The position numbers were made by a program, and so were the translations under genes. From IMG/VR virus record IMGVR_UViG_3300037423_000600, positions 1-64,000 of that record: a DNA stretch of 64,000 bases; one strand, given 5' to 3'. Of this stretch, positions 1-64,000 are shown piece after piece. How positions within the stretch are numbered: position 1 is the stretch's first letter; each line of letters opens with the position of its first letter. The DNA comes from a virus. The notes beneath the pieces were generated by a model. The model did no database searches. It was not told the DNA's origin and was given only the letters and a program-made list of their open reading frames with translations.

Positions 1-1141
1 TTATACGCCATATACTGACGGGCGGGCAGAAGGTCACAAGGTTAAGTTCCCGGACAACATCAAGTTGAAAGAGGACCAAATCCCGGCGGTGGCCGCGCTG
101 ACGGCGGTTAACGACGGAGTGCTTAATGCTGGATGCGGGAAAGGCAAAACGGTGATGTTTCTTAAGGCCATGGCCGCCGCCGGACGTACGACTTTGGTCC
201 TAGTCCACAAAGAGTTCCTGATGACTCAATGGATGGACCGTGCGACTAAAGTCCTAGGACTAAAGCCGGAGGAAATCGGCCAGTGTCAAGGGCGGTACGA
301 TAGCTGGAATTGGAAAGGGAAGAAGCTGGTTTTGGGTATGCTTCAATCCATCCATACCAACTTGGATAGGTTGTCTGACGAGTTCGTGAATTACTTCGGG
401 CTGGTCGGCGCGGACGAATGTCACCGGATGGCGGCTCCCACCTTTAGTGAAGTCATCACCCGCTTTCCGGCCCGGCTCCGGTGGGGCCTTACCGCAACCT
501 TGAACCGGGCGGACGGCTTGGAGAATATTTTCTTCGCGCATCTAGGTCCGGTGGTCTACCAGCTACTCGGGACGAATATGAAACCAGTAGTGGCCCGGGT
601 GCAGACCGGAGCAACCGTGAATCTGAACGACTTCAACGTAAGAGGCAACCTCAATATGTCGAAGTTGATTACCGGGCTCACGATGATTGATGAACGAAAT
701 ATCAAGATTCTCCGGCTCCTTATCCGGGCGGCGGAATCCGGGCGACGAATCATTGTCCTCTCTGAACGCCGGGAACACGCGGAGTATCTAAAGAGTTCGT
801 TCGACTTTAACACCAAAGGCAAGTTTCAAACGTACCTTTATCTTGGTGGCATCAAGAAGGAGGCGCGGGAGGAGGCGGAAGAATACGCAGATATCTTCTT
901 CTCCACTTACGCGATGTCCAAGGAAGGGCTGGATATTCCTGACCTTGACACCCTATTCCTTGCCACCCCGGTAGGAACAGAAATCACGATAGAGCAGTCT
1001 TTAGGCCGGATATCCCGGGAGCATGAAGGCAAGAAGGACCCGATGGTATTGGACTTCATAGACGAGAACATTAAACCTTGCTTAGGGCTTTACCGGAAAC
1101 GGCTTGAGGTATATAACCGCATGGAACTGACAATCCAATAA
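1..1141 (+). CDS. Superfamily 2 (DEAH/UvsW-like) DNA helicase, 5'-truncated by the window edge
   Basis: Frame is open from base 2. Walker A GCGKGKT, DECH box, GLTAT motif III, EGLDIP motif V, QSLGRISR motif VI. Confidence 0.9.
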   Translation, partial: YTPYTDGRAEGHKVKFPDNIKLKEDQIPAVAALTAVNDGVLNAGCGKGKTVMFLKAMAAAGRTTLVLVHKEFLMTQWMDRATKVLGLKPEEIGQCQGRYDSWNWKGKKLVLGMLQSIHTNLDRLSDEFVNYFGLVGADECHRMAAPTFSEVITRFPARLRWGLTATLNRADGLENIFFAHLGPVVYQLLGTNMKPVVARVQTGATVNLNDFNVRGNLNMSKLITGLTMIDERNIKILRLLIRAAESGRRIIVLSERREHAEYLKSSFDFNTKGKFQTYLYLGGIKKEAREEAEEYADIFFSTYAMSKEGLDIPDLDTLFLATPVGTEITIEQSLGRISREHEGKKDPMVLDFIDENIKPCLGLYRKRLEVYNRMELTIQ

Positions 1142-1160
1142 TCCAAGGAGGAATTGAATC

Positions 1161-1718
1161 ATGGCAACAGTTGAAAACACGAATTTGCACTCGGTATTAC
1201 TCGCGGCGGTAGGACTCCGGGACCCGCAAGATATCCAATCCGTCGAACTGGCGGTGGCTCAAGTCAAACGGTTCAAGGAACTGCAAGATGCGCTGAAAGG
1301 CTTCGAGCCGGAGTTCAAGGAAATGATATTCGCCATCGCGGAGAAATACGGAGTCACCGACGAGAAGGGTAACGCGACTCTGACCTTGGCGGACGGCACC
1401 GGGTACAAGAAGGAAGTTCGTCAATCGGTATCCATCGACCAAGAAGCGGCGGTTGAACTCTTTAGGTCTAAAGGACTAGGGCTTTATGTCCAGAACAAGT
1501 TCATTCTGAAAGAGGATGTGGATATCTCGCTCCTCGCCGCCAACCTGCCGGATGCTGTACGGGACCGCTACTTCGACAAGCAAGAAGTGGTAAAAGACGA
1601 AGAAATCGAGACGGCGTTCCTCACCGGGAAAATCACGGATGCCGAACTGCAAACTGTGGTCACCAAGAAAATCGTTAATGCGCTGAAAGAAGTAAAGCCG
1701 AAAGCAAAGAAAAAATAG
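1161..1718 (+). CDS. Hypothetical phage protein
   Basis: 185-aa ORF with AAGGAGG RBS; no motif recognised. Confidence 0.7.
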   Translation: MATVENTNLHSVLLAAVGLRDPQDIQSVELAVAQVKRFKELQDALKGFEPEFKEMIFAIAEKYGVTDEKGNATLTLADGTGYKKEVRQSVSIDQEAAVELFRSKGLGLYVQNKFILKEDVDISLLAANLPDAVRDRYFDKQEVVKDEEIETAFLTGKITDAELQTVVTKKIVNALKEVKPKAKKK

Positions 1719-1830
1719 GCTCGGCTACGAATCACTTTGGGGTATGAAAAAGACTTAAATGTGTTATAATAGGTCTAAGAAGTCATGGGGCTGAGTGAGA
1801 AGATATTGGGGCAAAAAGGAGGGAAACACC

Positions 1831-2151
1831 ATGCCAAAAATTTATGAAGTAAATGGGCAGGACGTAGAGTTCTTCACAAGTGGAGAACTGGCCGACGCTC
1901 TCGACAGACAGCGGCAAACGATTCGGAAATGGGAGAAAGAAGGCACAATCCCCCAAGCCCAATATCGTTCTAAAACTGGCCGCCGCTTATACACGAAAGA
2001 GCAAGTCACCGCTATCCTATCCACCGTTGAGAAATACGGGTTGAAGCAGGGGACGGCAATCCCGGCGGAGTTCAAGAAGGAAGTTTTTGAAGCCTTCGCC
2101 GCCGCATCCACCCCGGAAAAAGATGAAGAACTGGAAGTCCAGCAGGCTTGA
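1831..2151 (+). CDS. MerR-type helix-turn-helix DNA-binding protein
   Basis: TSGELADALDRQRQTIRKWEKEG..IP...RSKTGRRLYT pattern; AAGGAGG RBS; TGTTATAAT extended -10 near 1762. Confidence 0.85.
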   Translation: MPKIYEVNGQDVEFFTSGELADALDRQRQTIRKWEKEGTIPQAQYRSKTGRRLYTKEQVTAILSTVEKYGLKQGTAIPAEFKKEVFEAFAAASTPEKDEELEVQQA

Positions 2152-2195
2152 GGCTAACCCCTCAAGTCTGTTTTATTGAGAGGAGGGTATTGGCA

Positions 2196-2360
2196 ATGGT
2201 TGTCGTTCAAGTCAAACGGTGTTCTACAGAGGAAGAGTGCAACAAGTTTCTTAAAAGCATTCCCTCGTCGGCCGTCCGGGAAGTTAAAGTTGTAGAGGCC
2301 ACAAGGGGGCTTTCTCCCGGACTCAAGTATATTGTAATTTACCAAGATGACAGGCAATAA
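2196..2360 (+). CDS. Small hypothetical protein
   Basis: AGGAGG RBS upstream of ATG 2196. Confidence 0.55.
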   Translation: MVVVQVKRCSTEEECNKFLKSIPSSAVREVKVVEATRGLSPGLKYIVIYQDDRQ

Positions 2361-2451
2361 GTTTCACCTTTTACATCTTATAATATTTACAAGTTACCCT
2401 TTCTGGGGTAAAATTATATCATCACCTACCACAAAGGAGGCCACACGGCAC

Positions 2452-2733
2452 ATGACGCAGAAGTTCTTTAACCAAGACAATATCCTTACCGAAGAGGTTG
2501 CTCCCGGCACACCAATGGTTGAAATCTCGAAGTCGATGGGGTTCACGGTCAACCTGCAAGGTTACGAGTCGGCTCGGATTGACTGCTCCGTAAAAATTTC
2601 CGGCTCTTTAGTGAATGTCGAAGCTATCAAAGCCGAAGTCACAAAGCAACTGGAAGGCGAAGTGAAGGCGGCGATTGGGCAACTGGTGGAACAACACGAC
2701 ACCCGCAAAACCCTTCTCGGCTATTCTAAGTAA
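2452..2733 (+). CDS. Hypothetical protein
   Basis: AAGGAGG RBS upstream of ATG 2452. Confidence 0.65.
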   Translation: MTQKFFNQDNILTEEVAPGTPMVEISKSMGFTVNLQGYESARIDCSVKISGSLVNVEAIKAEVTKQLEGEVKAAIGQLVEQHDTRKTLLGYSK

Positions 2734-2756
2734 TCGTTGGGGCTTAGGCCCCTTAT

Positions 2757-2826
2757 GGGTGTGAATGGAAGTCTGGGGGCCAAAAGAAGTTACCGCGGAC
2801 AGGAGGTTCGATTCCTCCCACTCCCA
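2757..2826 (+). ncRNA. tRNA-like element without a pairable anticodon arm
   Basis: Acceptor-like GGGTGTG/CACTCCC, D-loop-like AGTCTGG, perfect T arm GGAGG-TTCGATT-CCTCC. Confidence 0.55.
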
Positions 2827-2908
2827 TCCTTGCCTAAAGGGTATCGGTGCTTTAACTACATAATCCTAGTTCAAAGGCAACTCACCGACACTCTTTAGGC
2901 AGGGATGG
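2824..2908 (+). ncRNA. Long RNA hairpin next to the tRNA-like element
   Basis: CCATCCTTGCCTAAAGGGTATCGGTG pairs with CACCGACACTCTTTAGGCAGGGATGG (26 bp, two G-U pairs, one mismatch), plus an inner stem. Confidence 0.55.
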
Positions 2909-2969
2909 AACCCCTCCCTAGCAACTACTATCGCGGCCTTACATATGTAGGTCAGCAACGAAAGGGAAG

Positions 2970-3713
2970 ATGAAAATGAGTGTTCAGGATTGGTTCTCGC
3001 AAGGTTATGAGAAGGTCGAGCAACGGGCGGCGGAAATCGATGAGGCGATGAGCCGAACGTACCTCCCGGATTACATCCTCAAAGAGGAGGATGGGGAGCA
3101 ACCTATGCGGTTTGTCATGGCTACGCCGATTACTTACTACGAGCACTTCCTCCAATCCATCAAGCGGTCCTTTACTTGTCCGGATGGTGGCGATTCCACA
3201 AAGGGCAACTGCCCGCTGTGCGCTTCCGGCAACAAGGCAAACTTCCGGGGTGCGTATCTGATTGCGGACCACCGTCATGAGGAGTGGACCAAGGATGGCA
3301 AAACCCAGAAGCGTCACAACACGCTGAAGGTTGCCAAGTTCGGGGTCAAGGTTCTCAAGTCGCTGGGCAAGCGGGAAGAGGCATTGAAGAAGAAGGGTAT
3401 GGCGGGCGGCCTGCTCGATGTGGACTTCGACGTTATGCGTACAGGCTCCGGCACCGACACCATGTATAACTTCACTCCGGTTGGCCGGAATGAAGAAATC
3501 CCGACTCCTCCGGTTCCTGAGAAGGACGCGAAGGAAGGGAAAGACTACCGGGCTCTCCTTATCGAAGCCATCAAGCCGAAAAGCCGCGAGGACTTGCTTA
3601 AGGTTCTCGGTGGAGGCGGCGGTTCCGCATCCGGTGGAAACTCCGGCGGCGGAGCGGCACGGAAGCCGATTGACCTTGGCGACGGTGACGAGGACGTAAT
3701 CAAGTTCAGCTAA
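2970..3713 (+). CDS. Single-stranded DNA-binding protein (T4 gp32-like)
   Basis: H..CPD..CPLC Zn site, RTGSGTDTMY motif, Gly-rich linker and acidic tail DGDEDVIKFS; directly upstream of the polymerase. Confidence 0.75.
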   Translation: MKMSVQDWFSQGYEKVEQRAAEIDEAMSRTYLPDYILKEEDGEQPMRFVMATPITYYEHFLQSIKRSFTCPDGGDSTKGNCPLCASGNKANFRGAYLIADHRHEEWTKDGKTQKRHNTLKVAKFGVKVLKSLGKREEALKKKGMAGGLLDVDFDVMRTGSGTDTMYNFTPVGRNEEIPTPPVPEKDAKEGKDYRALLIEAIKPKSREDLLKVLGGGGGSASGGNSGGGAARKPIDLGDGDEDVIKFS

Positions 3714-3730
3714 TCCACTTCATCATCCTA

Positions 3731-3766
3731 CTAAAGCCCCATTCGTTAACCCGGGTGGGGCTTTAG
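3731..3766 (+). terminator. Hairpin between SSB and polymerase (terminator or processing site)
   Basis: CTAAAGCCCCA...TGGGGCTTTAG inverted repeat. Confidence 0.5.
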
Positions 3767-3791
3767 ACTCATTTAAGGAGGCTTTTCGCTG

Positions 3792-6215
3792 ATGGCTAAG
3801 AAGAAGGGCGGCCCGAAGGTTAAATCGAAGTCGATGGAGGTACTTATCCCCTCAGATTTTGACTTAGTGGAATGGGCGGCATACTTAAAGCAACACGCTT
3901 CCACGACAAACATCACGTTCCTTGACCGCCCGCAGGAAGAATGGGCCAAGGACCCGAATATACCGCAGACCAAGGAACATTTTGAAGAAATGCTTCACCA
4001 CATCCTCAAATACGACAACATCATTTGTGACGTGGAGACTTCCGGCCTTTCGTTCGTGGACCCCGCCGTTCAGGTGTGCGGACACGTATTGGCGGCGGGA
4101 GGGAAATCTTTTTACGTTCCCATCCGGCACATCACGAATGAACCTCAACTCGATGTAGATTACGTAAACAAGATACTGGCGAACGAAATCTACATGAACC
4201 GCAATAAATTCACCACATGGCATAACGCCGCCTTTGACTACAACCAACTCCGGAAAGACGGTATTGATATGACGTTCCGCTTTAGGGAACGGCTTATTCA
4301 CGATACCCAGATTCAATATTGGCTAGTGGACGAGAACCAAAAGGACAACGAGACATACTACTTCGTCCAAAACGGGAAACCTGCTGTCGCGTCGAAATGG
4401 TCCGGCCTTTACAAAGGACACGCGGCCAAGGCTAAAGAGGCCGGGGCAGTAAAGCTAATGGGGTATTCCCTTAAGGTTCTCTCGCCGCTTCTCTTCGGCC
4501 TGCCCATGACCAAATTCGATGACCTGATGGAGCATATCGGCTTCCACCGCCTGCCTCTCTACTTCGGCGGGAAGTACGCCCGGTTGGACGGCTTCGCCAC
4601 GGAACTCCTCCACAACCATTCGTATCCCAAGCTGAAAGAGGAAAAGATTGTGGATGCTTACCATCACGTTGAAATGCCTTATGTGCGGGTGGTGGCAAAC
4701 ATGATGCGGCGGGGCTTCGGGATATCGGAGCGGGTGGTTCTCCGTATGCGGGAACGCTGTATGGAGGAAATCAACGAGATTGATATGCGGGTGCGGGACC
4801 TGACGGGCGGTATCGAAATCAACTGGAACTCCGGCCCGCAGGTCGCCAACCTATTGTTCAATACACTCAATTATCCGGTTTTAGCGACCACGGATACCGG
4901 GAAGCCCAAGACGGATGCGGAGACAATGGAACGGCTGGCTGAACTGGGGTACCCGCTTCCGAAACTCCTTTCTCGGCGGAACAAGCTGACCAAAACGGTC
5001 GGGACCTACTGTGACGGCTTCCTAAAGGAACTCGACGTAGACGGGCGGATTCACACTTCGTTATTCCAAACGGGCACCACTACGGGCCGCCTCTCTTCCG
5101 GCGAACCGAATCTCCAAAATCTGACGGCTTCCCCGATATTCAAGGATGACTTATCCCGGGATTATATGATTCATCTTCGTAAGCAAATCGGGGATATGGG
5201 CATTAACAAGCAGTTCGACTTCACGGTTCATTTCTGTGACGCGGACGGGGAGCCTTTAGGCATGGAGGACGGATGGGAGGAACAATGCGTCAAGGTGCAG
5301 GAACGTTGGTTCGTCCGCGACTTCTTTACGGAACTCGATTACCTCAACCCGCAGGATGTCGAATACCCGGAGGATATGGCTCCGTTTATCGTGGAGCATT
5401 GTAAGAAAACCAAGGCCCACGAAATGTATGGCACCATCGACGGCCGGAAGATTGAAGAGGAATTGTGCTACTCGGTGGCGGACTTTAACCAGATGGAACT
5501 CCGGATGATGGCCCACTACTCGAACGCGGACAGTATGATATCGGCCTTCGCCCGTGGAGAGGATACCCACAAACGGACGGCGGCGGACGTATACGAAGTG
5601 GATTACAGCAACGTCACCAAGCAACAACGGAAGGACGCGAAGGCGGTCAACTTCGGATTGATTTACGGGAAAACCTCTTTCGGCTTCGCGGTGGATTGGT
5701 ACGATTCGGAACCGGACTTCTGGGTGGATGTCGATTGGGGCTCCGGCCGCGCTCCGGCCAAGAAGTATCTGGAAAAGGCTCAGGGCTTTATCGACCGTTA
5801 TTTCCAAGTGCGGCCGGAGGTCAAGGAATGGATGGACCTGACCGAAGCACAGGTTAAGAAATACGGGTACGTGCGGACCATCACGGGGCGGAAGCGGAGA
5901 CTCCCCGATGCCTTTAGCATGATTAAGTCCGTTGCAAATAAGGCATCCCGGCAGGCGGGGAACACGAAGATTCAAGGCTCGTCGGCGGATTACATGAAGA
6001 TGGCGATGATTAAAATTGAGGACAAATTTGAGGATGATGGTACCTTTGCGATGCAACTGGTTCCGGTCCACGACGAAATTGTAACGGTCACCCTCTACCG
6101 GATTAAGGACCAAGTGGAAGCGACCAAGAAGGATATCATGGAAAACATCATCCCATTACGTTGCCCGATGCGTTCGGACCCTACGACTTGGTTCCGCTAC
6201 GGCTCCGCGAAATAA
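3792..6215 (+). CDS. polA: Family A DNA polymerase with 3'-5' exonuclease domain
   Basis: Exo DVETSG and HNAAFD; TGRLSSGEPNLQN; motif A ADFNQMELR; motif B RKDAKAVNFGLIYG; motif C VHDEI. Confidence 0.95.
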   Translation: MAKKKGGPKVKSKSMEVLIPSDFDLVEWAAYLKQHASTTNITFLDRPQEEWAKDPNIPQTKEHFEEMLHHILKYDNIICDVETSGLSFVDPAVQVCGHVLAAGGKSFYVPIRHITNEPQLDVDYVNKILANEIYMNRNKFTTWHNAAFDYNQLRKDGIDMTFRFRERLIHDTQIQYWLVDENQKDNETYYFVQNGKPAVASKWSGLYKGHAAKAKEAGAVKLMGYSLKVLSPLLFGLPMTKFDDLMEHIGFHRLPLYFGGKYARLDGFATELLHNHSYPKLKEEKIVDAYHHVEMPYVRVVANMMRRGFGISERVVLRMRERCMEEINEIDMRVRDLTGGIEINWNSGPQVANLLFNTLNYPVLATTDTGKPKTDAETMERLAELGYPLPKLLSRRNKLTKTVGTYCDGFLKELDVDGRIHTSLFQTGTTTGRLSSGEPNLQNLTASPIFKDDLSRDYMIHLRKQIGDMGINKQFDFTVHFCDADGEPLGMEDGWEEQCVKVQERWFVRDFFTELDYLNPQDVEYPEDMAPFIVEHCKKTKAHEMYGTIDGRKIEEELCYSVADFNQMELRMMAHYSNADSMISAFARGEDTHKRTAADVYEVDYSNVTKQQRKDAKAVNFGLIYGKTSFGFAVDWYDSEPDFWVDVDWGSGRAPAKKYLEKAQGFIDRYFQVRPEVKEWMDLTEAQVKKYGYVRTITGRKRRLPDAFSMIKSVANKASRQAGNTKIQGSSADYMKMAMIKIEDKFEDDGTFAMQLVPVHDEIVTVTLYRIKDQVEATKKDIMENIIPLRCPMRSDPTTWFRYGSAK

Positions 6216-6224
6216 GGAGGACTT

Positions 6225-6488
6225 ATGAACGCTTATACTAAGATGACTGCCGATTGGCTCCGGGAGTACGGTTTAACCGACCCCGGAGAAATCCGGTATT
6301 GTGTAAACCGGATATCAAACGCCACTCGGGGCTTAAGCTGTGTCGATAACTTTAGGCTATCCATTAACGGCAAGCAGGATGAACAATACGATGAAATCAG
6401 GAGCCATGGGTGCTGTGGATACCATGATGACATTATCAAGTTGCACAGCGGAACTACCGTAAAATTCGGCTTTAATTTCGGACACTAG
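6225..6488 (+). CDS. Hypothetical protein
   Basis: AAGGAGG RBS, 87 aa. Confidence 0.65.
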   Translation: MNAYTKMTADWLREYGLTDPGEIRYCVNRISNATRGLSCVDNFRLSINGKQDEQYDEIRSHGCCGYHDDIIKLHSGTTVKFGFNFGH

Positions 6489-6496
6489 GAGGGCTT

Positions 6497-6745
6497 ATGG
6501 CTAGAGCAAATAAACCGTTGCATTGGCTATTTCAAGAGCCTCCGGCTCCCCGGCGGGCTCGATGCGGAATCTGTAACGAATTGACGCATTCATGCTTACA
6601 AATCAATCAAATACTTCGCTGTGAGAAGGCGGAGTGCAGGGAGGCGGAAGCGTGGCCGGATTACACGAAGAAGAAACAGGTAGGGTATTCTCCGATAAAG
6701 ACATCCGAGCTTTTAGTTGGCAGGAACTCAATGGAAAATACATGA
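6497..6745 (+). CDS. Small Cys-rich (putative Zn-binding) protein
   Basis: CGIC...C...CEKAEC; AGGAGG RBS. Confidence 0.6.
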   Translation: MARANKPLHWLFQEPPAPRRARCGICNELTHSCLQINQILRCEKAECREAEAWPDYTKKKQVGYSPIKTSELLVGRNSMENT

Positions 6746-6866
6746 GGATATCGACCTATGTATCCGAAGGATTTATTACTGTTGTGGCTTACGACTTGGC
6801 GGAAGAGGGACGTATGTACGTTATCCATCACGGTCCGGTCGAAAAATAAAAAGGAGGCAAGAGGAA

Positions 6867-7397
6867 GTGCTAAAGCGTACAGCCTTATTATTCGCTGTCG
6901 CTTTGGTTTCCTCCCCACTCTCGTATGAAAATATCATTCATGCACCTAACGGGGAAATCGTCGCGGAAACCGAAGCAACAGCTATTCATCCCATGATTAC
7001 GGCCGGAGGACTCAATATACCAACCAACCCCTTTGCGCCCGGCAGGAGGGAATCTCGGAAGGCTCAGGACTTGTTTGGGCCCCCATGGATACCCACCCCG
7101 GCGGAACCCCCTTATCGAATCATTCGGGCGGAGGTTACGGCTTATGTTCCCGGGGACGGGGTTACGGCAAACGGGACAGAAGTCGGGCGGGGGAGTAAGG
7201 CGATATCGGCTCCCAAGAGTATCCCTTTCGGTACGAAGATGGAGATTGAAGGCTATGGAGTCGCGGAGGTTGTAGACCGTGGCGGGGCCATAAAAATTAA
7301 GCCGGACGGCACCTACATTCTGGACATTTTGCTACCCACGGTGTCGGAAGCGAATAAATGGGGCCGAAGGACAATGGAGGTTAAAGTCTATGATTAA
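6867..7397 (+). CDS. 3D-domain (MltA-like) cell-wall protein with signal peptide
   Basis: Hydrophobic N-terminus; EVTAY, TANG, IPFGTK, DRGGAIK, LDIL, WGRR; GTG start after AAGGAGG. Confidence 0.85.
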   Translation: MLKRTALLFAVALVSSPLSYENIIHAPNGEIVAETEATAIHPMITAGGLNIPTNPFAPGRRESRKAQDLFGPPWIPTPAEPPYRIIRAEVTAYVPGDGVTANGTEVGRGSKAISAPKSIPFGTKMEIEGYGVAEVVDRGGAIKIKPDGTYILDILLPTVSEANKWGRRTMEVKVYD

Positions 7398-7587
7398 AGT
7401 AATCGTCTGGGTATGGATACGAGAACTTCAAATCCTTGCTAAAGGGACACCGCGTTTATGTTACCTCCACCCGCCGGATAAACCTCCGTATGACAAGGTG
7501 GATTTTGTCCAAATCGAAGTCCCCTTGGATTGGTTCAAGGTGGATGAAAAACACGCGGGCATGTATTGGATTTATCCCCAGATTTAG
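7390..7587 (+). CDS. Hypothetical protein
   Basis: GGAGG RBS; overlaps the upstream stop. Confidence 0.55.
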   Translation: MIKVIVWVWIRELQILAKGTPRLCYLHPPDKPPYDKVDFVQIEVPLDWFKVDEKHAGMYWIYPQI

Positions 7588-7592
7588 GTTAT

Positions 7593-7700
7593 ACCTACTT
7601 AAGAATCTTAAGTAGGTTAAATCTAACCTACTTTAGTTCCTAAAGTAGCACCTACTTAAGAAACTTAAGTAACAATAGAAAGTAGTAAATAAATTAAAAG
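7593..7700. repeat. Cluster 1 of CTTWAG-N3-CTWAAG palindromes followed by an A-rich tract
   Basis: ACCTACTTAAGAATCTTAAGTAGGT, CTACTTTAGTTCCTAAAGTAG, CTACTTAAGAAACTTAAGTA. Confidence 0.85.
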
Positions 7701-7735
7701 ATTTGCGAATTGCTAAAATTTGGGAGGTTAGTAGA

Positions 7736-9022
7736 ATGGCTAAACCGAAAGAAGAAAATGCACTACCTCAAGGCAAGAAGAAAACTCTCGATGCGCTCAT
7801 GAGAGGCATCAACAAGAAGTATGGGGCAGGGACTATCTCGCTGGCGGGGAAGGCGGTGGCTTTAGAGGTTGAGCGTATCCCCTCGGGGTCCTTCGGCCTC
7901 GATTGCGAACTTGGCGGCGGCTGGCCGCGTGGTCGTATCTCCCTTGTCGCCGGACCTTTCTCGGTCGGGAAATCATTCCTCGCGTATTTGGCGGTGGCGG
8001 AGGCCCAGAAGAAATACCCAAACGAAACTCCGATCTGGATTGACCAAGAAGGCGTGTTCGAGCCGTCATGGGCTTCCAAGTTCGGTATCATTATCGCGGA
8101 CCCGGATGCCGACGAGAAGGACGTTCCGGTAAACGCCCTTCGTGTCGTCCGGCCGGACTCGGCGGAAAGTGCGCTGGACATTACCTTGGAATTTATCGAC
8201 TGCCCGGGTATCTCCATCATCGTGTACGACTCCATCGCGGCCAATTCCCCGAAAGACGAAATCGAAGCCTCCATGGAGGATTGGACTATGGGCCTCGCCG
8301 CCCGCCTAAACAACAAATTCTTTAGGAAGTCACAGGCTATCTTGAACATTGGCTCTCTTACTGATACCGGAAATAAGAAGCCCGCCATCTTTATGATTAA
8401 CCAACTTCGTAAGACCATGGACAAATACAAGCCGGAAGTCCTGCCCGGTGGGGAGGGCCAAGGGTTCTTCGCCTCCATCATCGTATGGCTCCGTCAAGGT
8501 GAACGTTTCTTGGAGGGCCGGGAGAACGGGCAGGAAGATGAATATGTAGGCCACGAAATCAAATTCAAGACGGAGAAGAACAAGACATTTCCTCCGAAGC
8601 GGCAAGGCTCCTTCGATATCTACGTCACCGATTCCGACACTGGATTCCGGGCCGGGCAGGTGGACCGCCTAAAGGAAGTGGTATCCTACGGCATCTATTG
8701 GGGAGTCATCCGTAAATCCGCAGCATGGTTCTACGTGGATGGGGTGGAGAAGCCTTTCAACGGCGGAGATAAGATGCTGGAGTTCCTCCGGACCAGCCCA
8801 GAACACGTTGCTCAAATCGAGAAAGCGGTTATGGCTTTAGCCCTCTCGAAGGTTAACAAGCAGGATATCGGCCCAGCCACATATACCGATGAAAAGGGGC
8901 GTGTCATTCGGGTGGACACCGGGGAAGTCGTCCACGACCCGGGCGACGATGAAGAAATCGAAGCGGGATTTGATGTTCACGGCGGTAAAGATGCCGGGCT
9001 GGTGGAACATTTCCGTGACTAA
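7736..9022 (+). CDS. recA: RecA-family recombinase
   Basis: IPSGSFGLDCELGGGWPRGRI, Walker A GPFSVGKS, YDSIAA, INQLR, PGGEG..FFAS, KNKTFPP. Confidence 0.95.
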   Translation: MAKPKEENALPQGKKKTLDALMRGINKKYGAGTISLAGKAVALEVERIPSGSFGLDCELGGGWPRGRISLVAGPFSVGKSFLAYLAVAEAQKKYPNETPIWIDQEGVFEPSWASKFGIIIADPDADEKDVPVNALRVVRPDSAESALDITLEFIDCPGISIIVYDSIAANSPKDEIEASMEDWTMGLAARLNNKFFRKSQAILNIGSLTDTGNKKPAIFMINQLRKTMDKYKPEVLPGGEGQGFFASIIVWLRQGERFLEGRENGQEDEYVGHEIKFKTEKNKTFPPKRQGSFDIYVTDSDTGFRAGQVDRLKEVVSYGIYWGVIRKSAAWFYVDGVEKPFNGGDKMLEFLRTSPEHVAQIEKAVMALALSKVNKQDIGPATYTDEKGRVIRVDTGEVVHDPGDDEEIEAGFDVHGGKDAGLVEHFRD

Positions 9023-9087
9023 TTTTGTCGAATAAAAAGCTTACCGGAAGGCTAGGATTTCTCTATCCTAGCCCCCGGGTTTAAGGT

Positions 9088-9188
9088 ATAATAACAGGTA
9101 CAGGGGCGGAGGCCACCCGGCCAAAACCCCTCGATGCCACCGATTCAACTCTACGAACCAACCTTGGAGGGGTCATACCCCTCCTTTA
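9088..9188 (+). ncRNA. Candidate small RNA with its own -10 box and terminator
   Basis: TATAAT near 9088, 5' hairpin GGGG..GGCC..GGCC..CCCC, terminator GGAGGGGT-CAT-ACCCCTCC-TTT, no ORF inside. Confidence 0.4.
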
Positions 9189-9240
9189 CTATCTAGCGGA
9201 CGGCACACGGCAAATATACACGGCTGGGAGGGCGTGATTC

Positions 9241-9624
9241 ATGGTTAAACCATATTCCCTTTTGGATGGGGAGGACTCCAAACAAAGACGCAGACGTAGC
9301 AATAAACAGGAAAAAACGTTGGCGCGGCAGACAGGCGGCAGAGCACAGGCGGGAAGCGGTGCGGTATGGTCGGCAAAGGGAGACACGAAGGACAAAGGGC
9401 ATTTCTTGGATACGTTGAAAGCCTTTCTCCACGAGTGCAAATTTACGGCGAAGGCATCCTTTAGCCTCTCGACGAAGCTATGGGATGAAATTTCCGAGAA
9501 GGCATTTCGGGAAGGGCGGAAACCCGCTATGGAGATTAAGCTAAACGCAGAGGCACATAATGAACTTGATTTAATCGTCCTTTCGAAATCGGATTATCTC
9601 GAACTCCGGGGTGATGGCGAATGA
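9241..9624 (+). CDS. PD-(D/E)xK nuclease / Holliday-junction-resolvase-like protein
   Basis: QEK.LA...GG....GSGA...KGD...ECK pattern. Confidence 0.65.
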   Translation: MVKPYSLLDGEDSKQRRRRSNKQEKTLARQTGGRAQAGSGAVWSAKGDTKDKGHFLDTLKAFLHECKFTAKASFSLSTKLWDEISEKAFREGRKPAMEIKLNAEAHNELDLIVLSKSDYLELRGDGE

Positions 9625-9869
9625 GTCTGGGCGATTCCATCAAAGACGAAGCGATAGTCAGGATGCTATCCATACTTAAGGACGCGGGGGTAAGTAACCA
9701 GATCAAAACCCTGCATGAACTTCTCCTAATTTACGAATCCGTCCAAATTCCGTCACAACAAAGAGAACTGATACGTACTCGGCTGGAGGATTCCATCAAG
9801 TTAATCCAACGGTTCCAGCGGGGCGACAAATCAGTACGGGGAGAACTCAAAAACAGGAAAATCCTATGA
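9621..9869 (+). CDS. Hypothetical protein
   Basis: Coupled to the upstream gene (ATGA overlap). Confidence 0.6.
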   Translation: MSLGDSIKDEAIVRMLSILKDAGVSNQIKTLHELLLIYESVQIPSQQRELIRTRLEDSIKLIQRFQRGDKSVRGELKNRKIL

Positions 9870-9885
9870 CGGAGGTAGTTGGGCT

Positions 9886-12210
9886 ATGCTAAAACAACCG
9901 AATAAACCTGAGAATCCGCTGTCCTTTAGGGACAAGATTCGTTTGGACCGATACGCAATCAAAGGGAACCGCAACAATATTCAGCCGGGCGATTGGGTAG
10001 TGACGCTGACGGTGGAGCATCCGAAATTCCCGGTAAAGGAAATCGGTATTGTTCAAGCGGTGAACGGCACCATGGTTGATATCGAACTGATTTCCGGCGG
10101 CTCCTTTGGAGAAGTCTTTACGCAGTATATCGGAAAAACCGATAAGCTGTTGGAGTTCTCTTGGGAGCAAATTTGCCACCGTATCGCTTTAGGGCTGGCA
10201 AGCGTTGAATTGCCGGGGAATAAAGGTCCGGTTTACTCGATGTTCTATAAACAGCTTTTGGAGGGTAAAATCGTTCCGGCGGGACGGATTAACACCGGGG
10301 CGGGTACGAAGGAATACAAAGAATCCATCGGGGCAACGGCCGAAGAGTTAACCCTCTTCAACTGCTACGTAGTCCCACATGCACAGGACTCCCGATGGGG
10401 CATGATTGAATCTTTGGGGATTCAAGTGGAAATTCATTCTCGCGGCGGCGGGGTTGGTCAAGATTGGTCCTCGGGTAGGCCAAGAACCTCCCCGGTCATT
10501 GGTGTGCGCGGACGTTCCTCCGGGTCGGTGTCATGGGGCGGCGGAAAGTCGTACTACACGGGCCTGATTGAGCAGGGCGGTTCCCGGCGCGGGGCGACCA
10601 TGGGAATGATTCGGGATTGGCACCCGGACCTTGTGGAGTTTGTTACCTGTAAGCTTTCGATCAGACCTCGTAAGCTTCCTGACGGCACAACGGGGGCACC
10701 GATTGATTACATCCGTAACAAATGGCAAGGCAAATTCCCCGGTAGTACAATATATGCGCATGGCGTAGAAAATGCGAACTTGTCGGTTCTTATCTCCGAT
10801 GCCTTCATGGAAGCGGTTAAGAATGACGGGGATTGGGCTTTAGAGTTCCCGGATACGACGCACCCGGACTACAACGCGAAGTGGGTCACCGAGTTCCAAG
10901 CGGACCTCCCGATGTGGAAGGCGGCCGGACTCCCTACGGTAGTGTACCATACCTACAAGGCGCGGGAATTGCGGGACTTGATGCTGGAGTGCATGTGGAT
11001 GTCGGCGGAGCCGGGGTGGGTATTTATCGACCGTTATCGGGCTTTTGCCAACTCCAACTATTACCCTCGCGGGCTGACGATTGCCACAAACCCATGCGGG
11101 GAACAAGGGCTCCCGGCTTGGGGCGTTTGTAACCTGTCGGCCATTAATCTTGCGAAGTTCGTTCTGCCGGACGGTTCCGATGTGGATTGGGAGGCTTTAG
11201 GGGAAACCGTCGAAACGGGAGTCCGCTTCTTGGATAACGTCATCGACCATACCCCGTACCATTTCCAAGAAAATCGGGAACAGCAGGAAGGTGAACGCCG
11301 TATTGGTCTAGGTATTATGGGTTACGCCGAAATGCTGATTAAACTCGGCCTTCGGTACGGTTCCCCCGAAGCCTTGGAATTTACCGATAAACTCGGCAAG
11401 TTTATGGCTATTCATGGTTATGCCGCTTCAATCGAATTGGCTAAAGAGAAGGGTGCGTTCAAATGGTTTGAGGCGGACGGCTTCTTAGCCTCGGAACATA
11501 TGAAACAAAACATCCTGCCTGTAGCTCCTTACTTGGAGGCGGGTATCCGCGAATACGGCATCCGGAACGTGACCATCTTTACGATTGCGCCTACGGGAAG
11601 CACCGGAACCATGACAGGGACCTCGACCGGATGTGAACCTTATTTTGCGTTCACTTACTGGCGGAACTCCCGATTGGGGATGGCGGAGATTGTGGAGGAT
11701 TGCGCGGCGGATTGGCTGAAAGCAAACGGCTATGAAGTCACTACGGAAAACCTCCAGCACCTTCCGGCGGCTTACGTGTCGGCTATGGAGCTTACCCCGG
11801 AGGAACACATTCTCGCGCAGGCGGCTTGGCAGAAGTGGGTTTGCTCCTCTATCTCCAAGACCTGTAATGCACCGAATGAACATACGGTGGAGGACATCGC
11901 CAACATCATTGACCTTGCGTATGACACCGGGCTTAAAGGATTCACCTACTACCGGGACGGCTCCCGCGACGAGCAGGTTTTAGCAACCTCTTCGGCCGGA
12001 TTGTTCGGCGGCACCGAAGAACGGCCGGAACTGGCTCGACTTGCGCAACTGGATACGGCATCCCTAAAGGGGCTCATTTCCGTAGCCGAAGGGTACGGTT
12101 TATTCCCGAACGAGGCGGAAGCGGAGGAAGGCCAACACCGTCAACCAACGACCGAAGAACTCACCATTATGCTATCCGGTTGCATCGGCGGCAAATGCTC
12201 AAACGAATAA
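9886..12210 (+). CDS. nrdJ: Class II (B12-dependent) ribonucleotide reductase
   Basis: TLFNCYV, GGGVG, QGGSRRGA, TNPCGEQ, CNL, IAPTGS, SISKT, KGFTYYRDGSR and a C-terminal Cys pair; no beta subunit nearby. Confidence 0.9.
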   Translation: MLKQPNKPENPLSFRDKIRLDRYAIKGNRNNIQPGDWVVTLTVEHPKFPVKEIGIVQAVNGTMVDIELISGGSFGEVFTQYIGKTDKLLEFSWEQICHRIALGLASVELPGNKGPVYSMFYKQLLEGKIVPAGRINTGAGTKEYKESIGATAEELTLFNCYVVPHAQDSRWGMIESLGIQVEIHSRGGGVGQDWSSGRPRTSPVIGVRGRSSGSVSWGGGKSYYTGLIEQGGSRRGATMGMIRDWHPDLVEFVTCKLSIRPRKLPDGTTGAPIDYIRNKWQGKFPGSTIYAHGVENANLSVLISDAFMEAVKNDGDWALEFPDTTHPDYNAKWVTEFQADLPMWKAAGLPTVVYHTYKARELRDLMLECMWMSAEPGWVFIDRYRAFANSNYYPRGLTIATNPCGEQGLPAWGVCNLSAINLAKFVLPDGSDVDWEALGETVETGVRFLDNVIDHTPYHFQENREQQEGERRIGLGIMGYAEMLIKLGLRYGSPEALEFTDKLGKFMAIHGYAASIELAKEKGAFKWFEADGFLASEHMKQNILPVAPYLEAGIREYGIRNVTIFTIAPTGSTGTMTGTSTGCEPYFAFTYWRNSRLGMAEIVEDCAADWLKANGYEVTTENLQHLPAAYVSAMELTPEEHILAQAAWQKWVCSSISKTCNAPNEHTVEDIANIIDLAYDTGLKGFTYYRDGSRDEQVLATSSAGLFGGTEERPELARLAQLDTASLKGLISVAEGYGLFPNEAEAEEGQHRQPTTEELTIMLSGCIGGKCSNE

Positions 12211-12223
12211 CTCCATATGATTA

Positions 12224-12260
12224 AAGAAAGGCGGCCCACGTGGTCGCCATTTCTTTTTCT
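12224..12260 (+). terminator. Rho-independent terminator
   Basis: GGCGGCC-CACGT-GGTCGCC followed by a T-rich tract. Confidence 0.6.
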
Positions 12261-12420
12261 AGCGAAAATTAATAGGACAACTTAATAGACAAAACTGTTG
12301 TAATTTACCTATTATATGTATTATAATTAAGTTGCTGATGCGCCAACTTCTCATTCGTTTCCCGCCACACCCCCGGCGGGGAACCCCCACAATAGTAGAC
12401 AAGGAGAGTGACATAGTAGA

Positions 12421-13359
12421 ATGGCTCTGAAAGATATCCTCAACACCTTTAAACGTGAGGGCGGAAACAACCCTGACGAACAATATATGTTACCAAAACT
12501 CGACCGCTACCTTTTAGCACTCAACGGAAATCGGATGATTGACAAGCCGGAAAACCGTGCCGAAAATTGTTGGCACCCTTCCTCGCTGTCTACGGTGAAG
12601 TGTCTCAGGTTCCTTACATACCTGTGGCTGAAAACCGACCCCTCCAATCCAAGTAGAGTGAATGAAAAGGGGCGGTTGATTTTTGATGTCGGCCACCATG
12701 TCGGTTATATGTTTCAACAATACTTCTGGGATATGGGCATCCTCGAAGGGAAATACCATTGTGTCTACTGCAAGCATGAGTGGTGGGCGGTGTCCCCTAA
12801 AGAATGTCCTTCCTGCTCCCGGCCTTTAGAAATCTGGTACGATCTTCACTACTTGGAGGTTCCGATTCAGAATAAGGAGAAAAACGTCATCGGCCACTCG
12901 GACGGATGCCTGATGCTCGGCGGGACCCCGCTGAATCCGAAGCGGCGGATGCTGGAGTTTAAGACCATCAAGAACCGTGACTTTAATACTCCGGCCACCA
13001 CCCTCACGTTCGATGAACTGATTCAGGTTAAGATGGAACATGCCTTCCAAGGCCAACTGTACCTCGACTCGGACACCTTTAGGGAACTCCAGTGTAAGCA
13101 GGGCTCTGTGATTTACTTGGCGAAAAATTCGCAAGAGAAAAAGGAGTTTGTCATTACGTCGATGCCGGAACTGGTTCAGCCGATGTATGACAAAATCACC
13201 ATCGTTGAGGATGCCTTGGTGAACGGGTACCTGCCGGACCGTATCTCAAATGACAAAACATGCGTTGATTGCAAATGGTGTCCGATGAAGGACTACTGCC
13301 ATGATACCTCCCATACCTTTGAAGATGCCGACAGACGGCCTAAAGGAGGCGGAGTATGA
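12421..13359 (+). CDS. Cas4-like PD-(D/E)xK exonuclease
   Basis: HPSSL..C, GHSDG, LEFKT, Q.QLY, C-terminal C.DCKWCP...YC. Confidence 0.8.
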   Translation: MALKDILNTFKREGGNNPDEQYMLPKLDRYLLALNGNRMIDKPENRAENCWHPSSLSTVKCLRFLTYLWLKTDPSNPSRVNEKGRLIFDVGHHVGYMFQQYFWDMGILEGKYHCVYCKHEWWAVSPKECPSCSRPLEIWYDLHYLEVPIQNKEKNVIGHSDGCLMLGGTPLNPKRRMLEFKTIKNRDFNTPATTLTFDELIQVKMEHAFQGQLYLDSDTFRELQCKQGSVIYLAKNSQEKKEFVITSMPELVQPMYDKITIVEDALVNGYLPDRISNDKTCVDCKWCPMKDYCHDTSHTFEDADRRPKGGGV

Positions 13360-13442
13360 CGGACGGACAAATGGTTGAACTGTTGATACTGATTTTCCTC
13401 GCCTTTTTACTCGGCCTTATGGTGGGAAGGGTGACGAAATGA
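13356..13442 (+). CDS. 28-aa membrane peptide
   Basis: AAGGAGG RBS; MTDGQMVELLILIFLAFLLGLMVGRVTK; ATGA overlaps at both ends. Confidence 0.55.
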   Translation: MTDGQMVELLILIFLAFLLGLMVGRVTK

Positions 13443-13624
13443 CCGAAGAAACGAAGCAATATGACGGCTCGGTAACTATCGACGAGGATGGGACCATTCG
13501 GATTAACGCACCCCTGACGGAAATCGCGGACATCATCCGGGAGGTCATGGAAGAAAGCTTTCCTGAGTATGAATGGAATGGCGAAGTCGTAAAAAGTAAG
13601 AAGTACGGGAGGATTGGCGATTAA
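13439..13624 (+). CDS. Hypothetical protein
   Basis: Translationally coupled small ORF. Confidence 0.55.
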   Translation: MTEETKQYDGSVTIDEDGTIRINAPLTEIADIIREVMEESFPEYEWNGEVVKSKKYGRIGD

Positions 13625-14580
13625 TGAAATTCCATCTGTATAAAGTGTCCGGTTATGAAGAAGCCATAATGTCCGTTCGGATGTCGCAAGGAAAATACTT
13701 CTCGCCGGAGAAGGCCCAAGAAGTACAGGACTTGGTTTACGTGATGACGAATAAGAAAGGATTCCTTTCTACTCGGGATGAACACTTCGACAAGTGTAAA
13801 ATTCTCGGTGTTTATACAAAGGATGACGATTACTCGAAATCCAACCACCCTAAAATCACCACCCACTACGATATCGATCGCGAGGAGTTCAAACGGCTTT
13901 TAGGCATCACCTTCAACAACGCCATGAAGGAGTTTGACCACCACACCCTGATGAAGTACATAGATATCTCCTTCTTCACGGAAGGGCTTCACCGGGGCGG
14001 TCAAGATGACCTTGACGCTCACGCGCCGGGGTTCAATAACCGCATTACCCGGTTCTCAACCCGGCTGGCGGAAATCCCCGAGCCGAAGCTGTCAGAATGG
14101 TACACGGATAAAGTGATTACCTTCTATGAAGCCGAGAAGCACATCCTTTCGCAAATGGAACCGGGAAGCCGTCTTTTCCCGCAGGAAATTGAGGTTGGCG
14201 GGGAGATTTACAAATATACGCCTTTTGGTTACATGCATGAAAAGTATGCAAGCATTCCACATACTAACGGACTTTATAAGGACGTTCAGCGCGGTCTTAT
14301 CCCGATTGGTCAGGCGGGCCCGGCCCTATGGAAAACTGACCTGTGGAACCTCCGCTACATTTACTTCCGGCGGTCCAAGTTGACGAAAGCCAACCCGGAA
14401 CTAAAGCTGGGCATGGAACAACTGGCAGACCAAATCGAAGCGTCAATCCCGGTATTCGGCCCGTTCTTTAGGCTTGAATATACAGACTCCGGCCAATGGG
14501 AGCATATGAATAAAGTGCATACCGTATCGGCTGAGGAGTTCAGACAATTCATGGCATGGAAAGGTGGTGAATCGAAATGA
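13624..14580 (+). CDS. Divergent ThyX (flavin-dependent thymidylate synthase)-like protein
   Basis: H.TL.KY..ISF..EGLHR...DLDAH....RFSTR, later NLRYIY.RR and ANPEL follow the ThyX layout, but the canonical RHRX7S motif is altered. Confidence 0.55.
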   Translation: MKFHLYKVSGYEEAIMSVRMSQGKYFSPEKAQEVQDLVYVMTNKKGFLSTRDEHFDKCKILGVYTKDDDYSKSNHPKITTHYDIDREEFKRLLGITFNNAMKEFDHHTLMKYIDISFFTEGLHRGGQDDLDAHAPGFNNRITRFSTRLAEIPEPKLSEWYTDKVITFYEAEKHILSQMEPGSRLFPQEIEVGGEIYKYTPFGYMHEKYASIPHTNGLYKDVQRGLIPIGQAGPALWKTDLWNLRYIYFRRSKLTKANPELKLGMEQLADQIEASIPVFGPFFRLEYTDSGQWEHMNKVHTVSAEEFRQFMAWKGGESK

Positions 14581-14852
14581 GACTTGAAGGAATCTCGGCA
14601 TTTGTAAAAGAAGCAAAAATCACAAAAAACGGCATCGTCCTTTCCCTTGAAAAAGTGAAGCTGAATGGTACTTCGTTTGACGAATTTGCTTCCTTGGTGC
14701 AAACCGAAATCTTCTTGGATGTGGAGTCGGCCCAGCAAACGTTGGAACTGAATACGGAGGCATCCGAGTCCGAGGAGCAACTGTCGTTCGACCCGGACAA
14801 AACGGCGGCGGAAGCCCTCGAAGAAGAAGGGTTTGAAGTAGTAGCGAAGTAA
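14577..14852 (+). CDS. Hypothetical acidic protein
   Basis: ATGA-coupled ORF. Confidence 0.6.
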   Translation: MRLEGISAFVKEAKITKNGIVLSLEKVKLNGTSFDEFASLVQTEIFLDVESAQQTLELNTEASESEEQLSFDPDKTAAEALEEEGFEVVAK

Positions 14853-14870
14853 TAAACGGGAGGGTACCTT

Positions 14871-15440
14871 ATGGACGAGACACAAGTACAGACACAGGAG
14901 AATGACATTGTTGTAGACGTTAATCAGTACATCCAAAGGGAACGGGCGGTTGCCAAGCTGAAAAAGTCGGGCATCCGCTTCCCGGCCCAACCCGGGATTC
15001 CTGACGAGTGGCAGGATGACGATGGGATGTTCCAAATGCCGCAGGATTTAACGATGGTGGATTCTCACGAACTCGGGCGGCTGATGACACTCATCAATAA
15101 TATGCTGGCTTGGTACGGGGCCATTTTAGCTTCGGCCCGGATTGACCGCTTATCGGCGGAGCGAACCAAAAACTATACGGAGGCTAAAGTCCGTATGGAG
15201 ATTATGAGCAACAAGGAAATGCTGAAAGACTACAAGGCGCGAGAGGACAAAGACGCATACATAAACACGCACCCCATTGTCCGGCAGGCCCAAGATTGGT
15301 TCGACCGCCAAGCCTCTTTAGAGATTATGGCGGAACAGCTTTACAATGACCTTGACCGTTCCATCCGAACCGTCTCCCGGGAGGTATCCCGCCGGGGTGG
15401 GGAGATGAATCATTTTAACCGGGAACAGAACTTGAAATAG
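14871..15440 (+). CDS. Helical protein, possibly a UvsY-like recombination mediator
   Basis: Predicted helical/coiled-coil protein in the recombination module; function is inference only. Confidence 0.45.
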   Translation: MDETQVQTQENDIVVDVNQYIQRERAVAKLKKSGIRFPAQPGIPDEWQDDDGMFQMPQDLTMVDSHELGRLMTLINNMLAWYGAILASARIDRLSAERTKNYTEAKVRMEIMSNKEMLKDYKAREDKDAYINTHPIVRQAQDWFDRQASLEIMAEQLYNDLDRSIRTVSREVSRRGGEMNHFNREQNLK

Positions 15441-15448
15441 GGAGGGCT

Positions 15449-15727
15449 TTGACAATGGAGGAGAAAGAGCAGTATAAAATACCGAATGACGGAACGGTGA
15501 AGCTGAATGTACACCCTACCGGGAAACTGGAGTTTAACATCACGCCTGATTTTCTCCGGCAAATGGATTACGACTTGGAGGACTGCAAAAAGCTGATAAC
15601 TCAACTTCACGCGGCTTCTAAAGCGGTATTCATGTATGCTTGGGAGAAACAGTTCCACGAGGACTTAGCGGCTTACACCATGGGTATGAAAATACCGAAA
15701 GCCGGAGGTCAAGATGCCGAGAAGTGA
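15449..15727 (+). CDS. Hypothetical protein
   Basis: GGGAGG RBS. Confidence 0.6.
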   Translation: MTMEEKEQYKIPNDGTVKLNVHPTGKLEFNITPDFLRQMDYDLEDCKKLITQLHAASKAVFMYAWEKQFHEDLAAYTMGMKIPKAGGQDAEK

Positions 15728-16322
15728 TAAAGCGTGGGACCTTAAGAATTTGAAAGTAATGGGCCTTGACCTTAGCTTAACCTCCCCGGGTATTGCAGTA
15801 ACCCGGGGCGGGGAGCTAGTCGAATCCCTTTCCATAAAAACGACAACCGACGATTCTTGGTTTGTACGGATAAACACGGTGGCGACAAACATCGTGGATA
15901 AGGCCGTACAGCACGACCCGGATTTCATCTTCATCGAGAACTACTCCTTTAACAGTAAGTTCGGCCGGGAATTGGCCGGGGAGGTTCACGGTGTTGTTCT
16001 GCATCAACTGTTCTCGCATGGCTACGATAATATCTTTCGGACCATATCTCCCACCCAACTCAAAACCTACACGACAGGGGATTCTAAGGCCACCAAAAAG
16101 GCCATGATTCAAGGGGTTTTGGACTCTTACGGGGTTAAATTCAAACAATCCCAAAATGACCAAGCGGATGCCTTCGCGCTGGCGAAAATGGCGGAAAAGC
16201 TGGTCCAAATCGAATGCGGCCTTACCTTCATTTTACCCAAACATCAGAAAGTGGCTTTAGAAAAGGCCCAAGAAACCCTAAGGAGTGACGCTAAATGGCT
16301 GAAAATGCTCAATCAAAAGTAA
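15714..16322 (+). CDS. RuvC-like Holliday junction resolvase
   Basis: MGLDLSLTSPGIA, IFIENY, SPTQLK...TG...ATK, NDQADA. Confidence 0.85.
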   Translation: MPRSDKAWDLKNLKVMGLDLSLTSPGIAVTRGGELVESLSIKTTTDDSWFVRINTVATNIVDKAVQHDPDFIFIENYSFNSKFGRELAGEVHGVVLHQLFSHGYDNIFRTISPTQLKTYTTGDSKATKKAMIQGVLDSYGVKFKQSQNDQADAFALAKMAEKLVQIECGLTFILPKHQKVALEKAQETLRSDAKWLKMLNQK

Positions 16323-16594
16323 TGGTGTTGAAGGTGGCGGCAACATCCAACCCCGCGAGTGTCGCGGGGGCTATCGCCAAGAATAAGCAGGAAGGGAAAG
16401 AGATTCACCTTTCGGCGGTAGGCGCGGGAGCCATCAACCAAATGAATAAAGCCGTCGCGATTGCCTCCGGTTACTTGGCTCCTTCCGGCGTGACGATTGC
16501 GGTAAAAATCGGATTCATAGATATTCAAATTGCGGATGAAGAGGGCGTTATGCAGGATAAAACCGCTATTATTCATAAAGTTATCGAGGTATAA
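16295..16594 (+). CDS. spoVS: Stage V sporulation protein S homologue
   Basis: LKVAATSNPASVAGAIA...AVGAGAINQ..KAVAIA.GY.APSG signature. Confidence 0.9.
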   Translation: MAENAQSKVMVLKVAATSNPASVAGAIAKNKQEGKEIHLSAVGAGAINQMNKAVAIASGYLAPSGVTIAVKIGFIDIQIADEEGVMQDKTAIIHKVIEV

Positions 16595-16598
16595 TCTT

Positions 16599-17213
16599 AT
16601 GAAACGCGGCATTCTTATCCAAGTTGAGGGGACGGATAAGGCGGGGAAGCAAACGCAAACCGAATGGCTGGCAAAGATGCTGGCTATAGACGGGTATACT
16701 GTTTCCCTCATTCCTTTCCCTCAGTATGACACTCCGGCCGGGAAGCTGATATACGATTTTCTACACGGCTATCTGCCCTTTAGCCCAGCCGACCAGCCTC
16801 ACTTGACTCAGGCGATATACACCATTAACCGTTATGAGTGCCAGCAACGGATAGAGCGGGCCCTGACGGAAGGGAAAATCGTCATTTGTGACCGATATAT
16901 CGGGTCCAGTATCGCTTACGGTATGGGCGACGGTTTGCCGCTGGATTGGATTCTGCAAATCAGTCACTCCCTTGTTCAGCCGGACATCACGGTGATTCTG
17001 GAAATCTCCGATGAGGAGTATGCCCGGCGGTGCAATAACTATTCCGTTTTGGACCATTACGAGTCTAAATTGGAGTACATACGGAAGGCCCGTGTCCTCT
17101 ATCATAAGGTGGCGGAAGTGTTCGGCGGCCGTGTGATTCCGGCGGAAGGCAAGCCTGAGGTTGTTGCTCAAGAAGTCTACCGCTTCGTAAAGGAGAAGAT
17201 GTCCCGTGTCTGA
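16599..17213 (+). CDS. tmk: Thymidylate (dNMP) kinase
   Basis: EGTDKAGKQTQ P-loop, FPQY, ICDRYIGSSIAY, PD.TV.L. Confidence 0.9.
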   Translation: MKRGILIQVEGTDKAGKQTQTEWLAKMLAIDGYTVSLIPFPQYDTPAGKLIYDFLHGYLPFSPADQPHLTQAIYTINRYECQQRIERALTEGKIVICDRYIGSSIAYGMGDGLPLDWILQISHSLVQPDITVILEISDEEYARRCNNYSVLDHYESKLEYIRKARVLYHKVAEVFGGRVIPAEGKPEVVAQEVYRFVKEKMSRV

Positions 17214-17547
17214 GGACTATGGCATTAACCAAATTGCTTCCGACTTGGAGGAAGTCCTGACGGCTAAAGGGCACACGGACTTTATTCGTAACAAGGATGT
17301 GTATGCAATTTCGGCCCTTATCCATACGGAGGTTTCCGAGTATACGCAACTTTTTAAGAAGTACGGCTTGGCGGACTCCTTTAAGGAGGACCGTGCTATG
17401 GAGATTGCCGATATCATCTTTAGGGCTCTTAACCTTGCGCTCATGGAGAATATCGACATCGCGGCGGCCATTCGGAAGAAGATGGAGTTCAACCAGAACC
17501 GCCCGTATAAATTCGGAACACCGGAGGAGGGAAAACCGAATGTCTAA
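17206..17547 (+). CDS. MazG-like NTP pyrophosphohydrolase
   Basis: LIHTEVSE...EIADIIFR...KKMEFNQNRPYK. Confidence 0.8.
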   Translation: MSEDYGINQIASDLEEVLTAKGHTDFIRNKDVYAISALIHTEVSEYTQLFKKYGLADSFKEDRAMEIADIIFRALNLALMENIDIAAAIRKKMEFNQNRPYKFGTPEEGKPNV

Positions 17548-18280
17548 ATTAAGAACGGCTTTTGACTTTGACCCCGAACGATTGAAAATCATCGAGGTCT
17601 ACAACTCCATTCAAGGGGAGGGCATCGACATTGGTTCGGAGGTTATCTTTGTACGCACGAGTGGCTGTAATTTGTCTTGTGTTTGGTGCGACACAAAACA
17701 TAGCTGGACAGGCCAGCGCGGTGATTCCTTCACCCCCGGAGAACTTCTACGAAAAGTCATCGAAGAAACCAAAGGGGCCAAGTCGGTAATTATTACGGGC
17801 GGGGAACCGTTCGTTCAGCCGCCGGAGCCGCTGACGGAGTTTGTTATCTCCCTCAAGGCTTTAGGCTATCACGTCGCATGGGAAACTAACGGACTCCATG
17901 TGCCGGACGATACCCTAATTGAACTGACTGACCTCTTTACGGTAAGTCCTAAACTCCATTCCTCGGAGCAAATCGCATTTCCGGTTATGACCTTGGATAC
18001 GTGGGCGGCCCGGGCCGGGGCGGAAGGCAAGGTACAATTCAAGTTTGTTATCGGTAGCGAAGAGGATATGGCGGAAGCGGTGTATCTGATTACACACGCC
18101 CAAAACGTCTACCATACGGAGTCTCCCATCGTCTTTCAACCGGAAGAGTCCAAGGATAAAGAAATCTATGCGAAGCTTCCGGAAATGGCGGCAAGGCACC
18201 TTCGAGGGAAGGGCGATAATATTCTCAAGTATTATGTCCGCTATATCCCTCAAACCCATAAACACTACAAAATACGCTAA
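17540..18280 (+). CDS. queE: 7-carboxy-7-deazaguanine synthase (radical SAM)
   Basis: SIQGEG, FVRTSGCNLSCVWCDT, TGGEP, ETNG, VSPK, KFV, PQTHK. Confidence 0.95.
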   Translation: MSKLRTAFDFDPERLKIIEVYNSIQGEGIDIGSEVIFVRTSGCNLSCVWCDTKHSWTGQRGDSFTPGELLRKVIEETKGAKSVIITGGEPFVQPPEPLTEFVISLKALGYHVAWETNGLHVPDDTLIELTDLFTVSPKLHSSEQIAFPVMTLDTWAARAGAEGKVQFKFVIGSEEDMAEAVYLITHAQNVYHTESPIVFQPEESKDKEIYAKLPEMAARHLRGKGDNILKYYVRYIPQTHKHYKIR

Positions 18281-18294
18281 GGAGTGACTCTCTC

Positions 18295-18684
18295 ATGGAA
18301 ACAGTTGAAGAAAAAGTAGTACAGGAAAATATCGAGGCGGCAAATTCGGAACTTAACGCAGGTCAAGTTCCGGAGGAGATTCCGGTACCGGAGAAGAAAA
18401 CCCGAAACCGCCGGAAGAACCAACAACCCGAAGAAACCGTATCGGCGGAATCTGTAGAGAAGTTCGCTCATGCCTTTATGGTGTTGGTCCGTAACGACGG
18501 CACCTTTAGCATCGAGCCTGTCGGCCAACTGGTGGAAGCCCCACCGGAAGAAGGATATGTGTATGCTCCGGGTGCTAACGTTTACCGCACTCTCCTTCGG
18601 GATATTGTGGACAAGCTGGACCGGAAGATTATTGTGGATGAAGTTCGCCGTGCTCTGGCGGCAGGACTGGGAGGTAACATCTAA
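18295..18684 (+). CDS. Hypothetical protein
   Basis: AAGGAG RBS; lies inside the modification island. Confidence 0.65.
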   Translation: METVEEKVVQENIEAANSELNAGQVPEEIPVPEKKTRNRRKNQQPEETVSAESVEKFAHAFMVLVRNDGTFSIEPVGQLVEAPPEEGYVYAPGANVYRTLLRDIVDKLDRKIIVDEVRRALAAGLGGNI

Positions 18685-18935
18685 TGCGCGATAACCTTCG
18701 GATTAAACAAACTGATGCAACTCATTTTGAAATCCGCCGGACCATGACGGAAACCGTAAACCGTGCCAATATGGAGGACCGTAAACGCACTCTGGAGATG
18801 CAGATTGAAACCCTTACGGACCAATTGGATACGCTGAAAAATAATTTGGCGGCGGTCAACGATGCCCTGAAAAACGGCCTTGGTCAGACGGAGAAAAACG
18901 TCGAGGCTAAGGCGGTGGGCGAGGATGGAAAGTAA
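18684..18935 (+). CDS. Small coiled-coil protein
   Basis: Heptad-rich LEMQIETLTDQLDTLKNNL; GGAGG RBS. Confidence 0.6.
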   Translation: MRDNLRIKQTDATHFEIRRTMTETVNRANMEDRKRTLEMQIETLTDQLDTLKNNLAAVNDALKNGLGQTEKNVEAKAVGEDGK

Positions 18936-19503
18936 TGTAGACGGCTTGGAGTATTCCAAGGAGAATATTGAGTTCCACTTCCGGCAGATTATGATGTCCT
19001 TGGGATTGGATTTAACCGACCCTAGCCTTAAGGAGACTCCCGCTCGGGTGGCGAAAATGATGGTATACGAAACTTGTAGTGGCCTCTTTAGTGACCCGCC
19101 CAAAGTCACCACTTTTGAGTTTGAGGATGGAGCAAGTCGGGACTTAATCATCATTGAGGACATTAAGTTTTCCTCTATGTGTGAACATCATTTTGTTCCT
19201 TTCATCGGAAAGGTAACGGTGGCTTACCTCCCGAAAGACAAGTACATGGGCCTTTCTAAAGCGGCTCGGGTGGTGGATTACTTCGCGGCCCGGCCGCAGG
19301 TACAGGAACGACTCACGGCGCAGGTGGCCGACTTCTTAATGGACAAGCTGGACCCGAAAGGGGTTCTGGTTATGGTAACGGCCGAGCATATGTGCATGAG
19401 TACCCGGGGCGTAAAGAAACACGGCTCGAATACCATCACCACGGCCATTCGCGGGGAAATCGACAAACAGGAAGTCATTTCGTCCATACAACTTAAGAGA
19501 TAA
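18925..19503 (+). CDS. folE: GTP cyclohydrolase I
   Basis: ETPARVAK, SMCEHHFVPF.G, GLSK.AR, RPQVQERLT, AEHMCMSTRGV. Confidence 0.95.
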   Translation: MESNVDGLEYSKENIEFHFRQIMMSLGLDLTDPSLKETPARVAKMMVYETCSGLFSDPPKVTTFEFEDGASRDLIIIEDIKFSSMCEHHFVPFIGKVTVAYLPKDKYMGLSKAARVVDYFAARPQVQERLTAQVADFLMDKLDPKGVLVMVTAEHMCMSTRGVKKHGSNTITTAIRGEIDKQEVISSIQLKR

Positions 19504-19570
19504 CGACGAGGGACGCGAATACGGGCAAATACTGTCTAACTTCGCGTCCCTTTCTCATAGGAGGGATGTT

Positions 19571-19912
19571 ATGTTTACGTATTCGGCGGTGGTGACTCGG
19601 GTAGTGGATGGAGACACCTTTCATTGTAATATCGACCTCGGCTTTAGGATGGGCGTAAATGATATGGTTATTCGTATGGCCGATATCAACGCCCCGGAAA
19701 TGTCTACGGAGGCGGGACGGGTAGCAAAACAGTATTTGGTTTCCCGTATTGAGGGTAAGGAGATTATTCTCCGTACCTATAAACCGGACAAGTACGGGCG
19801 GTGGCTTGGTGTAGTATTCGTAGAGCCGGATAAAGGTTCTGTTAACGCGGAAATGGTGGCTAAAGGATTGGCCGTTCCTTATATGGTTAATAAGGAGGAT
19901 GGGGTCTTATGA
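19571..19912 (+). CDS. Thermonuclease (SNase-like)
   Basis: RVVDGDT, IR..DINAPE, DKYGRWLG, VN..MV..GLA. Confidence 0.9.
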   Translation: MFTYSAVVTRVVDGDTFHCNIDLGFRMGVNDMVIRMADINAPEMSTEAGRVAKQYLVSRIEGKEIILRTYKPDKYGRWLGVVFVEPDKGSVNAEMVAKGLAVPYMVNKEDGVL

Positions 19913-20268
19913 GTAAGCAAACGACCGGGGCGGTGGATATCGATGGGGTATTGGCTTCCTTGCTCGAATCCGGTAATTACCCTGAGGATTATAAGAAGAA
20001 AACGGTCATCAGCGGGGCGGTGGAGTCGCTAAAGACGCTCAGGGCTTTAGGTCACCGGATTGTTCTCTTTACCGCCCGATACGAGATTGACCGGGTAGTA
20101 ACCGAGAAATGGCTCCATGATAACGGCTTCGCCGGGCTCTACGATGAACTCATTATGGATAAACCCAAGTTCGATTACGTGATTGATGACCGGGCTATTC
20201 GGTTTGAAGGCTGGGCGGCGACCATCGACAAGGTGTTCCAACTTCATAAGTCGGGCAGGTGGTACTAA
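19909..20268 (+). CDS. Small HAD-superfamily phosphatase
   Basis: DIDGVL motif I, FTAR motif II, KP...IDD motifs III/IV. Confidence 0.85.
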   Translation: MSKQTTGAVDIDGVLASLLESGNYPEDYKKKTVISGAVESLKTLRALGHRIVLFTARYEIDRVVTEKWLHDNGFAGLYDELIMDKPKFDYVIDDRAIRFEGWAATIDKVFQLHKSGRWY

Positions 20269-20468
20269 TGAAAGAACCCATGAGAATTTCCACCCGGCTA
20301 CCCCTCCCCGCCTCTATCTGTGAACATGGATGCAAGCATATGGTGGAACTCCATATCGGAGCCAATCTCTTTCAAATGTGTGAGGTTGATGCTTTCCACC
20401 TTGGGCGCGGGCTGATGGATACGGTAACGGCGCGGGACAATGTGAAAATTTCTTTAGGAGGGAAATAA
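20268..20468 (+). CDS. Hypothetical protein
   Basis: TAATG-coupled ORF. Confidence 0.5.
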   Translation: MKEPMRISTRLPLPASICEHGCKHMVELHIGANLFQMCEVDAFHLGRGLMDTVTARDNVKISLGGK

Positions 20469-20469
20469 G

Positions 20470-20808
20470 ATGCCAGTGAATGTAGCGGTTAGTCAACCAA
20501 TGAAAATGCCTTACGGGATGGCACAGCTTATTGCTGTAACCACGGATTATGAGATTCAATATACGGTTCTTAAGCGCGGCGGGATTATCCCGAAGCAATA
20601 TAACAGCCTGATTGACCTCTTTTTCTACGTAGTGGCCGGGTACGGGAAATACACCGATAATGCCGGAACGACCTATGAAGTCCGGCCGGGCGACCGCTTC
20701 GTGGTTTTGTCGGGGGAGCAATATTCCCTTGAGGGGAGTCCGAATTACGACCTCACCCTTATTCAAACCTCCGGCGTAAACCCGGATAACGCTGTGGTGC
20801 TCGTATGA
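20470..20808 (+). CDS. Cupin-fold protein (possible sugar isomerase/epimerase)
   Basis: FFYVVAGYG...YEVRPGD.F.V..G..Y cupin pattern; the usual metal-binding His residues are not evident. Confidence 0.6.
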   Translation: MPVNVAVSQPMKMPYGMAQLIAVTTDYEIQYTVLKRGGIIPKQYNSLIDLFFYVVAGYGKYTDNAGTTYEVRPGDRFVVLSGEQYSLEGSPNYDLTLIQTSGVNPDNAVVLV

Positions 20809-21521
20809 GTACAAAATTCCAAGACAAGCACGTTCTGATGTTCTCCGGCGGGCTGGACTCCTATCTGGCGTACTTGGTTCTTCGGGATAACGACATCGAC
20901 CCGCAGTTGGTGTATGCAAACCTTGGACATCGGTACATGGAAACCGAATGGGCGGCGGCTCAGGCTTTAGCTATATCCCACGGGAAGGACCTGTTCACTG
21001 ACAACGCCCTCCGTCTGGGCGGCCGGGAAGAGGAAAATGCCTTTATCCCGAACCGGAATGGCTTCCTTGCTATGATAGGGGCCTTCTACGGTAACCATAT
21101 CTGGATGGCGATTATGGACGGGGAGCAGTCGTATCATGACTGTAAGGAAGGTACCTTTGTAGCAATGTCCATGGCTCTTACGGCTCTGTCCGGGAAGAGT
21201 ACGCTTGTGGATTCTCCGTTCTGGGATAAGACAAAGACGGAGGTAATCCGGGCGTTAGACCCGAAGTATTACGGGCTTTTGACTAAAACCCGGTCCTGTC
21301 ACCATCAGCATTTATTCCAAGGGGAACATTGTGGCGAATGTCCGGCCTGCTTCCGGCGGTGGGTTGCGTTCTCTCTGAATGGGATTAAGGATAAATACGT
21401 CCACCTGCCATGGAGTTCAGCGGTGGCGGCGGCGTATTACCGGAAAGCCTCCAAAGGCGAGTACGGCCCCAAACGGTCCCAAGAAATCCTCGACGCTTTA
21501 GCCCGGGAGGGAATCTTCTAA
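20805..21521 (+). CDS. queC: 7-cyano-7-deazaguanine synthase
   Basis: FSGGLDS PP-loop, IPNRN, YHDC, TKTEVI, TRSC, HCGECPACFRR. Confidence 0.9.
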   Translation: MSTKFQDKHVLMFSGGLDSYLAYLVLRDNDIDPQLVYANLGHRYMETEWAAAQALAISHGKDLFTDNALRLGGREEENAFIPNRNGFLAMIGAFYGNHIWMAIMDGEQSYHDCKEGTFVAMSMALTALSGKSTLVDSPFWDKTKTEVIRALDPKYYGLLTKTRSCHHQHLFQGEHCGECPACFRRWVAFSLNGIKDKYVHLPWSSAVAAAYYRKASKGEYGPKRSQEILDALAREGIF

Positions 21522-21958
21522 TGATTATTTTCACGAACGGAGTCTTTGACCTTCTTCATGTAGGTCATCTTGATTTTCTCCGGAAAATCTACGGAGAAAA
21601 GTTTAACTACCCGGACCCGAAGATTGTCGTGGGTATCAACTCGGATGAATCGGTTCGTCGGCTAAAGGGACCTTCCCGCCCGATTATTCCCCAAAACCAC
21701 CGGAAAATGATGCTTGAGGCCCTCTCCATTGTCGATAAGGTCTACATATTTGAAGAAGATACGGCGGTAGAACTTATCCGTAAGCTCAGTCCGGCGGTTT
21801 ACTTTAAGGGTTGGGATTACTTCGGGAAACCGAAATGCCCGGAGCAGGAGTTTGTGGAATCCTACGGCGGAGAGGTTCGCTTGGCGATGCCCCCACTCCC
21901 GTCTTTAGGAGTCATGCATACCACGGACATTATCAATAAAATTAAAGCAGGTGGTTAA
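21521..21958 (+). CDS. HldE/RfaE domain II-like nucleotidyltransferase
   Basis: FTNGVFDLLHVGH, VGINSDESVRRLKG..RPI, FEEDT, KG.DY, TTDIINKI. Confidence 0.9.
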   Translation: MIIFTNGVFDLLHVGHLDFLRKIYGEKFNYPDPKIVVGINSDESVRRLKGPSRPIIPQNHRKMMLEALSIVDKVYIFEEDTAVELIRKLSPAVYFKGWDYFGKPKCPEQEFVESYGGEVRLAMPPLPSLGVMHTTDIINKIKAGG

Positions 21959-21959
21959 T

Positions 21960-22676
21960 ATGTCGAAGCCTCAATGGACGATTGCCGGAGACTGTATTAT
22001 AGATTGGGTGATTCATAATGGAAAAGTTACCCCCACGGCAGGAGGGGCGGGGAACATTGTACGAGGTTTGCTTCATCTTGGGCACAATGTCCGTTACCTC
22101 ACTGTTTACAATCCTATGCTGTATCCCCTTAATGCTGTCCTTCCGGTACACGGGGATTCACTCACTGACTTCTCTCAGCGTAACGTGTTTGTTCGCAATT
22201 ATGATGGCAATATATTTCACAGGTATCGGGAAAATGTTCGCTCTAAGGTATTCGACATTAAAGATGCCTTGGCCGTTATCTGCCATGAAGATTCGGTGGT
22301 TCGCCGCTTTGACGCAATTTATGCCGATGTACGTGACCCTAGAGTTCGTGGTACGTGTCAGTTTCTCCGGATGAGTTCTTCGGACCCATGGGAGGACATC
22401 ATGCGGGGGGTTAATTGGAAGATGGCGGTGGTCACCTATAAAGACCATATCCGTGTCTACAATAATTGGGGCGAACCTACCGTTACCATCGAGTTCCCTT
22501 CGGTGGTGGCGGTGGATGATATCGGGGCGGGGGACACCTTCGATGTTGGCTTCTTGGATTGGTTCTTGACTCCCGAGAATGAAGGAAAGTCCGCCTATGA
22601 CGGCTTTAGACACGCGGTTACCTTGGCACAAGAAAAGGTACAACAGATTGGAGTGTTCCTACATGGCAACTGTTAA
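21960..22676 (+). CDS. PfkB-family sugar kinase (HldE/RfaE domain I-like)
   Basis: GD..ID, GGAGNI...L..LG, DDIGAGDTF. Confidence 0.8.
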   Translation: MSKPQWTIAGDCIIDWVIHNGKVTPTAGGAGNIVRGLLHLGHNVRYLTVYNPMLYPLNAVLPVHGDSLTDFSQRNVFVRNYDGNIFHRYRENVRSKVFDIKDALAVICHEDSVVRRFDAIYADVRDPRVRGTCQFLRMSSSDPWEDIMRGVNWKMAVVTYKDHIRVYNNWGEPTVTIEFPSVVAVDDIGAGDTFDVGFLDWFLTPENEGKSAYDGFRHAVTLAQEKVQQIGVFLHGNC

Positions 22677-23646
22677 TGTTCCTTTCGAAGGTTCTAGAGA
22701 TTACATGACGCTTGGACTCCGTATGTTTGCCCCGGGGCTTGGGGATTTGGTACTTACCATCCCGCCGCTGTTTAATCTTAAAGCTAGGGGCATCATCCAC
22801 CATATTGTTCTGTTCGTATTTAATGAAGGACAGGCCGCGTTAGCTAAATCCTTCGATTTCATCGATACGGTTCAGATTGTGGATTTTGACTCTGATTGCC
22901 GGGCTCAAATGTTCCCCGGGCATTTCTATATTGATATGGCGGAACACCCGCTGGAGAAAATCTGGTGGGGCTCCCCCGAGTATCTGGAGAAGCATGGCAA
23001 GACTCCGGTGAAAAATATCATCGAGCAGATTCTTGGTGGGCAAGGCTTTCCGGAAGTTAACCCGCAACCCCGGAGACGGGGAGCCTATCCTTATGAAGGG
23101 GAACTCTCCAATGCGGTTCTCTTGGCTCCCGGCGGCCGCCGCCGAACGAAACTCCTGCCTGATGAACACTGGCTCACTTTAGCGGAGCATATTAAGCATC
23201 TGGGCTACGATGTTTACCTCATTGGGGACAAACATCATAAGGGGTCGGAGCAACTCCTTAGATTGGAAGCCAAGGGCCTTAAACATTACGACAAGGCATG
23301 GGATTTCGGGCGGATTTCCGGGGTTCAGGCCATCATCGAGTACATCCGGCAGGCTAAAGCGGTGGTGTCCATTGACAACGGCATCTATCATATTGCGAGT
23401 CTGATGGAGAAGCCTACCCTTGGATTCTTCGGCCCGATGCCTTCGTGGTTATGGGGCGGGGTCGGTTCCAAGACGGTCAATATGGACACTGGATGCGGCA
23501 TTAACTGTACATCCATTCCGCTGGATTGGGATTGTGTCGGCCACGCCTGCATGACTACGGACTTCAATCCGTTCTTGGCATTACGCATCTTTAGGGAGGA
23601 TATCGAGCCATGGATTACGGACTCCTCACGTTCACCCCTTACATAG
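22663..23646 (+). CDS. GT9-like (heptosyltransferase-like) glycosyltransferase
   Basis: GLGDLVLTIP, LAPGG...K, VSIDNGIYHIA....KPTLGFFGP, C-terminal Cys cluster. Confidence 0.8.
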   Translation: MATVNVPFEGSRDYMTLGLRMFAPGLGDLVLTIPPLFNLKARGIIHHIVLFVFNEGQAALAKSFDFIDTVQIVDFDSDCRAQMFPGHFYIDMAEHPLEKIWWGSPEYLEKHGKTPVKNIIEQILGGQGFPEVNPQPRRRGAYPYEGELSNAVLLAPGGRRRTKLLPDEHWLTLAEHIKHLGYDVYLIGDKHHKGSEQLLRLEAKGLKHYDKAWDFGRISGVQAIIEYIRQAKAVVSIDNGIYHIASLMEKPTLGFFGPMPSWLWGGVGSKTVNMDTGCGINCTSIPLDWDCVGHACMTTDFNPFLALRIFREDIEPWITDSSRSPLT

Positions 23647-24689
23647 GGGATACGTTCGTCGCTACGGCCTTGGCCCGGAAGATATACAAGCTGTCCGGGC
23701 AGGAGGTCGCCGTCGCTCAAATCGGGGATGAAAATGTGTTTACCTCCTACTTTGCGGATGACACAATGTTGGCTACCTACAGCGGTCCGTACACCGAGTT
23801 CCTAAAGGAGGGTTCCACCTTTAGTCCGGAGGCTCCGCTGTCCAAGCTGTTCTTCAAGGGGCAGTTCAATTATTTCTATTCCGAGACTACAGAGTATAAG
23901 GCCAAGATTGAATCCTTGGTGGCGGAAGTTCTACAGGGGTTTACGAAGGACGAAGTTATCCACACTTTCCACTATACGTATCCACATGCGGCCCTCGGGC
24001 GGGAAGCCCTCCGGCGGGGGCTCACCGTGAGAGGATACGTACTGGATGAAGGCAATAACCTGATGATGATTAATCACCGGGGCGAAAAGGTCAATGCGGT
24101 TATCTGGACTGACGATTTCATCGGTACCCGGCTGGCCCGGCAGTTTCTCGGGACGGACTTGACCATTGACGATTTCAAGGTAAACCTTTCCCCGAGCCAC
24201 ATTGTCGAGAATAAAGTCACCATCCTCCCGGCCACCCGGGGCGGCGGGTTGCCTTCGGTAGGGCATTGGACTTTAGACGCGGAGTATCTGGTACGGGAAG
24301 GCTATAACGTTGAAGTGGCATGGCACAGCCAAGAGGAACTGGATATGTCCCCGTTCATGGCGGCCGGGGCCAATGTAAGCCTGTTCAGCAGTATGGAGGC
24401 TTTCCTCTTCCACATTACCTCCTCCGAGTTCATCATCTGTAATGACTCCTCCGCCTTTCACTTGGCTTGGTACTTCGGCGTTCCGGCTATTGTGAAGCTA
24501 AAGGGTGGGTTCAATTACGAGTGGACTCCGGAATGGGTGGCGGAGCGGAACGATTACCTCTTCTTCCCACCCACTATGATGTACGAGGAAGAGTATCTTA
24601 AGACCCTATCCCATATGGTGAAGGACCTGCGGTTCTCCATCCGGCGGGGTCCGAGTCGAAGGAGGGCGAGGTTCTTTGGCGAGATGTAA
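23610..24689 (+). CDS. Second, more divergent GT9-like glycosyltransferase
   Basis: YIGDTFVATAL and ICNDSSAFHLAWYFGVP match GT9 N- and C-terminal motifs. Confidence 0.7.
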   Translation: MDYGLLTFTPYIGDTFVATALARKIYKLSGQEVAVAQIGDENVFTSYFADDTMLATYSGPYTEFLKEGSTFSPEAPLSKLFFKGQFNYFYSETTEYKAKIESLVAEVLQGFTKDEVIHTFHYTYPHAALGREALRRGLTVRGYVLDEGNNLMMINHRGEKVNAVIWTDDFIGTRLARQFLGTDLTIDDFKVNLSPSHIVENKVTILPATRGGGLPSVGHWTLDAEYLVREGYNVEVAWHSQEELDMSPFMAAGANVSLFSSMEAFLFHITSSEFIICNDSSAFHLAWYFGVPAIVKLKGGFNYEWTPEWVAERNDYLFFPPTMMYEEEYLKTLSHMVKDLRFSIRRGPSRRRARFFGEM

Positions 24690-25038
24690 ACGAATGACCG
24701 TGACGGCTATCGGCATCGACGCTTTAGGACGGTCGGCGTACGCCCGGAATTATAACCGGACGGAGTGTACATCGGAGCCGGGAAAATGTGGCTGTATCCA
24801 TGCGGAGACGGCCCTACTGGAACACATGCCTCGGCCGACGCTGGTTTTAGTATCCCACTCCCCCTGTCTGGACTGTGCTATCCGCTTGGTCCGGGCGGGA
24901 GTGCTAAAGGTGGGCTTTTACTATCAGTACCGCTTGATGGATGGCCTCAATTACCTCAAGGAAAATGGCGTGACTACGTATGCCCTCACGGAGGCTCAGT
25001 GGGCTGACGCTCAAAAATATCTTGTCGAGGAGGAGTAG
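24676..25038 (+). CDS. dCMP/cytidine deaminase-family protein
   Basis: HAE and SPCLDCA Zn motifs; Y....G...L...GV. Confidence 0.85.
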   Translation: MARCKRMTVTAIGIDALGRSAYARNYNRTECTSEPGKCGCIHAETALLEHMPRPTLVLVSHSPCLDCAIRLVRAGVLKVGFYYQYRLMDGLNYLKENGVTTYALTEAQWADAQKYLVEEE

Positions 25039-25041
25039 GCC

Positions 25042-26025
25042 ATGCGTATCTACTTGGCAGGTGGCGAGTCCATGTTAAACATCTTGAAGAACAACGGGGC
25101 GGAACACGTACTGGTTTCCTACTACTACCTCCGGGAGAAAGGGGAAAAGACGGTAGAGCATCTGCTGAACTCCTTCCCCGATGTGTTCTTGGACTCCGGG
25201 GCCTTTACCTTGAACGTCCAAATTGCTAAAGAGGGAATCTCATGGGAGGAGGCCCAGCGTGACCCGAGGATTAAAAACTATGTGGAGGACTATGCTCGGT
25301 TTTTGGACAAGTGGGGCCACCGCTTTAGTATCCATGCGGAAATCGATGTGGGGCCGGAGGAGCAGAAAACAAGACAACGGGAGTTCTTGGAACAATACTC
25401 CGATAGAATCCTCCCGGTTATTCACCCCTCCGACTATCCAGAATATCAGCACTACCTATGTCAGAACTATGACTACGTGGCCCTCGGCGGGGTCGGTCAA
25501 GCGCGGTCGCTGGAGGCTATCAAGGCGTATGTCACTCGGAAAATCCAGTTGGCTAAACGGTACGGCACCCGGTACCACGGCTTCGCCATCACGATTATCG
25601 AAATGATGCGGGCCCTTCCCTTCTACTCCTGTGACTCAACCTCTTGGCTGATGGGTGGTAAGTACGGGATGACGTTTTGGTTCGACGGCCACCGCCTGCG
25701 GGCTTACGACAAATTCTCCAAGAACGTCCGGCGGCGGTTCAAGCGAGAGTGTATGGAGCTTGGAGTCGATTGGGAAAAGTTCATGGCGGATAAGGCCCCA
25801 GCGGTGAACAAGTTCAATTTACTCCAATGGATTCAGTATCAGAAGTTCATGAATACTAAAGGGGCTCAGGGCATCGGCCAGTACAAGGAACAACAGGAGT
25901 CGTTCTTTAGGGAACACCCGAACTATCGGGAAATCTATATCGATGAATACCGGAGGGATGAAAGTGAAGATACCGACTTGGATGCCGGAGCGGTTGGAAA
26001 TACGGACGGAGGACTCGGAACATGA
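25042..26025 (+). CDS. dpdA: TGT-fold base-exchange enzyme, DpdA-like
   Basis: FLDSGAFT, PVIH, YVALGG, YHGFA, SCDSTSW; clustered with folE/queE/queC. Confidence 0.75.
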   Translation: MRIYLAGGESMLNILKNNGAEHVLVSYYYLREKGEKTVEHLLNSFPDVFLDSGAFTLNVQIAKEGISWEEAQRDPRIKNYVEDYARFLDKWGHRFSIHAEIDVGPEEQKTRQREFLEQYSDRILPVIHPSDYPEYQHYLCQNYDYVALGGVGQARSLEAIKAYVTRKIQLAKRYGTRYHGFAITIIEMMRALPFYSCDSTSWLMGGKYGMTFWFDGHRLRAYDKFSKNVRRRFKRECMELGVDWEKFMADKAPAVNKFNLLQWIQYQKFMNTKGAQGIGQYKEQQESFFREHPNYREIYIDEYRRDESEDTDLDAGAVGNTDGGLGT

Positions 26026-26179
26026 CTTGGTTATCGTTGACCCGGAAAGGGACTTCTACCAATCGGCTATTTTCTTGTCCTTGGGCCACCGTATGACGGA
26101 TATGCCTAATGAACAACTAAAGGCATTGGCTGAAAAATTATGTGAACTCTATAATGAGTGGAGGGCGGGCCATGAGTGA
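25958..26179 (+). CDS. Hypothetical protein
   Basis: GGAGG upstream of ATG 25958. Confidence 0.45.
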   Translation: MKVKIPTWMPERLEIRTEDSEHDLVIVDPERDFYQSAIFLSLGHRMTDMPNEQLKALAEKLCELYNEWRAGHE

Positions 26180-26570
26180 CGAAATTCCGATGTACAATCT
26201 GAACGAATTGACTCCTGAGAAGTTCTCGGAGGCTTTAGAAAGCCTTTGTCCGAGTGGCATCTATCAAGACCGTAAACGCCCGTATAGTGGACAGATGCAC
26301 ACTCACAGCGGTAGCCGGGGACAGACTTTGGTTCAAGGGTTAACGATGCGGGACATCACAGACTGTTTCCGTATCGCGCTGTGGGAATCGGCGGGGAGTC
26401 CCGGGAATGCGGCTTCTGTTTATGACTTAGACCTCTCAGATATCGACCCGGTGGCGGTAGAACAAAATCTTGTGTGCAATATCGAAAAGATGATGGGTAT
26501 TTTTCCGAACGTTCCTAAATTAAAATGGGTCGAGGAGGAATCTAACGATGGCACGGAGAACGTTGAGTGA
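26172..26570 (+). CDS. Hypothetical protein
   Basis: GGAGG RBS; overlapping start. Confidence 0.65.
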   Translation: MSDEIPMYNLNELTPEKFSEALESLCPSGIYQDRKRPYSGQMHTHSGSRGQTLVQGLTMRDITDCFRIALWESAGSPGNAASVYDLDLSDIDPVAVEQNLVCNIEKMMGIFPNVPKLKWVEEESNDGTENVE

Positions 26571-26766
26571 GAAGCAGGTTTCGGATATGAAGGCGATCTA
26601 TACGGTTCAAAAGAATGACTCTTCCTCGGAGACAGATGACTACATGCGTGGTATGTTCAACGGTATGGAACTCATGATGGCAATTGTGGAGAAGCGGAAT
26701 CCCGCTTATAAAGAAGTTCCTCAGCCGGAAAGCCAGATAGATAAATGGGCTCGTAAACACCTATGA
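26548..26766 (+). CDS. Hypothetical protein
   Basis: GAGGAGG RBS; contains YMRGMFNGMEL. Confidence 0.65.
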   Translation: MARRTLSEKQVSDMKAIYTVQKNDSSSETDDYMRGMFNGMELMMAIVEKRNPAYKEVPQPESQIDKWARKHL

Positions 26767-26951
26767 CTAAAACACCATGTTGTCGAAAATGCGGCGGAGT
26801 TTTAGAACGGGAAGAGGAGGACCCTGTAGAGGTAGGAATGCTCACCGCTTCCTACCAGCTACCTCGGCCCATTAGATGCGTTCGTTGTTACACGGAGCAT
26901 ATTATCTACATTGAAAATGGAATAGCCTTTGCTGTCCCTCAAGGTACTTAA
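26763..26951 (+). CDS. Small Zn-ribbon protein
   Basis: CRKC...CVRC; ATGA overlap. Confidence 0.55.
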   Translation: MTKTPCCRKCGGVLEREEEDPVEVGMLTASYQLPRPIRCVRCYTEHIIYIENGIAFAVPQGT

Positions 26952-27024
26952 GAATCTAAAGGACCTTCTACTTAAGATTCTTAAGGAACAATATAAACCT
27001 ATTAAATAAAACTAAAACATTGTT
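26944..27024. repeat. Cluster 2 of CTTWAG-N3-CTWAAG palindromes with A-rich tail
   Basis: CTTAAGAATCTAAAG, CTTAAGATTCTTAAG, then TTAAATAAAACTAAAACATTG. Confidence 0.85.
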
Positions 27025-27082
27025 TTCGATTCCGGCCTTTAGGTGATATAATAGTTATAAGTTGGGAAGGAGGTTACGGATT

Positions 27083-27700
27083 ATGATTGACGAGTTTAAG
27101 AAGAAGGTCAATGAGGACCCCCACAAGAATATTATCATACCGGATAACGCCGACCCGGATGATATTGTCGAAAAGGACGGGCTCCCCTCTACCCCGCAAA
27201 TCAAGGGGTTCCAAGCGATGCGGGAACAACTGGCAGACGAGAAGCCAAAAGCGGACCAAATTGTAGTACGGCAACGGGCGGAGGTTGCGATTCCGGAAGG
27301 GCGGACTTTAGCCACCGATCTATTGGACGTTCCTAAATTGTGTGACCAATGCTATCTGATTGACAAGTGCCCACACTTCGAGCCAAACACGACTTGTTAT
27401 TTCCGGACGGCGATTCAAATAAACGACCAATCTTCCTTGGTCGAACTCATGCAGATGATGATTACGATGCAGGGGCAACGGGTATTATTCGGGCGACTCA
27501 TTGAGCAATCCGAGGGCGGCTACATAGACCAGAACTTGTCGAAGGAAATGAAGCTACTCATGGACCTCATGAAGGATATGAAGGAAATCTTGGCACCGCC
27601 TCAGGAGACAGTCACTATCAAGGCATCCGGTCCGGCGAAGCCCGGCGGCGGGGGAATCATCAGCCAGTTATTCGGCGGCGGAGGAGCGAAATCGGAATGA
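27083..27700 (+). CDS. Hypothetical protein with a four-Cys cluster
   Basis: CDQC....CPHF...TC followed by a helical region; AAGGAGG RBS. Confidence 0.7.
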   Translation: MIDEFKKKVNEDPHKNIIIPDNADPDDIVEKDGLPSTPQIKGFQAMREQLADEKPKADQIVVRQRAEVAIPEGRTLATDLLDVPKLCDQCYLIDKCPHFEPNTTCYFRTAIQINDQSSLVELMQMMITMQGQRVLFGRLIEQSEGGYIDQNLSKEMKLLMDLMKDMKEILAPPQETVTIKASGPAKPGGGGIISQLFGGGGAKSE

Positions 27701-27921
27701 GACTTAAACTCGAAATCGATTGGATTCGGTTCGCTATTCTTTGTGGGATTCAACCGTACTGGACTCGATGGTTCCTTCCCATCAACCTTACCATTAGCGG
27801 CTATCTAACCTCGTGCGAAATCACGCTATCGGTCTTGTGGACGGCACACTTCGGGGTACGGATTCCACTCTTTAGGCCCAATCGACGGGCGGCTAAACAG
27901 TATCTCCCTCGGTACAAATAG
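27697..27921 (+). CDS. Hypothetical hydrophobic protein
   Basis: ATGA overlap. Confidence 0.45.
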   Translation: MRLKLEIDWIRFAILCGIQPYWTRWFLPINLTISGYLTSCEITLSVLWTAHFGVRIPLFRPNRRAAKQYLPRYK

Positions 27922-27927
27922 CCTCCG

Positions 27928-28050
27928 GATTTTGCATCCCCGGGAAACCGTCCTAGTATCTATCGCAACTCACATAGATTCTAATGCGGCTGGGGATTTT
28001 GCATCCCCTGTTTGAAGGGGTTGTATCTATCGCAACTCACATCGATTCTC
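27928..28050 (+). repeat. Two-copy direct repeat (67-bp period) carrying the TTTTG-N21-GTATC motif
   Basis: GATTTTGCATCCCC...GTATCTATCGCAACTCACAT(A/C)GATTCT at 27928 and 27995. Confidence 0.85.
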
Positions 28051-28070
28051 ATGAAGAAAGGAACCTGTCA

Positions 28071-28487
28071 ATGACACAAGAACAATTTGAAGCAACTGAC
28101 GAGCTAACGGTAAAGATTAAGATTCGCGCCGGAGATTGGAAGTTAAAACAATCCCTGCTTTCGATTAAGCTGGAAGATATCGCAGCCAGTATTCGTAATG
28201 CGGAGCAGTACGTCTCGGGCGGGGCGGACAACGATGAAAATGGAATGGCCTCCTTTAGTTTGGTACCCGTATTCACGCCGGAAATGAAAGAACAGAAGCT
28301 ATACGTCGATGCCTGCCGCCTTGTGGCGGAGACACAGAACGCTTCGGTATCTCTGATACAGCGGCGACTTCGTGTAGGCTATTCCATGGCCGCTCGGTTT
28401 ATCGACGCAATGGAACGAGATGGCTTCATCGGCCCGTACCAAGGAACTAAGCCTCGGCAGGTTTTTCTCCGGTCCAAGCGGTCTTAA
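28071..28487 (+). CDS. Protein with a stand-alone FtsK/SpoIIIE gamma (winged-helix) domain
   Basis: LY..A..LV...QNASVSLIQRRLRVGY..AAR.ID.ME..G.IGPY.G.KPRQV; no motor domain. Confidence 0.9.
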   Translation: MTQEQFEATDELTVKIKIRAGDWKLKQSLLSIKLEDIAASIRNAEQYVSGGADNDENGMASFSLVPVFTPEMKEQKLYVDACRLVAETQNASVSLIQRRLRVGYSMAARFIDAMERDGFIGPYQGTKPRQVFLRSKRS

Positions 28488-28632
28488 CTTCGCATTTCCT
28501 ATATTATTATATGGGCGGGCGGAGGCCCACAAATAACCCCAACAAGTTACAAGTTCTTTATCACTTGTACCTTCGTTGGGGTTATTCTTTTCTTAGGCCC
28601 AAGGGAAAAGGGCACTCGAAGGAGGTATTCAA

Positions 28633-29046
28633 ATGGACGCACAAACTTGGATTCAAACGACCGATGTAGCAATCTCCGGTATCATCGAAATGGCGAAGGA
28701 GTTTAACAGCCACTCGACATTCTGTTCCTCTTTAGGGGCGGAAGCTACGGCCCACGATACCGAAGATGCTTACGTGTACTACATCCTCACGGTCGCTAAA
28801 GGCGCATGGGGGAATGAGGCTAAGTTCATCGGGGTGGCAAGATTCCTAGGCATGGACTCGACCGACATGGACCTGCTGGAAGATTGGACGGAACTCGAAG
28901 CTATGGCCCATGATATTTGCGAACTGCTTACCGCGCAGGCGGCGGAGGAAGGTTTGACCGGACAATTCTATTTCGACCACAACGAGGCCGATGGCGACTA
29001 CGACCTTTTCTACAAGGAGGACAAAGAAGATGTTTCAACCAACTGA
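28633..29046 (+). CDS. Acidic hypothetical protein
   Basis: AAGGAGG RBS and a leader hairpin. Confidence 0.7.
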   Translation: MDAQTWIQTTDVAISGIIEMAKEFNSHSTFCSSLGAEATAHDTEDAYVYYILTVAKGAWGNEAKFIGVARFLGMDSTDMDLLEDWTELEAMAHDICELLTAQAAEEGLTGQFYFDHNEADGDYDLFYKEDKEDVSTN

Positions 29047-29593
29047 CCGCCGCATTTTTAAAGTTGAGGCTAAGGGCTCCGCTGTCGCGGAAGCCCTCCT
29101 CAAAGTGATTCCGGAAGGCATTCGGGCGGAGCAGGTCGTATTTGCCTGCGTGGGCACGGACCGTAGTACCGGGGACTCGCTCGGCCCGATGGTCGGCTCG
29201 GCTTTAGAACGTCTGGGCTACCGTGTCGTAGGTACGATGGAAAACACGATGAACGCCATGAACCTCAGAGAACGGATTGAGAACGAACTTCCCGGTGGGG
29301 CGTACGTTATTGCAATTGATGCCTGCTTGGGACTACTGACCTCCGTAGGTCTTGTTGGAGTGGGCGAAGGTCCGGGAAAGCCGGGCGGGGGTGTGGGGAA
29401 AGTGCTCCCTCCCGTAGGTGACTGTCATATCTACGGCATTGTAAACGTGGGCGGGTTCATGGAGTATTTCGTCCTCCAGAATACGCGGCTTTCGCTGGTT
29501 ATTTCGATGGCTAAAGGTATTGTGCGAGGCATCACGCAAGCCATCCCTTTAGCCGATTCCCAAGTGGCGGCGGCCACGGAGTATCTTCTCTAA
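29030..29593 (+). CDS. yyaC: Spore protease YyaC (GPR-like) homologue
   Basis: CVGTDRSTGDSLGP.VG, IAIDACLG, GIVNVGGFMEYFVLQNTRLSLV. Confidence 0.92.
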   Translation: MFQPTDRRIFKVEAKGSAVAEALLKVIPEGIRAEQVVFACVGTDRSTGDSLGPMVGSALERLGYRVVGTMENTMNAMNLRERIENELPGGAYVIAIDACLGLLTSVGLVGVGEGPGKPGGGVGKVLPPVGDCHIYGIVNVGGFMEYFVLQNTRLSLVISMAKGIVRGITQAIPLADSQVAAATEYLL

Positions 29594-29729
29594 GAAGAAA
29601 ATTCTTTGGAAATACCCCATCTATCGTTACCAAGTCCGGGGTATTCTTATATTAGGCCGGGCGGGGCCGGGGCGGAGGCCCTTTTCCCACCCCGAGCCCA
29701 CCAACTATATCGAAAGGTGATGAACAGAA

Positions 29730-30893
29730 ATGGCGAAAGGAAGCGGCAAGTCAACGAAAGGAACGCGCAATCGCGCACTGGAGGTTCTCGAAAACCTGAA
29801 AGATGGGGATACGGTAGTTCTCCTGCAAGACGACAATGGCGACATCAAAGGCGAGTCCTTGATGGAGATTTTGGCCTCGGAAGAAACGAAAGTGGTCCGG
29901 GCGGACGCAAAGCCCAACGATGTTCTGAAAGGCATTTCGGATATTTTGTCGGGCCAGCGGTCCGGAAAGGAAGTTCTCGATGACCTTCTTGTTAACTCGC
30001 AAGTCGATGAAATTGCTTCGGTCGTGGCCGAATCCTCCGAAGGAAAAGACGAAACCCCGGTGGAAAACCCTGAGTCCCAAGAAACAACGGGCGATGCGCC
30101 TCAAGAGTCGGAACCGGAAGCCGCGAGTATAAAGGACCCGCTGGCGGAATTGCTTGGCGAGGGTATGGTATCGGCTTTAGATGCGGCCTTTGACCCGGCG
30201 GCGGCAGGCCCGACAGCAGGCGGCAAGTCGGTTGAAGATATCATGGCGGAACTCGGACTCAACGTAGTCGGCGGTGACCCCGCTGAAATCAACCTCCCGC
30301 CCCGGCAAGAGGCGGCTCCGAAAGCTACGGCGGCCCCGAAACAACCTAAGGCCCCGAAAGCCAAGTCCGAGAAGAAGGAATCGTCGTCGGCTCCGAGCTT
30401 GAGAATCCCCATCGACGCTCCTATCCCGGCGGTGGAGTATCGCGGTCATAAAATCGGTGTATTTGGTAACCTCCTTGAAGAACTGGAAGCCCCTGATGCA
30501 AACGGCTATAAGTATGCGGAACTGAAACTCGAACGGTTCAATGCGACGGCGCATGAATCCTTTAGAAATAAGAACGGCCGGATGGTGCTTTTGTACCCTC
30601 AAGGCGGCGGCGTTTATCTGGTGGCGGCGGAACTTCCCGATGGGACTAAAGAGCCCGTCATCGAGGTAACCAATCGCGGGCGTGGATGCCTCCGGTGCCG
30701 ACAACTGGCGACCCGGTTCATGATGGCCTACACCGAGAAGAAGGATGAAGTAATGATTCAACCGACCGAGTATGCGGAACTCAAAGCCAAGGTGAACGCT
30801 ATCCTGGTGGCTCCCGTAGCGGCTCCAGCCCCGAAAGAGGAACCGAAGGCGGAGGGCATCGAACAAGAAACCAAGGAGGAGGTTACCGCCTAA
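29730..30893 (+). CDS. Hypothetical protein with low-complexity acidic/Ala-Pro-Lys linkers
   Basis: 387-aa ORF with its own promoter and leader hairpin. Confidence 0.75.
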   Translation: MAKGSGKSTKGTRNRALEVLENLKDGDTVVLLQDDNGDIKGESLMEILASEETKVVRADAKPNDVLKGISDILSGQRSGKEVLDDLLVNSQVDEIASVVAESSEGKDETPVENPESQETTGDAPQESEPEAASIKDPLAELLGEGMVSALDAAFDPAAAGPTAGGKSVEDIMAELGLNVVGGDPAEINLPPRQEAAPKATAAPKQPKAPKAKSEKKESSSAPSLRIPIDAPIPAVEYRGHKIGVFGNLLEELEAPDANGYKYAELKLERFNATAHESFRNKNGRMVLLYPQGGGVYLVAAELPDGTKEPVIEVTNRGRGCLRCRQLATRFMMAYTEKKDEVMIQPTEYAELKAKVNAILVAPVAAPAPKEEPKAEGIEQETKEEVTA

Positions 30894-30925
30894 CGGCGGG
30901 ACCTCCCTCGAAAGGGGTATCCACC

Positions 30926-31174
30926 ATGGCTATGACGTTAGACCAATCGGTTACGTGCATCGCTTTAGCCCAAGGCATCGGCCAATTTGAGTACCACACG
31001 GGCCACGACTACATGCACACCCGTATGCTGAACATTGTCGCCCGGATTCTCGCGGGTGAGTTCAATACCGTAGAAGATGTGGGTTGCGCTATCGCGGACC
31101 AGTATCTTGAACATATCGACAGGCATTACAAGCCGGATGAGGAGAGTCAAAGTGAGCCTCCTAGACTTCTTTAA
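30926..31174 (+). CDS. Hypothetical protein
   Basis: AAAGGGG RBS. Confidence 0.55.
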   Translation: MAMTLDQSVTCIALAQGIGQFEYHTGHDYMHTRMLNIVARILAGEFNTVEDVGCAIADQYLEHIDRHYKPDEESQSEPPRLL

Positions 31175-31275
31175 GATTGCCGGGTGGCAGGGGACGGCTT
31201 GCGTCCTCTTCCTCCTTGGTACTGCCGCATGGTCGGCCTACAAGTTTATCACTACCCCGTGGGAGGGCGAGAACG

Positions 31276-31581
31276 ATGGCAACCGTTAAAGATGTTCTTC
31301 TGAAAGAAATCCCGATGCACGGCAAGATTGTCGTGGTCGAAGTCTCTTATAGTCTAGGCGGCATGAACTACTTCACGTACAAAACGGAAAAGCGCGGGTA
31401 TTACCTGCACGTTCGGCCGGAGGAACGCGGGAACGGTATTAGAAAGTTTACCGCCTTTTCTGGGGTCAAGAAGCTTATGTTGGAAGTCTCCCGGCAATCC
31501 CCGAAGAAGTTGCAAGAAGCGGTGGATTTGGTCACGCCGGAACTGATTGACGCGATGATTGCTCAATGCAAATTTGACTAA
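31276..31581 (+). CDS. Hypothetical protein
   Basis: GGGAGG RBS; ATG 31276. Confidence 0.65.
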   Translation: MATVKDVLLKEIPMHGKIVVVEVSYSLGGMNYFTYKTEKRGYYLHVRPEERGNGIRKFTAFSGVKKLMLEVSRQSPKKLQEAVDLVTPELIDAMIAQCKFD

Positions 31582-31600
31582 TCGAGAGGGGAAATTGAAT

Positions 31601-31855
31601 ATGGCTAAAAGTGCAAAGTATTGGGAAACGGAGCAACCTCGGGTGTTGTCCACGGAGAAAAACGAAATTCGCTTCTACCCGGAAAACGGCAAGATTCAAG
31701 TATTCCCGAAGGTATCCAACGCGCCCCGTGGCGTAGGCAAAGGCGCCACCATCGACCTCGACAGCATGACCGTGGATGAACTTCGACAACTCGGCGCGGC
31801 GGTCGCGGAGGCAATAAAATTGCAATTAGATACCACTCCCGCGAACGTATCCTAA
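31601..31855 (+). CDS. Small protein, possibly PC4/YdbC-like ssDNA-binding
   Basis: Beta-rich segment then GKGATIDL...DEL helix; weak resemblance only. Confidence 0.45.
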   Translation: MAKSAKYWETEQPRVLSTEKNEIRFYPENGKIQVFPKVSNAPRGVGKGATIDLDSMTVDELRQLGAAVAEAIKLQLDTTPANVS

Positions 31856-31897
31856 TCCGTAAAACGTGTTATAATACCTATAAGGAGGCGACGACAA

Positions 31898-32266
31898 GTG
31901 GAAACAGGTCGTATTTTGACATTCGGTGAGGCTTTTGCTAACTACGAGCAAGGGAACACCGTCATATCTTTAGTCACACAGAATAGGTACTACCGAAAAA
32001 ACGGTGAGAAACCTTCATATTTCTTCTCCGAGCATGAAATTCGAGGCGATTGGATGCTGGTGGATAACAAAGCGGAAGTCCCTTGGATTACGCTAGTCGA
32101 AGATAAGGTTCACCCGGCTACGATAAGCGGTCGGGTGGTCGATATCGAGGCGGTGGAGTATATCAGTGAGGTTGAGGGCATCACTGAGTATTTCGAGTCC
32201 TATGAGGATGCGCTTCGGGATTACGTCAAACGTCTTTCCCGGTTTTACCTGCAACATCAGAAGTAA
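31898..32266 (+). CDS. Hypothetical protein
   Basis: TGTTATAAT promoter and AAGGAGG RBS upstream of GTG. Confidence 0.65.
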   Translation: METGRILTFGEAFANYEQGNTVISLVTQNRYYRKNGEKPSYFFSEHEIRGDWMLVDNKAEVPWITLVEDKVHPATISGRVVDIEAVEYISEVEGITEYFESYEDALRDYVKRLSRFYLQHQK

Positions 32267-32273
32267 GCAATAA

Positions 32274-32405
32274 GGTGGCCTCGTTCGAGGCCCACCGGAG
32301 GACCCTGAGTACCATATCGGTTGTCTGCGGCCACCATTCCCAGACACGGTAGATTTGCTACCGACCTCCAAGGCCGAATATGGGTTCCCGACTCAGGGGC
32401 CTCCG
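32274..32405 (+). ncRNA. Candidate multibranched structured RNA
   Basis: Outer stem CGGAGG.CCCTGAGT/ACTCAGGG.CCTCCG, CCATAT/ATATGG, inner hairpins TGTCTG/CAGACA and CGGTAG/CTACCG, preceded by a GGTGG.CCTCG/CGAGG.CCACC hairpin. Confidence 0.55.
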
Positions 32406-32444
32406 AAGGGTCTTGAACCCCAAGAAAGGAGGGTTGTCGGCAAG

Positions 32445-32672
32445 ATGACAAGGTACGACACCCGGCTCCATGAAGAATACCGCAACAAGAACGGCCACAT
32501 CCGAGTTTGTGGCCGGACGGGGAAGTATCTTATCTATTTGCACCCTATTGGCGGCGAAGTTCAGCAGATTGGGGACTTCGGCAGTAAGGGCGCGGCGGTG
32601 AAGATAGCTAAAGAGTTAGCAGTTCGTAATAGGCTGGCCTTTAGCCCCCAAGAAAACGTGTACTACCACTAA
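32445..32672 (+). CDS. Hypothetical protein
   Basis: AAGGAGG upstream. Confidence 0.55.
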   Translation: MTRYDTRLHEEYRNKNGHIRVCGRTGKYLIYLHPIGGEVQQIGDFGSKGAAVKIAKELAVRNRLAFSPQENVYYH

Positions 32673-32785
32673 GATTACATAAGGAGGTATCCGGTACGAT
32701 ACAAATTCTTTATCTCTAGTTGCCCTCCCGGGCCTATACTTATTACATGGGCCCGGGATGGCCCACCACACAGGAGGGATGAAGA

Positions 32786-33280
32786 ATGGTAATGAAATCG
32801 ACACCTACGCCGCCCACGACAGGGCAGGTAATCCAGCGGGTTGAAAATCGGGTACTTCTTGAACAGGTTGCTTGGCAACTCAACCGCGTACCCAACGTCA
32901 AATTCTTGTTGGTTTGGAACTTCAAATCGCCGGAGGACATCCGGACCTCGTTCACCAAGTATCGTCAGGGTGGCGGCCGGGAGGTTTTAGCGGTATTCAA
33001 ATCCGAGGTTTTTGAGGGGTATTCGGTCCTTGCGATTCAAGGCACCCCCAATTTCATGATGTTGCCTTCGCTTGGGTTCAATCCGGTGCGGCGGGATAAG
33101 GCCAACTGGAGGCCCCGCGTATGGCAATACTCGGACGAGGACGCGAAGGGATGGGGCGGCGGGCACGAAGGCCGGAACTACCGCAATTATGAAGTCGCGG
33201 ATAACTTCCGCTGGATGCCTTTCGACCAACTTATTGAGTTCATCCGGAAGGACTTCGAGATTTCGCTGATTTACAAGTGA
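32786..33280 (+). CDS. Hypothetical protein
   Basis: TATACT box, leader hairpin, AGGAGG RBS. Confidence 0.7.
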   Translation: MVMKSTPTPPTTGQVIQRVENRVLLEQVAWQLNRVPNVKFLLVWNFKSPEDIRTSFTKYRQGGGREVLAVFKSEVFEGYSVLAIQGTPNFMMLPSLGFNPVRRDKANWRPRVWQYSDEDAKGWGGGHEGRNYRNYEVADNFRWMPFDQLIEFIRKDFEISLIYK

Positions 33281-33340
33281 TTTTGCGGGCCCGGGGCGGC
33301 CCTACCGCCCCTCAAAATACATTCCTTGGAGGGAATCGAA

Positions 33341-33796
33341 ATGGAAAACGCTAAGACTATTGAAATCATCAACCAGCTTCGCCTCAACGTAGAAGCCCGT
33401 AAGCCACTGACTGTCACGCTGGCAAACGGGTTCTCGTTCCAAATCTCCGGCATCATCGGTACGATGGCCGACCTCGGCGGGCAGAAAGATTGCAACCTGA
33501 CCACCATCGTAGGCAACTTTAGTCCTACGGCATTGATGCAAGCCAATGACCAAATCATAGAGGCCGTACATAAGAGCCTTGAACAATTCGCTAAAACGAA
33601 TCCAGCGGCCGTCATCAGCGCAACGCTTGGCTTCATGCTCCGCAAGGCGGAGGAAGAAATGAGCCCTGAGGACCTGCTCTCCACACATCTTGCGTCTCAA
33701 ATGTCAACGAGCGGGAAGCCGAAAGGCATGGCCGACTTCGCCAAAATCGTCGCTCAAATGATGCAAGATGACGAGCCCGGCCGGAAGGCATACTAA
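33341..33796 (+). CDS. Hypothetical protein
   Basis: TTGGAGG RBS; followed by hairpin GGGTGGGGA..TCCCCACCC. Confidence 0.7.
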   Translation: MENAKTIEIINQLRLNVEARKPLTVTLANGFSFQISGIIGTMADLGGQKDCNLTTIVGNFSPTALMQANDQIIEAVHKSLEQFAKTNPAAVISATLGFMLRKAEEEMSPEDLLSTHLASQMSTSGKPKGMADFAKIVAQMMQDDEPGRKAY

Positions 33797-33867
33797 TCTT
33801 GTGGGTGGGGATTTTGTCCCCACCCTTCCTAATCGCTAATCTTATACCAGCCTAAGGAGGCCGACCA

Positions 33868-34290
33868 ATGAACTACTCTAAAAGCAACGAGACTCCAGAT
33901 ATCCCAGACTTCAATCCCGCCCGGCGGGTTCACGTAACGACGAAATGCTTCCGAGCCAACCTAACTGACCCGAAGGAAACGCTGGAATCCTTTGATGCTT
34001 TCCTCGGTATGGGCATCGTTCGTACCAATGTGGGTGACCCGGCGGAGGGATTCGTAAGCTGTAATTCCCTTAACGGAGCCTTTAATACAAATGAAGTCGC
34101 TACGGCTTTAGGTTCCATGTTGGCCGCTGTAGTGTCGGGAACGAAGGATAAGCATAATCTCAACATCGAGCAGGTGTACGACTTGATTGGAGAAATGGCG
34201 GAACGCATCTTGTACACGGCGGCGGAGTATCACGGTATTGATATGGCGGCCATTGAGCGGGAAATTGAAGAGGAGGGTAATGCCCAATGA
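33868..34290 (+). CDS. Hypothetical protein
   Basis: AAGGAGG RBS. Confidence 0.7.
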   Translation: MNYSKSNETPDIPDFNPARRVHVTTKCFRANLTDPKETLESFDAFLGMGIVRTNVGDPAEGFVSCNSLNGAFNTNEVATALGSMLAAVVSGTKDKHNLNIEQVYDLIGEMAERILYTAAEYHGIDMAAIEREIEEEGNAQ

Positions 34291-34691
34291 TTACAGTTAA
34301 CCCAAACGTATTGCTGGAAGTGGCGGAAGAGATTGAACAGGACGAGTATTACTCTGGTGCATCATGGTGGTTTCCAGAAAGACAGTGTGGCTGTGCCATG
34401 GTCCGGGTACTGTGCAAGACGACGGAGTTTGAAGCACGAGACAATACTTTCGGGTTTAGAGTCGAAGGATTTGCGGGCGGGCAATTTGTCATCGGCGGGG
34501 ATGTTGAACGTGCGGTAGCTTACGTAACAGGAGTACCCGATAAGATATGGGACAGCTTTAGAGGTTTCACCTTATACGCGGATAGATTCCAAACGGCAAG
34601 GGCTTTGAGAGAGATTGCCCAGACCGGGGAATTTACTTGGGACCCCAAAACCCGAGAAGAATATAATGCAAGATTTGAACTCAACTTGTGA
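34287..34691 (+). CDS. Hypothetical protein, paralogue A
   Basis: Shares LLEVA.EIE, YSGA.WW.P..QCGCA.VR and RF.TA.ALR.I..TG.F with the next gene. Confidence 0.75.
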   Translation: MITVNPNVLLEVAEEIEQDEYYSGASWWFPERQCGCAMVRVLCKTTEFEARDNTFGFRVEGFAGGQFVIGGDVERAVAYVTGVPDKIWDSFRGFTLYADRFQTARALREIAQTGEFTWDPKTREEYNARFELNL

Positions 34692-34706
34692 GGAGGGAAG
34701 CGAATA

Positions 34707-35120
34707 ATGATTATCGCGAATCGGGATATACTCTTAGAAGTGGCGGCGGAGATTGAAGCGTACGTGAACTACTCCGGAGCAGATTGGTGGTGTCCGGATA
34801 CCCAGTGTGGCTGTGCTATTGTCCGAACTCTCGGCAAGGTTACCGAATTAAAACAAAGTCCTCGGCATCAGCGTTCGGTGGTATTCGACATCAAAGATGA
34901 CGCGGGGCACCGCATAGTGGACCCCGTCTACGCTGTGGCTTTAGTGACAGGGCTATCCGATATAGTATGGAATGAGTTTTGTACCTTCTCCCTAGATGCA
35001 AATCGATTCGAGACGGCGGCGGCCCTGAGATATATACACCGTACCGGAGACTTTGATACCCACGAGTTCTGGAAAGAGTATAACCAGAACAATCCGGCGG
35101 GCGGGGAGGAGAACCAATGA
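34707..35120 (+). CDS. Hypothetical protein, paralogue B
   Basis: Same shared motifs as 34287..34691. Confidence 0.75.
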   Translation: MIIANRDILLEVAAEIEAYVNYSGADWWCPDTQCGCAIVRTLGKVTELKQSPRHQRSVVFDIKDDAGHRIVDPVYAVALVTGLSDIVWNEFCTFSLDANRFETAAALRYIHRTGDFDTHEFWKEYNQNNPAGGEENQ

Positions 35121-35419
35121 GAACCTACTCCGTTATCCTTAAGAGTGGAGTCAGTCTACACGGACTGATTCCCTCCAACCGGACTAAATCTCTCGTCGGC
35201 TTGTGGATATGGGCCATGAAGAACCGCTACGGCGGGAAGTCCTCGGTGGTTTTAGACTTCCGGCAAACCAAGATCGCGGCGGAAGAGGTCGCTGTAATTA
35301 CCGAGGAAGGTATCGACGATACATACGACGAATTGGGCGGCGGGGACGATAACGAATGTCCCGATTGCGGTACCCGTACAGGACACCACCATAACGGATG
35401 CTCTCAGACCCTCGAGTAA
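35117..35419 (+). CDS. Hypothetical protein with C-terminal CPDC..H..C motif
   Basis: GGAGGAG RBS; ATGA overlap. Confidence 0.6.
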   Translation: MRTYSVILKSGVSLHGLIPSNRTKSLVGLWIWAMKNRYGGKSSVVLDFRQTKIAAEEVAVITEEGIDDTYDELGGGDDNECPDCGTRTGHHHNGCSQTLE

Positions 35420-35802
35420 CACGAAAGGTATTAAAAGATACCTTTTATTATATAAAAGCGGAAGTCTCCGGCTAAAACAGCTTGGGATTTCCGCTTTTTT
35501 CGTATCTACCCCAAAATAAGCCCCGAACTCGAAAAAAGCCTTATATATCAAGGGTTTTCGCCATTTCCACCGACCCACCCGGGCGGGCGGGAGGCGAAGC
35601 CGAAACCCTCAGTTCGGTTAACAGTAAGAAAGACACTGAATATAAGATAAACCCTTATAGAACAAGGACTTCCGCTCACCCACCCCGCCACACCTTTAGA
35701 CCTTTTAACTATTATAAGCATAGAAACCCTCCCTCTATGCATAGCGACACATGTATACAAGCCCCGATTTTTGTTCCCAACCGCCTCATTTGCTAATCAT
35801 TT

Positions 35803-35935
35803 TGCTAGCAAGGACCCAAGTTGCTAGCAGATTTGTTAACAAACGGGCTGTTAACATGCTTTAGTTGTTAACAAATGCCCTTGAAAGTTGTTAACAAGTC
35901 TGGTATTTTGTTAACAAGACACGAATTTGTTAACA
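35803..35935. promoter_or_regulatory. Palindromic operator array (6x TGTTAACA, 2x TGCTAGCA) overlapping a sigmaA-type promoter
   Basis: TGTTAACA at 35834, 35849, 35866, 35889, 35909, 35928; TGCTAGCA at 35803, 35822; TTGAAA(35881)-17 bp-TATTTT(35904) with TG extension. Confidence 0.85.
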
Positions 35936-35949
35936 AAGGGGTTTTGTAT

Positions 35950-36288
35950 ATGAGCAAGAAACAGTTGGGTTCACGTATTCCGATGGAGTTATTTGATGAC
36001 TTGATGGCAAAGGCCGAGTCTTTGAACATGAGTCAGCAGGAAGCAACCGAGGCCGCCCTCCGGTTGTGGGTGTACGGAGAATTAGTTACGACTCCGATGA
36101 CCGAACAAGTCACGACTTCGCCTGCCGAGCCCGAGGAGGAAGAATATATTCTTCGCGGGGACCGGGCCAAGATGCGGAATCGGGACACCGAACAAGTTCA
36201 GATTCCGCACCCTGAATCTCTTCGAGGTAAGTATATAGCGGACAAGACCCGGAGGGGCCTGACCATAGATACGGTACTCAAAGATTAA
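35950..36288 (+). CDS. Ribbon-helix-helix DNA-binding protein
   Basis: KKQLGSRIPMELFDDLMAKAESLNMSQQEATEAALRLWV fits the strand-helix-helix pattern. Confidence 0.75.
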   Translation: MSKKQLGSRIPMELFDDLMAKAESLNMSQQEATEAALRLWVYGELVTTPMTEQVTTSPAEPEEEEYILRGDRAKMRNRDTEQVQIPHPESLRGKYIADKTRRGLTIDTVLKD

Positions 36289-36382
36289 AATTCCTTAACT
36301 CATGCACCCACCTGCGGGCCTATACTATAATTAGGTGGTCGGGCGGGAACCCCTACCACACTATCCCGTTGGAGGTTATGAT

Positions 36383-36961
36383 ATGAAAACCCATGATTGG
36401 AAAGCCCCGTTCGCCACGCCGGAACAAATCGCCGGAACTAAATTCGAGTCGGTGTATGACATCGCTACGGCCCGGAACGATGAATTGACCGGGTACATCC
36501 ACAAGCCTGTTCAGGTACACGCGACCAACGGTTCGCGGTCCATCCTCTTTGAAGCTTCCGCTACCCGGTATAACCTCATCGTGATTCCGAGCCCGGACGG
36601 GAACCTGCTGGTGATGGATGGCGAAGGACGTTGGATTCACCCCATCCGCCGACACCACACCTTTAGCCTCGACCAACTGGAAAACGCGGTGGCGGACCTG
36701 ATGGGGAATCCGAAAGTCAGCTATCTCGACGCAGTACATATTATGAATGCGGTCTACTTCCTCCTGACTTCGACCATCTGGGCCATCACGTTCAAGAACG
36801 TGGATTTCCAACTAGACGATGACGGCCATCCCTACTCGACGGTTGAGGTTCAGAAATATTGTTTGGCCGGAACGCATGAAGATGTCTACGAGGATATGCT
36901 GTCGGTATGCGAGGACGGCGGGCAGGGATACGAATATGAGGAAGTCCCTTTAGAATGGTAA
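36383..36961 (+). CDS. Hypothetical early protein
   Basis: TATACTATAAT, leader hairpin, TTGGAGG RBS, downstream terminator. Confidence 0.7.
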   Translation: MKTHDWKAPFATPEQIAGTKFESVYDIATARNDELTGYIHKPVQVHATNGSRSILFEASATRYNLIVIPSPDGNLLVMDGEGRWIHPIRRHHTFSLDQLENAVADLMGNPKVSYLDAVHIMNAVYFLLTSTIWAITFKNVDFQLDDDGHPYSTVEVQKYCLAGTHEDVYEDMLSVCEDGGQGYEYEEVPLEW

Positions 36962-37179
36962 TCCCGCTCCGGCGGGTTTTGTCTCCAAGAAGGGGTGGGG
37001 TTGTATCAATCCTGCCCCTTCTTTTTGTCCCCTCAAATTTACGTCTTGTATCTGCCCTAGCCCACCGATTTTTTGTCTCCCCTGAGAGCGTCCTAGTATC
37101 AATTATATGTATCGTTCTCCGTCTCAACGAATAAAAATCGATTTAAACGGCTCTGAGAAGCCGAAAACGTGTTCGTATT

Positions 37180-37276
37180 AAGTACAGAATCCGCCCTTGT
37201 CCACTGGAGATGGACAGAATAAGTACAGAATCCGCCTTTTGTCCTTCTGGAGTGGACAGAACAAGTACAGAATCCG
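37180..37276 (+). repeat. Tandem repeat, 41-42-bp period, about 2.3 copies
   Basis: AAGTACAGAATCCG at 37180, 37221, 37263; the two full units carry a TGTCC...GGACA hairpin. Confidence 0.9.
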
Positions 37277-37373
37277 ATTTAAGTTCTTTTCCAGAGGACA
37301 ACACAAGAAGAACGAAGGGGTCTATAATAAAAGGACCGGGCGGGAACCCGGAAACAAATTGGAGGCGGTTCAG

Positions 37374-37628
37374 ATGAAAGAATTGATTACTAATTTTGAT
37401 GCAGGTTTGGTACATCCTTTGCGGGATGGGCGGGCTCCGGTTATTGACTTGGGTTCGCAGGGAACATGGAAGCTGACGAAGGTAGCGCATTTTCGATGCA
37501 CCCGATGCGGAAAAGTGTATCTCAACTGCCAAGATTATCGCCTGTATCTTTCCCCTTACGATGTCGTGGACGCGCCCTATCGGTCGGAGGGTCTTTGCAA
37601 CAAGTGTATTGATTGGTTGCATGATTGA
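37374..37628 (+). CDS. Small Zn-finger early protein
   Basis: CTRC...CNKC; own TATAAT, leader hairpin, RBS and terminator. Confidence 0.65.
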   Translation: MKELITNFDAGLVHPLRDGRAPVIDLGSQGTWKLTKVAHFRCTRCGKVYLNCQDYRLYLSPYDVVDAPYRSEGLCNKCIDWLHD

Positions 37629-37785
37629 GGGGTGGGGCTCCGGCCCCGCTTTTTATTTTCGGCGGGCGGGCACGAACACGTCACGATTCCGTTTCCTCAA
37701 ACAACAGGGTCTTAAGAATCCCTTTAGGCTTTATACTATAAATAGGCCCAAGGGAAAGGGCACTAAAACATTGGAGGTTTTACAT

Positions 37786-38022
37786 ATGAATTTGTCACTG
37801 GTGGTTCAACATTTGGTAGCACAAGAGAAGGCCAACGGCTCCGATATGGCGGCGGAGGCTTTAGGGAAATTGCTTGAGGAAACTTCGATTGTCTATTACG
37901 AGTACATGACCGAAGAAGAAATCGCCCAATACATTTTTGATGTCTACTTCGATGACCGCATCACTCATTTGCAGAATGGACTTAGCCGGACGGCGGGCGA
38001 GGTTACGATTGTCAGAAACTAA
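37786..38022 (+). CDS. Small acidic early protein
   Basis: TATACT, leader hairpin, TTGGAGG; terminator GCGGGGC-TTCG-GCTCCGC-TTTT. Confidence 0.65.
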   Translation: MNLSLVVQHLVAQEKANGSDMAAEALGKLLEETSIVYYEYMTEEEIAQYIFDVYFDDRITHLQNGLSRTAGEVTIVRN

Positions 38023-38175
38023 CGGCAGGCGGGGCTTCGGCTCCGCTTTTGCTTTACCCTAAACGGCAAGAGTAAGTAACGAACTCGCCCCAAGTTGTTT
38101 ACTCAAGTTGTCGGGCGGGGTCTATAATATAACTATAAGGGGTTCGGGACTCCTTAAACTTATTATTTTGGAGGA

Positions 38176-38457
38176 ATGGAAATGGATAACATGGAGGAAA
38201 CATTGGGATTGGTACTCACTTATTTTAAATCACTTCAATCTATCTTGGAATTGGCGGAAGGTAAAAAGGATTGGGAATTGGTCCAAACGGTTAGGGCTTC
38301 CTTGGAGGATATGGAGGTTGACTTGGGTTGGGATTACGGGGAATCGGATAAAACAGGCATCCAACAATGGCAAGGCGGAATGGACCGGGCGGAAGGGAAT
38401 TTCGGACATATTACGGAAATTCAAAACTTATCTCAAAAATTAAAGGCCGGGGAATAA
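38176..38457 (+). CDS. Small acidic early protein; gene almost free of isolated G
   Basis: TATAAT, leader hairpin, TTGGAGG, terminator; one singleton G (38320). Confidence 0.75.
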   Translation: MEMDNMEETLGLVLTYFKSLQSILELAEGKKDWELVQTVRASLEDMEVDLGWDYGESDKTGIQQWQGGMDRAEGNFGHITEIQNLSQKLKAGE

Positions 38458-38604
38458 TCCCGGTCTTTTTCTTTTCCTTCTATTATATAAGACACGACCT
38501 CGCCGGGCGGGGACAGGATTCTACAAATTACACAAGCCTTTAGGGCTATGGTATTATTTAAACATGGGCAGGGAACCCATAAACAACACATTGGAGGTAT
38601 TACG

Positions 38605-38877
38605 ATGCAGGGAACTATGGACAAATTGATTGAGGACCAACGCGAGTATGGAAAGGGTCTTATGACACGGGAGGAAAAATTGAGTCCCAATCCGATTCAA
38701 ACTAAATACAACGGGCGGAAGGTTTGGGTGGACGGCTACGGCTGGGGAACCATCAAAGGCGGATATCTTAACGACAGGCATCATATTTTCATCTTCTCGG
38801 CTTTTCATATCCACTTCGCTTCAGGTATCAAAACTACCATCTACGCCGCAAACATTCGGAAAATGGCTCGGGCTTAA
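38605..38877 (+). CDS. Hypothetical early protein
   Basis: TGGTATTAT, leader hairpin ATGGG-CAGGGAA-CCCAT, TTGGAGG. Confidence 0.65.
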   Translation: MQGTMDKLIEDQREYGKGLMTREEKLSPNPIQTKYNGRKVWVDGYGWGTIKGGYLNDRHHIFIFSAFHIHFASGIKTTIYAANIRKMARA

Positions 38878-38904
38878 TGCCCGGGTCTTACTCGGAGGGG
38901 AACC

Positions 38905-39048
38905 ATGGGACGACCGGAATCCAGACCACAACCACAAGATACCGACTTTGATGAAATGGACGGGACAGGAATTAGACGTTGGGAACTCCTTCTCGGCATC
39001 ACGACTATCCTTATCGCCAGCTATACCTTAATCGCCCTCTATCCTTGA
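38905..39048 (+). CDS. 47-aa membrane peptide
   Basis: GGAGGGG RBS; C-terminal hydrophobic helix LLLGITTILIASYTLIALY; terminator follows. Confidence 0.55.
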   Translation: MGRPESRPQPQDTDFDEMDGTGIRRWELLLGITTILIASYTLIALYP

Positions 39049-39127
39049 GGGCTTTTTTCTTACACCGAACCAAGTAATTTTCACGACACCTTTCCATAGA
39101 TTATACGCTCGGGGTATATTATAACTA

Positions 39128-39232
39128 TCCCGGGAGGGCTTTACCAAAGGCTCTTATCGGGAACCTCCAATACATCGGCCCGGCAGGGATTCCCGACATT
39201 AACCGATTCGCGGTTACTGTACCCGCCGGGCC
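39128..39232 (+). ncRNA. Candidate structured small RNA
   Basis: Downstream of TATATTATAAC; stems TCCCG/CGGGA, GGCCCGGC/GCCGGGCC and TAACCG/CGGTTA; no ORF with an RBS. Confidence 0.45.
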
Positions 39233-39587
39233 ACAATTTTGTGCCAAATTCATAGACATCTAGTATCCCTCCCTTGCCCTCCGATTTTTGTATCCCCCAG
39301 AAGAAGCCCTAGTAGCTATACATGCCTCGTTCTCAAAAGATTTCACGAATGTAAAACTTTACAAGACTAAAGGATTCAAACCGTAAAACCTATATTATAC
39401 CATAAAACAGGCCCTTCGGTCAAGGAGTCTAGGCAATAAATTTTTTCTTTCACGGACAGGCAAGGCAATAAAAAACATTATTCAAAAAGGACTTCTCAAA
39501 AACCCTTATAAGGCATATAATAGGTAATAGGTAAGGCGGGCCGGGCGGGAATCCACCCCTTACACTAACCTATTGGAGGGAATACAA

Positions 39588-40430
39588 ATGGCAAAAACAA
39601 ACGGCAAGGCAAACGGCGGGAAAAAGGTAACACCAAAAAAGGTAACACCAAAAAAGGTAACACTCCCGGAGGCTCTCAAATTACCGGAAACGGCGGGCCC
39701 GGAGGCAAACGGGGAATACTTCTACTTAACGGATACGGAGGCAAAAACGGCGGGCGGGACGGCTTTAGGCACACCGGAGGACTTGGCTAAGGCTATCCAA
39801 CAAACGGAGGAGGAAAAGGAAAAGGCTATCAAATTTATTTACGGGCCGGGCGGCCAAACATGGTCCATTCTTCCAATCCTCTTGGACCGGAAGGTTAATC
39901 CTTTCTTGGATACCCACTTCCCCATTACGGCCGGGCGGGTAACACAACAAACACTGGAGGAATGGAAAAAGGCTAACGGCACCATTACCATCATACCTAT
40001 CCAAGGCGGGGAATGGACATTTTACACGGTGGCAATACTTCCGGCCAAACAAACCACAATCAAACCTTGGGAATTAAAATGGGGACGGGAAACAGGCAAT
40101 TTCCTTCAATACACGGAATACAAGGAGGCGGAAAAAGGCATCATGGTAACACCCCAACAATACCTCATTACTAACATTACAACTAACCGGGGAAAGGCTA
40201 TCAATCAGGCTAAGGCATTGGGTAAGGTATTCAAATTGGATACCTCCACGGTGGAGGATAAGGCTAAGGTAACTTACACCATCACACCGGAAGGAAAAAT
40301 CCTACAGGCTAACAAAAATAACGGATTGGACAAAAAGGAATATAACTCTATCTCGGATATTATCGGACGGCAGGCAACCAAACATTATACATGGAATAAC
40401 TTGGTCAAGGCTTATACAGGCCGGGCTTAA
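39588..40430 (+). CDS. Hypothetical (putative immediate-early) protein; gene has no isolated G
   Basis: TATAAT near 39516, leader hairpin, TTGGAGG RBS, N-terminal KKVTP repeats, strong terminator. Confidence 0.85.
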   Translation: MAKTNGKANGGKKVTPKKVTPKKVTLPEALKLPETAGPEANGEYFYLTDTEAKTAGGTALGTPEDLAKAIQQTEEEKEKAIKFIYGPGGQTWSILPILLDRKVNPFLDTHFPITAGRVTQQTLEEWKKANGTITIIPIQGGEWTFYTVAILPAKQTTIKPWELKWGRETGNFLQYTEYKEAEKGIMVTPQQYLITNITTNRGKAINQAKALGKVFKLDTSTVEDKAKVTYTITPEGKILQANKNNGLDKKEYNSISDIIGRQATKHYTWNNLVKAYTGRA

Positions 40431-40433
40431 TCC

Positions 40434-40470
40434 AAAAAAAGGAAATTCTCTTCGGGGAATTTCCTTTTTT
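40434..40470 (+). terminator. Rho-independent terminator (bidirectional-type)
   Basis: AAAAAAAGGAAATTCTC-TTCG-GGGAATTTCCTTTTTT. Confidence 0.85.
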
Positions 40471-40667
40471 CTATTTCCACCCACCCACCTTCAAATTTTT
40501 GGAAATTCTACCCGTGCAAGTATATACTCATATGCGAAAAGGATATTCACGAAACCCTCGCTTCTGACACTTCCAGACCTTGTAAAACAATGGACGAGCT
40601 GGGGCGGAGGGGCTATAATTATAAGTGATATAACTCTTATATGAGGCGCAAGGGGAGGGCAACCACC

Positions 40668-42431
40668 ATGACTATAGAACTGGATGAATCAAAACGTAAG
40701 AAGCCCAAACGAGTATCTACCAAGCTCAAGCATAACAAAAGGGAACTGCGAGAGAAGCAGGGAACCACTCAAGATGAGGGAACTGCTTTAGACCAAAGGG
40801 AACGTGACTTAAATGAGATAGCTGACGAGAGGGCTAGGGAACTGGCGGAATCCGTAAAGGCCAAGACGACCTCTTTAGCCAAACGGGATGAACAGCTATC
40901 CGATTTGGTCGAGAAGATACTGTTGTACTGTGAAACCCAAGCGGACACGAAGTTACACGAATACCAAAAGGTATTTGCGCGGCGCGTCATCGAGTGTTTG
41001 GTGACGAATAGCGGGGATGAACTCACGGCCCTATTTTCTCGTCAGTCGGGTAAGACGGAGACGCTCGGGGTGGTGATTCCGGGGTGTATGGTATTACTGC
41101 CTCTGCTGGCGAAGATGATTCCGGATATGTACGAATTGAAGATGTATGCTAAAGGGTTCTGGGTGGGGATTTTTGCTCCTTCTAATGAGCAGGCGTATAC
41201 GGCGTTTACGCGGGTGCGGGAGAAAATACGGCACGGGAATGCGAAGGCGATTATGAATGACCCGGAGATTGATACGGATTTTGAGAATGAGAAAGGGAAC
41301 CCGATGCTGTTGACGAATGGGTCGTTGTGTCGGATGCAGTCGGCGGCGAAGCAATCCCAGATTGAGTCGAAGTCCTATCACATGGTACTGATTGACGAAT
41401 GTCAGGATGTCGATAATACGAAAATCAAGAAATCGATTCACCCGATGTTGGCGGCGTATAACGGACTCATTATTAAAATCGGGACCTCGAATACGAAGAA
41501 GTCGGACTTCTATGATGCGATACGGCGGAATATCCGGCAGGAGCAGAATTACGGGGCGAAGCAGAATCACTTCCAATATGACTATAAGACGGTGCAGAAA
41601 TACAATCCAAAATATAAGGCTTACATAGAGAAAGAGATTACGCGGCTTGGGTTTGATTCGGACGAATTTCGGATGGCGTATCGGCTCCACTTCATTCTGG
41701 ACCGGGGGATGTTTATTACGCAGGAGGATTTTGATGATATCCTAGTCTCTCCGGTGTTGAAGCACAAGACCGAGGAAATGTCGATGCCGTGTGCGGTCGG
41801 GATTGACGTAGCGAAGAGTGGGGACTCAACGGTGGTGACGGTTTTAGGGGTCGATTGGAGCAACAAGTATAAGAATGAGGAAACCGGGGAAGAAATCCCG
41901 ATGAAGTATGTGCTGAACTGGCTGGAGTTACAGGATGAGAAGCACGAGGCGCAGTTCTGGCAAATTGTGGATTTCCTTAAAAACTATAACGTCCATACGA
42001 TCTTCGTAGATTCGACGGGGATGGGGGACCCGGTGGCGGACCGTTTTGCGCATTACTATTCCGGTCAGTGTCACGTCGAAGGGTACCAGTTTACCCGGCC
42101 GTCGAAATCGACCATGTGGAAGTCGTTGAAACAGGAGATTGACGGGAACCGCCTAAAGGTGCCGGGCCATCCCCGGGCGCAACGGTTACGGCCCTTTATG
42201 AAATTCCGGTCGCAAATGCTCGACTTGGAGAAGGATTACGTGGGGCAATACATGGTCTGTCAGCATCCGGATGTCAAAGGGGCACACGATGACTATTGCG
42301 ACTCTTTAGGGCTGGCGAATTTGGCGGCGATGTCGAACTTTATGCCGGAAGTCGAGGAACATGACAGTCCATTTTATCCGCATAGCCGGACCTCGGTGGA
42401 GGAAAAACTGTTCGGGCGACGGAGGGCGTAG
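40668..42431 (+). CDS. terL: Terminase large subunit
   Basis: Walker A SRQSGKT, Walker B LIDECQ, nuclease GIDVAK, VDSTG.GDPV, HDDYCDSL. Confidence 0.92.
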   Translation: MTIELDESKRKKPKRVSTKLKHNKRELREKQGTTQDEGTALDQRERDLNEIADERARELAESVKAKTTSLAKRDEQLSDLVEKILLYCETQADTKLHEYQKVFARRVIECLVTNSGDELTALFSRQSGKTETLGVVIPGCMVLLPLLAKMIPDMYELKMYAKGFWVGIFAPSNEQAYTAFTRVREKIRHGNAKAIMNDPEIDTDFENEKGNPMLLTNGSLCRMQSAAKQSQIESKSYHMVLIDECQDVDNTKIKKSIHPMLAAYNGLIIKIGTSNTKKSDFYDAIRRNIRQEQNYGAKQNHFQYDYKTVQKYNPKYKAYIEKEITRLGFDSDEFRMAYRLHFILDRGMFITQEDFDDILVSPVLKHKTEEMSMPCAVGIDVAKSGDSTVVTVLGVDWSNKYKNEETGEEIPMKYVLNWLELQDEKHEAQFWQIVDFLKNYNVHTIFVDSTGMGDPVADRFAHYYSGQCHVEGYQFTRPSKSTMWKSLKQEIDGNRLKVPGHPRAQRLRPFMKFRSQMLDLEKDYVGQYMVCQHPDVKGAHDDYCDSLGLANLAAMSNFMPEVEEHDSPFYPHSRTSVEEKLFGRRRA

Positions 42432-42434
42432 GCT

Positions 42435-42620
42435 ATGGGAATCTGGATAGGGCGGGGATGTCCATTTACGAACTGCATCCATAATACCGGGAAGGATGAA
42501 GGGCTGGCTCCAAGTAAACGGAAGCGGTGCCGGAAGCGGAAACCTCGGATGTTAAATGAGGATGACGATAAGAAACGGTACTGTCTGGATGAAGTGGATT
42601 ACCGGGATTTTAATAAGTAG
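42435..42620 (+). CDS. Small Cys-containing hypothetical protein
   Basis: GGAGG RBS; CPF..C.HN. Confidence 0.5.
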   Translation: MGIWIGRGCPFTNCIHNTGKDEGLAPSKRKRCRKRKPRMLNEDDDKKRYCLDEVDYRDFNK

Positions 42621-42667
42621 GAATCACCCACCCTTAAACGTGGATATAATGGGAAGGAGGAAAGGGG

Positions 42668-42877
42668 ATGTATACGGTGGCTTATATGATTACAGGAATC
42701 GGCGCGTTTGGTATTACGCTTTTGGCTATCCTTCTCGGAATATTAAACTCGGGTACTGCGTTCCTTCTGGTATCGGCGGCGGGGCTTATATTCGGGCTCG
42801 GCGGGGCATTGGCGGCGGCCTCCGGTTCGGCTTTAGCCATATTTATTTTAGCAATTCTTATGGCTGTGTTCGTATAA
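42668..42877 (+). CDS. Small multi-pass membrane protein
   Basis: 69 aa, almost entirely hydrophobic; AAGGAGG RBS. Confidence 0.6.
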   Translation: MYTVAYMITGIGAFGITLLAILLGILNSGTAFLLVSAAGLIFGLGGALAAASGSALAIFILAILMAVFV

Positions 42878-42985
42878 GTTTGGTTGTGATTTCCATATCC
42901 TCATGTTATATTGTGGACAGGCACAGGTATTCTACTCCCAAGGGTGGATGACTTGTGTCTTTTTATGTATAAAGGAGGGGTTACT

Positions 42986-43240
42986 ATGCGAAATGCTACA
43001 TTAACCGTGAGCGGTACAGTTGTAGGGTTGACGGGGATTCCGGCCAACGTTTCTAAAGCGTTGATTTCTACGGAGTCCGCAGACATTCGGTATTGGGTGG
43101 ACGGTTCGGACCCGGATACAACACACGGCCATTTGATTTCCGCCGGGAGTGCGTTTGAACTGGAAACCAAAGGCGAGGTTCTTAATTTCCGGGCGATTGC
43201 GGTAAGTGGTTCGGCCACTCTGCAAGTCTCCTATGCGTAA
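42986..43240 (+). CDS. Small beta-rich protein
   Basis: AAGGAGG RBS; IRYWVDGSDP...GH. Confidence 0.65.
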   Translation: MRNATLTVSGTVVGLTGIPANVSKALISTESADIRYWVDGSDPDTTHGHLISAGSAFELETKGEVLNFRAIAVSGSATLQVSYA

Positions 43241-43252
43241 GGAGGGATTCGG

Positions 43253-43906
43253 ATGCGTATTCTTCGTTCGGGAGGCTCCGGCGGTACGGCTTCTAAACCT
43301 TTAGAGGGTGTGAAGATTTTCTTTTGTGGGGATAGCATCACGGCAGGGACCAATGCCACGAAACCTTATCATCAATGGGTAGCGGAAGAAACCGGGGCTA
43401 CGGTGAAGTTTAATGGCTCCGGCGGCTCCGGCTATTGGACAGGCGACCCTTTGTATAATCGTTATACGGAATTTGTGTGGCAACGAGATTCGGCGGACGC
43501 GGATATCATTATTCTTTTTATGGGTACGAATGATTGGAGGTACCCGGACCCATTTAATCTTGGGGCCCTTGGGGATACGACTGTATCTACCTTTTATGGG
43601 GCGGTGGATGATGCCTTTAGTAAATTGGTTGCGAAGTATCCTTTCAAAAAGGTTGGGGTAATTACGCCGCTCCCTAGTGTAAATGCGTGGAATAACGCCC
43701 ACGGAGAACTAAAGCAAATTTCTGATGCTCTAATAGATGTTTCCGGTAAGTATTCGTTCCCTTCCTTGGACCTTTACCGTTCATCCAATCTCCATGTGTC
43801 GGATACATCCTTTATATCTACCTATATGGAGGACGGTTTACACATTAATGATTTGGGACACAAATTAATTACCCCGCCGATTACATCATTCGTCCTATCT
43901 ATTTAA
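43253..43906 (+). CDS. SGNH/GDSL hydrolase (esterase)
   Basis: GDSIT block I, G block II, GTND block III, DGLH block V. Confidence 0.9.
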   Translation: MRILRSGGSGGTASKPLEGVKIFFCGDSITAGTNATKPYHQWVAEETGATVKFNGSGGSGYWTGDPLYNRYTEFVWQRDSADADIIILFMGTNDWRYPDPFNLGALGDTTVSTFYGAVDDAFSKLVAKYPFKKVGVITPLPSVNAWNNAHGELKQISDALIDVSGKYSFPSLDLYRSSNLHVSDTSFISTYMEDGLHINDLGHKLITPPITSFVLSI

Positions 43907-43924
43907 AAATACTAGGTAAAAGTA

Positions 43925-43953
43925 TTGTATAAAAAGGAAGGACATGTTATTAT
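43925..43953 (+). promoter_or_regulatory. SigmaA-type promoter upstream of the head operon
   Basis: TTGTAT-17 bp-TATTAT with TG extension. Confidence 0.55.
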
Positions 43954-44103
43954 GGTTATGAAGTACCTTTAACACTTATAACACATAATGCTCTCCTTCC
44001 TATACACAGATCATACGAGGCACATTGATAACGCATAGTCGCTATCAGTGTGCCTTTTTCTGTGTTCGGCGGGCATTAAATAAACTGAAAGGGCGTGTTC
44101 TCC

Positions 44104-44295
44104 ATGGCAGTTAACTCCACTAGCGGCGGTCGCTTGGGCGGCGGTGCTGGAAACAGCATCGGCAAACACTACACAAAGTCGGCTTCTGATGTACCGGGTG
44201 CTATGAAGTCGAACTTCTCCACAGGTCAAGGTATGGCAACCTCTCGCCAGCATCCGACCAACAAAAACCCTGATAACTCCAAGCACACTTCCTAA
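44104..44295 (+). CDS. Small Gly/Ser-rich protein
   Basis: ORF upstream of the portal gene. Confidence 0.5.
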   Translation: MAVNSTSGGRLGGGAGNSIGKHYTKSASDVPGAMKSNFSTGQGMATSRQHPTNKNPDNSKHTS

Positions 44296-44298
44296 TAA

Positions 44299-44583
44299 AT
44301 GGAAAACTTGGACGGTCAGGGTGGCTTCGTGGGTGGAGGGGTTCTCCCTCCTACTCCCGAAGATTACCGTAGAATGTGGGAACAGCAATCGAGGCAAATG
44401 AAACCGCAAGAATACGAGAGGGAGTCCGAAAAGAACAAGCGGGCGGCCCGGAGACAAGTCTTTCAGGAAGCTGTTCAACAGGCTGTAGCTGTCAAGGACT
44501 CGCGGTTGATTGATGTTTTCCACAATAATATCAATGTTTCCGAACCCAAGAAGGGCACAAAACGCGGAAAGAGAAAGGGGTAA
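44299..44583 (+). CDS. Hypothetical basic protein
   Basis: ORF directly upstream of the portal gene. Confidence 0.55.
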   Translation: MENLDGQGGFVGGGVLPPTPEDYRRMWEQQSRQMKPQEYERESEKNKRAARRQVFQEAVQQAVAVKDSRLIDVFHNNINVSEPKKGTKRGKRKG

Positions 44584-44589
44584 TGGCTT

Positions 44590-46110
44590 ATGGCAGACCC
44601 GTATGTATCAGGGCTGAATGTCACCGAGACTACGGCTGTTTCAGGAAACCCCTACTCTCTCCAAATGGGTATCTCGTCCGAAGAACTAAAGCGCGTCAAT
44701 CGGGAACTTCTTTACTGGAAGTTTTACAAGGGCATTCAATGGTCGTATAAACGGCCGGAGGGTGAACCGCAAAACACCATCAACTATTCCGCCCGCTTTG
44801 TGGACAAGGGTGTGGCTTTCCTTGCGGGGAAAGGCTTCACCATTAATGTTGAGAAAGGCGCGGAGGAAATTGTAAAGAAGCCTTTAGACGAAGTTTGGGA
44901 TGATAACCAGCGCGAATTGCTGTTCCTTGAAGCGGCTCAGGCCGGAGGGGTATCCGGAAATTCGTGGGTGAAGATTGTTGTCGAAGAGTACGATGAGGGT
45001 AAGCAACCTGTGATGGCAGACTTATACCCAAACGGACGAGTTCGGCTTTTACTTCTGCCCGGCCATGCATGTTTCCCAGAGTGGGACCCCCACGATAAGG
45101 ACCGTCTGGTAAAAATGAAAATCATCTATCCGATTGAGGTTAAGGACCTGAACGGCCGGATGGTGACGCATTGGTTCCGAGAAGAAATCGACGCGGATGA
45201 GATTGTTCAGTTCCTTGATGACGAAGAAGTGGAACGGCGGCCGAATGACCTTAAGGAAATCCCGGTAGTCCGAATCAAGAACTTGGTTCTGGCTAACGAG
45301 TCTTTAGGGAAATCGGACCTTCATGACATCCTTCCTTTGCAGAAGGAGTTTAATGAAAAAACGACTGACGTTTCGGACATCATCAACTACCATGCCGCAC
45401 CAATTACGCTGATTTTCGGCGCAAAGTCGAACAATCTGTCGAAAGGCGCGAATAAGGTATGGGGCGGGCTTCCTAAAGACGCGAAGGTCGAAAACTTGGA
45501 ACTGAAATCGGACTTGGCTTCTTCGATGAACTACATTGACCTGATTAAGAAGGCCCTGTTTGAAATCGGTAATATGCCACACGATGCTTTCGGTTCGGAG
45601 ACGAACGTTTCCAATACCTCCGGCGTGGCCCTTCATATTAAGAACCAACCCCTGATGGACATTACGAACATGAAACGTAAGACCTATGGGGAAGGGATTG
45701 AGCAGATTAACCGGATTATCATTCGGTACTTGTATCTGTATGGCCTCAACGGATTCGACAAGGCGAAATTCGATGCCTTAACTCCCCGGCAACGATGGGT
45801 GTACAGCACAGACTTCCCGAACCCGCTTCCGAAAGACGAGCTTATCCAGATGCAACTTATCGCTCAGAAGATTACTCTCCAACTCATGACTCGGATTGAT
45901 GCACTCAAGGAATTGGGTGAACATGATGCGGTTACGAAGCTGGACGAGATTAAGAAGGAATTTATCGAGTGGCAGGATATGATGTTCGCTACGGCGGCGA
46001 AGTACGAAACCAACTCGAATGGAAATTCCACGCTTAAGCCGAAGCCTGCGGGTAAAACCAACGTGGGCGGCATAGTCCCGAAGTTTGAACAGGCAAACGG
46101 AGGCGCGTAA
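44590..46110 (+). CDS. Portal protein (SPP1 gp6-like)
   Basis: 506 aa; IPVV.IKN...GKSDL, NTSGVAL, F...LPKD; position between terminase and head genes. Confidence 0.88.
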   Translation: MADPYVSGLNVTETTAVSGNPYSLQMGISSEELKRVNRELLYWKFYKGIQWSYKRPEGEPQNTINYSARFVDKGVAFLAGKGFTINVEKGAEEIVKKPLDEVWDDNQRELLFLEAAQAGGVSGNSWVKIVVEEYDEGKQPVMADLYPNGRVRLLLLPGHACFPEWDPHDKDRLVKMKIIYPIEVKDLNGRMVTHWFREEIDADEIVQFLDDEEVERRPNDLKEIPVVRIKNLVLANESLGKSDLHDILPLQKEFNEKTTDVSDIINYHAAPITLIFGAKSNNLSKGANKVWGGLPKDAKVENLELKSDLASSMNYIDLIKKALFEIGNMPHDAFGSETNVSNTSGVALHIKNQPLMDITNMKRKTYGEGIEQINRIIIRYLYLYGLNGFDKAKFDALTPRQRWVYSTDFPNPLPKDELIQMQLIAQKITLQLMTRIDALKELGEHDAVTKLDEIKKEFIEWQDMMFATAAKYETNSNGNSTLKPKPAGKTNVGGIVPKFEQANGGA

Positions 46111-46111
46111 G

Positions 46112-46864
46112 ATGGACAACCCTATGGCCCATTACATCCGGCAAGTAGTCTCGGCTTACATGAAGCTTCTTTCACAGTACGGGGACAGGGCGATTTTACC
46201 GCTAAAGAATGTGGAGCGGGTGACGGCCTTTAATACAGGATTCCTCACCGTGCATTACACGAAGTTGGCTAAGGAATTGGGTGACAAAACCCGGTCGTTT
46301 ATCGTTGAGGCGGTGGATGAAGTCATTCAGGCAACCATCAACCACTACAACGAACTCCACCGGAAGGCGGGGTATGAGCCTTTAGACGGAAAAGCCAAGG
46401 ACAAGCTTTGGGGTAGAATCCGAAAAGATTTTCTCCTTGCAAAGTTCAAAAGGCGGACGCTGGATGCGCGGGTGGACAATGCAACTATCCGGTTAATGGC
46501 AAATATCCTTCCCATCATTCAAACCTACGCCACGGCCTCGACAGACCACGACAGGGCTATTGCTACCATGGTGGATTACTTCACAGGAACCCACCCCATC
46601 CCGGGCGGGACGGCGGCAAGGTGGAACGGAAGGCTCTTAACTTCCGAACTCTTTAGGGCCTACCAATTCACGGCCAAACAAGTGCTGATGGAGTTAAAAG
46701 TCCCTAAGGTGAAATGGGTAAATACAGACCGACACACAGAAGAAAACATTACTGATGAATACGCCGCAACTACATACACCCCCAGACAACTCCCGCGTTA
46801 CCCATACCCTTGCAATGATTCATTCTTTGTACCCATTTATAAGGAGGAACTGGACAATGCTTAA
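46112..46864 (+). CDS. Putative head morphogenesis / minor capsid protein
   Basis: Follows portal; C-terminal ..KW...P.YP.PC pattern reminiscent of SPP1 gp7/MuF. Confidence 0.5.
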   Translation: MDNPMAHYIRQVVSAYMKLLSQYGDRAILPLKNVERVTAFNTGFLTVHYTKLAKELGDKTRSFIVEAVDEVIQATINHYNELHRKAGYEPLDGKAKDKLWGRIRKDFLLAKFKRRTLDARVDNATIRLMANILPIIQTYATASTDHDRAIATMVDYFTGTHPIPGGTAARWNGRLLTSELFRAYQFTAKQVLMELKVPKVKWVNTDRHTEENITDEYAATTYTPRQLPRYPYPCNDSFFVPIYKEELDNA

Positions 46865-47684
46865 GTCTTTCGACACTTACAAACAACCATACAAAGCAAA
46901 ATACCCGTTGCCGCTTAACCTTCAATTATTTGCAGAGGAGACGGACCCTCCTCAGGACCCTCCTGCAGACCCGCCGCAGGACCCTCCGGCTCCGAACCCG
47001 GCTCCGGCCACCATTACGGTAGAGCAAGTCATCGCGTTTCTTGGAAACGCAAAAGCGGACCTCTTGTTCAAGATTCCGTCCGTTAAGTCTTTAGTGGAAC
47101 ATGCACGTTCCGAAGAGAAAGACAAGGTTTACAAGCAACTCAATGCTAAAGAGGATAAAATCAAAGACCTCGAAAAGCAACTTAAGGAAGCTCAAGACGC
47201 TCTCGATGCGAGGGCGAACGAGAATCTCGGTGAGCAAGACATCCTGCAACGTCAGGTAAAGGCTCTCCAAGACCAAGTAAAATTACTCACGGATTCAATC
47301 GAAGCGGAGCGGGCGGCGGCGGAGGCCGACAAGCGCAAGGCTACGTTTGAAGCATATAAGGAACGCAAACTCCGTGAACTGGCAGAAGCGAAAACGGAAT
47401 ACCTTCCTGACTTGCTTGGCGGCGAAACCGAAGAAGAATTTGACGCATCAGTACAAAAGGCCATTGTCCGGTATGCAGAACTGAAAGCGGCTATGCTGGC
47501 TAATCAACCTGCTCCGGCTCCTGCCAAACCACCTAAACCTAGCACACCTTCTGTGACTAACCCTCCGGGGTCCAGCACCAAGCAACTGACGGCGGCGGAA
47601 ATCCGTAATCTCCCTCCGGCGGAGTATGCAAAACATCGCGAACGCATTTTAGCGGAAGCGAGAACAGGTAATCTCGACAAATAA
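46857..47684 (+). CDS. Capsid scaffolding protein
   Basis: LPLNLQLFAE motif, Pro-rich linkers, coiled coil; directly upstream of the capsid gene. Confidence 0.8.
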   Translation: MLKSFDTYKQPYKAKYPLPLNLQLFAEETDPPQDPPADPPQDPPAPNPAPATITVEQVIAFLGNAKADLLFKIPSVKSLVEHARSEEKDKVYKQLNAKEDKIKDLEKQLKEAQDALDARANENLGEQDILQRQVKALQDQVKLLTDSIEAERAAAEADKRKATFEAYKERKLRELAEAKTEYLPDLLGGETEEEFDASVQKAIVRYAELKAAMLANQPAPAPAKPPKPSTPSVTNPPGSSTKQLTAAEIRNLPPAEYAKHRERILAEARTGNLDK

Positions 47685-47711
47685 TCTCACCGATAAAGGG
47701 AGGAATTAACG

Positions 47712-48596
47712 ATGGCTACTACAATGACATCTAACCTGACTCAGACTATCTTGGACGTATATTCCAAGGAGATTGAGTTCCATGCTCAACCCGTACTGCG
47801 TTTTGCTCAATTCGCGGTAACAAAAACGGACCTGAATGGTCAAGCGGGCCTTAAGGTCAAAATGACCATTTACAACAACCTGACAATGGGCGGTAAGCTG
47901 ACTGAGGGAACACCTATCAGCACTCAAGCCCTCAGCACAACTCAAAAGGAAATTGAGGTAACTGAATGGGGTAACGCAATCGCCGTTACTGAACTGTTAC
48001 TTCAAGCATCCTTTGACGATGTAATGGCTTCCGGTGCTAAACTGCTGGGTATCGACTACGCTAAGACTCTGGATACGGCCCTCCGCGATGTGGCTCTGAC
48101 TTGTACTCAAGTGGTTTACGCAGGTTCCCGCACCGCCCGTAACCAACTGGCGGCAGGCGACCTCATCACAGGTAAGGAAATCAAGGACGGTGTAGAAGTT
48201 CTGTCTACCAACAATGTGGGTAAGTACAACAACGACTACTACGTTACTTTCATCCACCCTCACCACGCTCGCGGTATCCGTGACGACAACGAGTTCCAAA
48301 ACGTAACGGCTTACGGCAAGCAGTACGCTGGTGAAATCGGCCGTATCCACGATGTAATCTTCATCGAGACTACACAAATGCCGATTCTGGATGGCGCGGG
48401 TGCTGGCGGAACTGTTGACGTATACCAAGCTCTGATGTTTGGCGAGAACGCCTACGGTTTGGCAATCGCCCTTCCGGTTGAAATGCGTGACGGCGGCATC
48501 GAGGACTTCGGCCGCGTACACAAGCTGGCGTGGTACTCCATCTTCGGAGTAGACATTCTCCAAGATGTGAACTTGGTTCGTATCGAAACTGCCTAA
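47712..48596 (+). CDS. Major capsid protein (N4-gp56-like, HK97 fold)
   Basis: AQPVLRFAQFA, LTEG, EWGNAI, HPH, GEIGRI..V.FIETT, DFGR...LAWY; highly biased codon use. Confidence 0.9.
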   Translation: MATTMTSNLTQTILDVYSKEIEFHAQPVLRFAQFAVTKTDLNGQAGLKVKMTIYNNLTMGGKLTEGTPISTQALSTTQKEIEVTEWGNAIAVTELLLQASFDDVMASGAKLLGIDYAKTLDTALRDVALTCTQVVYAGSRTARNQLAAGDLITGKEIKDGVEVLSTNNVGKYNNDYYVTFIHPHHARGIRDDNEFQNVTAYGKQYAGEIGRIHDVIFIETTQMPILDGAGAGGTVDVYQALMFGENAYGLAIALPVEMRDGGIEDFGRVHKLAWYSIFGVDILQDVNLVRIETA

Positions 48597-48604
48597 TATT
48601 GACT

Positions 48605-48722
48605 TCCTTTAGACCTACCTTGGACAAGCTTCTGAGGTAGGTCTACTTAAGACTCTTAAGGAGTTCCTACTTAAGAATCTAAAGGAACAAAATAAAGGGT
48701 TAAATAAAACTAAAACATTGTT
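48605..48722. repeat. Capsid-gene terminator hairpin plus cluster 3 of CTTWAG-N3-CTWAAG palindromes
   Basis: TAGACCTACCT...AGGTAGGTCTA hairpin; CTTAAGACTCTTAAG, CTTAAGAATCTAAAG; TTAAATAAAACTAAAACATTG as at 27.0 kb. Confidence 0.85.
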
Positions 48723-48785
48723 GATGGCTTGTATCCAAACTACCCATTGCCAATGTTTCATCCTTCTAACGGGGAGTGATTAACC

Positions 48786-48965
48786 ATGATGAACAAATTC
48801 AAGGAGATTGTCGATAAGGTCGCGGCTCTCGTAAATAAGAAAGGCGTAGCAGGAAACATCGCTGTAGCGGCCGGAGCTACTCCAACCAAGGCGGAGTTTG
48901 ACGCGTTGGTGGCGGACTACAACAAATTGGTTGCCGCTCTGAAATCCAAAGACGCTAACGCGTAA
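48786..48965 (+). CDS. 59-aa head-fibre/decoration-like coiled-coil peptide
   Basis: GGGGAG RBS; PTKAEFDALVADYNKLVAALK; below the ORF-track cutoff. Confidence 0.6.
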   Translation: MMNKFKEIVDKVAALVNKKGVAGNIAVAAGATPTKAEFDALVADYNKLVAALKSKDANA

Positions 48966-49001
48966 TTCGGCTTTAGGCCAAAATTCTAGGAGGTATTCCC
49001 T

Positions 49002-49316
49002 ATGTCCGAACAAGATAAAGTAAACACGGAAAACACCCAAGAGCAGACTCAAACCCCTGATGCTTCGGCTCCGGCCCCGGCTCCCGAGGCTTCAACTCCG
49101 GAAGGCGGAAAAGCTAAAGGCAAAGCAAAAGAGGCGGCTGTAGCGGCTCCTCAAGAACCTATCGTTCTGGAAGATAAGTATGTTACGGTTAAGTCCAAAA
49201 TCACAGGCCGACGTTATATTGGTGCAGGGTGGCTGTCTCTTGAAAAAGACAAGGAACTCAAGGTCACCGTGGACCAAAAGCGTTGCTTGCTGGAGGCGGG
49301 CGCAATCTACCTGTAA
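49002..49316 (+). CDS. Hypothetical virion-associated protein
   Basis: AGGAGG RBS; located in the head-neck region. Confidence 0.65.
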   Translation: MSEQDKVNTENTQEQTQTPDASAPAPAPEASTPEGGKAKGKAKEAAVAAPQEPIVLEDKYVTVKSKITGRRYIGAGWLSLEKDKELKVTVDQKRCLLEAGAIYL

Positions 49317-49330
49317 GGTGGTGAACCCCG

Positions 49331-49750
49331 ATGGCTACTCTCATTGATTTGAGAGGCCAATTAGCCGAGGACGTTCAGCCTTCCAATCCGGCGGCCAAGT
49401 TGTCTGATGGACAACTGGATAGGGCTATTAAGTACGCTTTAGCCAAGTATGATTCTTCTCTGGAGATTGAGGACTTGGATGAAGCACAGCAACTTGCGGT
49501 CCTGACCGGAGCGGCGGCCAAATGCTACTGGCTACTGGCTACGAAGTACGCCGAGGGGATGCAGGTCGAGATTGAGAACGATAAGTTCTTCAATGAGCAA
49601 CCCTTCGAGCATTATATCAAGCTGGCTAAAGAATTGGACGGGGCCTTTGCGGAATCGTGCGGTGGGGCGACGATTGAGGTATCTACCCTTCGTCGGCGGA
49701 GTTTACGGACGGGCCAAATCGTCCCATTACCTCCGGGTGAAACTCAATGA
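49331..49750 (+). CDS. Putative head-tail adaptor
   Basis: Size, helical character and synteny. Confidence 0.55.
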   Translation: MATLIDLRGQLAEDVQPSNPAAKLSDGQLDRAIKYALAKYDSSLEIEDLDEAQQLAVLTGAAAKCYWLLATKYAEGMQVEIENDKFFNEQPFEHYIKLAKELDGAFAESCGGATIEVSTLRRRSLRTGQIVPLPPGETQ

Positions 49751-50181
49751 TTCCTTTCAATAGGGTGATGATTGAAACCTCCATGGACCGAACCTACAAG
49801 GCCCTCCAATCTACGGTCGGTATTGCGAAGCTTTCCGCCTCTACGGGGCAGGGGAATCTCTACGGAGAAATCAAGTACCCGAAGTTTGACCCTCCTGTAG
49901 AGTTCAATGCCCATACAACCCTTAACCCTTCGGAGGAAAAGCTGTCCGAACTCGGATGGCAGAAAGATGATGTGGAACTGGTTATCCGGGTGCCGCACAT
50001 TATTCTTCGAGGCGTGGGGCTGGCGGAGGAAACCGGGGAACTGAACTTCAATTCAGACGCTCGGGTGGTGGTCGGCGGGCGGTCATATGAGATATGCAAG
50101 ATTCATATGAAGGAGCCCTTCCTGCTAAACATCCCGGCTTTAGTTTGGATAGGAGGGAGGAATCCCAATGGTCATGCTTAA
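49747..50181 (+). CDS. Putative head-closure protein
   Basis: Size and synteny; beta-rich. Confidence 0.55.
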   Translation: MIPFNRVMIETSMDRTYKALQSTVGIAKLSASTGQGNLYGEIKYPKFDPPVEFNAHTTLNPSEEKLSELGWQKDDVELVIRVPHIILRGVGLAEETGELNFNSDARVVVGGRSYEICKIHMKEPFLLNIPALVWIGGRNPNGHA

Positions 50182-50680
50182 GAATTGGAACACGGCAGGT
50201 CATCTTTTGGAGGCTACGGCCGAGAGGTTTAATAAGCGGGTAGATGCGGTACTGATGAAGAACGCCAAGCTGTACAAGGAGGCCATCCTCCAACTGATTG
50301 AACAAGGGGACCCTTCGTGGGAACCCAAGAGTGACCGTCAGGAATATGAGTCCGGTACCGATAAGCTGTTTATCGGGGCAACGGGAACGTTCTACTCCAA
50401 TTTGGACCATAAAGGTATCCGCCGGGTACGGGCTGGGGCCGGGGAGAAACGGATATATGTCGGAGCCCGATATGATATCCGCCACGACCCTTCCAATATG
50501 AGTATGGAGCGGATAGCTGAAATCCTTCAAAACACCCCTTATGGTGGTGCCCGTGACCTGTTTGGCCCGGCATGGGAGAGGGTAAAAGGTCAGGTAGCGG
50601 CCAATCTTGCGAAAATGAACGTGGGCTTAAATGATACAGACGGAAGGGGCGGCGGAGACGATGGCGATATGGATTCCTGA
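50168..50680 (+). CDS. Putative neck / tail-completion protein
   Basis: Synteny; ARDLFGPAW resembles the P.RP motif region of neck proteins. Confidence 0.5.
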   Translation: MVMLKNWNTAGHLLEATAERFNKRVDAVLMKNAKLYKEAILQLIEQGDPSWEPKSDRQEYESGTDKLFIGATGTFYSNLDHKGIRRVRAGAGEKRIYVGARYDIRHDPSNMSMERIAEILQNTPYGGARDLFGPAWERVKGQVAANLAKMNVGLNDTDGRGGGDDGDMDS

Positions 50681-51257
50681 GTTTGAGGCATACCTGCAAA
50701 ACCGTCTTTCAACCATTACCTTACCGGATGAAAATGGTGCCCAAGTACCGATTTCGGCTTCCTACCGGATGTCGGGGACAAAGACAGGAAGTGCGGATGC
50801 CGACTCGAAGCGGCCCGGTATCATCTACCACAACTACGATGGACTTCATGATGTGAGCCGGGAAACTTCTGCGGTGATGCTAAAGGCAAGCTGGACGGCG
50901 ACGGATGTAGACATTAAGGATGCGCCTATCCCTTGGAACCTATACTACGAGTTCAACCTTCTGGCTGACTTTAGGATAGACCTTATTCCGATGGAGGTTC
51001 AATTCCTTAAGTTGTTTCCGCCCCGAGGGGCCATTCAAGTAATTGACCCCGAGGACAACTCCCTCAATGCCTACGATTTCTTCCTTGTTCAGGTACTCCC
51101 CGGGGACAGTTATCTGGCCCTTAACAACGGCGGGGCAGTTCAAAAACGGATTTTTCGCAAGACATACCGATACGTGATACGCACGGAGACGGACTTCGCT
51201 ACAGCACAGACCTTCAAACGAGTCCTCGACATTCAAATCTCCGGCGACCAAATATAG
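50661..51257 (+). CDS. Putative tail terminator
   Basis: Synteny, two genes upstream of the sheath. Confidence 0.5.
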   Translation: MAIWIPEFEAYLQNRLSTITLPDENGAQVPISASYRMSGTKTGSADADSKRPGIIYHNYDGLHDVSRETSAVMLKASWTATDVDIKDAPIPWNLYYEFNLLADFRIDLIPMEVQFLKLFPPRGAIQVIDPEDNSLNAYDFFLVQVLPGDSYLALNNGGAVQKRIFRKTYRYVIRTETDFATAQTFKRVLDIQISGDQI

Positions 51258-51269
51258 GGAGGGCTTCTA

Positions 51270-51590
51270 ATGATGCTGTTCTTTTACAATAGGTGCATTA
51301 ACCAGCCTATCGAACTTGACTTTGGGCCGGAGAGTGTTCGTATTGAGCCCCTTCAATCCAAGATAGTGCCCGGGCATCCTGCGATGCTGGAGCACCCATC
51401 TGTGGTGGCTCACGTGAATGCAGGCAACTTGATTGCAAGTATTTACGAGTCTCCTACGGCCCCAAGTGTCGAGCCGGGAGTTATTGACGAGCCCGAAGCG
51501 GTAGTGACTGAGGCGGTTACCGAACCTGCGGCGGCCCCTTTAGAACAACCTGCTCCGGAGATTAAGGTTAAGGCTTCCCGGCGGAGATAA
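51270..51590 (+). CDS. Hypothetical protein
   Basis: GGGAGGG RBS. Confidence 0.6.
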   Translation: MMLFFYNRCINQPIELDFGPESVRIEPLQSKIVPGHPAMLEHPSVVAHVNAGNLIASIYESPTAPSVEPGVIDEPEAVVTEAVTEPAAAPLEQPAPEIKVKASRRR

Positions 51591-51616
51591 TTTTATTCTG
51601 ATAAGGAGGGATTCAA

Positions 51617-53107
51617 ATGGCTGATTACTTACGCCCTGATGTTTTCGTAGAGGAGAAGAACTCCGGCCCCCGCCCGATTCAAGGGGTAGGAACCTCTACT
51701 GCGGCTTTTGTCGCACTTTCCCCTCGTGGAAAAATCGGCGTACCTCAACTGGTTACGTCTTGGACTGATTACGTAAATGCGGTTTCCTACGGTTTGGATA
51801 CGCCTTTCTTGGCGAACTCCTACGGAGCGTATGCCGTTTACGGCTTCTTCAATAACGGCGGTACCCGCGCCTATATTGTCCGTCCCGGCGACGGCTCCCA
51901 AGTTAAAGCCCAGTACACCTACACGGACGGCCAAGCAACTCCGGCGGACATCGTGAAGGTGGAAGCCTTGGATGAAGGCATATGGGGTAATAAGCTGTCC
52001 TCGCGTTTTGTAAATGGTCTAGCGGCTGGCAACTACGATTTTATCGTAAAGTTTGACGGTACGACTGTGGCAACGTACAAGGAAGTGTCCTTTGATGCTA
52101 CGCAGGATAACTTCATCGAGACGGCTGTTAATGGAACGGATAAGTTCGTATCCATTGACGTTCTGGGCTCCACCACTCCAACGCTTGTTGCGGGGGACAT
52201 CGGGGTGGATAAGAACCTCTCCGGCGGTGCGGACGGTTCCTCCGGCATTGATTCTGACGACCTTCTGGGTACTTCGGGCCTTGCGGCTTTAGATACAGTG
52301 GACAACATCAACATTGTTGTTATCCCTGAATCCCAAGCGGCCGCTACCATCACCGGAGCTTATGCTTGGTGTGAGAAGCGTAAGGATGCCTTCTTCGTCT
52401 GTGACGGAGCCCTTACCGATACAGTGGCTTCTATCCAAACGCTTCGTGCTTCCCTTGGTTCCAAGGATGCGTCTCTGTACTACCCTTGGATTGAAGTATC
52501 TGACCCTATCGGCAAAGGTACGGCTAAAACCAAGTTCGTTCCGGTGGCAGGTCACGTAGCTGGCGTTTACGCCCGCACGGACGGAACTCGCGGTGTTTAC
52601 AAGGCTCCGGCGGGTATCGACGCAACGGTACGCGGAGCTCTTAGCACGAAGGTTACTGTTCAGGATGGGGAACGGGACGTATTGAACCCTAAAGGTATCA
52701 ACGTCATCCGTGTACTCTCCGGTGCAGGTATCGTCGTGTGGGGCGCACGTACTCTGGGTGCAGACCCGAAAGACCGCTACGTCAACGTTCGCCGGGGCCT
52801 GAAGAAAATCATCAAGTCCTTGGCGGAAGGCTCTCAATGGGCGGTGTTCGAGCCAAACAATACCGACACATGGCGGCAAATGCGGGTTCAAGCGAACTCC
52901 TTCCTTTTAGGCGAGTTTAAGGTAGGTGCCTTCAAAGGCGATACCCCGGCACAAGCCTTCTTCGTGAAGTGTGACGCCGAACTCAATACGCAGGAAGAAG
53001 TCGATGCTGGCCGCATCAATGAGGAAGTCGGCGTGGCTTTCAACAAGCCGGGCGAGTTCATCATCATTCGTATCGGCCAATGGGACGGCGGAGTGAGCGT
53101 AAGCTAG
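51617..53107 (+). CDS. Contractile tail sheath protein
   Basis: YLRPDVFVEE, GFFNNGG, YYPW, GVYKAPAG, LNPKGINVIR, VWGART, YVNVRR, WAVFEPN, KPGEFI. Confidence 0.95.
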   Translation: MADYLRPDVFVEEKNSGPRPIQGVGTSTAAFVALSPRGKIGVPQLVTSWTDYVNAVSYGLDTPFLANSYGAYAVYGFFNNGGTRAYIVRPGDGSQVKAQYTYTDGQATPADIVKVEALDEGIWGNKLSSRFVNGLAAGNYDFIVKFDGTTVATYKEVSFDATQDNFIETAVNGTDKFVSIDVLGSTTPTLVAGDIGVDKNLSGGADGSSGIDSDDLLGTSGLAALDTVDNINIVVIPESQAAATITGAYAWCEKRKDAFFVCDGALTDTVASIQTLRASLGSKDASLYYPWIEVSDPIGKGTAKTKFVPVAGHVAGVYARTDGTRGVYKAPAGIDATVRGALSTKVTVQDGERDVLNPKGINVIRVLSGAGIVVWGARTLGADPKDRYVNVRRGLKKIIKSLAEGSQWAVFEPNNTDTWRQMRVQANSFLLGEFKVGAFKGDTPAQAFFVKCDAELNTQEEVDAGRINEEVGVAFNKPGEFIIIRIGQWDGGVSVS

Positions 53108-53164
53108 TCTTACGCTTCTTCCTCTCTTCTTTCTTATTAACTCTACTCTAAGGAGGTATTCACT

Positions 53165-53605
53165 ATGGGCCGTTCTCAAGTTAAAGACCCGTTGCAACAG
53201 TTCCGCTTTAAGGTGGAGGTTCCCGGTCTGGACGCGGCTATTGGCTTCACTGAAGTCGATGGTCTGGACTCCGAAATCGAGGTAACCGAGTACCGCGAAG
53301 GCGGATTCAAGGCTACCCGTAAACTGCCGGGCATCGAGAAAACAGGTGTGGTTACTCTTAAGCGCGGAGCGTTCAAGAATAACGAGACTTACCTGTTGTT
53401 CCGTCAGTCCTTGGATAATGTGGACTTCCGTAAGACGGTCACCGTTATCGAGCAGGACCGTATGGGCAATAACGTTCGCCAATGGACGCTGGAAGAGACT
53501 TGGGCATCCAAGTTCACAGGCCCTTCCCTCAATGCCACTTCTTCGGAAGTCAGCATCGAGTCCATCGAACTGCAAACCGAAGAAATCAACGTCGCAACGG
53601 TTTAA
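53165..53605 (+). CDS. Tail tube protein (T4 gp19-like)
   Basis: DPL..FRFKVE, GFTEVDGL, EYREGG, KLPG, VTLKRG, W..KF.GP.LNA. Confidence 0.92.
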   Translation: MGRSQVKDPLQQFRFKVEVPGLDAAIGFTEVDGLDSEIEVTEYREGGFKATRKLPGIEKTGVVTLKRGAFKNNETYLLFRQSLDNVDFRKTVTVIEQDRMGNNVRQWTLEETWASKFTGPSLNATSSEVSIESIELQTEEINVATV

Positions 53606-53680
53606 TGAAATGGGGTGGGCTCCGCCCGCCCTATTCCTACTTATTCACATTGAAAACATCCACTTTAGGAGGACACGACT

Positions 53681-54478
53681 ATGGCACAGGAAAAGAATCG
53701 GGAATATGAACTTACGGCAGAAGGCAACATCATCTTTACGCTGGAACACGGCGTTGAGTACAATGGGGAAACCCACACGGAAGTAGAAATGCGTGAAATC
53801 CTCGGCGTGGACGAGGAAGCGATTGCTAAACCGGAGGTCAAAAACAACATTGGCCGCCTAATTTCCACCCTTTTATCCGGCACGACCCTTCGTATCGGAA
53901 CCTTAACACCTAAGAGTTTCAAGAAGCCCTCGGAGTGGTTTAACCTGATTCATAAACTCCCGCTGGGCGACCGCGATACCATGATGCTGATGCTCCGCAT
54001 TGTCACTAAAGGAAACGCGGAACTTAAAATCGAAACTAAGTGTCCGAACGATGACTGCAAATGTGACATCGAACACATGGTAGACCTCGACACGGACATT
54101 GAGTATAAACCTTTGGAAGTGGACCCGGACGGATTCTCCGTTGAACTTCCGAAGCCGCATAAGGACGAGAAGAACGAAACCATGGTGAAAGAAGCCTTCC
54201 TGCGGCTCCCTAACGGCGATGACCAAGAAACATTGGACACGATTGGCCGTAAAAATGCCGGGCAAGCGAATACGCAACTGTTGGTTCGCTGTTTGAAGAA
54301 ATTCGGGGATATGACGATCAATCCGGCTTTAGCCCGGTCGATGTCTACCACGAACCGAGAGTTCCTGATTCGTCAGCTTTCGGAAAAACAATTTGGCCCT
54401 AAAATGGTTCTGGATATTGAGTGCCCTTCCTGCGGTACAGAAATTAAGCATGGGGTACACCCTGTAAATTTTCTGTAA
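53681..54478 (+). CDS. Tail assembly chaperone / baseplate-hub assembly protein
   Basis: Between tube and tape measure; two Cys pairs (CPNDDC, CPSC); ends at a slippery site. Confidence 0.7.
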   Translation: MAQEKNREYELTAEGNIIFTLEHGVEYNGETHTEVEMREILGVDEEAIAKPEVKNNIGRLISTLLSGTTLRIGTLTPKSFKKPSEWFNLIHKLPLGDRDTMMLMLRIVTKGNAELKIETKCPNDDCKCDIEHMVDLDTDIEYKPLEVDPDGFSVELPKPHKDEKNETMVKEAFLRLPNGDDQETLDTIGRKNAGQANTQLLVRCLKKFGDMTINPALARSMSTTNREFLIRQLSEKQFGPKMVLDIECPSCGTEIKHGVHPVNFL

Positions 54479-54678
54479 GTGAGTTCATTGGCCGGGAGTT
54501 CGAGGTAGAAATAGACCTCGACCTCACCTTTGACGAGTATCATCTTATCGCCCGGTACTATCATTGGTCCCGGGCGGAAATCAAAGGATTAGCGGTCAGT
54601 GAGCGGAGGAAGTGGGTAGACAAAATCATTGAACACGAAAAGGCCATTAACGGCACAGCCGATGAAACCCCTCAGTAG
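54466..54678 (+). CDS. -1 frameshift extension of the tail assembly chaperone
   Basis: A AAT TTT heptamer at 54466-54472 just before the stop; the -1 frame has no ATG and reads ...EYHLIARYYHWSRAEIKGL...ERE KW... to TAG 54678. Confidence 0.75.
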   Translation, partial: KFSVSEFIGREFEVEIDLDLTFDEYHLIARYYHWSRAEIKGLAVSERRKWVDKIIEHEKAINGTADETPQ

Positions 54679-54689
54679 AAAGTGGGTGA

Positions 54690-57600
54690 ATGGTCATGTT
54701 TGGTTCAATAATTCACGTAGGCATTAACTTCATTACGCAAAATCTTGGGAAGGCTCTCTCTGGACTGAATCAGTTGGCGGGGGCCTTTCAACAAGCCCAC
54801 CAACAGGCACAAATCTTTGCCAATGGTGTGAATACCGTTGTTAACCAAACCAATAACGGAATGAGCCGCTTAAGGAAAGCGTTACAGCATAATTGGGCGA
54901 ATGAATACCGTAGTCTTGTGAATGGCTTGAATATGTCGCACGAGGACGCTTTAGAGTCCATTACCAAGAAGTACGATAACCAATGGCGGGAGATTGCGAA
55001 CAAGTACCAATCTCTCGTTATGGGTTCCGTCGCTCTTTCGATGTCCGGTATTGGCTTGAAAAACGTGGGGCTTGGCCTCGGCGGGTTCCTAAAGGAATCG
55101 GTGGACCAAGCGACTCAATACGAACTGGTGATGAAGCAAATCAGTTGGTACGGTAAAGAAACGGTAAAGACGGACCAAGATAGACTCAAGTTAAACAGGG
55201 AAATCTTCCAACTCGGCCGGGACTTGCCTGTAACAACCTCGGAAGTCGCTACTTCCATGCTTACCGCCATGAAAACCGGGTACTCGGACCTGAACGATGC
55301 TATCGCGATGGGTAAAGAGGCGTCCAAGATTCAATTTATGTCGATGGGTAAGCTGAAAGGCGAGGACTCTCTCAAATTCGTAAACTTGGCGCGGCAGTTG
55401 ATGGGGGTAGACGCTCAGAAAGCTTCCTCGGTAACGGATGCTATCCTTAAGACGGCGGACGTATCCGCGCTGGACCCGGAAGGACTCTTTAGGGCGATGA
55501 TGTCCTCCCGTTCGGCTAAAGAGAACTTGAAGCTGGATAATGCGTCTTTCTTCGCCCTTCTCGGCGGCATGGGTAACGTGCTGAATGAACGGGGCGCAGG
55601 TGAAGCGTTGAACGTATTCTCCCGAGGCCAGCTTCAAGCATTCGGTTCTAAGCCGGACTCGAAGCGGGGAAAGCTCTGGAATATGCTCGGCATTGACCTT
55701 GAAAAAGAAGGCGACGATATGTTGGCCGTCATTGACAAGGTAGTGAACCGAAGCCACGAACTGTGGGGCGACACTTTCACCCGGCGGGAAAAATTGATGG
55801 ATATCTTCGGTAACGATGCCTTGACTCTTCTCTCCGCCTACGAGGTTAACAAACGGAACTCCGGGATGACGCTTACGGAAATGAGAAATCAGATTCAGGC
55901 GGCTACCGGAACTAAAGATGCTCGGGGTAAATCTTACTCGGATAATGCTGTGGACACGTTCACCAATTCGATGTACGGTTTGCAGGAACAGCTTAAGGGT
56001 GTGCGGGAGCAGTTCTACATCCTCTTCGGCTTGGCTATTGGTCCGGGCTTCAATCTAATTGTGAAGCAACTCACCAATATGCTCTCCGGCATCAATCGGT
56101 TCTTGGAGGACCACCCGAAAATCGCTAGGTATACGGGCTACATTCTCGGTATGGCGGCGGCCTTTACGGTGGCGGCTGGGTCCCTGCTTCTGTTCGCGGG
56201 CTTGATTGTAGGTACGTACTCCTCCATCATGGCCTTTACGACGAACATGATTCGGAATACCCGGGTAGCAGAACTTCTCGGAATGCAGATGTCCACGACC
56301 GGAGACTTAATCAACAATAAATTTATCAATCCGGCGAAGAAGGCTCTTATGTTCATGGGTCGGATGGCTTTAGCATCAGGGCTTCTCTATCTGGCTTGGA
56401 GATACGACTTCCTTGGCCTTCGGACCTATACGGAATCTTTCACGACTCGTTTCCAAATCGCCATGAAGCGGGTAGACGAAACCATGAACCTGTTCCGTAA
56501 CGGCTCGGTAAAGGACTTCGTTAGTTCTTTCCAAGACCTCGGAAATCGAGGATTCTGGGGCGGTCTTACCCGAGGTATTGTCTCCTTCATGGCCTTAATG
56601 GACGGCGTGTTCCAAGCGTGGTCGGGGAATACCATTTCCAAGGATATGTATGACAAGCTTAAGGGTGCAGGGCTCCTTAAGGCTCTGGAACTTATTCTCG
56701 ACGTAAAACAGGCCGTAACCGACCTTTGGACAGGCTTTGTAGCCGGGGTATCCGAAGGGGCTAAAATCCTTTGGCCTATTCTTAAGCCTCTGTGGGAATT
56801 TGCGAAGTGGGCTTATGAAAAAGTCACGGGAATCCTCGAACACTTCGGTCTTATGAAGAATGTTCAGTCTGGACTTACGTCCGATTGGCAAAAGATGGGC
56901 GGTTCTATCGGCTTAATCGTAGGCGGTCTTATCGCCTTGAAAATCGGCGTTAAGGCATGGTCGGTGGCTTTAGGAACTCCGCTCAAGGCCATGTGGAATA
57001 TCTACAAGGTCATGCGCCTGCTTATCTCCGGAGGGAAGAACTTCGGGAATTGGTTTAAGGGCGGTGGCCCCGGCCGGATGGCGGGCGGCGGGTCGGCTAG
57101 GGCGGCAAATGGAGCCTTTAACGGTCTGATGCGGATTGGTGGTTGGGTATTTGGAACCAAGCAAACCCGGTTAGCCGCAAATGCCTTAAATAATCTTCGG
57201 AATAAGAATCGGACGTTTATTCCTCAACCGAACCAACTCAATCTACCCGGCCCAACGAACCGGAATGCGGCACAGAACCGTATGGCGTGGCTTGCCGATA
57301 AATTCGGCGGCGGGGAAATGATTCAGCGAAATGGCCGTGCTAACTCGGTTCGTAGTCGAGGCTTCCTTGGTAGACTTACCGATACGCTCCTTGGTCGGAG
57401 GCTTATGGTAGAACGTGCGGCGAATGGCACTTTAGGGGTTCGTGGCCGGGATGCTCAAGGCAGAGGCACTTACCGCTTTCTGACTCAGGCGGAGAAGCAA
57501 GAGTTCCAACAACGGGGTGCGCTTCGTCGGGGTGGATTGTTCCGGAATATCGGGAACTTCTGGGAAGGCTGGGTGAAGCATTCGAGTAAACAGGGTATCG

Positions 57601-58697
57601 TTTCTGGAGGGACCCGCACTTTATTACGCGGTGGGGGTGGACTCTTAGGCGGCATCGGGAAACTCGGATTGTCCCTCGGAAAAGGCTTGCTAGGCGGGTT
57701 AGGTAAGGTGTTACTCGGCGGGGTTCCTTTCCTATTTAAGGCGGCCTTTAGGCTTATCCCTATCATCGGCTGGGCTCTCTCGGCTTGGGAGATTATCTCG
57801 CTTATCTGGGAGAATTGGGAGCCGATTAAGAAAGGCGCGGCTAAAGCGTGGAACTGGATTAAGACTGAGGGTGTAACCAAGATGCGGCAGGCGTGGGAAT
57901 GGGTCAAAACGGATGGGGTGATGTACCTCGGCCAGTTCTCGGATTGGTTCGTGAATACCGGGCTCCCGGTGGCTACTCAAGGTCTGATTGACGGCTTCTC
58001 CGCCGCGTGGAATTGGGCGAAGGATGACGGTGTGAAGTATCTCGGGGAATTTGCGGATTGGTGGTACTTTACTGCGCTTCCGGCCATCGGCAAGGCCCTT
58101 GTTGATGCGATGTCGAGTGCGTGGACCAAGGTAAAGGAGAATTTGTCCGACTCCACATGGCTCCCGGATTGGATGAAGAAGCTTCTTGGCATCGAGGTTA
58201 AGCCTACGGGCGGAACGGCCTCCACCGGAAACACGCTGGCAAGCGAGGCTACCAAAACCTTCGGGCTGGTTCAAAAAGGAGCTACCTTCTTCAATTACGC
58301 GACTCATCCGGTCGATGCGGCCATTACTGATATCGGCGGTAACCTCATCAAGAAGGCGGCGCAGAAGGCTTTAGGGTACCCGTCCTCTCACGTAGGTTCT
58401 AAAGTCGAGGATGAAGGTCTGGTTAACGTGGCTCCCGGCGAGGTTATCCTCCGGGATAGAACGGTTCGGGACTTCGAGAACTATGTCGCCTCTTCTAAAG
58501 CGGCCAATCGTTCGGCGGCTCCGGCAGGCGGAGGAGATACATCCATCAACTTCGCTCCGGGTGCGGTCACAATCAATCTGGCGAATGCGTCCCAAGGTGA
58601 AATCCAGCGGGGTGCGCGGCAGTTGTTCGAGGAGTTCAAGCGTATGGTGGAGACAGAAAATATGCGGAATTACCGTTCCGCTCGGGCGAAAGGGTGA
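54690..58697 (+). CDS. Tape measure protein
   Basis: 1335 aa, helical, hydrophobic segments, Trp-periodic repeats (AWNW.K..G), canonical position. Confidence 0.92.
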   Translation: MVMFGSIIHVGINFITQNLGKALSGLNQLAGAFQQAHQQAQIFANGVNTVVNQTNNGMSRLRKALQHNWANEYRSLVNGLNMSHEDALESITKKYDNQWREIANKYQSLVMGSVALSMSGIGLKNVGLGLGGFLKESVDQATQYELVMKQISWYGKETVKTDQDRLKLNREIFQLGRDLPVTTSEVATSMLTAMKTGYSDLNDAIAMGKEASKIQFMSMGKLKGEDSLKFVNLARQLMGVDAQKASSVTDAILKTADVSALDPEGLFRAMMSSRSAKENLKLDNASFFALLGGMGNVLNERGAGEALNVFSRGQLQAFGSKPDSKRGKLWNMLGIDLEKEGDDMLAVIDKVVNRSHELWGDTFTRREKLMDIFGNDALTLLSAYEVNKRNSGMTLTEMRNQIQAATGTKDARGKSYSDNAVDTFTNSMYGLQEQLKGVREQFYILFGLAIGPGFNLIVKQLTNMLSGINRFLEDHPKIARYTGYILGMAAAFTVAAGSLLLFAGLIVGTYSSIMAFTTNMIRNTRVAELLGMQMSTTGDLINNKFINPAKKALMFMGRMALASGLLYLAWRYDFLGLRTYTESFTTRFQIAMKRVDETMNLFRNGSVKDFVSSFQDLGNRGFWGGLTRGIVSFMALMDGVFQAWSGNTISKDMYDKLKGAGLLKALELILDVKQAVTDLWTGFVAGVSEGAKILWPILKPLWEFAKWAYEKVTGILEHFGLMKNVQSGLTSDWQKMGGSIGLIVGGLIALKIGVKAWSVALGTPLKAMWNIYKVMRLLISGGKNFGNWFKGGGPGRMAGGGSARAANGAFNGLMRIGGWVFGTKQTRLAANALNNLRNKNRTFIPQPNQLNLPGPTNRNAAQNRMAWLADKFGGGEMIQRNGRANSVRSRGFLGRLTDTLLGRRLMVERAANGTLGVRGRDAQGRGTYRFLTQAEKQEFQQRGALRRGGLFRNIGNFWEGWVKHSSKQGIVSGGTRTLLRGGGGLLGGIGKLGLSLGKGLLGGLGKVLLGGVPFLFKAAFRLIPIIGWALSAWEIISLIWENWEPIKKGAAKAWNWIKTEGVTKMRQAWEWVKTDGVMYLGQFSDWFVNTGLPVATQGLIDGFSAAWNWAKDDGVKYLGEFADWWYFTALPAIGKALVDAMSSAWTKVKENLSDSTWLPDWMKKLLGIEVKPTGGTASTGNTLASEATKTFGLVQKGATFFNYATHPVDAAITDIGGNLIKKAAQKALGYPSSHVGSKVEDEGLVNVAPGEVILRDRTVRDFENYVASSKAANRSAAPAGGGDTSINFAPGAVTINLANASQGEIQRGARQLFEEFKRMVETENMRNYRSARAKG

Positions 58698-58703
58698 TAG
58701 GGT

Positions 58704-59183
58704 ATGGCGCGAGAACAAGTCAAAAAAGCCTACATCCAAAACAACGCCACGAATGACATCATGGAGTTTCAATTTAATCCACCGGAGTTTAATGACAAGC
58801 TGGGGGTTGAGTTCTCTGAACTCTCCTCCCCGGGGATGTCGGCTCCGATGTTTCAATACATCGGCGGGAAGGCTCGTGTGGTGACGTTTGAACTCTACCT
58901 TAATGCGTGGACGGGGTATCGGGGACAGGTTCCTATTGGGCCGTCGCCGGAAGGGGTGGTATCGGACCTGTATGTTAAGGCTCCGATACGATTCCTCCAC
59001 TCGTTCCTACCTCCGGCGGACGCAGGCAAAACCTTTAGTCCACCGCCGACTATGACGTTCGCATGGGGATGGTTTGTAAAAACTTGTATCCTTACGGACT
59101 TGGATATCAATTACACCCGGTTCAACGCTCAACTTGACCCGATTGAGGCGAAGGTAAATCTGACGTTGACCATCTTGGAATAG
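58704..59183 (+). CDS. Tube-initiator / baseplate-proximal tube protein
   Basis: FQFNP.E, QYIGG..R...FEL, PPP...FAWG. Confidence 0.75.
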   Translation: MAREQVKKAYIQNNATNDIMEFQFNPPEFNDKLGVEFSELSSPGMSAPMFQYIGGKARVVTFELYLNAWTGYRGQVPIGPSPEGVVSDLYVKAPIRFLHSFLPPADAGKTFSPPPTMTFAWGWFVKTCILTDLDINYTRFNAQLDPIEAKVNLTLTILE

Positions 59184-59194
59184 GAGGCGGGCTT

Positions 59195-59500
59195 ATGGCA
59201 ATTTATCGCGGCTCCCGATATGAAAAAGTCATCGTAACCAATCAAATCGTAAAAGGCCGAGTCCGCCCTACTTTCCGGCGGAGGACGCTAAAGCCGATTG
59301 TGGCTCTTAACGGAGTGGTGCATACGTGGATTCAAGGTGATAGGCTGGACACCTTGGCTTACAAGTATTATGGTGACGCTCAGAAATGGTGGGTTATACT
59401 CGACGCAAATCCCCGGTTTATGACTCCTTTTGACATCCGGCCGGGCGATACGCTGTCGATTCCTTCCTACCAAGACGTTCGGAGGTCTTTAGGCTTATGA
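59195..59500 (+). CDS. LysM / tail-X-like baseplate protein
   Basis: GDRLDTLAYKYYGD...WWVILDANP.....PGDTL.IP. Confidence 0.85.
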   Translation: MAIYRGSRYEKVIVTNQIVKGRVRPTFRRRTLKPIVALNGVVHTWIQGDRLDTLAYKYYGDAQKWWVILDANPRFMTPFDIRPGDTLSIPSYQDVRRSLGL

Positions 59501-60348
59501 GTGCGGAGTACGATTACAGGTCAATCCTTGCTCCCTATTACGAGGTATGGCTTGGAGGCAGGCAACTGGAGGGGTTGGAGAACCAGCTTATCCGGGATGT
59601 GGTCTACGAGGACACTTCCTCCGGTTCCGACCTTCTCATTATTACCTTCCAAGACCCGGACTTTAACATCATTGACAGCCCATTGGTGATAAAGGCTTCT
59701 CCGGTGAAATTCGTCGGCGGGTGGTTGTTTGATAATAAGGAATTGTTTGATGGGTATATCGCTCAGGCGGAAGTCGATTTCCCTAAAGATGGAGTACCTA
59801 CTCTTACGGTAACCTGCATGGACAAATCCTACGTTATGGACCGGATAGAGAGGTACGAAGTCTACAAGGATATGCGGTATGACCAGATTGCTACAAAGAT
59901 TGCTCAACGGAACGGGCTCTCTATTAAGACTCAGCCCGCCCCGTTTGACAAGAAGCCAAGCGGGAAGGACCGGGAAAATGTCACGCAGTCGCAGAAAACA
60001 GACATTCAATTTCTCACGGATTTAGCCAACGACATTGAATGGTTATGTTGGGTAAAGGGGGACACTCTTTACTTCCTCCCGCCGGATTACAGCGCGGAAC
60101 CTGCTAAAACTTACTGGTGGCGGCGGCCGCCGTTTAATCTCCTTTCCTTTAATCCAAAATTGGTTCATGCGGATACTACGGACGGCATTTCTACCGGAAA
60201 TATCGACCCCGTAACCGGAAAGCCTACCAATGATACGGCTGATTCGGGTACTCAGGTAGACCGCTTGGGCGAAAAGAAAGACAAACCGGGTATGAAATAC
60301 GACCCGTATACAAATAGCTGGCGGGAAGCAGGTGAGGTAGATGGCTGA
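59497..60348 (+). CDS. Baseplate hub (gpD / late control D-like), N-terminal part
   Basis: FDGYI, FP..G.PTL.V...D, IA..IA.RNGL, Q...TDIQFL..LA. Confidence 0.8.
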   Translation: MSAEYDYRSILAPYYEVWLGGRQLEGLENQLIRDVVYEDTSSGSDLLIITFQDPDFNIIDSPLVIKASPVKFVGGWLFDNKELFDGYIAQAEVDFPKDGVPTLTVTCMDKSYVMDRIERYEVYKDMRYDQIATKIAQRNGLSIKTQPAPFDKKPSGKDRENVTQSQKTDIQFLTDLANDIEWLCWVKGDTLYFLPPDYSAEPAKTYWWRRPPFNLLSFNPKLVHADTTDGISTGNIDPVTGKPTNDTADSGTQVDRLGEKKDKPGMKYDPYTNSWREAGEVDG

Positions 60349-60934
60349 CCAAACCGGAGTGCAGTATGACTCACACACTCATTCATGGAAAGAGATTTAC
60401 GGACCTACGGAGGACACGTCTACCTCCCCGGTCCAGCCTCAGAACTCCCCCTCTACCCCTACGGCTTCCGGCGGTGGTGCGGAAGGAGACTCGGCCAAGA
60501 AGTTCCGAGATAGGGAGTTTAACTTGGAAGGAACGGCGGCCATAATGCCGAGCCCCCACACCGAGGCCCGGACGGTTGTCGAATTTATGGGCTTAGGGGC
60601 CCAATTCTCCGGAAGGTACTATGTCAAGACTGTCCGTAGTACGTGGTCTAAAGATGGCGGATATACGCAAGAACTTGAGGTTAAACGTAATGGTTTTGCC
60701 GGATTTACCACTCCTATTCCTACCCCGGCGGAGACGAGTCCAAACCGTCAACCTAGGGCACAAGTCCCGGTAGAAAATGATGCTACATACTACACAGTCA
60801 AACAAGGTGATACGTTATGGTCCATTGCAAAACAGTTTTATGGGGATGGCAAGGAATACACAAAAATTTCTACGGCCAATAACCTTGCGAACCCGAGCGA
60901 TATAGCGGCGGGGCAGGAATTGCTTATTCCATAG
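60341..60934 (+). CDS. Baseplate hub C-terminal part fused to LysM
   Basis: GLGAQFSGRYYVKTV...GYTQ..EVKRN; YTVKQGDTLWSIAKQFYG...IP. Confidence 0.8.
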   Translation: MADQTGVQYDSHTHSWKEIYGPTEDTSTSPVQPQNSPSTPTASGGGAEGDSAKKFRDREFNLEGTAAIMPSPHTEARTVVEFMGLGAQFSGRYYVKTVRSTWSKDGGYTQELEVKRNGFAGFTTPIPTPAETSPNRQPRAQVPVENDATYYTVKQGDTLWSIAKQFYGDGKEYTKISTANNLANPSDIAAGQELLIP

Positions 60935-60947
60935 GGAGTGATAACGG

Positions 60948-61397
60948 ATGGCAGATTACGGCTTTGGCTTGGAACGAAAGGACCGAAACTACGGGACAAC
61001 CTTCTTTGGGAAATACCGTGGCGAGGTCATTGATATAGAGGACCCGCTTAAGATGGGCCGGATAAAGGGACGATGCCCAAGAGTCCTCGGGCCTTTAGGG
61101 GAAACAAATTGGGCTTTACCCAATCTCCCGCCGGGCTTTAAGTGTCTGCCGCAGGTAGGCGACAAGGTATGGTTCGAGTTTGAGGAAGGGGACCCTGACT
61201 ACCCGATATGGACCGGGGTATGGTTCACGCAGGACGAGTATACGCCAGAAACGACGGAATTGGTCCTCACGGCGGAGACGGTATTTATGAATGACCGGAA
61301 GCCTTTAGAGGAATTGGATACCCAACAGGAAGAACTCGACGCTCACCAAGACACGCTTGATAATCACGAATCACGGATTTCTAGTCTGGGGGGATAA
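60948..61397 (+). CDS. Baseplate spike (gp5/gpV OB-fold)
   Basis: GKYRGEV.D.EDP..MGRI...P, WALP, P.VGD.VW.EFE.GDPDYPIW.G. Confidence 0.88.
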   Translation: MADYGFGLERKDRNYGTTFFGKYRGEVIDIEDPLKMGRIKGRCPRVLGPLGETNWALPNLPPGFKCLPQVGDKVWFEFEEGDPDYPIWTGVWFTQDEYTPETTELVLTAETVFMNDRKPLEELDTQQEELDAHQDTLDNHESRISSLGG

Positions 61398-61400
61398 TGG

Positions 61401-61814
61401 ATGGCTGAATTGGGCTACTCTGGACTTTCCTTCCCGCCGCGTATTGGAGCTAAAGGCGGGTGGGTGATGACTTCGACTGACCCTACGGATATTGCTCACA
61501 TTAAAGAGAGTATCCGGCAAATTATTGGGACACGCATCGGAGAACGGGTAATGGAACCGACCTTCGGCGCGGACATCCCGGATGTGGTGTTTCGCAGTAT
61601 GGATATCACCACAGCGAACTTGCTCCGGTTTAAAATTACCGAAGCCTTAACCAAATGGGAGCCTCGGATTCAGGTAAAGAATATCTCCGTGACTTGGGTT
61701 AATGAAACCGGGCATGAGTTTGAAGGGGCTATGATAGCGGTAATTGACTTTACGGTTCTCCGTACCCGGCTGGATAGTTCGGTGACGGTGACTTTCAGAA
61801 GGGAGGCGGCGTAA
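61401..61814 (+). CDS. Baseplate wedge protein (gp25/gpW-like)
   Basis: IKESIRQI.GT..GERVM.PTFG, AL..WEPRI. Confidence 0.9.
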   Translation: MAELGYSGLSFPPRIGAKGGWVMTSTDPTDIAHIKESIRQIIGTRIGERVMEPTFGADIPDVVFRSMDITTANLLRFKITEALTKWEPRIQVKNISVTWVNETGHEFEGAMIAVIDFTVLRTRLDSSVTVTFRREAA

Positions 61815-61817
61815 CCC

Positions 61818-63584
61818 ATGGCAAATTTACAACCGATTGACTATACCTCGAAGGACTATGAAGCCTTTAGGACAGACCTTATTAATCAGGCTTCCCGTAA
61901 GCTTCCCAACTGGACGGACTTCTCTCAGTCGGACCCGGGCGTTACGATGATTGAATTATTCTCTATGGTAGGAGATATCCTCTCTTACTACCTCGACCGG
62001 ACGGCGAATGAGGTTTACCTTCCTACGGCAACTCAACGCAGTTCGGTTATGGATATCGCTAAAGGCTTAAGCTATACGCTTCGCCCGGCCCTGCCGTCCC
62101 AAACATCCTTAGTATTTGAGATTCAGCCGCAGGCGCAGAACTTCGTTATCCCGAAGGGATATCCGGCCTCCACGGAGCAGACGGCGTATGAGGATGCGAT
62201 GTACTTCGAGACGGACACGGACCTCACCATTCCGGCCGGGGCCACCGGGCTAGAGCAGGATGGGAGTGGGAATTACCTTTACACGGTAACGGCAACTCAA
62301 GGCATTACGATTAAAAATGAAATTCTCGGCTCCTCCACCGGAACACCGAATCAGTCGTTTGCGCTCAAATACACTTCGGCCATTAATGCGCCAAGTTTGG
62401 GCTACGGTACGGTGCAAATCTCGGTTAACGAGGGTGCAGGGTACGAGCTTTGGACGGACATTACGGACGCGCCGGAATCGGTACCGGAAACTGGGAAGGG
62501 CTTTACGACCTTCGAGGATGAGAACGGAACTACGTGGATTCAATTTGGTGACGGTATCTCCACCAAGATTCCCTCTTCCGGCGTAAGCAACGTGAGAGCT
62601 ACTTACCGGGTCGGTGGCGGATTCAATACGAATGTTGGCGCGGGGACGGTAAAGGTTCTGCAATCGCCTTTAGTCGGACTAAAGTCGGTGTCCAATATTG
62701 TTTCGGCTACAGGAGGTCTGGATAAGGAAACTATCGCAGAAGCTAAGGTAATGGCCCCTCAACTCCTCCGGTCCTCGGCCCGCGCTGTAACCAAGTCGGA
62801 TTACGAGACATTGGTGAAGAGTGTTCCCGGGGTGGCTAAGGCTTCGGCGGAAGTAGATGCGGCCAACAACAATCAGGTGAATGTTACTATCGCTCCGGTC
62901 GGCGGCGGGCTCCCTACGGAAGAACTCCGGCAGGCGGCGTTTGAGAAGTTGGATGGCGTGAAGCTTATCACGACTCAGCTTGACATCAAGGACCCCTCTT
63001 ACCTTAACGTAAACCTGTCAATTACGATAAAGGTTTTGGACGGCTTTTCTCAATCCGAGGTCCGTACTTATGGCGACGAGGAGATAAATGATATCTTCGC
63101 CTTCGATAACCGGGATTTTGGACAAGGGGAGTATATCTCTCGAATCTATCAACGGCTCAACCCGCTTCAAGGTATTGAGTACGTATCGGTTAATCGTATG
63201 ACTGTTCAGCCTCGGGTGGATTGGATTACGGTATCCGGCAATCCCACATGGAGCCCGGTTACGGTTACCTCAGGGAATGCCCTCGACGGCAAATGGCGGG
63301 TGAAGATGACTTCGGCTACGGCCTTCTCTGTGGATTTCGACTCGGCTGGAGACGGTACGTTTGCTTCACCTAAAGGGGCAGGCACCTTCGGGAGTTTGTT
63401 TACCTCCAGCGGAGGAGAGCTGTCGTTTACTATCACGGCCGGGAGTATCCCATGTGCGACTAACGACTTCTGGACCTTTAGAACCACGCCGTACTTAGGG
63501 AACATCATTCCGAACAAGAATGAAATTCTACTGTTGAACGTTTCCGGGTACACGGTAACCATGGAGGGAGGGTACGTTGACTAA
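61818..63584 (+). CDS. Baseplate wedge protein (gpJ/gp6-like)
   Basis: IDYTSKDYE, WTD....DPG, FGDG, YRVGGG..NV, GG.D.ET, RAVT..DYE. Confidence 0.9.
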   Translation: MANLQPIDYTSKDYEAFRTDLINQASRKLPNWTDFSQSDPGVTMIELFSMVGDILSYYLDRTANEVYLPTATQRSSVMDIAKGLSYTLRPALPSQTSLVFEIQPQAQNFVIPKGYPASTEQTAYEDAMYFETDTDLTIPAGATGLEQDGSGNYLYTVTATQGITIKNEILGSSTGTPNQSFALKYTSAINAPSLGYGTVQISVNEGAGYELWTDITDAPESVPETGKGFTTFEDENGTTWIQFGDGISTKIPSSGVSNVRATYRVGGGFNTNVGAGTVKVLQSPLVGLKSVSNIVSATGGLDKETIAEAKVMAPQLLRSSARAVTKSDYETLVKSVPGVAKASAEVDAANNNQVNVTIAPVGGGLPTEELRQAAFEKLDGVKLITTQLDIKDPSYLNVNLSITIKVLDGFSQSEVRTYGDEEINDIFAFDNRDFGQGEYISRIYQRLNPLQGIEYVSVNRMTVQPRVDWITVSGNPTWSPVTVTSGNALDGKWRVKMTSATAFSVDFDSAGDGTFASPKGAGTFGSLFTSSGGELSFTITAGSIPCATNDFWTFRTTPYLGNIIPNKNEILLLNVSGYTVTMEGGYVD

Positions 63585-64000
63585 TGGCGACGACAATCCT
63601 GAATCTAAAGGGAGAGGCTACGCTTCTCCCCCGTGTTATTAAGCTGTCATGGAAGAATCCGACCGACCCGGCTTTTGTGGAAGTGGCGGTTCATCGTCGG
63701 ATGGATGACTTCCAAGTGGACCCGCTGAACCCTTTTGGGGTGGAGGTTTACCGGGGGACGGCCACGGAAATCTATGACTATCATTTGTCTCTTCCGGCCA
63801 AAACAAAACTAACAGACGTTCCGGATGTCTATGATATAATCAAGTTAGGTAATGGAAACGAATCTCAATTTCTCCAAGGCGAATCTCTTTATTATTACAC
63901 GGTGTTTGCCGTCGATAGTGAGGGGAATTATTCGGCCAACCAAGCCACGATGACGGTTGTAAAGCCCATCAAGGAATACTTTATGGGCCAATTTATGTAC
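63584..64000 (+). CDS. Baseplate/tail protein with FN3-like domain, 3'-truncated
   Basis: TAATG-coupled; IKLSWKNP...YYYTVFAVDSEGNYS; open to the window end. Confidence 0.7.
   Translation, partial: MATTILNLKGEATLLPRVIKLSWKNPTDPAFVEVAVHRRMDDFQVDPLNPFGVEVYRGTATEIYDYHLSLPAKTKLTDVPDVYDIIKLGNGNESQFLQGESLYYYTVFAVDSEGNYSANQATMTVVKPIKEYFMGQFMY

Follow-up and report, generated by a model that had tools for sequence, protein, structure and literature searches.

The window, that is, the whole stretch of DNA analysed here, comprises the first 64,000 nt of the 105,101-bp genome (G000) of a phage that has not been cultured and that infects spore-forming bacteria, the likely host being a Firmicute of the Paenibacillaceae. 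On the + strand, which carries the genes, it encodes a possible single-strand DNA-binding protein (2970..3713; weak match to phrog_1607 (SSB), E 3e-4, outscored by phrog_17226, whose function is unknown), the family A DNA polymerase (PolA) of the phage replisome (3792..6215; PF00476, E 3e-85), a RecA-type recombinase (7703..9022; PF00154, E 2e-44), which would permit recombination-dependent forks in both directions, a DpdA-like DNA transglycosylase present as two ORFs of a 7-deazaguanine cluster (25042..27700, with ORFs at 25042-26025 and 27062-27700; phrog_887, E 3e-46 and 4e-22) and a stand-alone FtsK gamma-domain DNA-binding protein (27984..28487; PF09397, E 3e-24). Intergenic palindromes of the CTTAAG-N3-CTTAAG type, to which no strand is assigned, lie at 7596..7714 and are repeated at 26944-27030 and 48643-48729; they constitute a separate, operator-like signal, and the few CTTTAG and CTAAAG words inside them fall there by chance. 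Running through the window are two arrays of the pentamer TTTAG, one of 119 sites on the + strand (443..63481; 102 CTTTAG, 14 TTTTAG, 2 ATTTAG and 1 GTTTAG) and one of 103 sites on the − strand (246..63609; CTAAA when read on +), 65 of which are CTTTAG.

A preliminary description of this DNA, made by eye, had reported about 100 copies of CTTTAG on the + strand. The exact count is 102 (first at 442, last at 63476), with 65 on the − strand, versus 29 ± 5 for both strands summed in dinucleotide shuffles of the window, and the twelve positions that it listed are all exact, forming a run at 16255..21908 on the + strand with gaps of 403-645 bp. Across the whole genome the hexamer is distributed uniformly, with 168 copies on + and 105 on −. 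A codon-preserving shuffle and a comparison with Poisson spacing had been named beforehand as the checks that might refute the claim, and the signal withstands both. As to the first, the + strand genes hold 148 copies versus 15.0 ± 3.7 after synonymous-codon shuffling within genes, and CTTTAG ranks first among hexamers (z = 38). The + strand copies fall in two main reading frames (xCT TTA G, 87; xxC TTT AG, 59), with 2 as CTT TAG and 20 in non-coding DNA, in agreement with the earlier remark that frames differ. Leu-Lys codons, which CTAAAG had been said to fit, are not the whole explanation of it, as these − strand copies are also over-represented (87 within genes versus 24.3 ± 4.8 in synonymous-codon shuffles) and, taken as TTTAG on the − strand, evenly spaced. 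Using the coefficient of variation (CV) of inter-site gaps as the measure of evenness, we found the + strand spacing to be clearly non-Poisson (CV 0.52 versus a null of 0.99 ± 0.09, the minimum among 20,000 random site sets being 0.70), with only 2 gaps below 150 bp where 21.6 were expected. Every other frequent hexamer gave a gap CV of 0.88-1.54.

Although the enrichment of CTTTAG is real, the signal word is not this hexamer, as first proposed, but a functional core, TTTAG, preceded by a pyrimidine (5'-YTTTAG-3'). The base 5' of TTT at gene-strand sites is a pyrimidine in 97% of cases in this phage, 86% in its relative G001 and 74% in its relative G003 (41% GC), with G directly 5' of the word at only 2-6% of gene-strand sites in these three genomes, and the TTTTAG copies that had been noticed in the longer CTTTAG gaps do fill them (14 in the window). 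Genome-wide, TTTAG occurs 193 times on the gene strand and 172 times on the other (53:47, total 365), whereas synonymous shuffles give 68 ± 6 and 91 ± 8, respectively. Gaps on the gene strand average 543 bases (5-95% range 130-1004, gamma shape 3.1) and depart strongly from an exponential distribution (KS p = 7e-12); the CV is 0.49 on this strand and 0.63 on the other (0.46 and 0.61 in the window), the latter versus 1.00 ± 0.09 in synonymous shuffles. Among all 4-7-mers, TTTAG has the most even spacing on both strands. Its density is 1.6-2.1 sites per kb regardless of gene length, sites are uniformly distributed within genes and along the genome, no more than 11 of the 193 are close to a start codon, and the word is found in two reading frames as well as in spacers. 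Gene structure, codons, reading frame and gene borders thus do not account for the pattern, and TTTAG is a selected DNA-level signal. Of the genome-wide oriented signal proposed earlier, the selected signal stands and the one-way orientation does not; no switch of polarity was seen along the genome, and the near-equal strand counts also argue against a guide for translocation, packaging or ejection.

The observed combined CV of both strands, 0.75, compares with 0.71 ± 0.02 in a shift null that slides the sites of one strand along the other, which means that there is no joint spacing and that the spacing is set independently on each strand. This points to a process tracking one strand rather than to an orientation-blind binder of duplex DNA. 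In single-strand folds computed with RNA parameters, TTTAG was also unpaired slightly more often than composition-matched pentamers, the difference having the same sign in each of the four strand sets (p = 0.11, 0.012, 0.006 and 0.017). A duplex DNA-binding protein could be imagined to dock on TTTAG at regular intervals and thereby organise or compact the genome, and several DNA-binding proteins are indeed encoded, with the stand-alone FtsK-gamma protein, a MerR-like regulator and the reader of the CTTAAG palindromes as candidates; CTTTAG and CTAAAG are each one letter away from the CTTAAG operator half-site, and the even spacing of uptake sequences was once interpreted as pointing to a function in compaction or replication (PMC1939737). 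Such a protein would see both orientations of the word, yet the strands are not jointly spaced; the gamma protein and CTTAAG are absent from G003, where the array is retained, and the composition of the TTTAG flanks adds no further information. We regard this explanation as most improbable, and the DNA-organising protein suggested earlier, if blind to orientation, as unlikely.

The array is conserved within a family of related phages, in which TTTAG occurs roughly every 550-770 bases per strand. Its gene-strand evenness ranks 1-6 among 250-550 k-mers in six of seven family loci, whereas in eight control loci it ranks 72 or lower or the word is too rare to be ranked. In each of the four genome sets (G000, G001, G003 and locus L030) spacing is more regular on the gene strand than on the other, with a gene-strand CV of 0.43 in G001, and between G000 and G001 exact positions are retained at 17 of 33 sites versus a background of 27% (p = 0.002). 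In G003 the number of sites is what shuffling predicts (138 versus 125 ± 9 and 169 versus 170 ± 9; strand ratio 45:55), yet the CV is 0.43 and 0.57 versus 0.92 and 1.00 in shuffles, and gaps below 200 bp make up 6% and 14% instead of the expected 19% and 27%. Selection therefore acts against close pairs and long gaps alike. No TTTAG evenness was found in family locus L031, the primase of which is 37% identical, in Bacillus phage BCD7, the nearest cultured relative (CV 0.94 and 0.89, KS p = 0.7), or in a Paenibacillus chromosome (CV 0.92-1.16), and in phage T7 no k-mer had an evenness z below −2.1. As all replication proteins of BCD7 are divergent (24-31% identity), and not the primase alone, the association between primase clade and pattern is confounded with general relatedness. 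No description of evenly spaced TTTAG was found in the literature searched.

The removal of close pairs bears on two further explanations. First, the terminal G of TTTAG could be the target of the DpdA-like transglycosylase, possibly followed by nearby sugar transferases, so that a bulky 7-deazaguanine at regular intervals would stop a strand-tracking host nuclease or mark self DNA. The word ends in G and excludes G directly before it, and the phage encodes a preQ0 set (FolE, QueD, QueE, QueC and the DpdA-like protein) together with a GT9 glycosyltransferase; G003 has QueD, QueE, QueC and DpdA, FolE not being found on its contig. However, known phage DpdA targets are contexts of 2-3 letters (e.g., GA) that replace 16-30% of G, whereas TTTAG would account for only ~0.7% of G. 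BCD7 carries DpdA, FolE, QueC, QueD and QueE without an even array, although its DpdA is only 31% identical, and a protective mark offers no reason for removing close sites; this makes the explanation quite unlikely.

Second, TTTAG could be a Chi-like word that switches a strand-travelling helicase-nuclease, either host AddAB or the phage ResIII helicase with the Cas4-like exonuclease, from degradation to recombination at a regular distance from any end. The Bacillus Chi is likewise a five-letter word, and TTTAG would be read on one strand, is evenly spread and covers both strands for entry from either end, in a phage that depends on RecA, a RuvC-like protein, a resolvase and the Cas4-like exonuclease. 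Chi-type words are normally strongly strand-skewed and randomly spaced, however, while the strand ratio here is 53:47, and a protective word does not explain the active removal of close pairs. GGCGG is a far better candidate for such a role in the same genomes, being Poisson-spaced with 622 copies on + versus 142 on − (81:19), and we consider a Chi-like function of TTTAG very improbable. The strand bias of GGCGG flips between two distant regions of the Paenibacillus chromosome.

Independent spacing of the strands would also be expected if a short asymmetric word were read one strand at a time by a nickase. In this case a phage or host enzyme would introduce site-specific single-strand nicks into replicating or packaged DNA, as in T5 or tf/LUZ24-type phages, and the even sites would cap how long an intact single strand can be or give PolA entry points for strand displacement. 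Besides the family A polymerase and the ligase, the phage encodes SNase-like, RuvC-like and Cas4-like nucleases, and nick-associated words are known in phages (PMC3517423). However, known nicked phages have from a few to ~14 nicks on one strand, compared with 365 sites on both strands here, and no dedicated nickase (HNH or GIY-YIG) was present among the subset of ORFs scanned. Moreover, TTTAG sites on opposite strands within 15 bp of each other are not avoided (7 versus 9.8 ± 3.0 expected in G000; 6 versus 6.6 in G003), so that full nicking would break the genome at several places. The nicking sites listed among the earlier candidates are thus unlikely, at least as constitutive nicks on both strands.

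Among the candidates put forward earlier, lagging-strand priming fits best, given the encoded primase kit, the d(TTA) within TTTAG and the per-strand spacing, although the link to the enzyme is one that we infer. Specifically, we tentatively propose (probability about 0.4) that TTTAG, as YTTTAG, is the start word for the phage's own DnaG-type primase and fixes the length of Okazaki fragments. The phage encodes a complete set of proteins for the lagging strand, with a RepO-like initiator, a DnaC-like loader, DnaB, the primase, an ATP-dependent ligase and PolA, as well as an RNase H-like ORF and the possible SSB (both weak matches). The primase (370 aa; 99130-100242 of the genome) has Toprim_2 and DNAG_N domains and PDB profile matches to DnaG cores, the top fold match being the zinc-binding and RNA-polymerase domains of Aquifex DnaG (2AU3, E 1e-12), with ~15% identity to cellular DnaG in these fold matches; its zinc motif C29/H35/C65/C68 and residues E261, D307 and D309 are invariant among 17 homologues.

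In the proposed mechanism, the zinc-binding domain of the primase would read d(TTA) within TTTAG on single-stranded DNA in the wake of the phage DnaB helicase, and the primer would start opposite the T adjoining the A and proceed toward the template 5' end. The product would be a tetramer of purines alone, pppAAAG for this phage and mostly pppAAAA for its AT-rich relative; such a tetramer would require a pyrimidine 5' of TTT, as is seen at 74-97% of gene-strand sites. PolA would then extend the primer, and the ligase, together with the RNase H-like protein if its weak match is borne out, would complete the fragment. If a word of five to six letters is required, usable start sites would be rare and selection would have to supply one per ~0.5-0.8 kb, a distance that could let a clamp-less PolA fill each gap. 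Crowded sites would be removed because every additional primer would take up time and need processing; single-molecule work on T7 is reportedly the basis of the argument that crowded start sites do harm. The gene-carrying strand, which forks travelling in the direction of transcription use as lagging-strand template, would be under the tightest constraint; its greater evenness and conservation speak for priming. We know of no precedent in DnaG-type recognition for a G beyond the cryptic base, such as the extra 3' G of TTTAG. If the proposal is correct, the genome encodes its own Okazaki-fragment length in both strands.

Several known systems resemble the array in part. Haemophilus DNA uptake signal sequences show significant even spacing (Karlin et al., 1996, as cited in PMC1939737) and, like TTTAG, are short, asymmetric, intragenic, over-represented, present in both orientations and more even than chance; however, they are 9-10 letters long and serve DNA uptake in a cellular genome, whereas here a phage pentamer is spaced per strand without uptake machinery. 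T5 and tf/LUZ24-type Pseudomonas phages share a strand-specific short word, a family A polymerase and a ligase (PMC3517423), but their nick words are a handful, uneven and confined to one strand. Chi, KOPS and SRS are also short words selected across genes, and are read by DNA-tracking enzymes, but their strongly one-way orientation and random spacing fit GGCGG in these phages and not TTTAG. No co-occurrence with a reader of that kind was seen for the FtsK gamma-domain protein, which was rejected as the reader of TTTAG since it is present in G000 and G001 and missing from G003 despite the even array there.

The closest parallels come from primases. The trinucleotides d(CTA) and d(TTA) serve Firmicute DnaG as start sites, synthesis beginning at their middle base (Larson et al., 2010, PMC2978363); TTTAG holds d(TTA), its complement holds d(CTA), the phage primase has a DnaG fold, and the host is likely a Firmicute. 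Those words have only three letters and would be too common to need spacing. The Paenibacillus chromosome lacks even TTTAG, and the phage primase bears only a remote resemblance to cellular DnaG. The T7 gene 4 primase needs GGGTC, TGGTC or GTGTC, and its primers are tetramers built from just two NTPs (PMC2910064); as only certain NTPs enter the primer, the choice of bases 5' of the start is restricted. The T7 sites, the only well-studied precedent, are frequent, with 161 copies on one 40-kb strand, and are not even (CV 0.75-1.0 on this top strand), which counts against the primase reading, and TTTAG differs in being rarer, in being even on both strands and in having two letters 3' of the presumed start. 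Nevertheless, in both cases a five-letter template word is associated with single-stranded DNA and a DnaG-type primase with a zinc-binding domain, here the putative reader, and a helicase, a family A polymerase and a ligase are encoded by both phages.

Within the window, CTTTAG occurs 102 times on the + strand and 65 times on the - strand, where dinucleotide shuffles give 29 ± 5 (both strands), and the whole genome (G000) carries 168 and 105 copies, respectively, in a uniform spread. A synonymous-codon shuffle within each gene, which preserves proteins and codon usage, left 15.0 ± 3.7 copies inside + strand genes vs. 148 observed, and CTTTAG was the top enriched hexamer (z = 38). This codon-preserving shuffle had been set in advance as one of two refuting tests for a genome-wide oriented CTTTAG signal put forward in a preliminary description, and the enrichment survives it. 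CTAAAG, which that description had found to fit Ala/Leu-Lys codons and to appear less regular, is itself enriched over the synonymous shuffle (87 vs. 24.3 ± 4.8), and TTTAG on the - strand, which reads CTAAA on the + strand, is evenly spaced. Codon or amino-acid bias is ruled out by the synonymous and codon-permutation shuffles; the CTTTAG sites fall in two reading frames (87 and 59), with 20 in non-coding DNA.

The enrichment claim thus stands, but the hexamer is not the core of the signal. In an unbiased evenness scan of all 4-7-mers, TTTAG ranks first in G000, with 193 copies on the + strand (CV 0.49) and 172 on the - strand (CV 0.63), CV being the coefficient of variation of the gaps, about 1 for random placement and lower for more even spacing. 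The C in front of it is a preference (87% of sites on +, 61% on -), G being almost excluded there, and a pyrimidine precedes TTT in 74-97% of gene-strand sites across G000 and two relatives, G001 and G003. A longer motif was rejected, as beyond position -1 the flanks add no information except codon structure, and none of the one-letter variants of TTTAG significantly fills the remaining gaps.

Poisson-like spacing, the other refuting condition, is excluded for CTTTAG on the + strand, whose gaps have a CV of 0.52 vs. 0.99 ± 0.09 for random placement; all 20,000 random sets stayed at 0.70 or above, and 2 gaps are shorter than 150 bp where 21.6 are expected. The other frequent hexamers all have CVs of 0.88-1.54. 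For TTTAG the gap distribution is gamma-like (shape 2-3.8), with mean gaps of 543 bp (+) and 609 bp (-) and longest gaps of 1601 and 1848 bp, and on either strand the array is uniform over the whole length of the genome; 15-kb windows showed no change of polarity that would mark an origin. When the strands are combined the CV is 0.75, compared with 0.71 ± 0.02 when the sites of one strand are slid, and opposite-strand pairs within 15-30 bp are as frequent as expected; the two strands are spaced independently.

An organiser that recognizes the duplex regardless of orientation, one of the readers suggested earlier, would space the two strands jointly, and their independence makes it unlikely. 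Standing nicks on both strands, also suggested, would break the genome in several places and are also improbable, and the near 1:1 strand ratio of TTTAG (193 vs. 172) excludes a word that guides a translocase or packaging in one direction. An effect of gene borders or ribosome sites is ruled out by the uniform positions of TTTAG within genes, only 11 of the 193 + strand sites lying within 25 nt of a start codon; the density is 1.6-2.1 sites/kb in every gene-length class. Nearly all genes lie on one strand, and an RNA-level or transcription signal is dismissed because the untranscribed strand is even too. Finally, escape from two-site restriction enzymes might account for the missing close pairs, but not for the threefold enrichment, for the lack of long gaps or for repulsion that acts only on the same strand.

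The window covers the first 64 kb of a record that is 105,101 bp long (50% GC) and has a 127-bp terminal repeat, in all likelihood the overlap left by assembling a circular or permuted genome. By simple ORF calls, which were used throughout, the + strand carries 145 of 161 ORFs. The phage is a myovirus, with genes for a T4-type large terminase, an SPP1-type portal, a sheath and baseplate J. The replication gene set is full: PolA (3792-6215), a RepO-like initiator (genome 90848-91741), a DnaC-like loader (genome 91729-92439), DnaB (genome 95612-96919), a DnaG-type primase of 370 aa (genome 99130-100242) and an ATP-dependent ligase (genome 102807-103961) are encoded along with RecA, an RNase H-like ORF (genome 93794-94327; a weak match under the Pfam cut-off) and a possible SSB, a weak PHROG match. 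Our search of phage records found no near-identical record, and among cultured phages no primase more than 30% identical was found; a protein search gave primase relatives at 52-74% identity, which scans of viral and metagenome contigs did not recover. Two of the closer primases are 74% and 72% identical, and a further group is at 51-57%. Two genes are related to sporulation, one for a spore-protease-like protein (phrog_8268) and one for a stand-alone PrkA fragment (28991-29593; genome 86418-86828). The PrkA-fragment ORF has its best matches (60-69%) in Paenibacillus and Cohnella, which makes a host within the Paenibacillaceae probable.

The phage also encodes a 7-deazaguanine pathway (QueE, FolE, QueC and QueD) with a DpdA-like transglycosylase (phrog_887) in two ORFs about 1 kb apart (25042-26025 and 27062-27700), which are separated by an unassigned 142-aa ORF (26142-26570) and one copy of an 87-nt intergenic repeat. 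This gene is also split in the uncultured relative G003, and it is a single 757-aa gene in Bacillus phage BCD7. Relative to base composition, GATC (19 seen vs. about 406 expected) and CCWGG (2 vs. about 205) are strongly avoided genome-wide, a scarcity that is typical restriction-site avoidance despite the pathway.

The array extends to relatives of the phage. G001 (IMGVR_UViG_3300037420_000901), a 36.9-kb contig with a terminase 81% identical, has 68 TTTAG on its gene strand (CV 0.43), with enrichment and spacing as in G000. G003 (IMGVR_UViG_3300011772_000022; 106.8 kb, 41% GC) matches G000 in gene order, its terminase being 60% and its primase 41% identical. Its TTTAG counts are at the level of codon-aware shuffles (138 vs. 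125 ± 9 and 169 vs. 170 ± 9), and yet its CVs are 0.43 and 0.57 vs. 0.92 and 1.00 in shuffles and its gaps below 200 bp are reduced to one third and one half of expectation. Selection therefore acts both ways, against crowding and against long gaps, and on its mode of action G003 is the most informative comparison. In six of seven shorter family loci, gene-strand TTTAG ranks 1-6 in evenness among 250-550 k-mers, L031 being the exception. Its rank is 72 or worse, or the word is too rare to rank, in eight control loci whose primases are only remote relatives. On the gene strand, exact positions are kept between G000 and G001 at 17 of 33 sites vs. a background of 27% (p = 0.002), and between G003 and a further genome set (L030) at 16/24 and 17/24 vs. 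50%; many sites have shifted between relatives with the spacing retained. The gene strand is more even than the other strand in all four genome sets, and it is conserved in remote relatives.

Among the controls, the nearest cultured relative is BCD7 (NC_019515; terminase 41%, major head protein 47%), which has the one-strand gene layout and preQ0/DpdA genes of G000 and a common gene repertoire at 24-47% identity, in which DpdA and a DnaG-type primase are represented. TTTAG is nevertheless randomly spaced in BCD7 (CV 0.94 and 0.89, KS p = 0.7), a contrast that is confounded by overall divergence, and no other clearly even word was found in it. TTTAG as the target of the DpdA protein is a reading that the presence of this enzyme in G000 would allow; BCD7 has the enzyme too, and we consider the reading improbable. 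A property of the host genome was rejected, since in two 100-kb stretches of a Paenibacillus chromosome TTTAG is rare and Poisson-spaced. T7 has no even k-mer, and its own primase sites are unevenly spaced.

A second word, GGCGG, behaves differently from TTTAG. It occurs 389 times on the + strand of the window. Genome-wide there are 142 copies on the - strand and 622 on the + strand, where a synonymous shuffle predicts 329 (z = 21); the copies are randomly spaced and occupy every reading frame as well as spacers. The skew is present in G001 (231:27) and G003 (139:28) and absent from BCD7 (17:15), and the GGCGG:CCGCC ratio of the Paenibacillus chromosome flips between two distant regions (106:50 vs. 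67:143). GGCGG thus resembles a Chi- or SRS-type polar word that belongs to the host clade and is mimicked by the phage. It has the defining features of polar words; TTTAG lacks these as well as those of T5-type nick sites, and a Chi-like role for TTTAG is accordingly improbable. BCD7, with neither even TTTAG nor GGCGG skew, is a useful negative control.

A stand-alone FtsK gamma-domain protein (27984-28487, + strand; PF09397, E 3e-24) and an FtsK/SpoIIIE motor ATPase without a gamma domain (genome 80154-81554) may together form a split, sequence-guided DNA pump, and the target of the gamma protein could be a polar word of the GGCGG type. The gamma protein is encoded in G001 and is missing from G003 and BCD7; it was rejected as the reader of TTTAG, as the array persists in G003. 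The array is also distinct from the CTTAAG-N3-CTTAAG intergenic palindromes, a separate lineage-specific element (52 copies of CTTAAG in G000, 0 in G003). The 87-nt intergenic element is present in four copies (7596-7714, 26944-27030 and 48643-48729 in the window; genome ~77136), in which TACTTAAG-N3-CTTAAGTA-type palindromes are followed by an AT-rich, promoter-like stretch. A dimeric regulator probably uses it as a combined operator and promoter. Three tandem 41-42-nt repeats (TGGACAGAAYAAGTACAGAATCCG...) lie at 37170-37294, in or beside overlapping ORFs on both strands.

The reader of TTTAG that is left by these results would belong to a process that follows single strands, covers the entire genome on both strands, and is harmed by too few as well as by too many sites. 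Lagging-strand priming would be the best fit for such a process, although we put it somewhat short of even odds. The phage-encoded primase has a conserved CHC2 zinc motif and a DnaG fold, and TTTAG contains d(TTA), a trinucleotide on which Firmicute DnaG is proven to start, from its middle base (PMC2978363). The primase of phage T7 can require a pentamer, with the copied bases limited by the NTPs used (PMC2910064). A pyrimidine before TTT would yield an all-purine tetramer, AAAG or AAAA. The gene strand, the more even and conserved of the two, serves as lagging-strand template when a fork travels in the direction of transcription, and single-strand folds (RNA parameters) leave TTTAG slightly more exposed than pentamers of matched composition, a small effect in the same direction in 4/4 strand sets. 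Against priming stand the uneven primase sites of T7, the divergence that confounds the BCD7 contrast and the lack of evenness in L031.

Even spacing could matter for priming in two ways. First, a clamp-less family A polymerase would need fairly short gaps to fill. Second, crowding would carry a cost, as every primer needs removal and every fragment sealing; in single-molecule work on T7, a priming event reportedly slows the fork. We propose, with a probability of roughly 0.35, that this whole family of ~100-kb Firmicute myoviruses encodes the length of its replication fragments in the genome, such that a primase restricted to YTTTAG would maintain the word every 0.5-0.8 kb per strand through coding sequence, with crowded copies deleted. 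If so, this would be the first case of a primase specificity visibly shaping an entire genome sequence, genome sequence alone would suffice to predict which word an uncharacterised primase family recognizes, and the dominant direction of replication could be read from it. With the primase as reader, the template, and not enzyme kinetics, could determine Okazaki-fragment size, and a hidden codon and amino-acid constraint at ~365 places per genome would be explained. Short words kept by selection at a fixed distance on each strand show that these phages are subject to some measurement of length along single DNA strands. The array is also a practical marker for the uncultured family, and projects that recode such phages or build synthetic genomes from them should take it into account.

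Our searches of the literature on evenly spaced words and primase-site spacing in phages found nothing relevant, and no paper on a word evenly spaced per strand. The uptake sequences of Haemophilus are likewise evenly spaced as a pattern, and Karlin and colleagues, as cited in PMC1939737, saw in that spacing a hint that they function in replication, repair or compaction. In working, the array is closest to the extended primase sites of T7, but unlike them TTTAG is rare, has even spacing and occupies both strands. Recognition words of primases and of strand-tracking enzymes are known, and the genome-wide even spacing is the new element.

Follow-up and report, generated by a model that had tools for sequence, protein, structure and literature searches.

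A strand-specific rule against isolated guanines in a few transcription units of a phage and its relatives

The phage genome analyzed here contains two transcription units in which nearly every guanine of the sense strand stands next to another guanine. The rule is real, very strong, and conserved in evolution, and no known mechanism accounts for it. It is strand-specific, covers untranslated as well as coding sequence, is independent of amino acid composition, recurs in related phages, and is graded between genes. The source is a 105,101-bp IMG/VR record of an uncultured phage (IMGVR_UViG_3300037423_000600, here G000), and the window, the whole stretch of DNA analyzed, is its first 64 kb. Unit 1 (Table 1) is a complete transcription unit whose runs of G comprise 29 GG, 9 GGG, 4 GGGG, and 1 single G, that is, a G without a G on either side (an isolated or lone G). 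This count confirms an earlier note on this DNA, which had reported from reading the sequence that the unit holds only one isolated G. One synonymous change would suffice to remove it, and the isolated Gs that flank the unit are at positions 38110 and 38491.

Single Gs make up 60% of the G-runs genome-wide, which gives a binomial P of ~5e-16 for unit 1. The longest distances between isolated Gs in the 105,101 bp are 1087, 210, and 171 nt, and the fourth is 88 nt. The first of these gaps is unit 2 and the next two are the two halves of unit 1, so that in the full 105-kb genome only these two units show the purge. Lone C, A, or T leave no comparable gap anywhere in the genome, and hence there is none for G on the other strand.

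Unit 1 lacks every one of the nine trinucleotides in which non-G bases flank a G, one TGA excepted, while its G content is normal (27%). The Gs in these units have been rearranged into runs, not removed. Lone C on the + strand of unit 1 is normal or raised (31/41). The commonest context of a run is GGA, and GGA and GGAGG motifs are frequent in the unit.

Table 1. Coordinates of the features discussed, numbered from the first base of the window
Feature	Position	Strand	Remarks
7-deazaguanine/heptose region	17297..26022	+	Contents given in the text
TGT/DpdA-like gene	25042-26022		Matches PHROG 887 at 3.4e-46
Unit 1	38111..38490	+	Complete transcription unit; 43 G-runs, one isolated G
-10 hexamer TATAAT	38123..38128	+	Read directly; preceded by G-rich CGGGCGGGG
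5' stem-loop	38136..38156	+	9 pairs; at predicted 5' end of transcript
Shine-Dalgarno GGAGG	38170..38174	+	Read directly
ORF93	38176..38457	+	93-aa acidic protein
Sole isolated G of unit 1	38320	+	TGA context, codons GTT GAC
Intrinsic terminator of unit 1	38442..38478	+	11-pair stem, T run
ORF90	38605..38877	+	Lone Gs: 14-15 observed, 26-29 expected
Unit 2	39428..40513	+	109 G-runs, 0 isolated; promoter region, leader, ORF280, terminator
Sigma-70-type promoter TTCTCA-17-TATAAT	39493..39521	+	Core CATATAATAGG kept in two relatives
ORF280	39588..40430	+	Founder of an orphan family, 20 clusters
Inverted repeat and T run	40441..40472	+	Read directly; read as unit 2 terminator
Large terminase gene	40641-42428		

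Unit 1 is a self-contained phage gene cassette of 380 nt, with a promoter, a stem-loop, a strong ribosome-binding site, a gene for an acidic protein, and a terminator. The TATAAT hexamer has no good -35 element upstream, and the consensus scan therefore did not list the promoter. The GGAGG lies 1 nt from the ATG at 38176 and 7 nt from the ATG at 38182; because of this spacing, the second ATG is probably the real start of ORF93, which would give a protein of 91 aa. The purge begins 13 nt 5' of the -10 box and extends through leader, ORF, and terminator; the first G past the terminator, at 38491, is again isolated. The proposal of the earlier note that the pressure acts on whole transcription units holds for this unit, from the onset upstream of the -10 box to the end at the terminator.

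The ORF93 protein contains 19 D+E and 8 K+R, has no Cys, and has D or E after every Met. An AlphaFold model (pLDDT 70) predicts a three-helix bundle. No homologues of ORF93 were found, and searches of Pfam, PHROG, NCBIfam, and PADLOC gave no match. The acidity and the predicted three-helix bundle are what might suggest the DNA mimic or RNA polymerase binder that had been proposed for it.

Amino acid composition and codon usage as causes of the depletion are ruled out by synonymous resampling, in which the protein was fixed and the codons were redrawn from the phage's own usage. ORF93 has 1 lone G against 26.5±3.7 expected (z = -6.7), and ORF280 has 0 against ~82±6.6 (z = -12.7). Composition alone, which the earlier note had named as one finding that would overturn its reading, thus fails to explain the depletion. 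The proteins themselves are adapted to the rule. The fewest lone Gs with which a protein can be encoded is 0 for both ORF93 and ORF280, and the genome median is 0.089 per residue. In both proteins the residue that follows Met is always A, V, D, E, or G, and Cys is absent. The pressure is strong enough to shape protein sequences.

Unit 2 lies between unit 1 and the large terminase gene. The inverted repeat read as its terminator was not listed by the terminator scan, because it has few G-C pairs. The ORF280 protein is predicted to have a Lys-rich disordered N-terminus and a beta-rich core; its model has a pLDDT of 53, and the best structural match is weak (Z = 3.7). Nothing usable came from Pfam, PHROGs, NCBIfam, PADLOC, a PDB sequence search, Foldseek (PDB and BFVD), or VIA for ORF280, or from an ESM Atlas search on the function of ORF93 and ORF280. 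ORF280 matches no small-terminase family in PHROG or Pfam, and no conserved set of catalytic His or Arg residues is visible in its family. ORF93 is unrelated to ORF280, as had been claimed: BLASTP aligns only 25 residues (E = 0.012), and profile comparison gives a probability of <1%. Unit 1 is therefore an independent instance of the rule.

Close relatives of ORF280 are few. Searched with a profile, 1.84 billion representatives yielded 20 clusters with <50% mutual identity; 0 or 1 lone G suffices to encode 16 of them, and the four distant ones (P0016, P0018, P0021, and P0022) need 9-17. Scans of IMG/VR gave DNA for three relatives (L002/G002, L004/G003, and L016); metagenome scans for more DNA of this family found none, and two family members (P0016 and P0022) had no match among GenBank phages. 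The family gene is directly 5' of the large terminase gene in G000, G002, G003, and L016.

The relatives obey the same rule. In L002/G002, a stretch of 1263 nt has 0 lone Gs and contains the ORF280 homologue (ORF290) and, downstream, a 62-aa acidic ORF, so that the two share one lone-G-free operon. L004/G003 has a lone-G-free unit of 503 nt, in which the ORF is acidic and 129 aa long, and another of 1235 nt, which contains the ORF280 homologue. L016 has 2 lone Gs against 67 expected. No homology was detected among the small acidic ORFs (93, 62, and 129 aa), ORF96 of L002, and the ORF280 family. G001, a more distantly related phage, has no lone-G-free stretch on either strand; QueE, QueC, and DpdA are present in it, and heptose/GT9 genes and members of the ORF280 family are missing. 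The cultured Bacillus phage BCD7 has no lone-G-free stretches near its terminase gene.

We pooled five units from three phages (G000, G002, and G003). The leaders, spacers, and terminators contain 62 G-runs, 0 of them lone, and the coding parts contain 362 with 1 lone, so that 423/424 comply. Since the non-coding runs comply too, the rule operates on nucleic acid and not on codons. The limits of the purge are narrow at the 3' end, where 0, 1, 0, 2, and 0 non-lone runs follow the five terminators before the background returns. At the 5' end, the two units with small acidic ORFs are purged from 13-17 nt upstream of the -10 box onward. In the three ORF280 units the purge sets in 66-100 nt upstream of the start predicted for the conserved promoter, and these upstream stretches contain 12 G-runs, 0 lone (P ~2e-5). 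Each unit has a stem-loop near its predicted 5' end and a strong terminator, and whole-transcript RNA folding shows nothing unusual (z = -0.27). Four residual lone Gs were seen as exceptions, and all are followed by A.

Isolated Gs abound on the template strand of the units (lone C on the + strand, 0.53-0.76), and this strand specificity rules out readers of duplex DNA that treat both strands alike. The G content of the units is not reduced (22-27%), and the density of GG-runs is ~40% above the genome average (100 vs 71 per kb). Among other words, GGT is low in the pooled units, and GATC and CCAG are absent, which is a genome-wide trait. A mirror rule for a leftward transcript from a strong minus-strand promoter (39423..39394) was considered and rejected, lone C there being only mildly low (0.60 vs 0.73).

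Around the units the purge is partial. The earlier note had described the neighboring genes at 37786 and 38605 as rich in lone Gs; this is true of the first (29 observed, 33 expected) but not of the second, ORF90, which is half depleted (ratio 0.53, z ~-3.5). The orthologue of ORF90 in G002 has 10 lone Gs against 26.8 expected. Three adjacent small genes of G002, which lie between a zinc-finger ORF and the ORF280 homologue, have 6, 15, and 10 lone Gs against 34, 33, and 27 expected (ratios 0.18, 0.46, and 0.37), and two small genes of G003 have a ratio of ~0.65. The depletion in these partly purged genes is spread about evenly over all nine lone-G contexts. The pressure is graded, like a per-site cost, and with adjacent small genes depleted to ratios of 0.18-0.65, the sharply delimited minimal gene set that had been envisaged is not what we find. 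The genes of that set would, as the earlier note proposed, be immediate-early. The capsid, the terminase, and most other phage genes have lone Gs in normal numbers, and there are neighboring genes with sigma-A-like promoters that nevertheless do not follow the rule.

Outside the special units, the ratio of lone Gs to the number expected from base composition is 0.75-0.81 in G000, G002, and G003, 0.90 in G001, and 1.00 in BCD7. This clustering of G on the sense strand is a weak hint only.

G000 ends in short terminal repeats, and nearly all of its genes are on the + strand. The window DNA has no match among GenBank phages. The large terminase has 81% identity to that of G002, 63% to that of G003, and 60% to that of G001; by the same protein, the closest cultured relative is BCD7 (41%), a relationship that suggests a Firmicute host.

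The genome encodes two pathways of interest in one region. This region contains genes for QueE, GTP cyclohydrolase I, an SNase-like nuclease, a HAD phosphatase, and QueC, together with a nucleotidyltransferase, a PfkB kinase, two GT9 glycosyltransferases, a deaminase, and a TGT/DpdA-like protein. The radical-SAM QueE-like protein, GTP cyclohydrolase I (1.7e-61), and QueC (1.1e-16) make up the 7-deazaguanine pathway; QueD was not found in G000. The HAD phosphatase, nucleotidyltransferase, PfkB kinase, and two GT9 transferases make up an ADP-heptose-like pathway. The TGT/DpdA-like protein has no match to Pfam TGT. G000 thus has both the preQ0 pathway genes and a TGT-family candidate, the combination looked for in a DpdA system. 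G002 shares with it QueE, FolE, QueC, the PHROG-887 TGT/DpdA-like gene, the ADP-heptose-like pathway, and the two GT9 genes. We found no gene for a barnase/T1-type RNase (PF00545), a MazF-like enzyme, or another RNase in the phage. The genome also avoids restriction-type sites: GATC occurs 19 times against 411 expected, GAATTC, GTCGAC, and other sites in which a G is normally isolated are likewise avoided, and many 6-bp palindromes have a count of 0.

Tentatively, we favor the explanation that a guanine-directed agent, blocked by an adjacent G, imposes selection on the sense nucleic acid in its single-stranded form, most likely the mRNA. This would be a case of target-site avoidance. A guanine-directed activity in the infected cell would attack a G, but not a G that adjoins another, and each isolated G would be a potential hit. 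Messages needed while the activity is on would have no isolated Gs, and their less critical neighbors would have fewer than expected. The agent may be an endoribonuclease or an enzyme that exchanges or modifies bases, and it may be encoded by the phage or by the host. We infer both the RNA substrate and the existence of such an enzyme. The coverage of untranslated regions, the limit at the terminator, the apparent per-site cost, and the 5' stem-loops together suggest that what is under selection is either the transcript or the displaced sense DNA strand. The stem-loops and terminators would also, if weakly, fit messages that can be removed only by internal attack, the start sites being predicted. 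Most phage genes have normal numbers of lone Gs, so the activity would be limited in time or tolerable for them. Against a cause at the RNA level is the reach of the purge upstream of the promoter in the ORF280 units, which it does not predict unless further start sites exist upstream. No enzyme known to us singles out a G whose two neighbors are both non-G. RNase T1 and barnase-type enzymes do not fit, and DarT1 is ruled out as the agent because it modifies Gs whatever their context, also at GG sites (PMC11543638).

As the main alternative, the purge may be a DNA-level footprint of guanine hypermodification by the phage, with a TGT/DpdA-like enzyme acting first and heptose added afterwards, and with context separating an isolated G from GG; we think this possible but unlikely. 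The sense strand of a few units, promoter included, would then be kept free of modification (or fully modified) for the host RNA polymerase. Both G000 and G002 carry the full set of 7-deazaguanine and ADP-heptose-like/GT9 genes, and G001, without heptose/GT9 genes and ORF280, is also without the rule. The purge of promoter DNA in the ORF280 units, 66-100 nt upstream, is in keeping with a cause in the DNA. Phage DpdAs can be specific for a motif, which is reported to be GA for iggy (PMC10484667) and GA/GGC for CAjan (PMC7544227). DpdA may require locally single-stranded DNA (PMC10164549), and the displaced sense strand of a busy gene would in that case be a preferred substrate. However, only one strand is constrained, and the template strand, where lesions block polymerases, is the one full of isolated Gs. 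The avoidance of GATC, GAATTC, and GTCGAC speaks against reliable protection of isolated Gs by a bulky modification, and a target defined by non-G on both sides is unlike any reported DpdA motif.

A bolder form of the argument, which we consider rather unlikely, is that a new G-excluding activity cleaves or hypermodifies nearly all RNA or displaced sense DNA at isolated Gs, as a means of shut-off or defense, and that only the messages for ORF280 and its small acidic partners, rewritten down to the level of the protein, are fully immune. The agent could then be the TGT-family transglycosylase of the phage with its heptose-adding enzymes, or the ORF280 protein, and ORF93 would be one example of a variable small acidic partner.

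It is also conceivable, if improbable, that the rule reflects self-immunity: ORF280 would be, or would belong to, a guanine-directed shut-off enzyme, acidic proteins such as ORF93 would be its inhibitors or partners, and both messages, having no target sites, could be produced while the enzyme is active. The rule does track the ORF280 family (16 clusters) and is absent from G001, which has no family member, and an operon of L002 joins the gene for ORF290 to that for the 62-aa acidic ORF. The acidic partners lack homology to one another and change fast, a common trait of immunity proteins, and the Lys-rich disordered N-terminus of ORF280 would suit binding to nucleic acid. Yet the searches listed above (Pfam, PHROGs, NCBIfam, PADLOC, PDB, Foldseek, and VIA) revealed no nuclease fold or motif in ORF280, and its family displays no conserved His/Arg catalytic set. 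The fixed site of the gene upstream of the large terminase suggests a role in packaging or DNA binding, and every other phage message would have to face the enzyme.

Avoidance of a host endonuclease that initiates decay, of the RNase Y type that cuts after G, would yield ultra-stable messages, and the 5' stem-loops and strong terminators of the units, together with the Firmicute host suggested by BCD7, would be in line with it. In B. subtilis, RNase Y prefers to cleave after a G and before an A, with U at -2/-3 (bioRxiv 10.1101/2023.03.12.532304). This reading is nevertheless very unlikely. The specificity of RNase Y is weak and spread over many features, and 63% of its sites are without GA (bioRxiv 10.1101/2023.03.12.532304). 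In the units, all nine contexts, those flanked by C included, are gone about equally, with no focus on a G before A in U-rich sequence; the four residual exceptions all stand before A, the favorite context of this enzyme; and the commonest run context, GGA, still places a G before an A.

Positive selection for G-runs, whether as G-quadruplexes, as R-loop-prone clusters, or as SD-like/GGA arrays that bind ribosomes or CsrA, is a reading to which we give little credence. It would account for the raised density of GG-runs and for the frequency of GGA and GGAGG, but a need for runs would not make a stray single G harmful, and the proteins avoid every residue pair that forces one. No single run context prevails, RNA folding is ordinary (z = -0.27), and quadruplexes would not form in DNA that contains 7-deazaguanine.

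Erosion of isolated Gs by hypermutation during transcription, when the non-template strand is exposed, and without selection, would fit the strand specificity and the limits at promoter and terminator. It is highly improbable, because the G content is not reduced (22-27%), codons that begin with G are kept by means of a preceding codon that ends in G, and 423/424 runs comply across lineages that differ in >50% of their protein sequence. Chance, amino acid composition, and a sequencing or assembly artefact have a negligible likelihood given the binomial probability for unit 1 alone, the resampling z values of -6.7 and -12.7, the intact ORFs, and the same rule in homologues from independent samples.

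Several known systems resemble parts of what we describe. Animal RNA viruses deplete CpG under pressure from ZAP and UpA under pressure from RNase L. As in those cases, synonymous and even non-synonymous choices have cleared a short context from viral RNA, coding and non-coding alike, in a manner that is strand-specific and graded between genes. The differences are that the context here is a G without a G neighbor, that the purge is absolute in a few genes and not mild genome-wide, and that this is a DNA phage for which the cognate sensor or nuclease is postulated. Messages without ACA resist MazF, and the units described here are similar in that the target is missing from the entire transcript, untranslated regions included, which would permit expression during endoribonuclease activity. 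The targets of that family are defined 3-7-mers, unlike the degenerate one-base target that excludes G on both sides here; EndoA of B. subtilis, for example, has the motif U/ACAUA (bioRxiv 10.1101/2023.03.12.532304).

The genome resembles those of phages with DpdA systems in having preQ0 genes and a TGT/DpdA-like gene, and the G modification known from such phages depends on the neighboring base. The motifs known so far are read on both strands, unlike the rule here, which applies to one strand of a few units. We know of no report of gene-specific zones free of a DpdA motif. Restriction-site avoidance also removes short targets selectively, and G000 itself shows it strongly (GATC, 19/411), but there the targets are palindromes, purged from both strands throughout the genome, whereas the lone-G rule applies locally and to one strand. 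Small acidic early phage proteins include the DNA mimics Ugi, Ocr, and those of the ArdA type, and the RNA polymerase binder Gp2 of T7. ORF93 is like them in being small, strongly acidic, and helical (as predicted); it also has a promoter and a terminator to itself and belongs to a module of small genes. The searches of Pfam, PHROG, NCBIfam, and PADLOC gave no link between it and these proteins, and no homologue was found. Literature searches found no published description of a one-base rule that excludes a neighboring G and dictates the succession of amino acids.

The rule implies a strong selective agent, most likely an enzyme or sensor of unfamiliar specificity in a phage-Firmicute system. 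It also provides a cheap computational handle, since searching virus collections for lone-G-free stretches would reveal genes under this pressure, and the responsible gene could emerge from comparing compliant with non-compliant family members. The agent might give a new tool, a context-specific G nuclease or modifier, and it might represent a new principle of host shut-off or defense, or a new consequence of 7-deazaguanine hypermodification.

The 105,101-bp phage genome avoids palindromes to an extreme degree, as do its relative G002, which also obeys the rule against isolated Gs on the sense strand, and the more distant relative G001, which does not. The whole genome contains 19 copies of GATC (411 expected), one copy each of GTCGAC, AGGCCT, and CTCGAG, and none of ACCGGT, GAATTC, GCCGGC, TGGCCA, GACGTC, GCATGC, or CGCGCG. 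GATC and GGCC have zero occurrences in G001. CTTAAG is over-represented in both the phage genome and G002.

The word CTTTAG occurs 168 times on the plus strand and 105 times on the minus strand of the whole phage genome (about 26 expected per strand). We rejected it as a promoter element because 135 of the 168 plus-strand copies lie inside ORFs and the only flanking consensus is a G at −2.

A Trp-rich ORF overlaps unit 1, the transcription unit with the 93-aa ORF, in another reading frame (see table). This ORF most likely arose as a side effect of the isolated-G rule, since the rule bars TGA in every frame and TGG is frequent.

An ORF-poor stretch of about 500 nt (39050-39570) separates the small-gene module from unit 2, the unit with the 280-aa ORF. 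It contains two predicted leftward promoters, both possibly driving a non-coding RNA. A conserved non-coding element, which includes a CTTTA/TAAAG near-palindrome, is common to this phage and L004, a related phage obeying the rule, in flanking DNA that has otherwise diverged. The repeats found in L004 and in L002, another such relative, look like operator sites; there is no clear copy at the corresponding place in the window.

Features in the window and in related phages
Feature	Location	Strand	Remarks
111-aa Trp-rich ORF	window 38108-38443	+	overlaps unit 1, other frame
Sigma-70-type promoter, predicted	window 39147..39118	−	leftward
Sigma-70-type promoter, predicted	window 39423..39394	−	near-consensus, TTGACC-18-TATAAT, TG motif
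Conserved element CGAATGTAAAACTTTAC-N-AGACTAAAGGA	window 39344-39376; L004 3047-3080		non-coding
Repeat GAATGTCAACCGTTA, two copies, and shorter third copy GAATGTCAAC	L004 3093-3200		just upstream of ORF280-type promoter
Related repeat, one copy	L002 about 2984		
Large terminase gene, two parts	L016 1129-1446 and 2570-3913		
266-aa ORF	L016 1496-2296		between the terminase parts

The large terminase gene of L016, a further relative, is interrupted by an inserted ORF, which suggests an intron or intein carrying a homing-endonuclease-like gene.

The 7-deazaguanine genes of the window (17297-26022) are intermixed with genes for what looks like a complete ADP-heptose-type pathway and for two GT9 glycosyltransferases. 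G002 keeps this arrangement at 52-92% identity, and the G001 counterpart has QueE, QueC, and DpdA only. The cluster is a candidate for production of a sugar-bearing deazaguanine, or else for a protein heptosylation system.

Follow-up and report, generated by a model that had tools for sequence, protein, structure and literature searches.

The window analyzed here, the first 64 kb of a viral contig of 105,101 bp, contains a short transcription unit (unit 1) placed immediately before the gene for the large terminase (TerL). The contig ends at 1–127 and 104975–105101 overlap exactly over 127 bp, indicating a circular assembly with a true length of about 104,974 bp. The phage is uncultured, and the one sequencing run listed with this sequence is of soil-metagenome DNA, its likely source; no RNA run is listed. 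The features discussed below are as follows.

17297–26025 (+): 7-deazaguanine/sugar island with genes for QueE-like, FolE, SNase, QueC, GT9, CDA-like deaminase and DpdA-like TGT proteins
38111–38490 (+): unit 2, obeying the same rule as unit 1 with one lone G, at 38320; -10 element at 38123–38128, 5' hairpin, ORF P0002 at 38176–38457 and terminator at 38442–38468
39394–39423 (−): divergent near-consensus sigma-A promoter, TTGACC-18-TATAAT with TG, abutting the left edge of the block
39428–40513 (+): block without isolated G, with 109 G runs, each of at least two residues
39493–39521 (+): sigma-A-type promoter of unit 1, TTCTCA-17-TATAAT (10/12), with a -35 hexamer lacking the G of TTGACA
39528–39587 (+): leader containing the Shine–Dalgarno (SD) sequence GGAGGG and a GC-rich hairpin predicted near the 5' end (-14.8 kcal/mol for the first 73 nt)
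39588–40430 (+): 280-aa ORF P0001, founder of a rare phage family
40440–40471 (+): intrinsic terminator with a 16-bp stem (-18.6 kcal/mol) and a T tract
40474–40565 (+): non-coding element conserved in four phages, between unit 1 and the TerL promoter
40641–42431 (+): TerL

Canonical sigma-A promoters are few in the genome and cluster at 39.1–40.6 kb. The promoter of unit 1 is compatible with early expression without proving it. The divergent unit at 39118–39423 (−), which has a leader of about 125 nt and an ORF of about 45 aa, is driven by the genome's best sigma-A promoter. Neither tRNA genes nor Rfam families at or above the gathering threshold are found in the region. The conserved non-coding element has the consensus CCACCTTCAAA ... 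GGTAcTTACT ... CGAAACCcTCGCTTCTGA, and its counterparts lie approximately at L001:11165-11290, L003:4440-4560 and L010:880-1000; this element may act as a site for packaging or as a promoter specific to the phage.

The P0001 gene, with its own promoter and terminator, is directly upstream of TerL, i.e., in the position of a small-terminase gene, and the portal gene begins at 44590. P0001 matches no family in Pfam or PHROG, and hence no TerS family. Its N-terminal region is disordered and rich in Lys, Thr and Pro with KKVTP repeats, a composition which suggests that this tail may bind nucleic acids, and its core is an alpha/beta domain modeled by AlphaFold2 with pLDDT >90 for most of residues 90–240. 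Foldseek detects no match to this fold in PDB or BFVD (E > 0.01), the best Z score from VIA is 3.0, and ESM Atlas gives nothing usable.

A strand-specific ban on isolated G

Within the block, the 244 G residues of the + strand form 109 runs (88 of length 2, 16 of length 3 and 5 of length 4), none of which is single. The nearest isolated Gs on either side are 39427 and 40514, leaving a gap of 1087 bp, whereas the next two by length on the + strand of the 105-kb genome are only 210 and 171 bp, both within 38110–38491, and all the rest are 88 bp or shorter. Single runs account for 11194 of the 18695 G runs genome-wide (0.60), and the probability of finding 0/109 by chance is about 0.4^109, or about 1e-43. 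For C, 139 of 187 runs in the block are single, which is normal, and the ban is thus strand-specific. It comprises all nine HGH words (H, any base other than G) on one strand, including non-palindromic words such as AGA and TGT. No additional banned word or flanking-base rule is found inside the blocks, where GG runs are bordered by A, C or T.

The ban is enforced within the coding sequence. When synonymous codons are shuffled within the 280-aa gene, 71 lone Gs are expected and 0 are observed (z = -12.5). Arg is encoded only by CGG and Ser only by TCN, Cys is absent, the stop codon is TAA, and no G-starting codon for Ala, Val, Asp or Glu is preceded by a codon without a terminal G. TGA is missing from all frames of the block, and GATC and GAATTC are both absent, whereas GGCC (n = 7) and CCGG (n = 12) persist. 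G is less abundant in the block than in the genome (22.5% vs 27%) and A is more abundant (35% vs 27%). A first-pass annotation made from the window alone had reported the interval with its flanking singletons, its coverage of promoter, leader, gene and terminator, its codon details and the abundance of isolated C; all of these hold on recounting, and the codon-shuffled control that it proposed gives the deficit above. A literature search found no published description of a lone-G rule.

Among the 163 ORFs, only two are outliers in the fraction of single G runs (0/94 and 2/41); one neighbor is intermediate (0.35) and the remainder range from 0.41 to 0.97. In unit 2, the ban starts 13 nt before the -10 element and stops at the terminator. 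Its product P0002 is an acidic orphan of 93 aa with no homologue among 5.8 billion proteins. In unit 1, the ban already holds from about 100 nt before the predicted transcription start; taking three phages together, the DNA upstream of the predicted starts contains 11 GG-type runs and no lone G, and the -35 hexamers of all rule-obeying promoters lack the G of TTGACA. The divergent unit next to the block is purged of neither lone G nor lone C. Intergenic DNA overall has a normal lone-G fraction of 0.58.

Near unit 2, the ORF at 38548–38877 and that at L001:9155-9451 encode homologous proteins of 90–98 aa (61% identical) with intermediate lone-G depletion (15/43 and 10/35 runs single, respectively). 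Also, eight promoter–leader segments contain 55 G runs, none of them single: 32723–32780, 37717–37787 and 38537–38603 in the window, and 82046–82106, 82227–82278, 88514–88563, 90591–90650 and 92982–93037 in the rest of the genome. A systematic test for a general lack of lone G in promoter–leader regions gives no significant difference (0.54 vs 0.61, p = 0.19, with SD sequences and the two full units left out).

Conservation of the ban in related phages

Three other metagenomic phages (G002, G003 and L010) allow comparison at the DNA level, and in all of them a rule-obeying gene is followed by TerL. In G003 (TerL 81% and P0001 homologue 44% identical), a 1263-bp stretch free of lone G covers the homologue and an extra small ORF. 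In G002 (TerL 63% identical), a 1235-bp stretch lies upstream of TerL and a second stretch of 503 bp covers an unrelated ORF of 129 aa. The gene of L010 has two lone Gs in about 700 nt. Thus, the ban in the four loci holds despite protein identities of 33–44%, and in all six units of the four phages it is on the sense strand. RNA folding predicts that the four lone-G exceptions in these relatives are paired (0.71–1.00 vs a mean of about 0.6), and G003 has one lone G located in a terminator stem. In L010, TerL is seemingly interrupted (L010:1129-3913), with an N-terminal piece at 1129–1446, an inserted 266-aa ORF at 1496–2296 and a C-terminal piece at 2570–3913; a homing element or an intron might account for the insert.

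At the protein level, three P0001 homologues are present in the set of 5.8 billion proteins, and a profile search of 1.84 billion proteins yields 20 representatives of the family. P0001 evolves far faster than the products of its neighbor genes. The ban leaves a footprint in these proteins: Cys is absent, Met is always followed by Val, Ala, Asp, Glu or Gly, and Val, Ala, Asp or Glu never follows Phe, Ile, Tyr, His, Asn, Asp or Cys. Of the 20 representatives, 17 bear this footprint; P0001, P0003–P0015, P0017 and P0018 have 0–1 violations each where 12–20 are expected, P0019 and P0020 obey partly, and P0016 disobeys. The ban is maintained in a family whose members are 25–50% identical and come from independent metagenomes. 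No cultured phage with this family is found by tblastn with P0004, P0016 and P0010 or by blastn of the region, and no further relatives are found in metagenome contigs, genome contigs or viral contigs (the last with P0016 and P0007 as queries). Because such a footprint can be recognized from proteins alone, it provides a sequence-only finder for genes of this kind.

The small ORFs which obey the rule are all acidic and are not homologous to one another, and therefore the rule marks an expression class of units rather than one single protein. As the ban survives at 33–44% protein identity, leaves a protein footprint and is obeyed by unrelated acidic ORFs, the comparisons show that strong selection preserves the pattern throughout a phage lineage. 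Down to the choice of amino acids, a whole transcription unit avoids a degenerate three-letter word on one strand. Selection this strong points to a molecular reader of isolated G in the infected cell.

The putative guanine-modification island and its relatives

The island encodes a putative pathway for guanine modification. The DpdA-like TGT at 25042–26025 matches phrog_887 (E 3.4e-46), which identifies it as a DpdA gene, and tblastn detects DpdA genes in BCD7, BRock and CAjan. Genes for preQ0 synthesis are represented by FolE (E 1.7e-61), a QueC domain and a radical-SAM QueE-like protein. QueD was not identified in the island, where the candidate ORF at 18295–18684 matches nothing. The island is a candidate for the reader or writer of the lone-G rule. 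Published DpdA motifs are GA and GGC for CAjan (PMC7544227) and GA for iggy (PMC10484667).

The first-pass annotation had proposed comparing related phages with and without the island, and the outcome agrees with a link so far as very few genomes allow. G003 has both the ban and the full island, with a DpdA 92% identical to that of the present phage and both GT9-like genes. G001, a genome of 106.8 kb with a TerL 60% identical, has diverged QueE and QueC and a DpdA-like gene that is diverged and split, and shows no match to FolE, to either GT9-like gene or to the heptose-isomerase-like gene; G001 lacks the P0001 family, and nowhere in its 106.8 kb is there a block devoid of lone G or of lone C. 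The two pieces of the DpdA-like gene in G001 (C1:104403-106157; L008 and L009) are about 870 bp apart, which would reflect either a split gene or one with an insertion. A GCC-free stretch in G001 (0 observed vs 8.7 expected) lies inside ordinary genes and was judged non-significant.

BCD7, a cultured Bacillus phage, carries DpdA and preQ0 genes and has no lone-G-free block. Its genome includes a 2.6-kb zone of small genes on the minus strand (NC_019515.1 91195-93793; L018:45196-47794) in which GGY occurs once on the coding strand where about 31 are expected, compared with 35 on the opposite strand. Counted on the + strand of the record, this zone has ACC 0 (17.5 expected), GCC 1 (14 expected), GGT 26 and GGC 9.

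Palindromic words are also strongly avoided in these genomes. In the present phage, GATC occurs 19 times vs 414 expected, GAATTC 0 vs 27, GCCGGC 0 vs 46 and TGGCCA 0 vs 25; in G001, GATC is 0 vs 398 and GGCC 0 vs 129; and in BCD7, GGCC is 0 vs 21 and CGCG 7 vs 109. In all three genomes, this avoidance is all-or-none and palindromes without G or C are spared; it does not separate lone-G sites from GG sites.

Candidate readers of isolated G

It is somewhat probable that a new recognition rule, 'G without a G neighbor', is read in infected soil Bacillales and that phages answer it with immediate-early genes freed of lone G, proteins included. The reader in this case would be either a new specificity of DpdA or a G-directed enzyme acting on single-stranded nucleic acid. 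The explanation ranked first, which is held tentatively and falls a little short of probable, is that the purged units are a 'stealth' early cassette without targets, linked to the DpdA-type guanine system that the phage itself encodes. It is placed first because the ban and a G-specific, neighbor-dependent enzyme share one phage, and a coincidence of the two is unlikely. Purifying selection would clear any G without a G neighbor from the sense strand of two units, each self-contained and driven by sigma-A, and a purged unit, as displaced non-template DNA or as mRNA, would offer no substrate to an enzyme acting on isolated G. The likeliest enzyme would be the phage DpdA-type guanine transglycosylase, together with its preQ0 and sugar-transfer genes. 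If DpdA recognizes a G by its lack of G neighbors, about 46% of the G in the genome would be open to exchange, and nearly half of the phage guanines might become sugar-bearing 7-deazaguanine. The purged units would then be the sole stretches whose sense strand stays plain DNA, possibly enabling host RNA polymerase to start unaided on the incoming modified genome; alternatively, the strand that early transcription exposes would present nothing to modification sensors.

Several lines of evidence support a role for DpdA as the reader. The ban is absolute and G-specific, and the same genome encodes a context-dependent G-exchange system. G003 combines island and ban, whereas G001 lacks the full island, the family and the block. 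The block includes untranscribed promoter DNA, with -35 hexamers lacking the G of TTGACA, and the few canonical sigma-A promoters are clustered at unit 1. BCD7 has a GGY-free zone on its coding strand, and GGC is a known motif of CAjan DpdA (PMC7544227). Other observations argue against DpdA. Modification of lone G on both strands would leave the unpurged template strand heavily modified. Lone-G palindromes are avoided genome-wide, and BCD7 avoids GGCC, a word that contains GGC; purged words thus need not be protected, modified words, and the near absence of GATC and GAATTC argues against blanket protection of lone G. Neighboring early-looking units are unpurged, and one of these has the best sigma-A promoter. 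The base-pairing predicted for the exceptions and the lone G in the terminator stem of G003 fit an RNA-level reader better. Finally, the correlation with the island depends on very few independent genomes.

Such an RNA-level reader is a possible, if rather doubtful, alternative: an enzyme which attacks single-stranded G flanked by non-G residues in RNA, as a host defense, a housekeeping activity or a phage shut-off function, would spare early transcripts without such sites, and these would survive to be translated, as do MazF-resistant mRNAs without ACA. In six of six units the ban affects the sense strand, and its extent roughly matches that of the transcripts, especially in unit 2; the 5' hairpin, strong SD sequence and strong terminator suggest transcripts made to last; and the fast-evolving, orphan, acidic products resemble anti-defense proteins. 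In addition to the predicted pairing of the four exceptions, Bacillus subtilis RNase Y prefers U-U-G/A, with G preceded by U (PMC11780869); however, this effect of G at position -1 is modest and too weak for an absolute ban. The literature search found no RNA enzyme specific for G but not GG. RNase T1-type enzymes and DarT1 act also within GG, and DarT1 was rejected as the reader for this reason (PMC11543638). The extension of the unit 1 ban to about 100 nt upstream of the predicted start is not explained by attack on mRNA, and co-occurrence with the G-exchange island would be a coincidence.

The first-pass annotation had placed a bulky adduct on lone C (or lone G) in the template strand, where it would stop host RNA polymerase working without help; this gene, supposedly the first to be expressed, would have been cleared of such sites, and its product might enable transcription of the modified genome. 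The template strand indeed has no lone C and the island includes a CDA-like deaminase, but the island is a guanine pathway and no cytosine-modifying gene set is found; a guanine adduct would hit about 139 lone Gs on the template strand of this very gene, as the purged strand is the non-template one. That annotation is supported in part: the pattern is real, strand-specific and as long as the whole unit, the phage encodes a context-dependent, G-directed base-exchange system, and the promoter fits early expression. An effect through template adducts is very unlikely. Clustering of G for structural ends, such as an R-loop or G-quadruplex on the non-template strand or RNA in replication priming or RNA stabilization, would account for the confinement of G to runs spaced by about 10 nt on the non-template strand. 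This is improbable, because G is below the genome average rather than dense, 81% of the runs are just GG, clustering needs no absolute ban on single G and unrelated small genes obey the same rule. Purging of restriction sites from the first-entering DNA, in the style of T5 first-step transfer, had been judged less likely in the first-pass annotation and is given very little probability here as well: despite extreme palindrome avoidance in the genome, the lack of GATC and GAATTC in the block and the adjacent packaging genes, restriction alone fails to explain the pattern. The purged word is not a restriction recognition site missing from both strands, since the ban affects one strand, lone C is normal, AGA and TGT are banned, GGCC and CCGG remain and G-starting sites are still possible where G is preceded by another G. 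A mutational footprint, e.g., hypermutation of lone G to A on the sense strand, or an assembly or synthetic artefact, would fit the A-rich and G-poor composition, but it has scarcely any probability: the ORF is intact, conserved and confidently modeled, the rule persists at 25–50% identity in independent metagenomes, and highly expressed structural genes are unaffected. The ban in the relatives, the protein footprint and the AlphaFold2 model largely refute it.

Known systems resemble the lone-G rule in part. Phage DpdA systems share a G-specific, neighbor-dependent enzyme with the present case, in which a DpdA homologue and preQ0 genes are encoded and the banned word concerns G and its neighbors. 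They differ in that none of the published motifs is defined by an absent flanking G and no phage in the literature is reported to purge its own motif from some of its genes; also, the ban here affects one strand, and the island adds GT9 and sugar genes. The first-step-transfer region of T5 lacks EcoRI sites and the leading end of T7 is likewise restriction-site-free first-entering DNA. As in those phages, targets are purged where the DNA would have to work before counter-measures exist, and sites are heavily avoided elsewhere; unlike them, the purged class here consists of degenerate, non-palindromic trinucleotides on one strand, enforced through amino-acid choice. Sequence-specific RNA cleavage of the MazF type and interferase-resistant, ACA-less mRNAs (reviewed in PMC7781912; PMC5408214) offer a parallel in which the coding sequence adapts so that an entire transcript has no copy of a 3-nt target, but no nuclease of lone-G specificity is known, and the present pattern is natural, conserved family-wide and inclusive of promoter DNA. 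END nucleases, a modification-dependent defense, sense hypermodified phage DNA early in infection (PMC12191111) and would supply a reason for leaving part of a modified genome unmodified; however, their target is double-stranded DNA whichever strand is modified, and a single cut outside the unmodified part would still kill the phage.

If the reader is the phage guanine-exchange enzyme, the banned word would reveal enzyme specificity from genomic letters alone, so that DpdA motifs become readable from genomes, and modified phages would have to leave parts of their DNA plain. If it is instead a host enzyme directed at RNA or single-stranded DNA, a new specificity of defense or decay would exist in Firmicutes. 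BCD7, being cultured and having the GGY-free zone, provides an experimental entry point.
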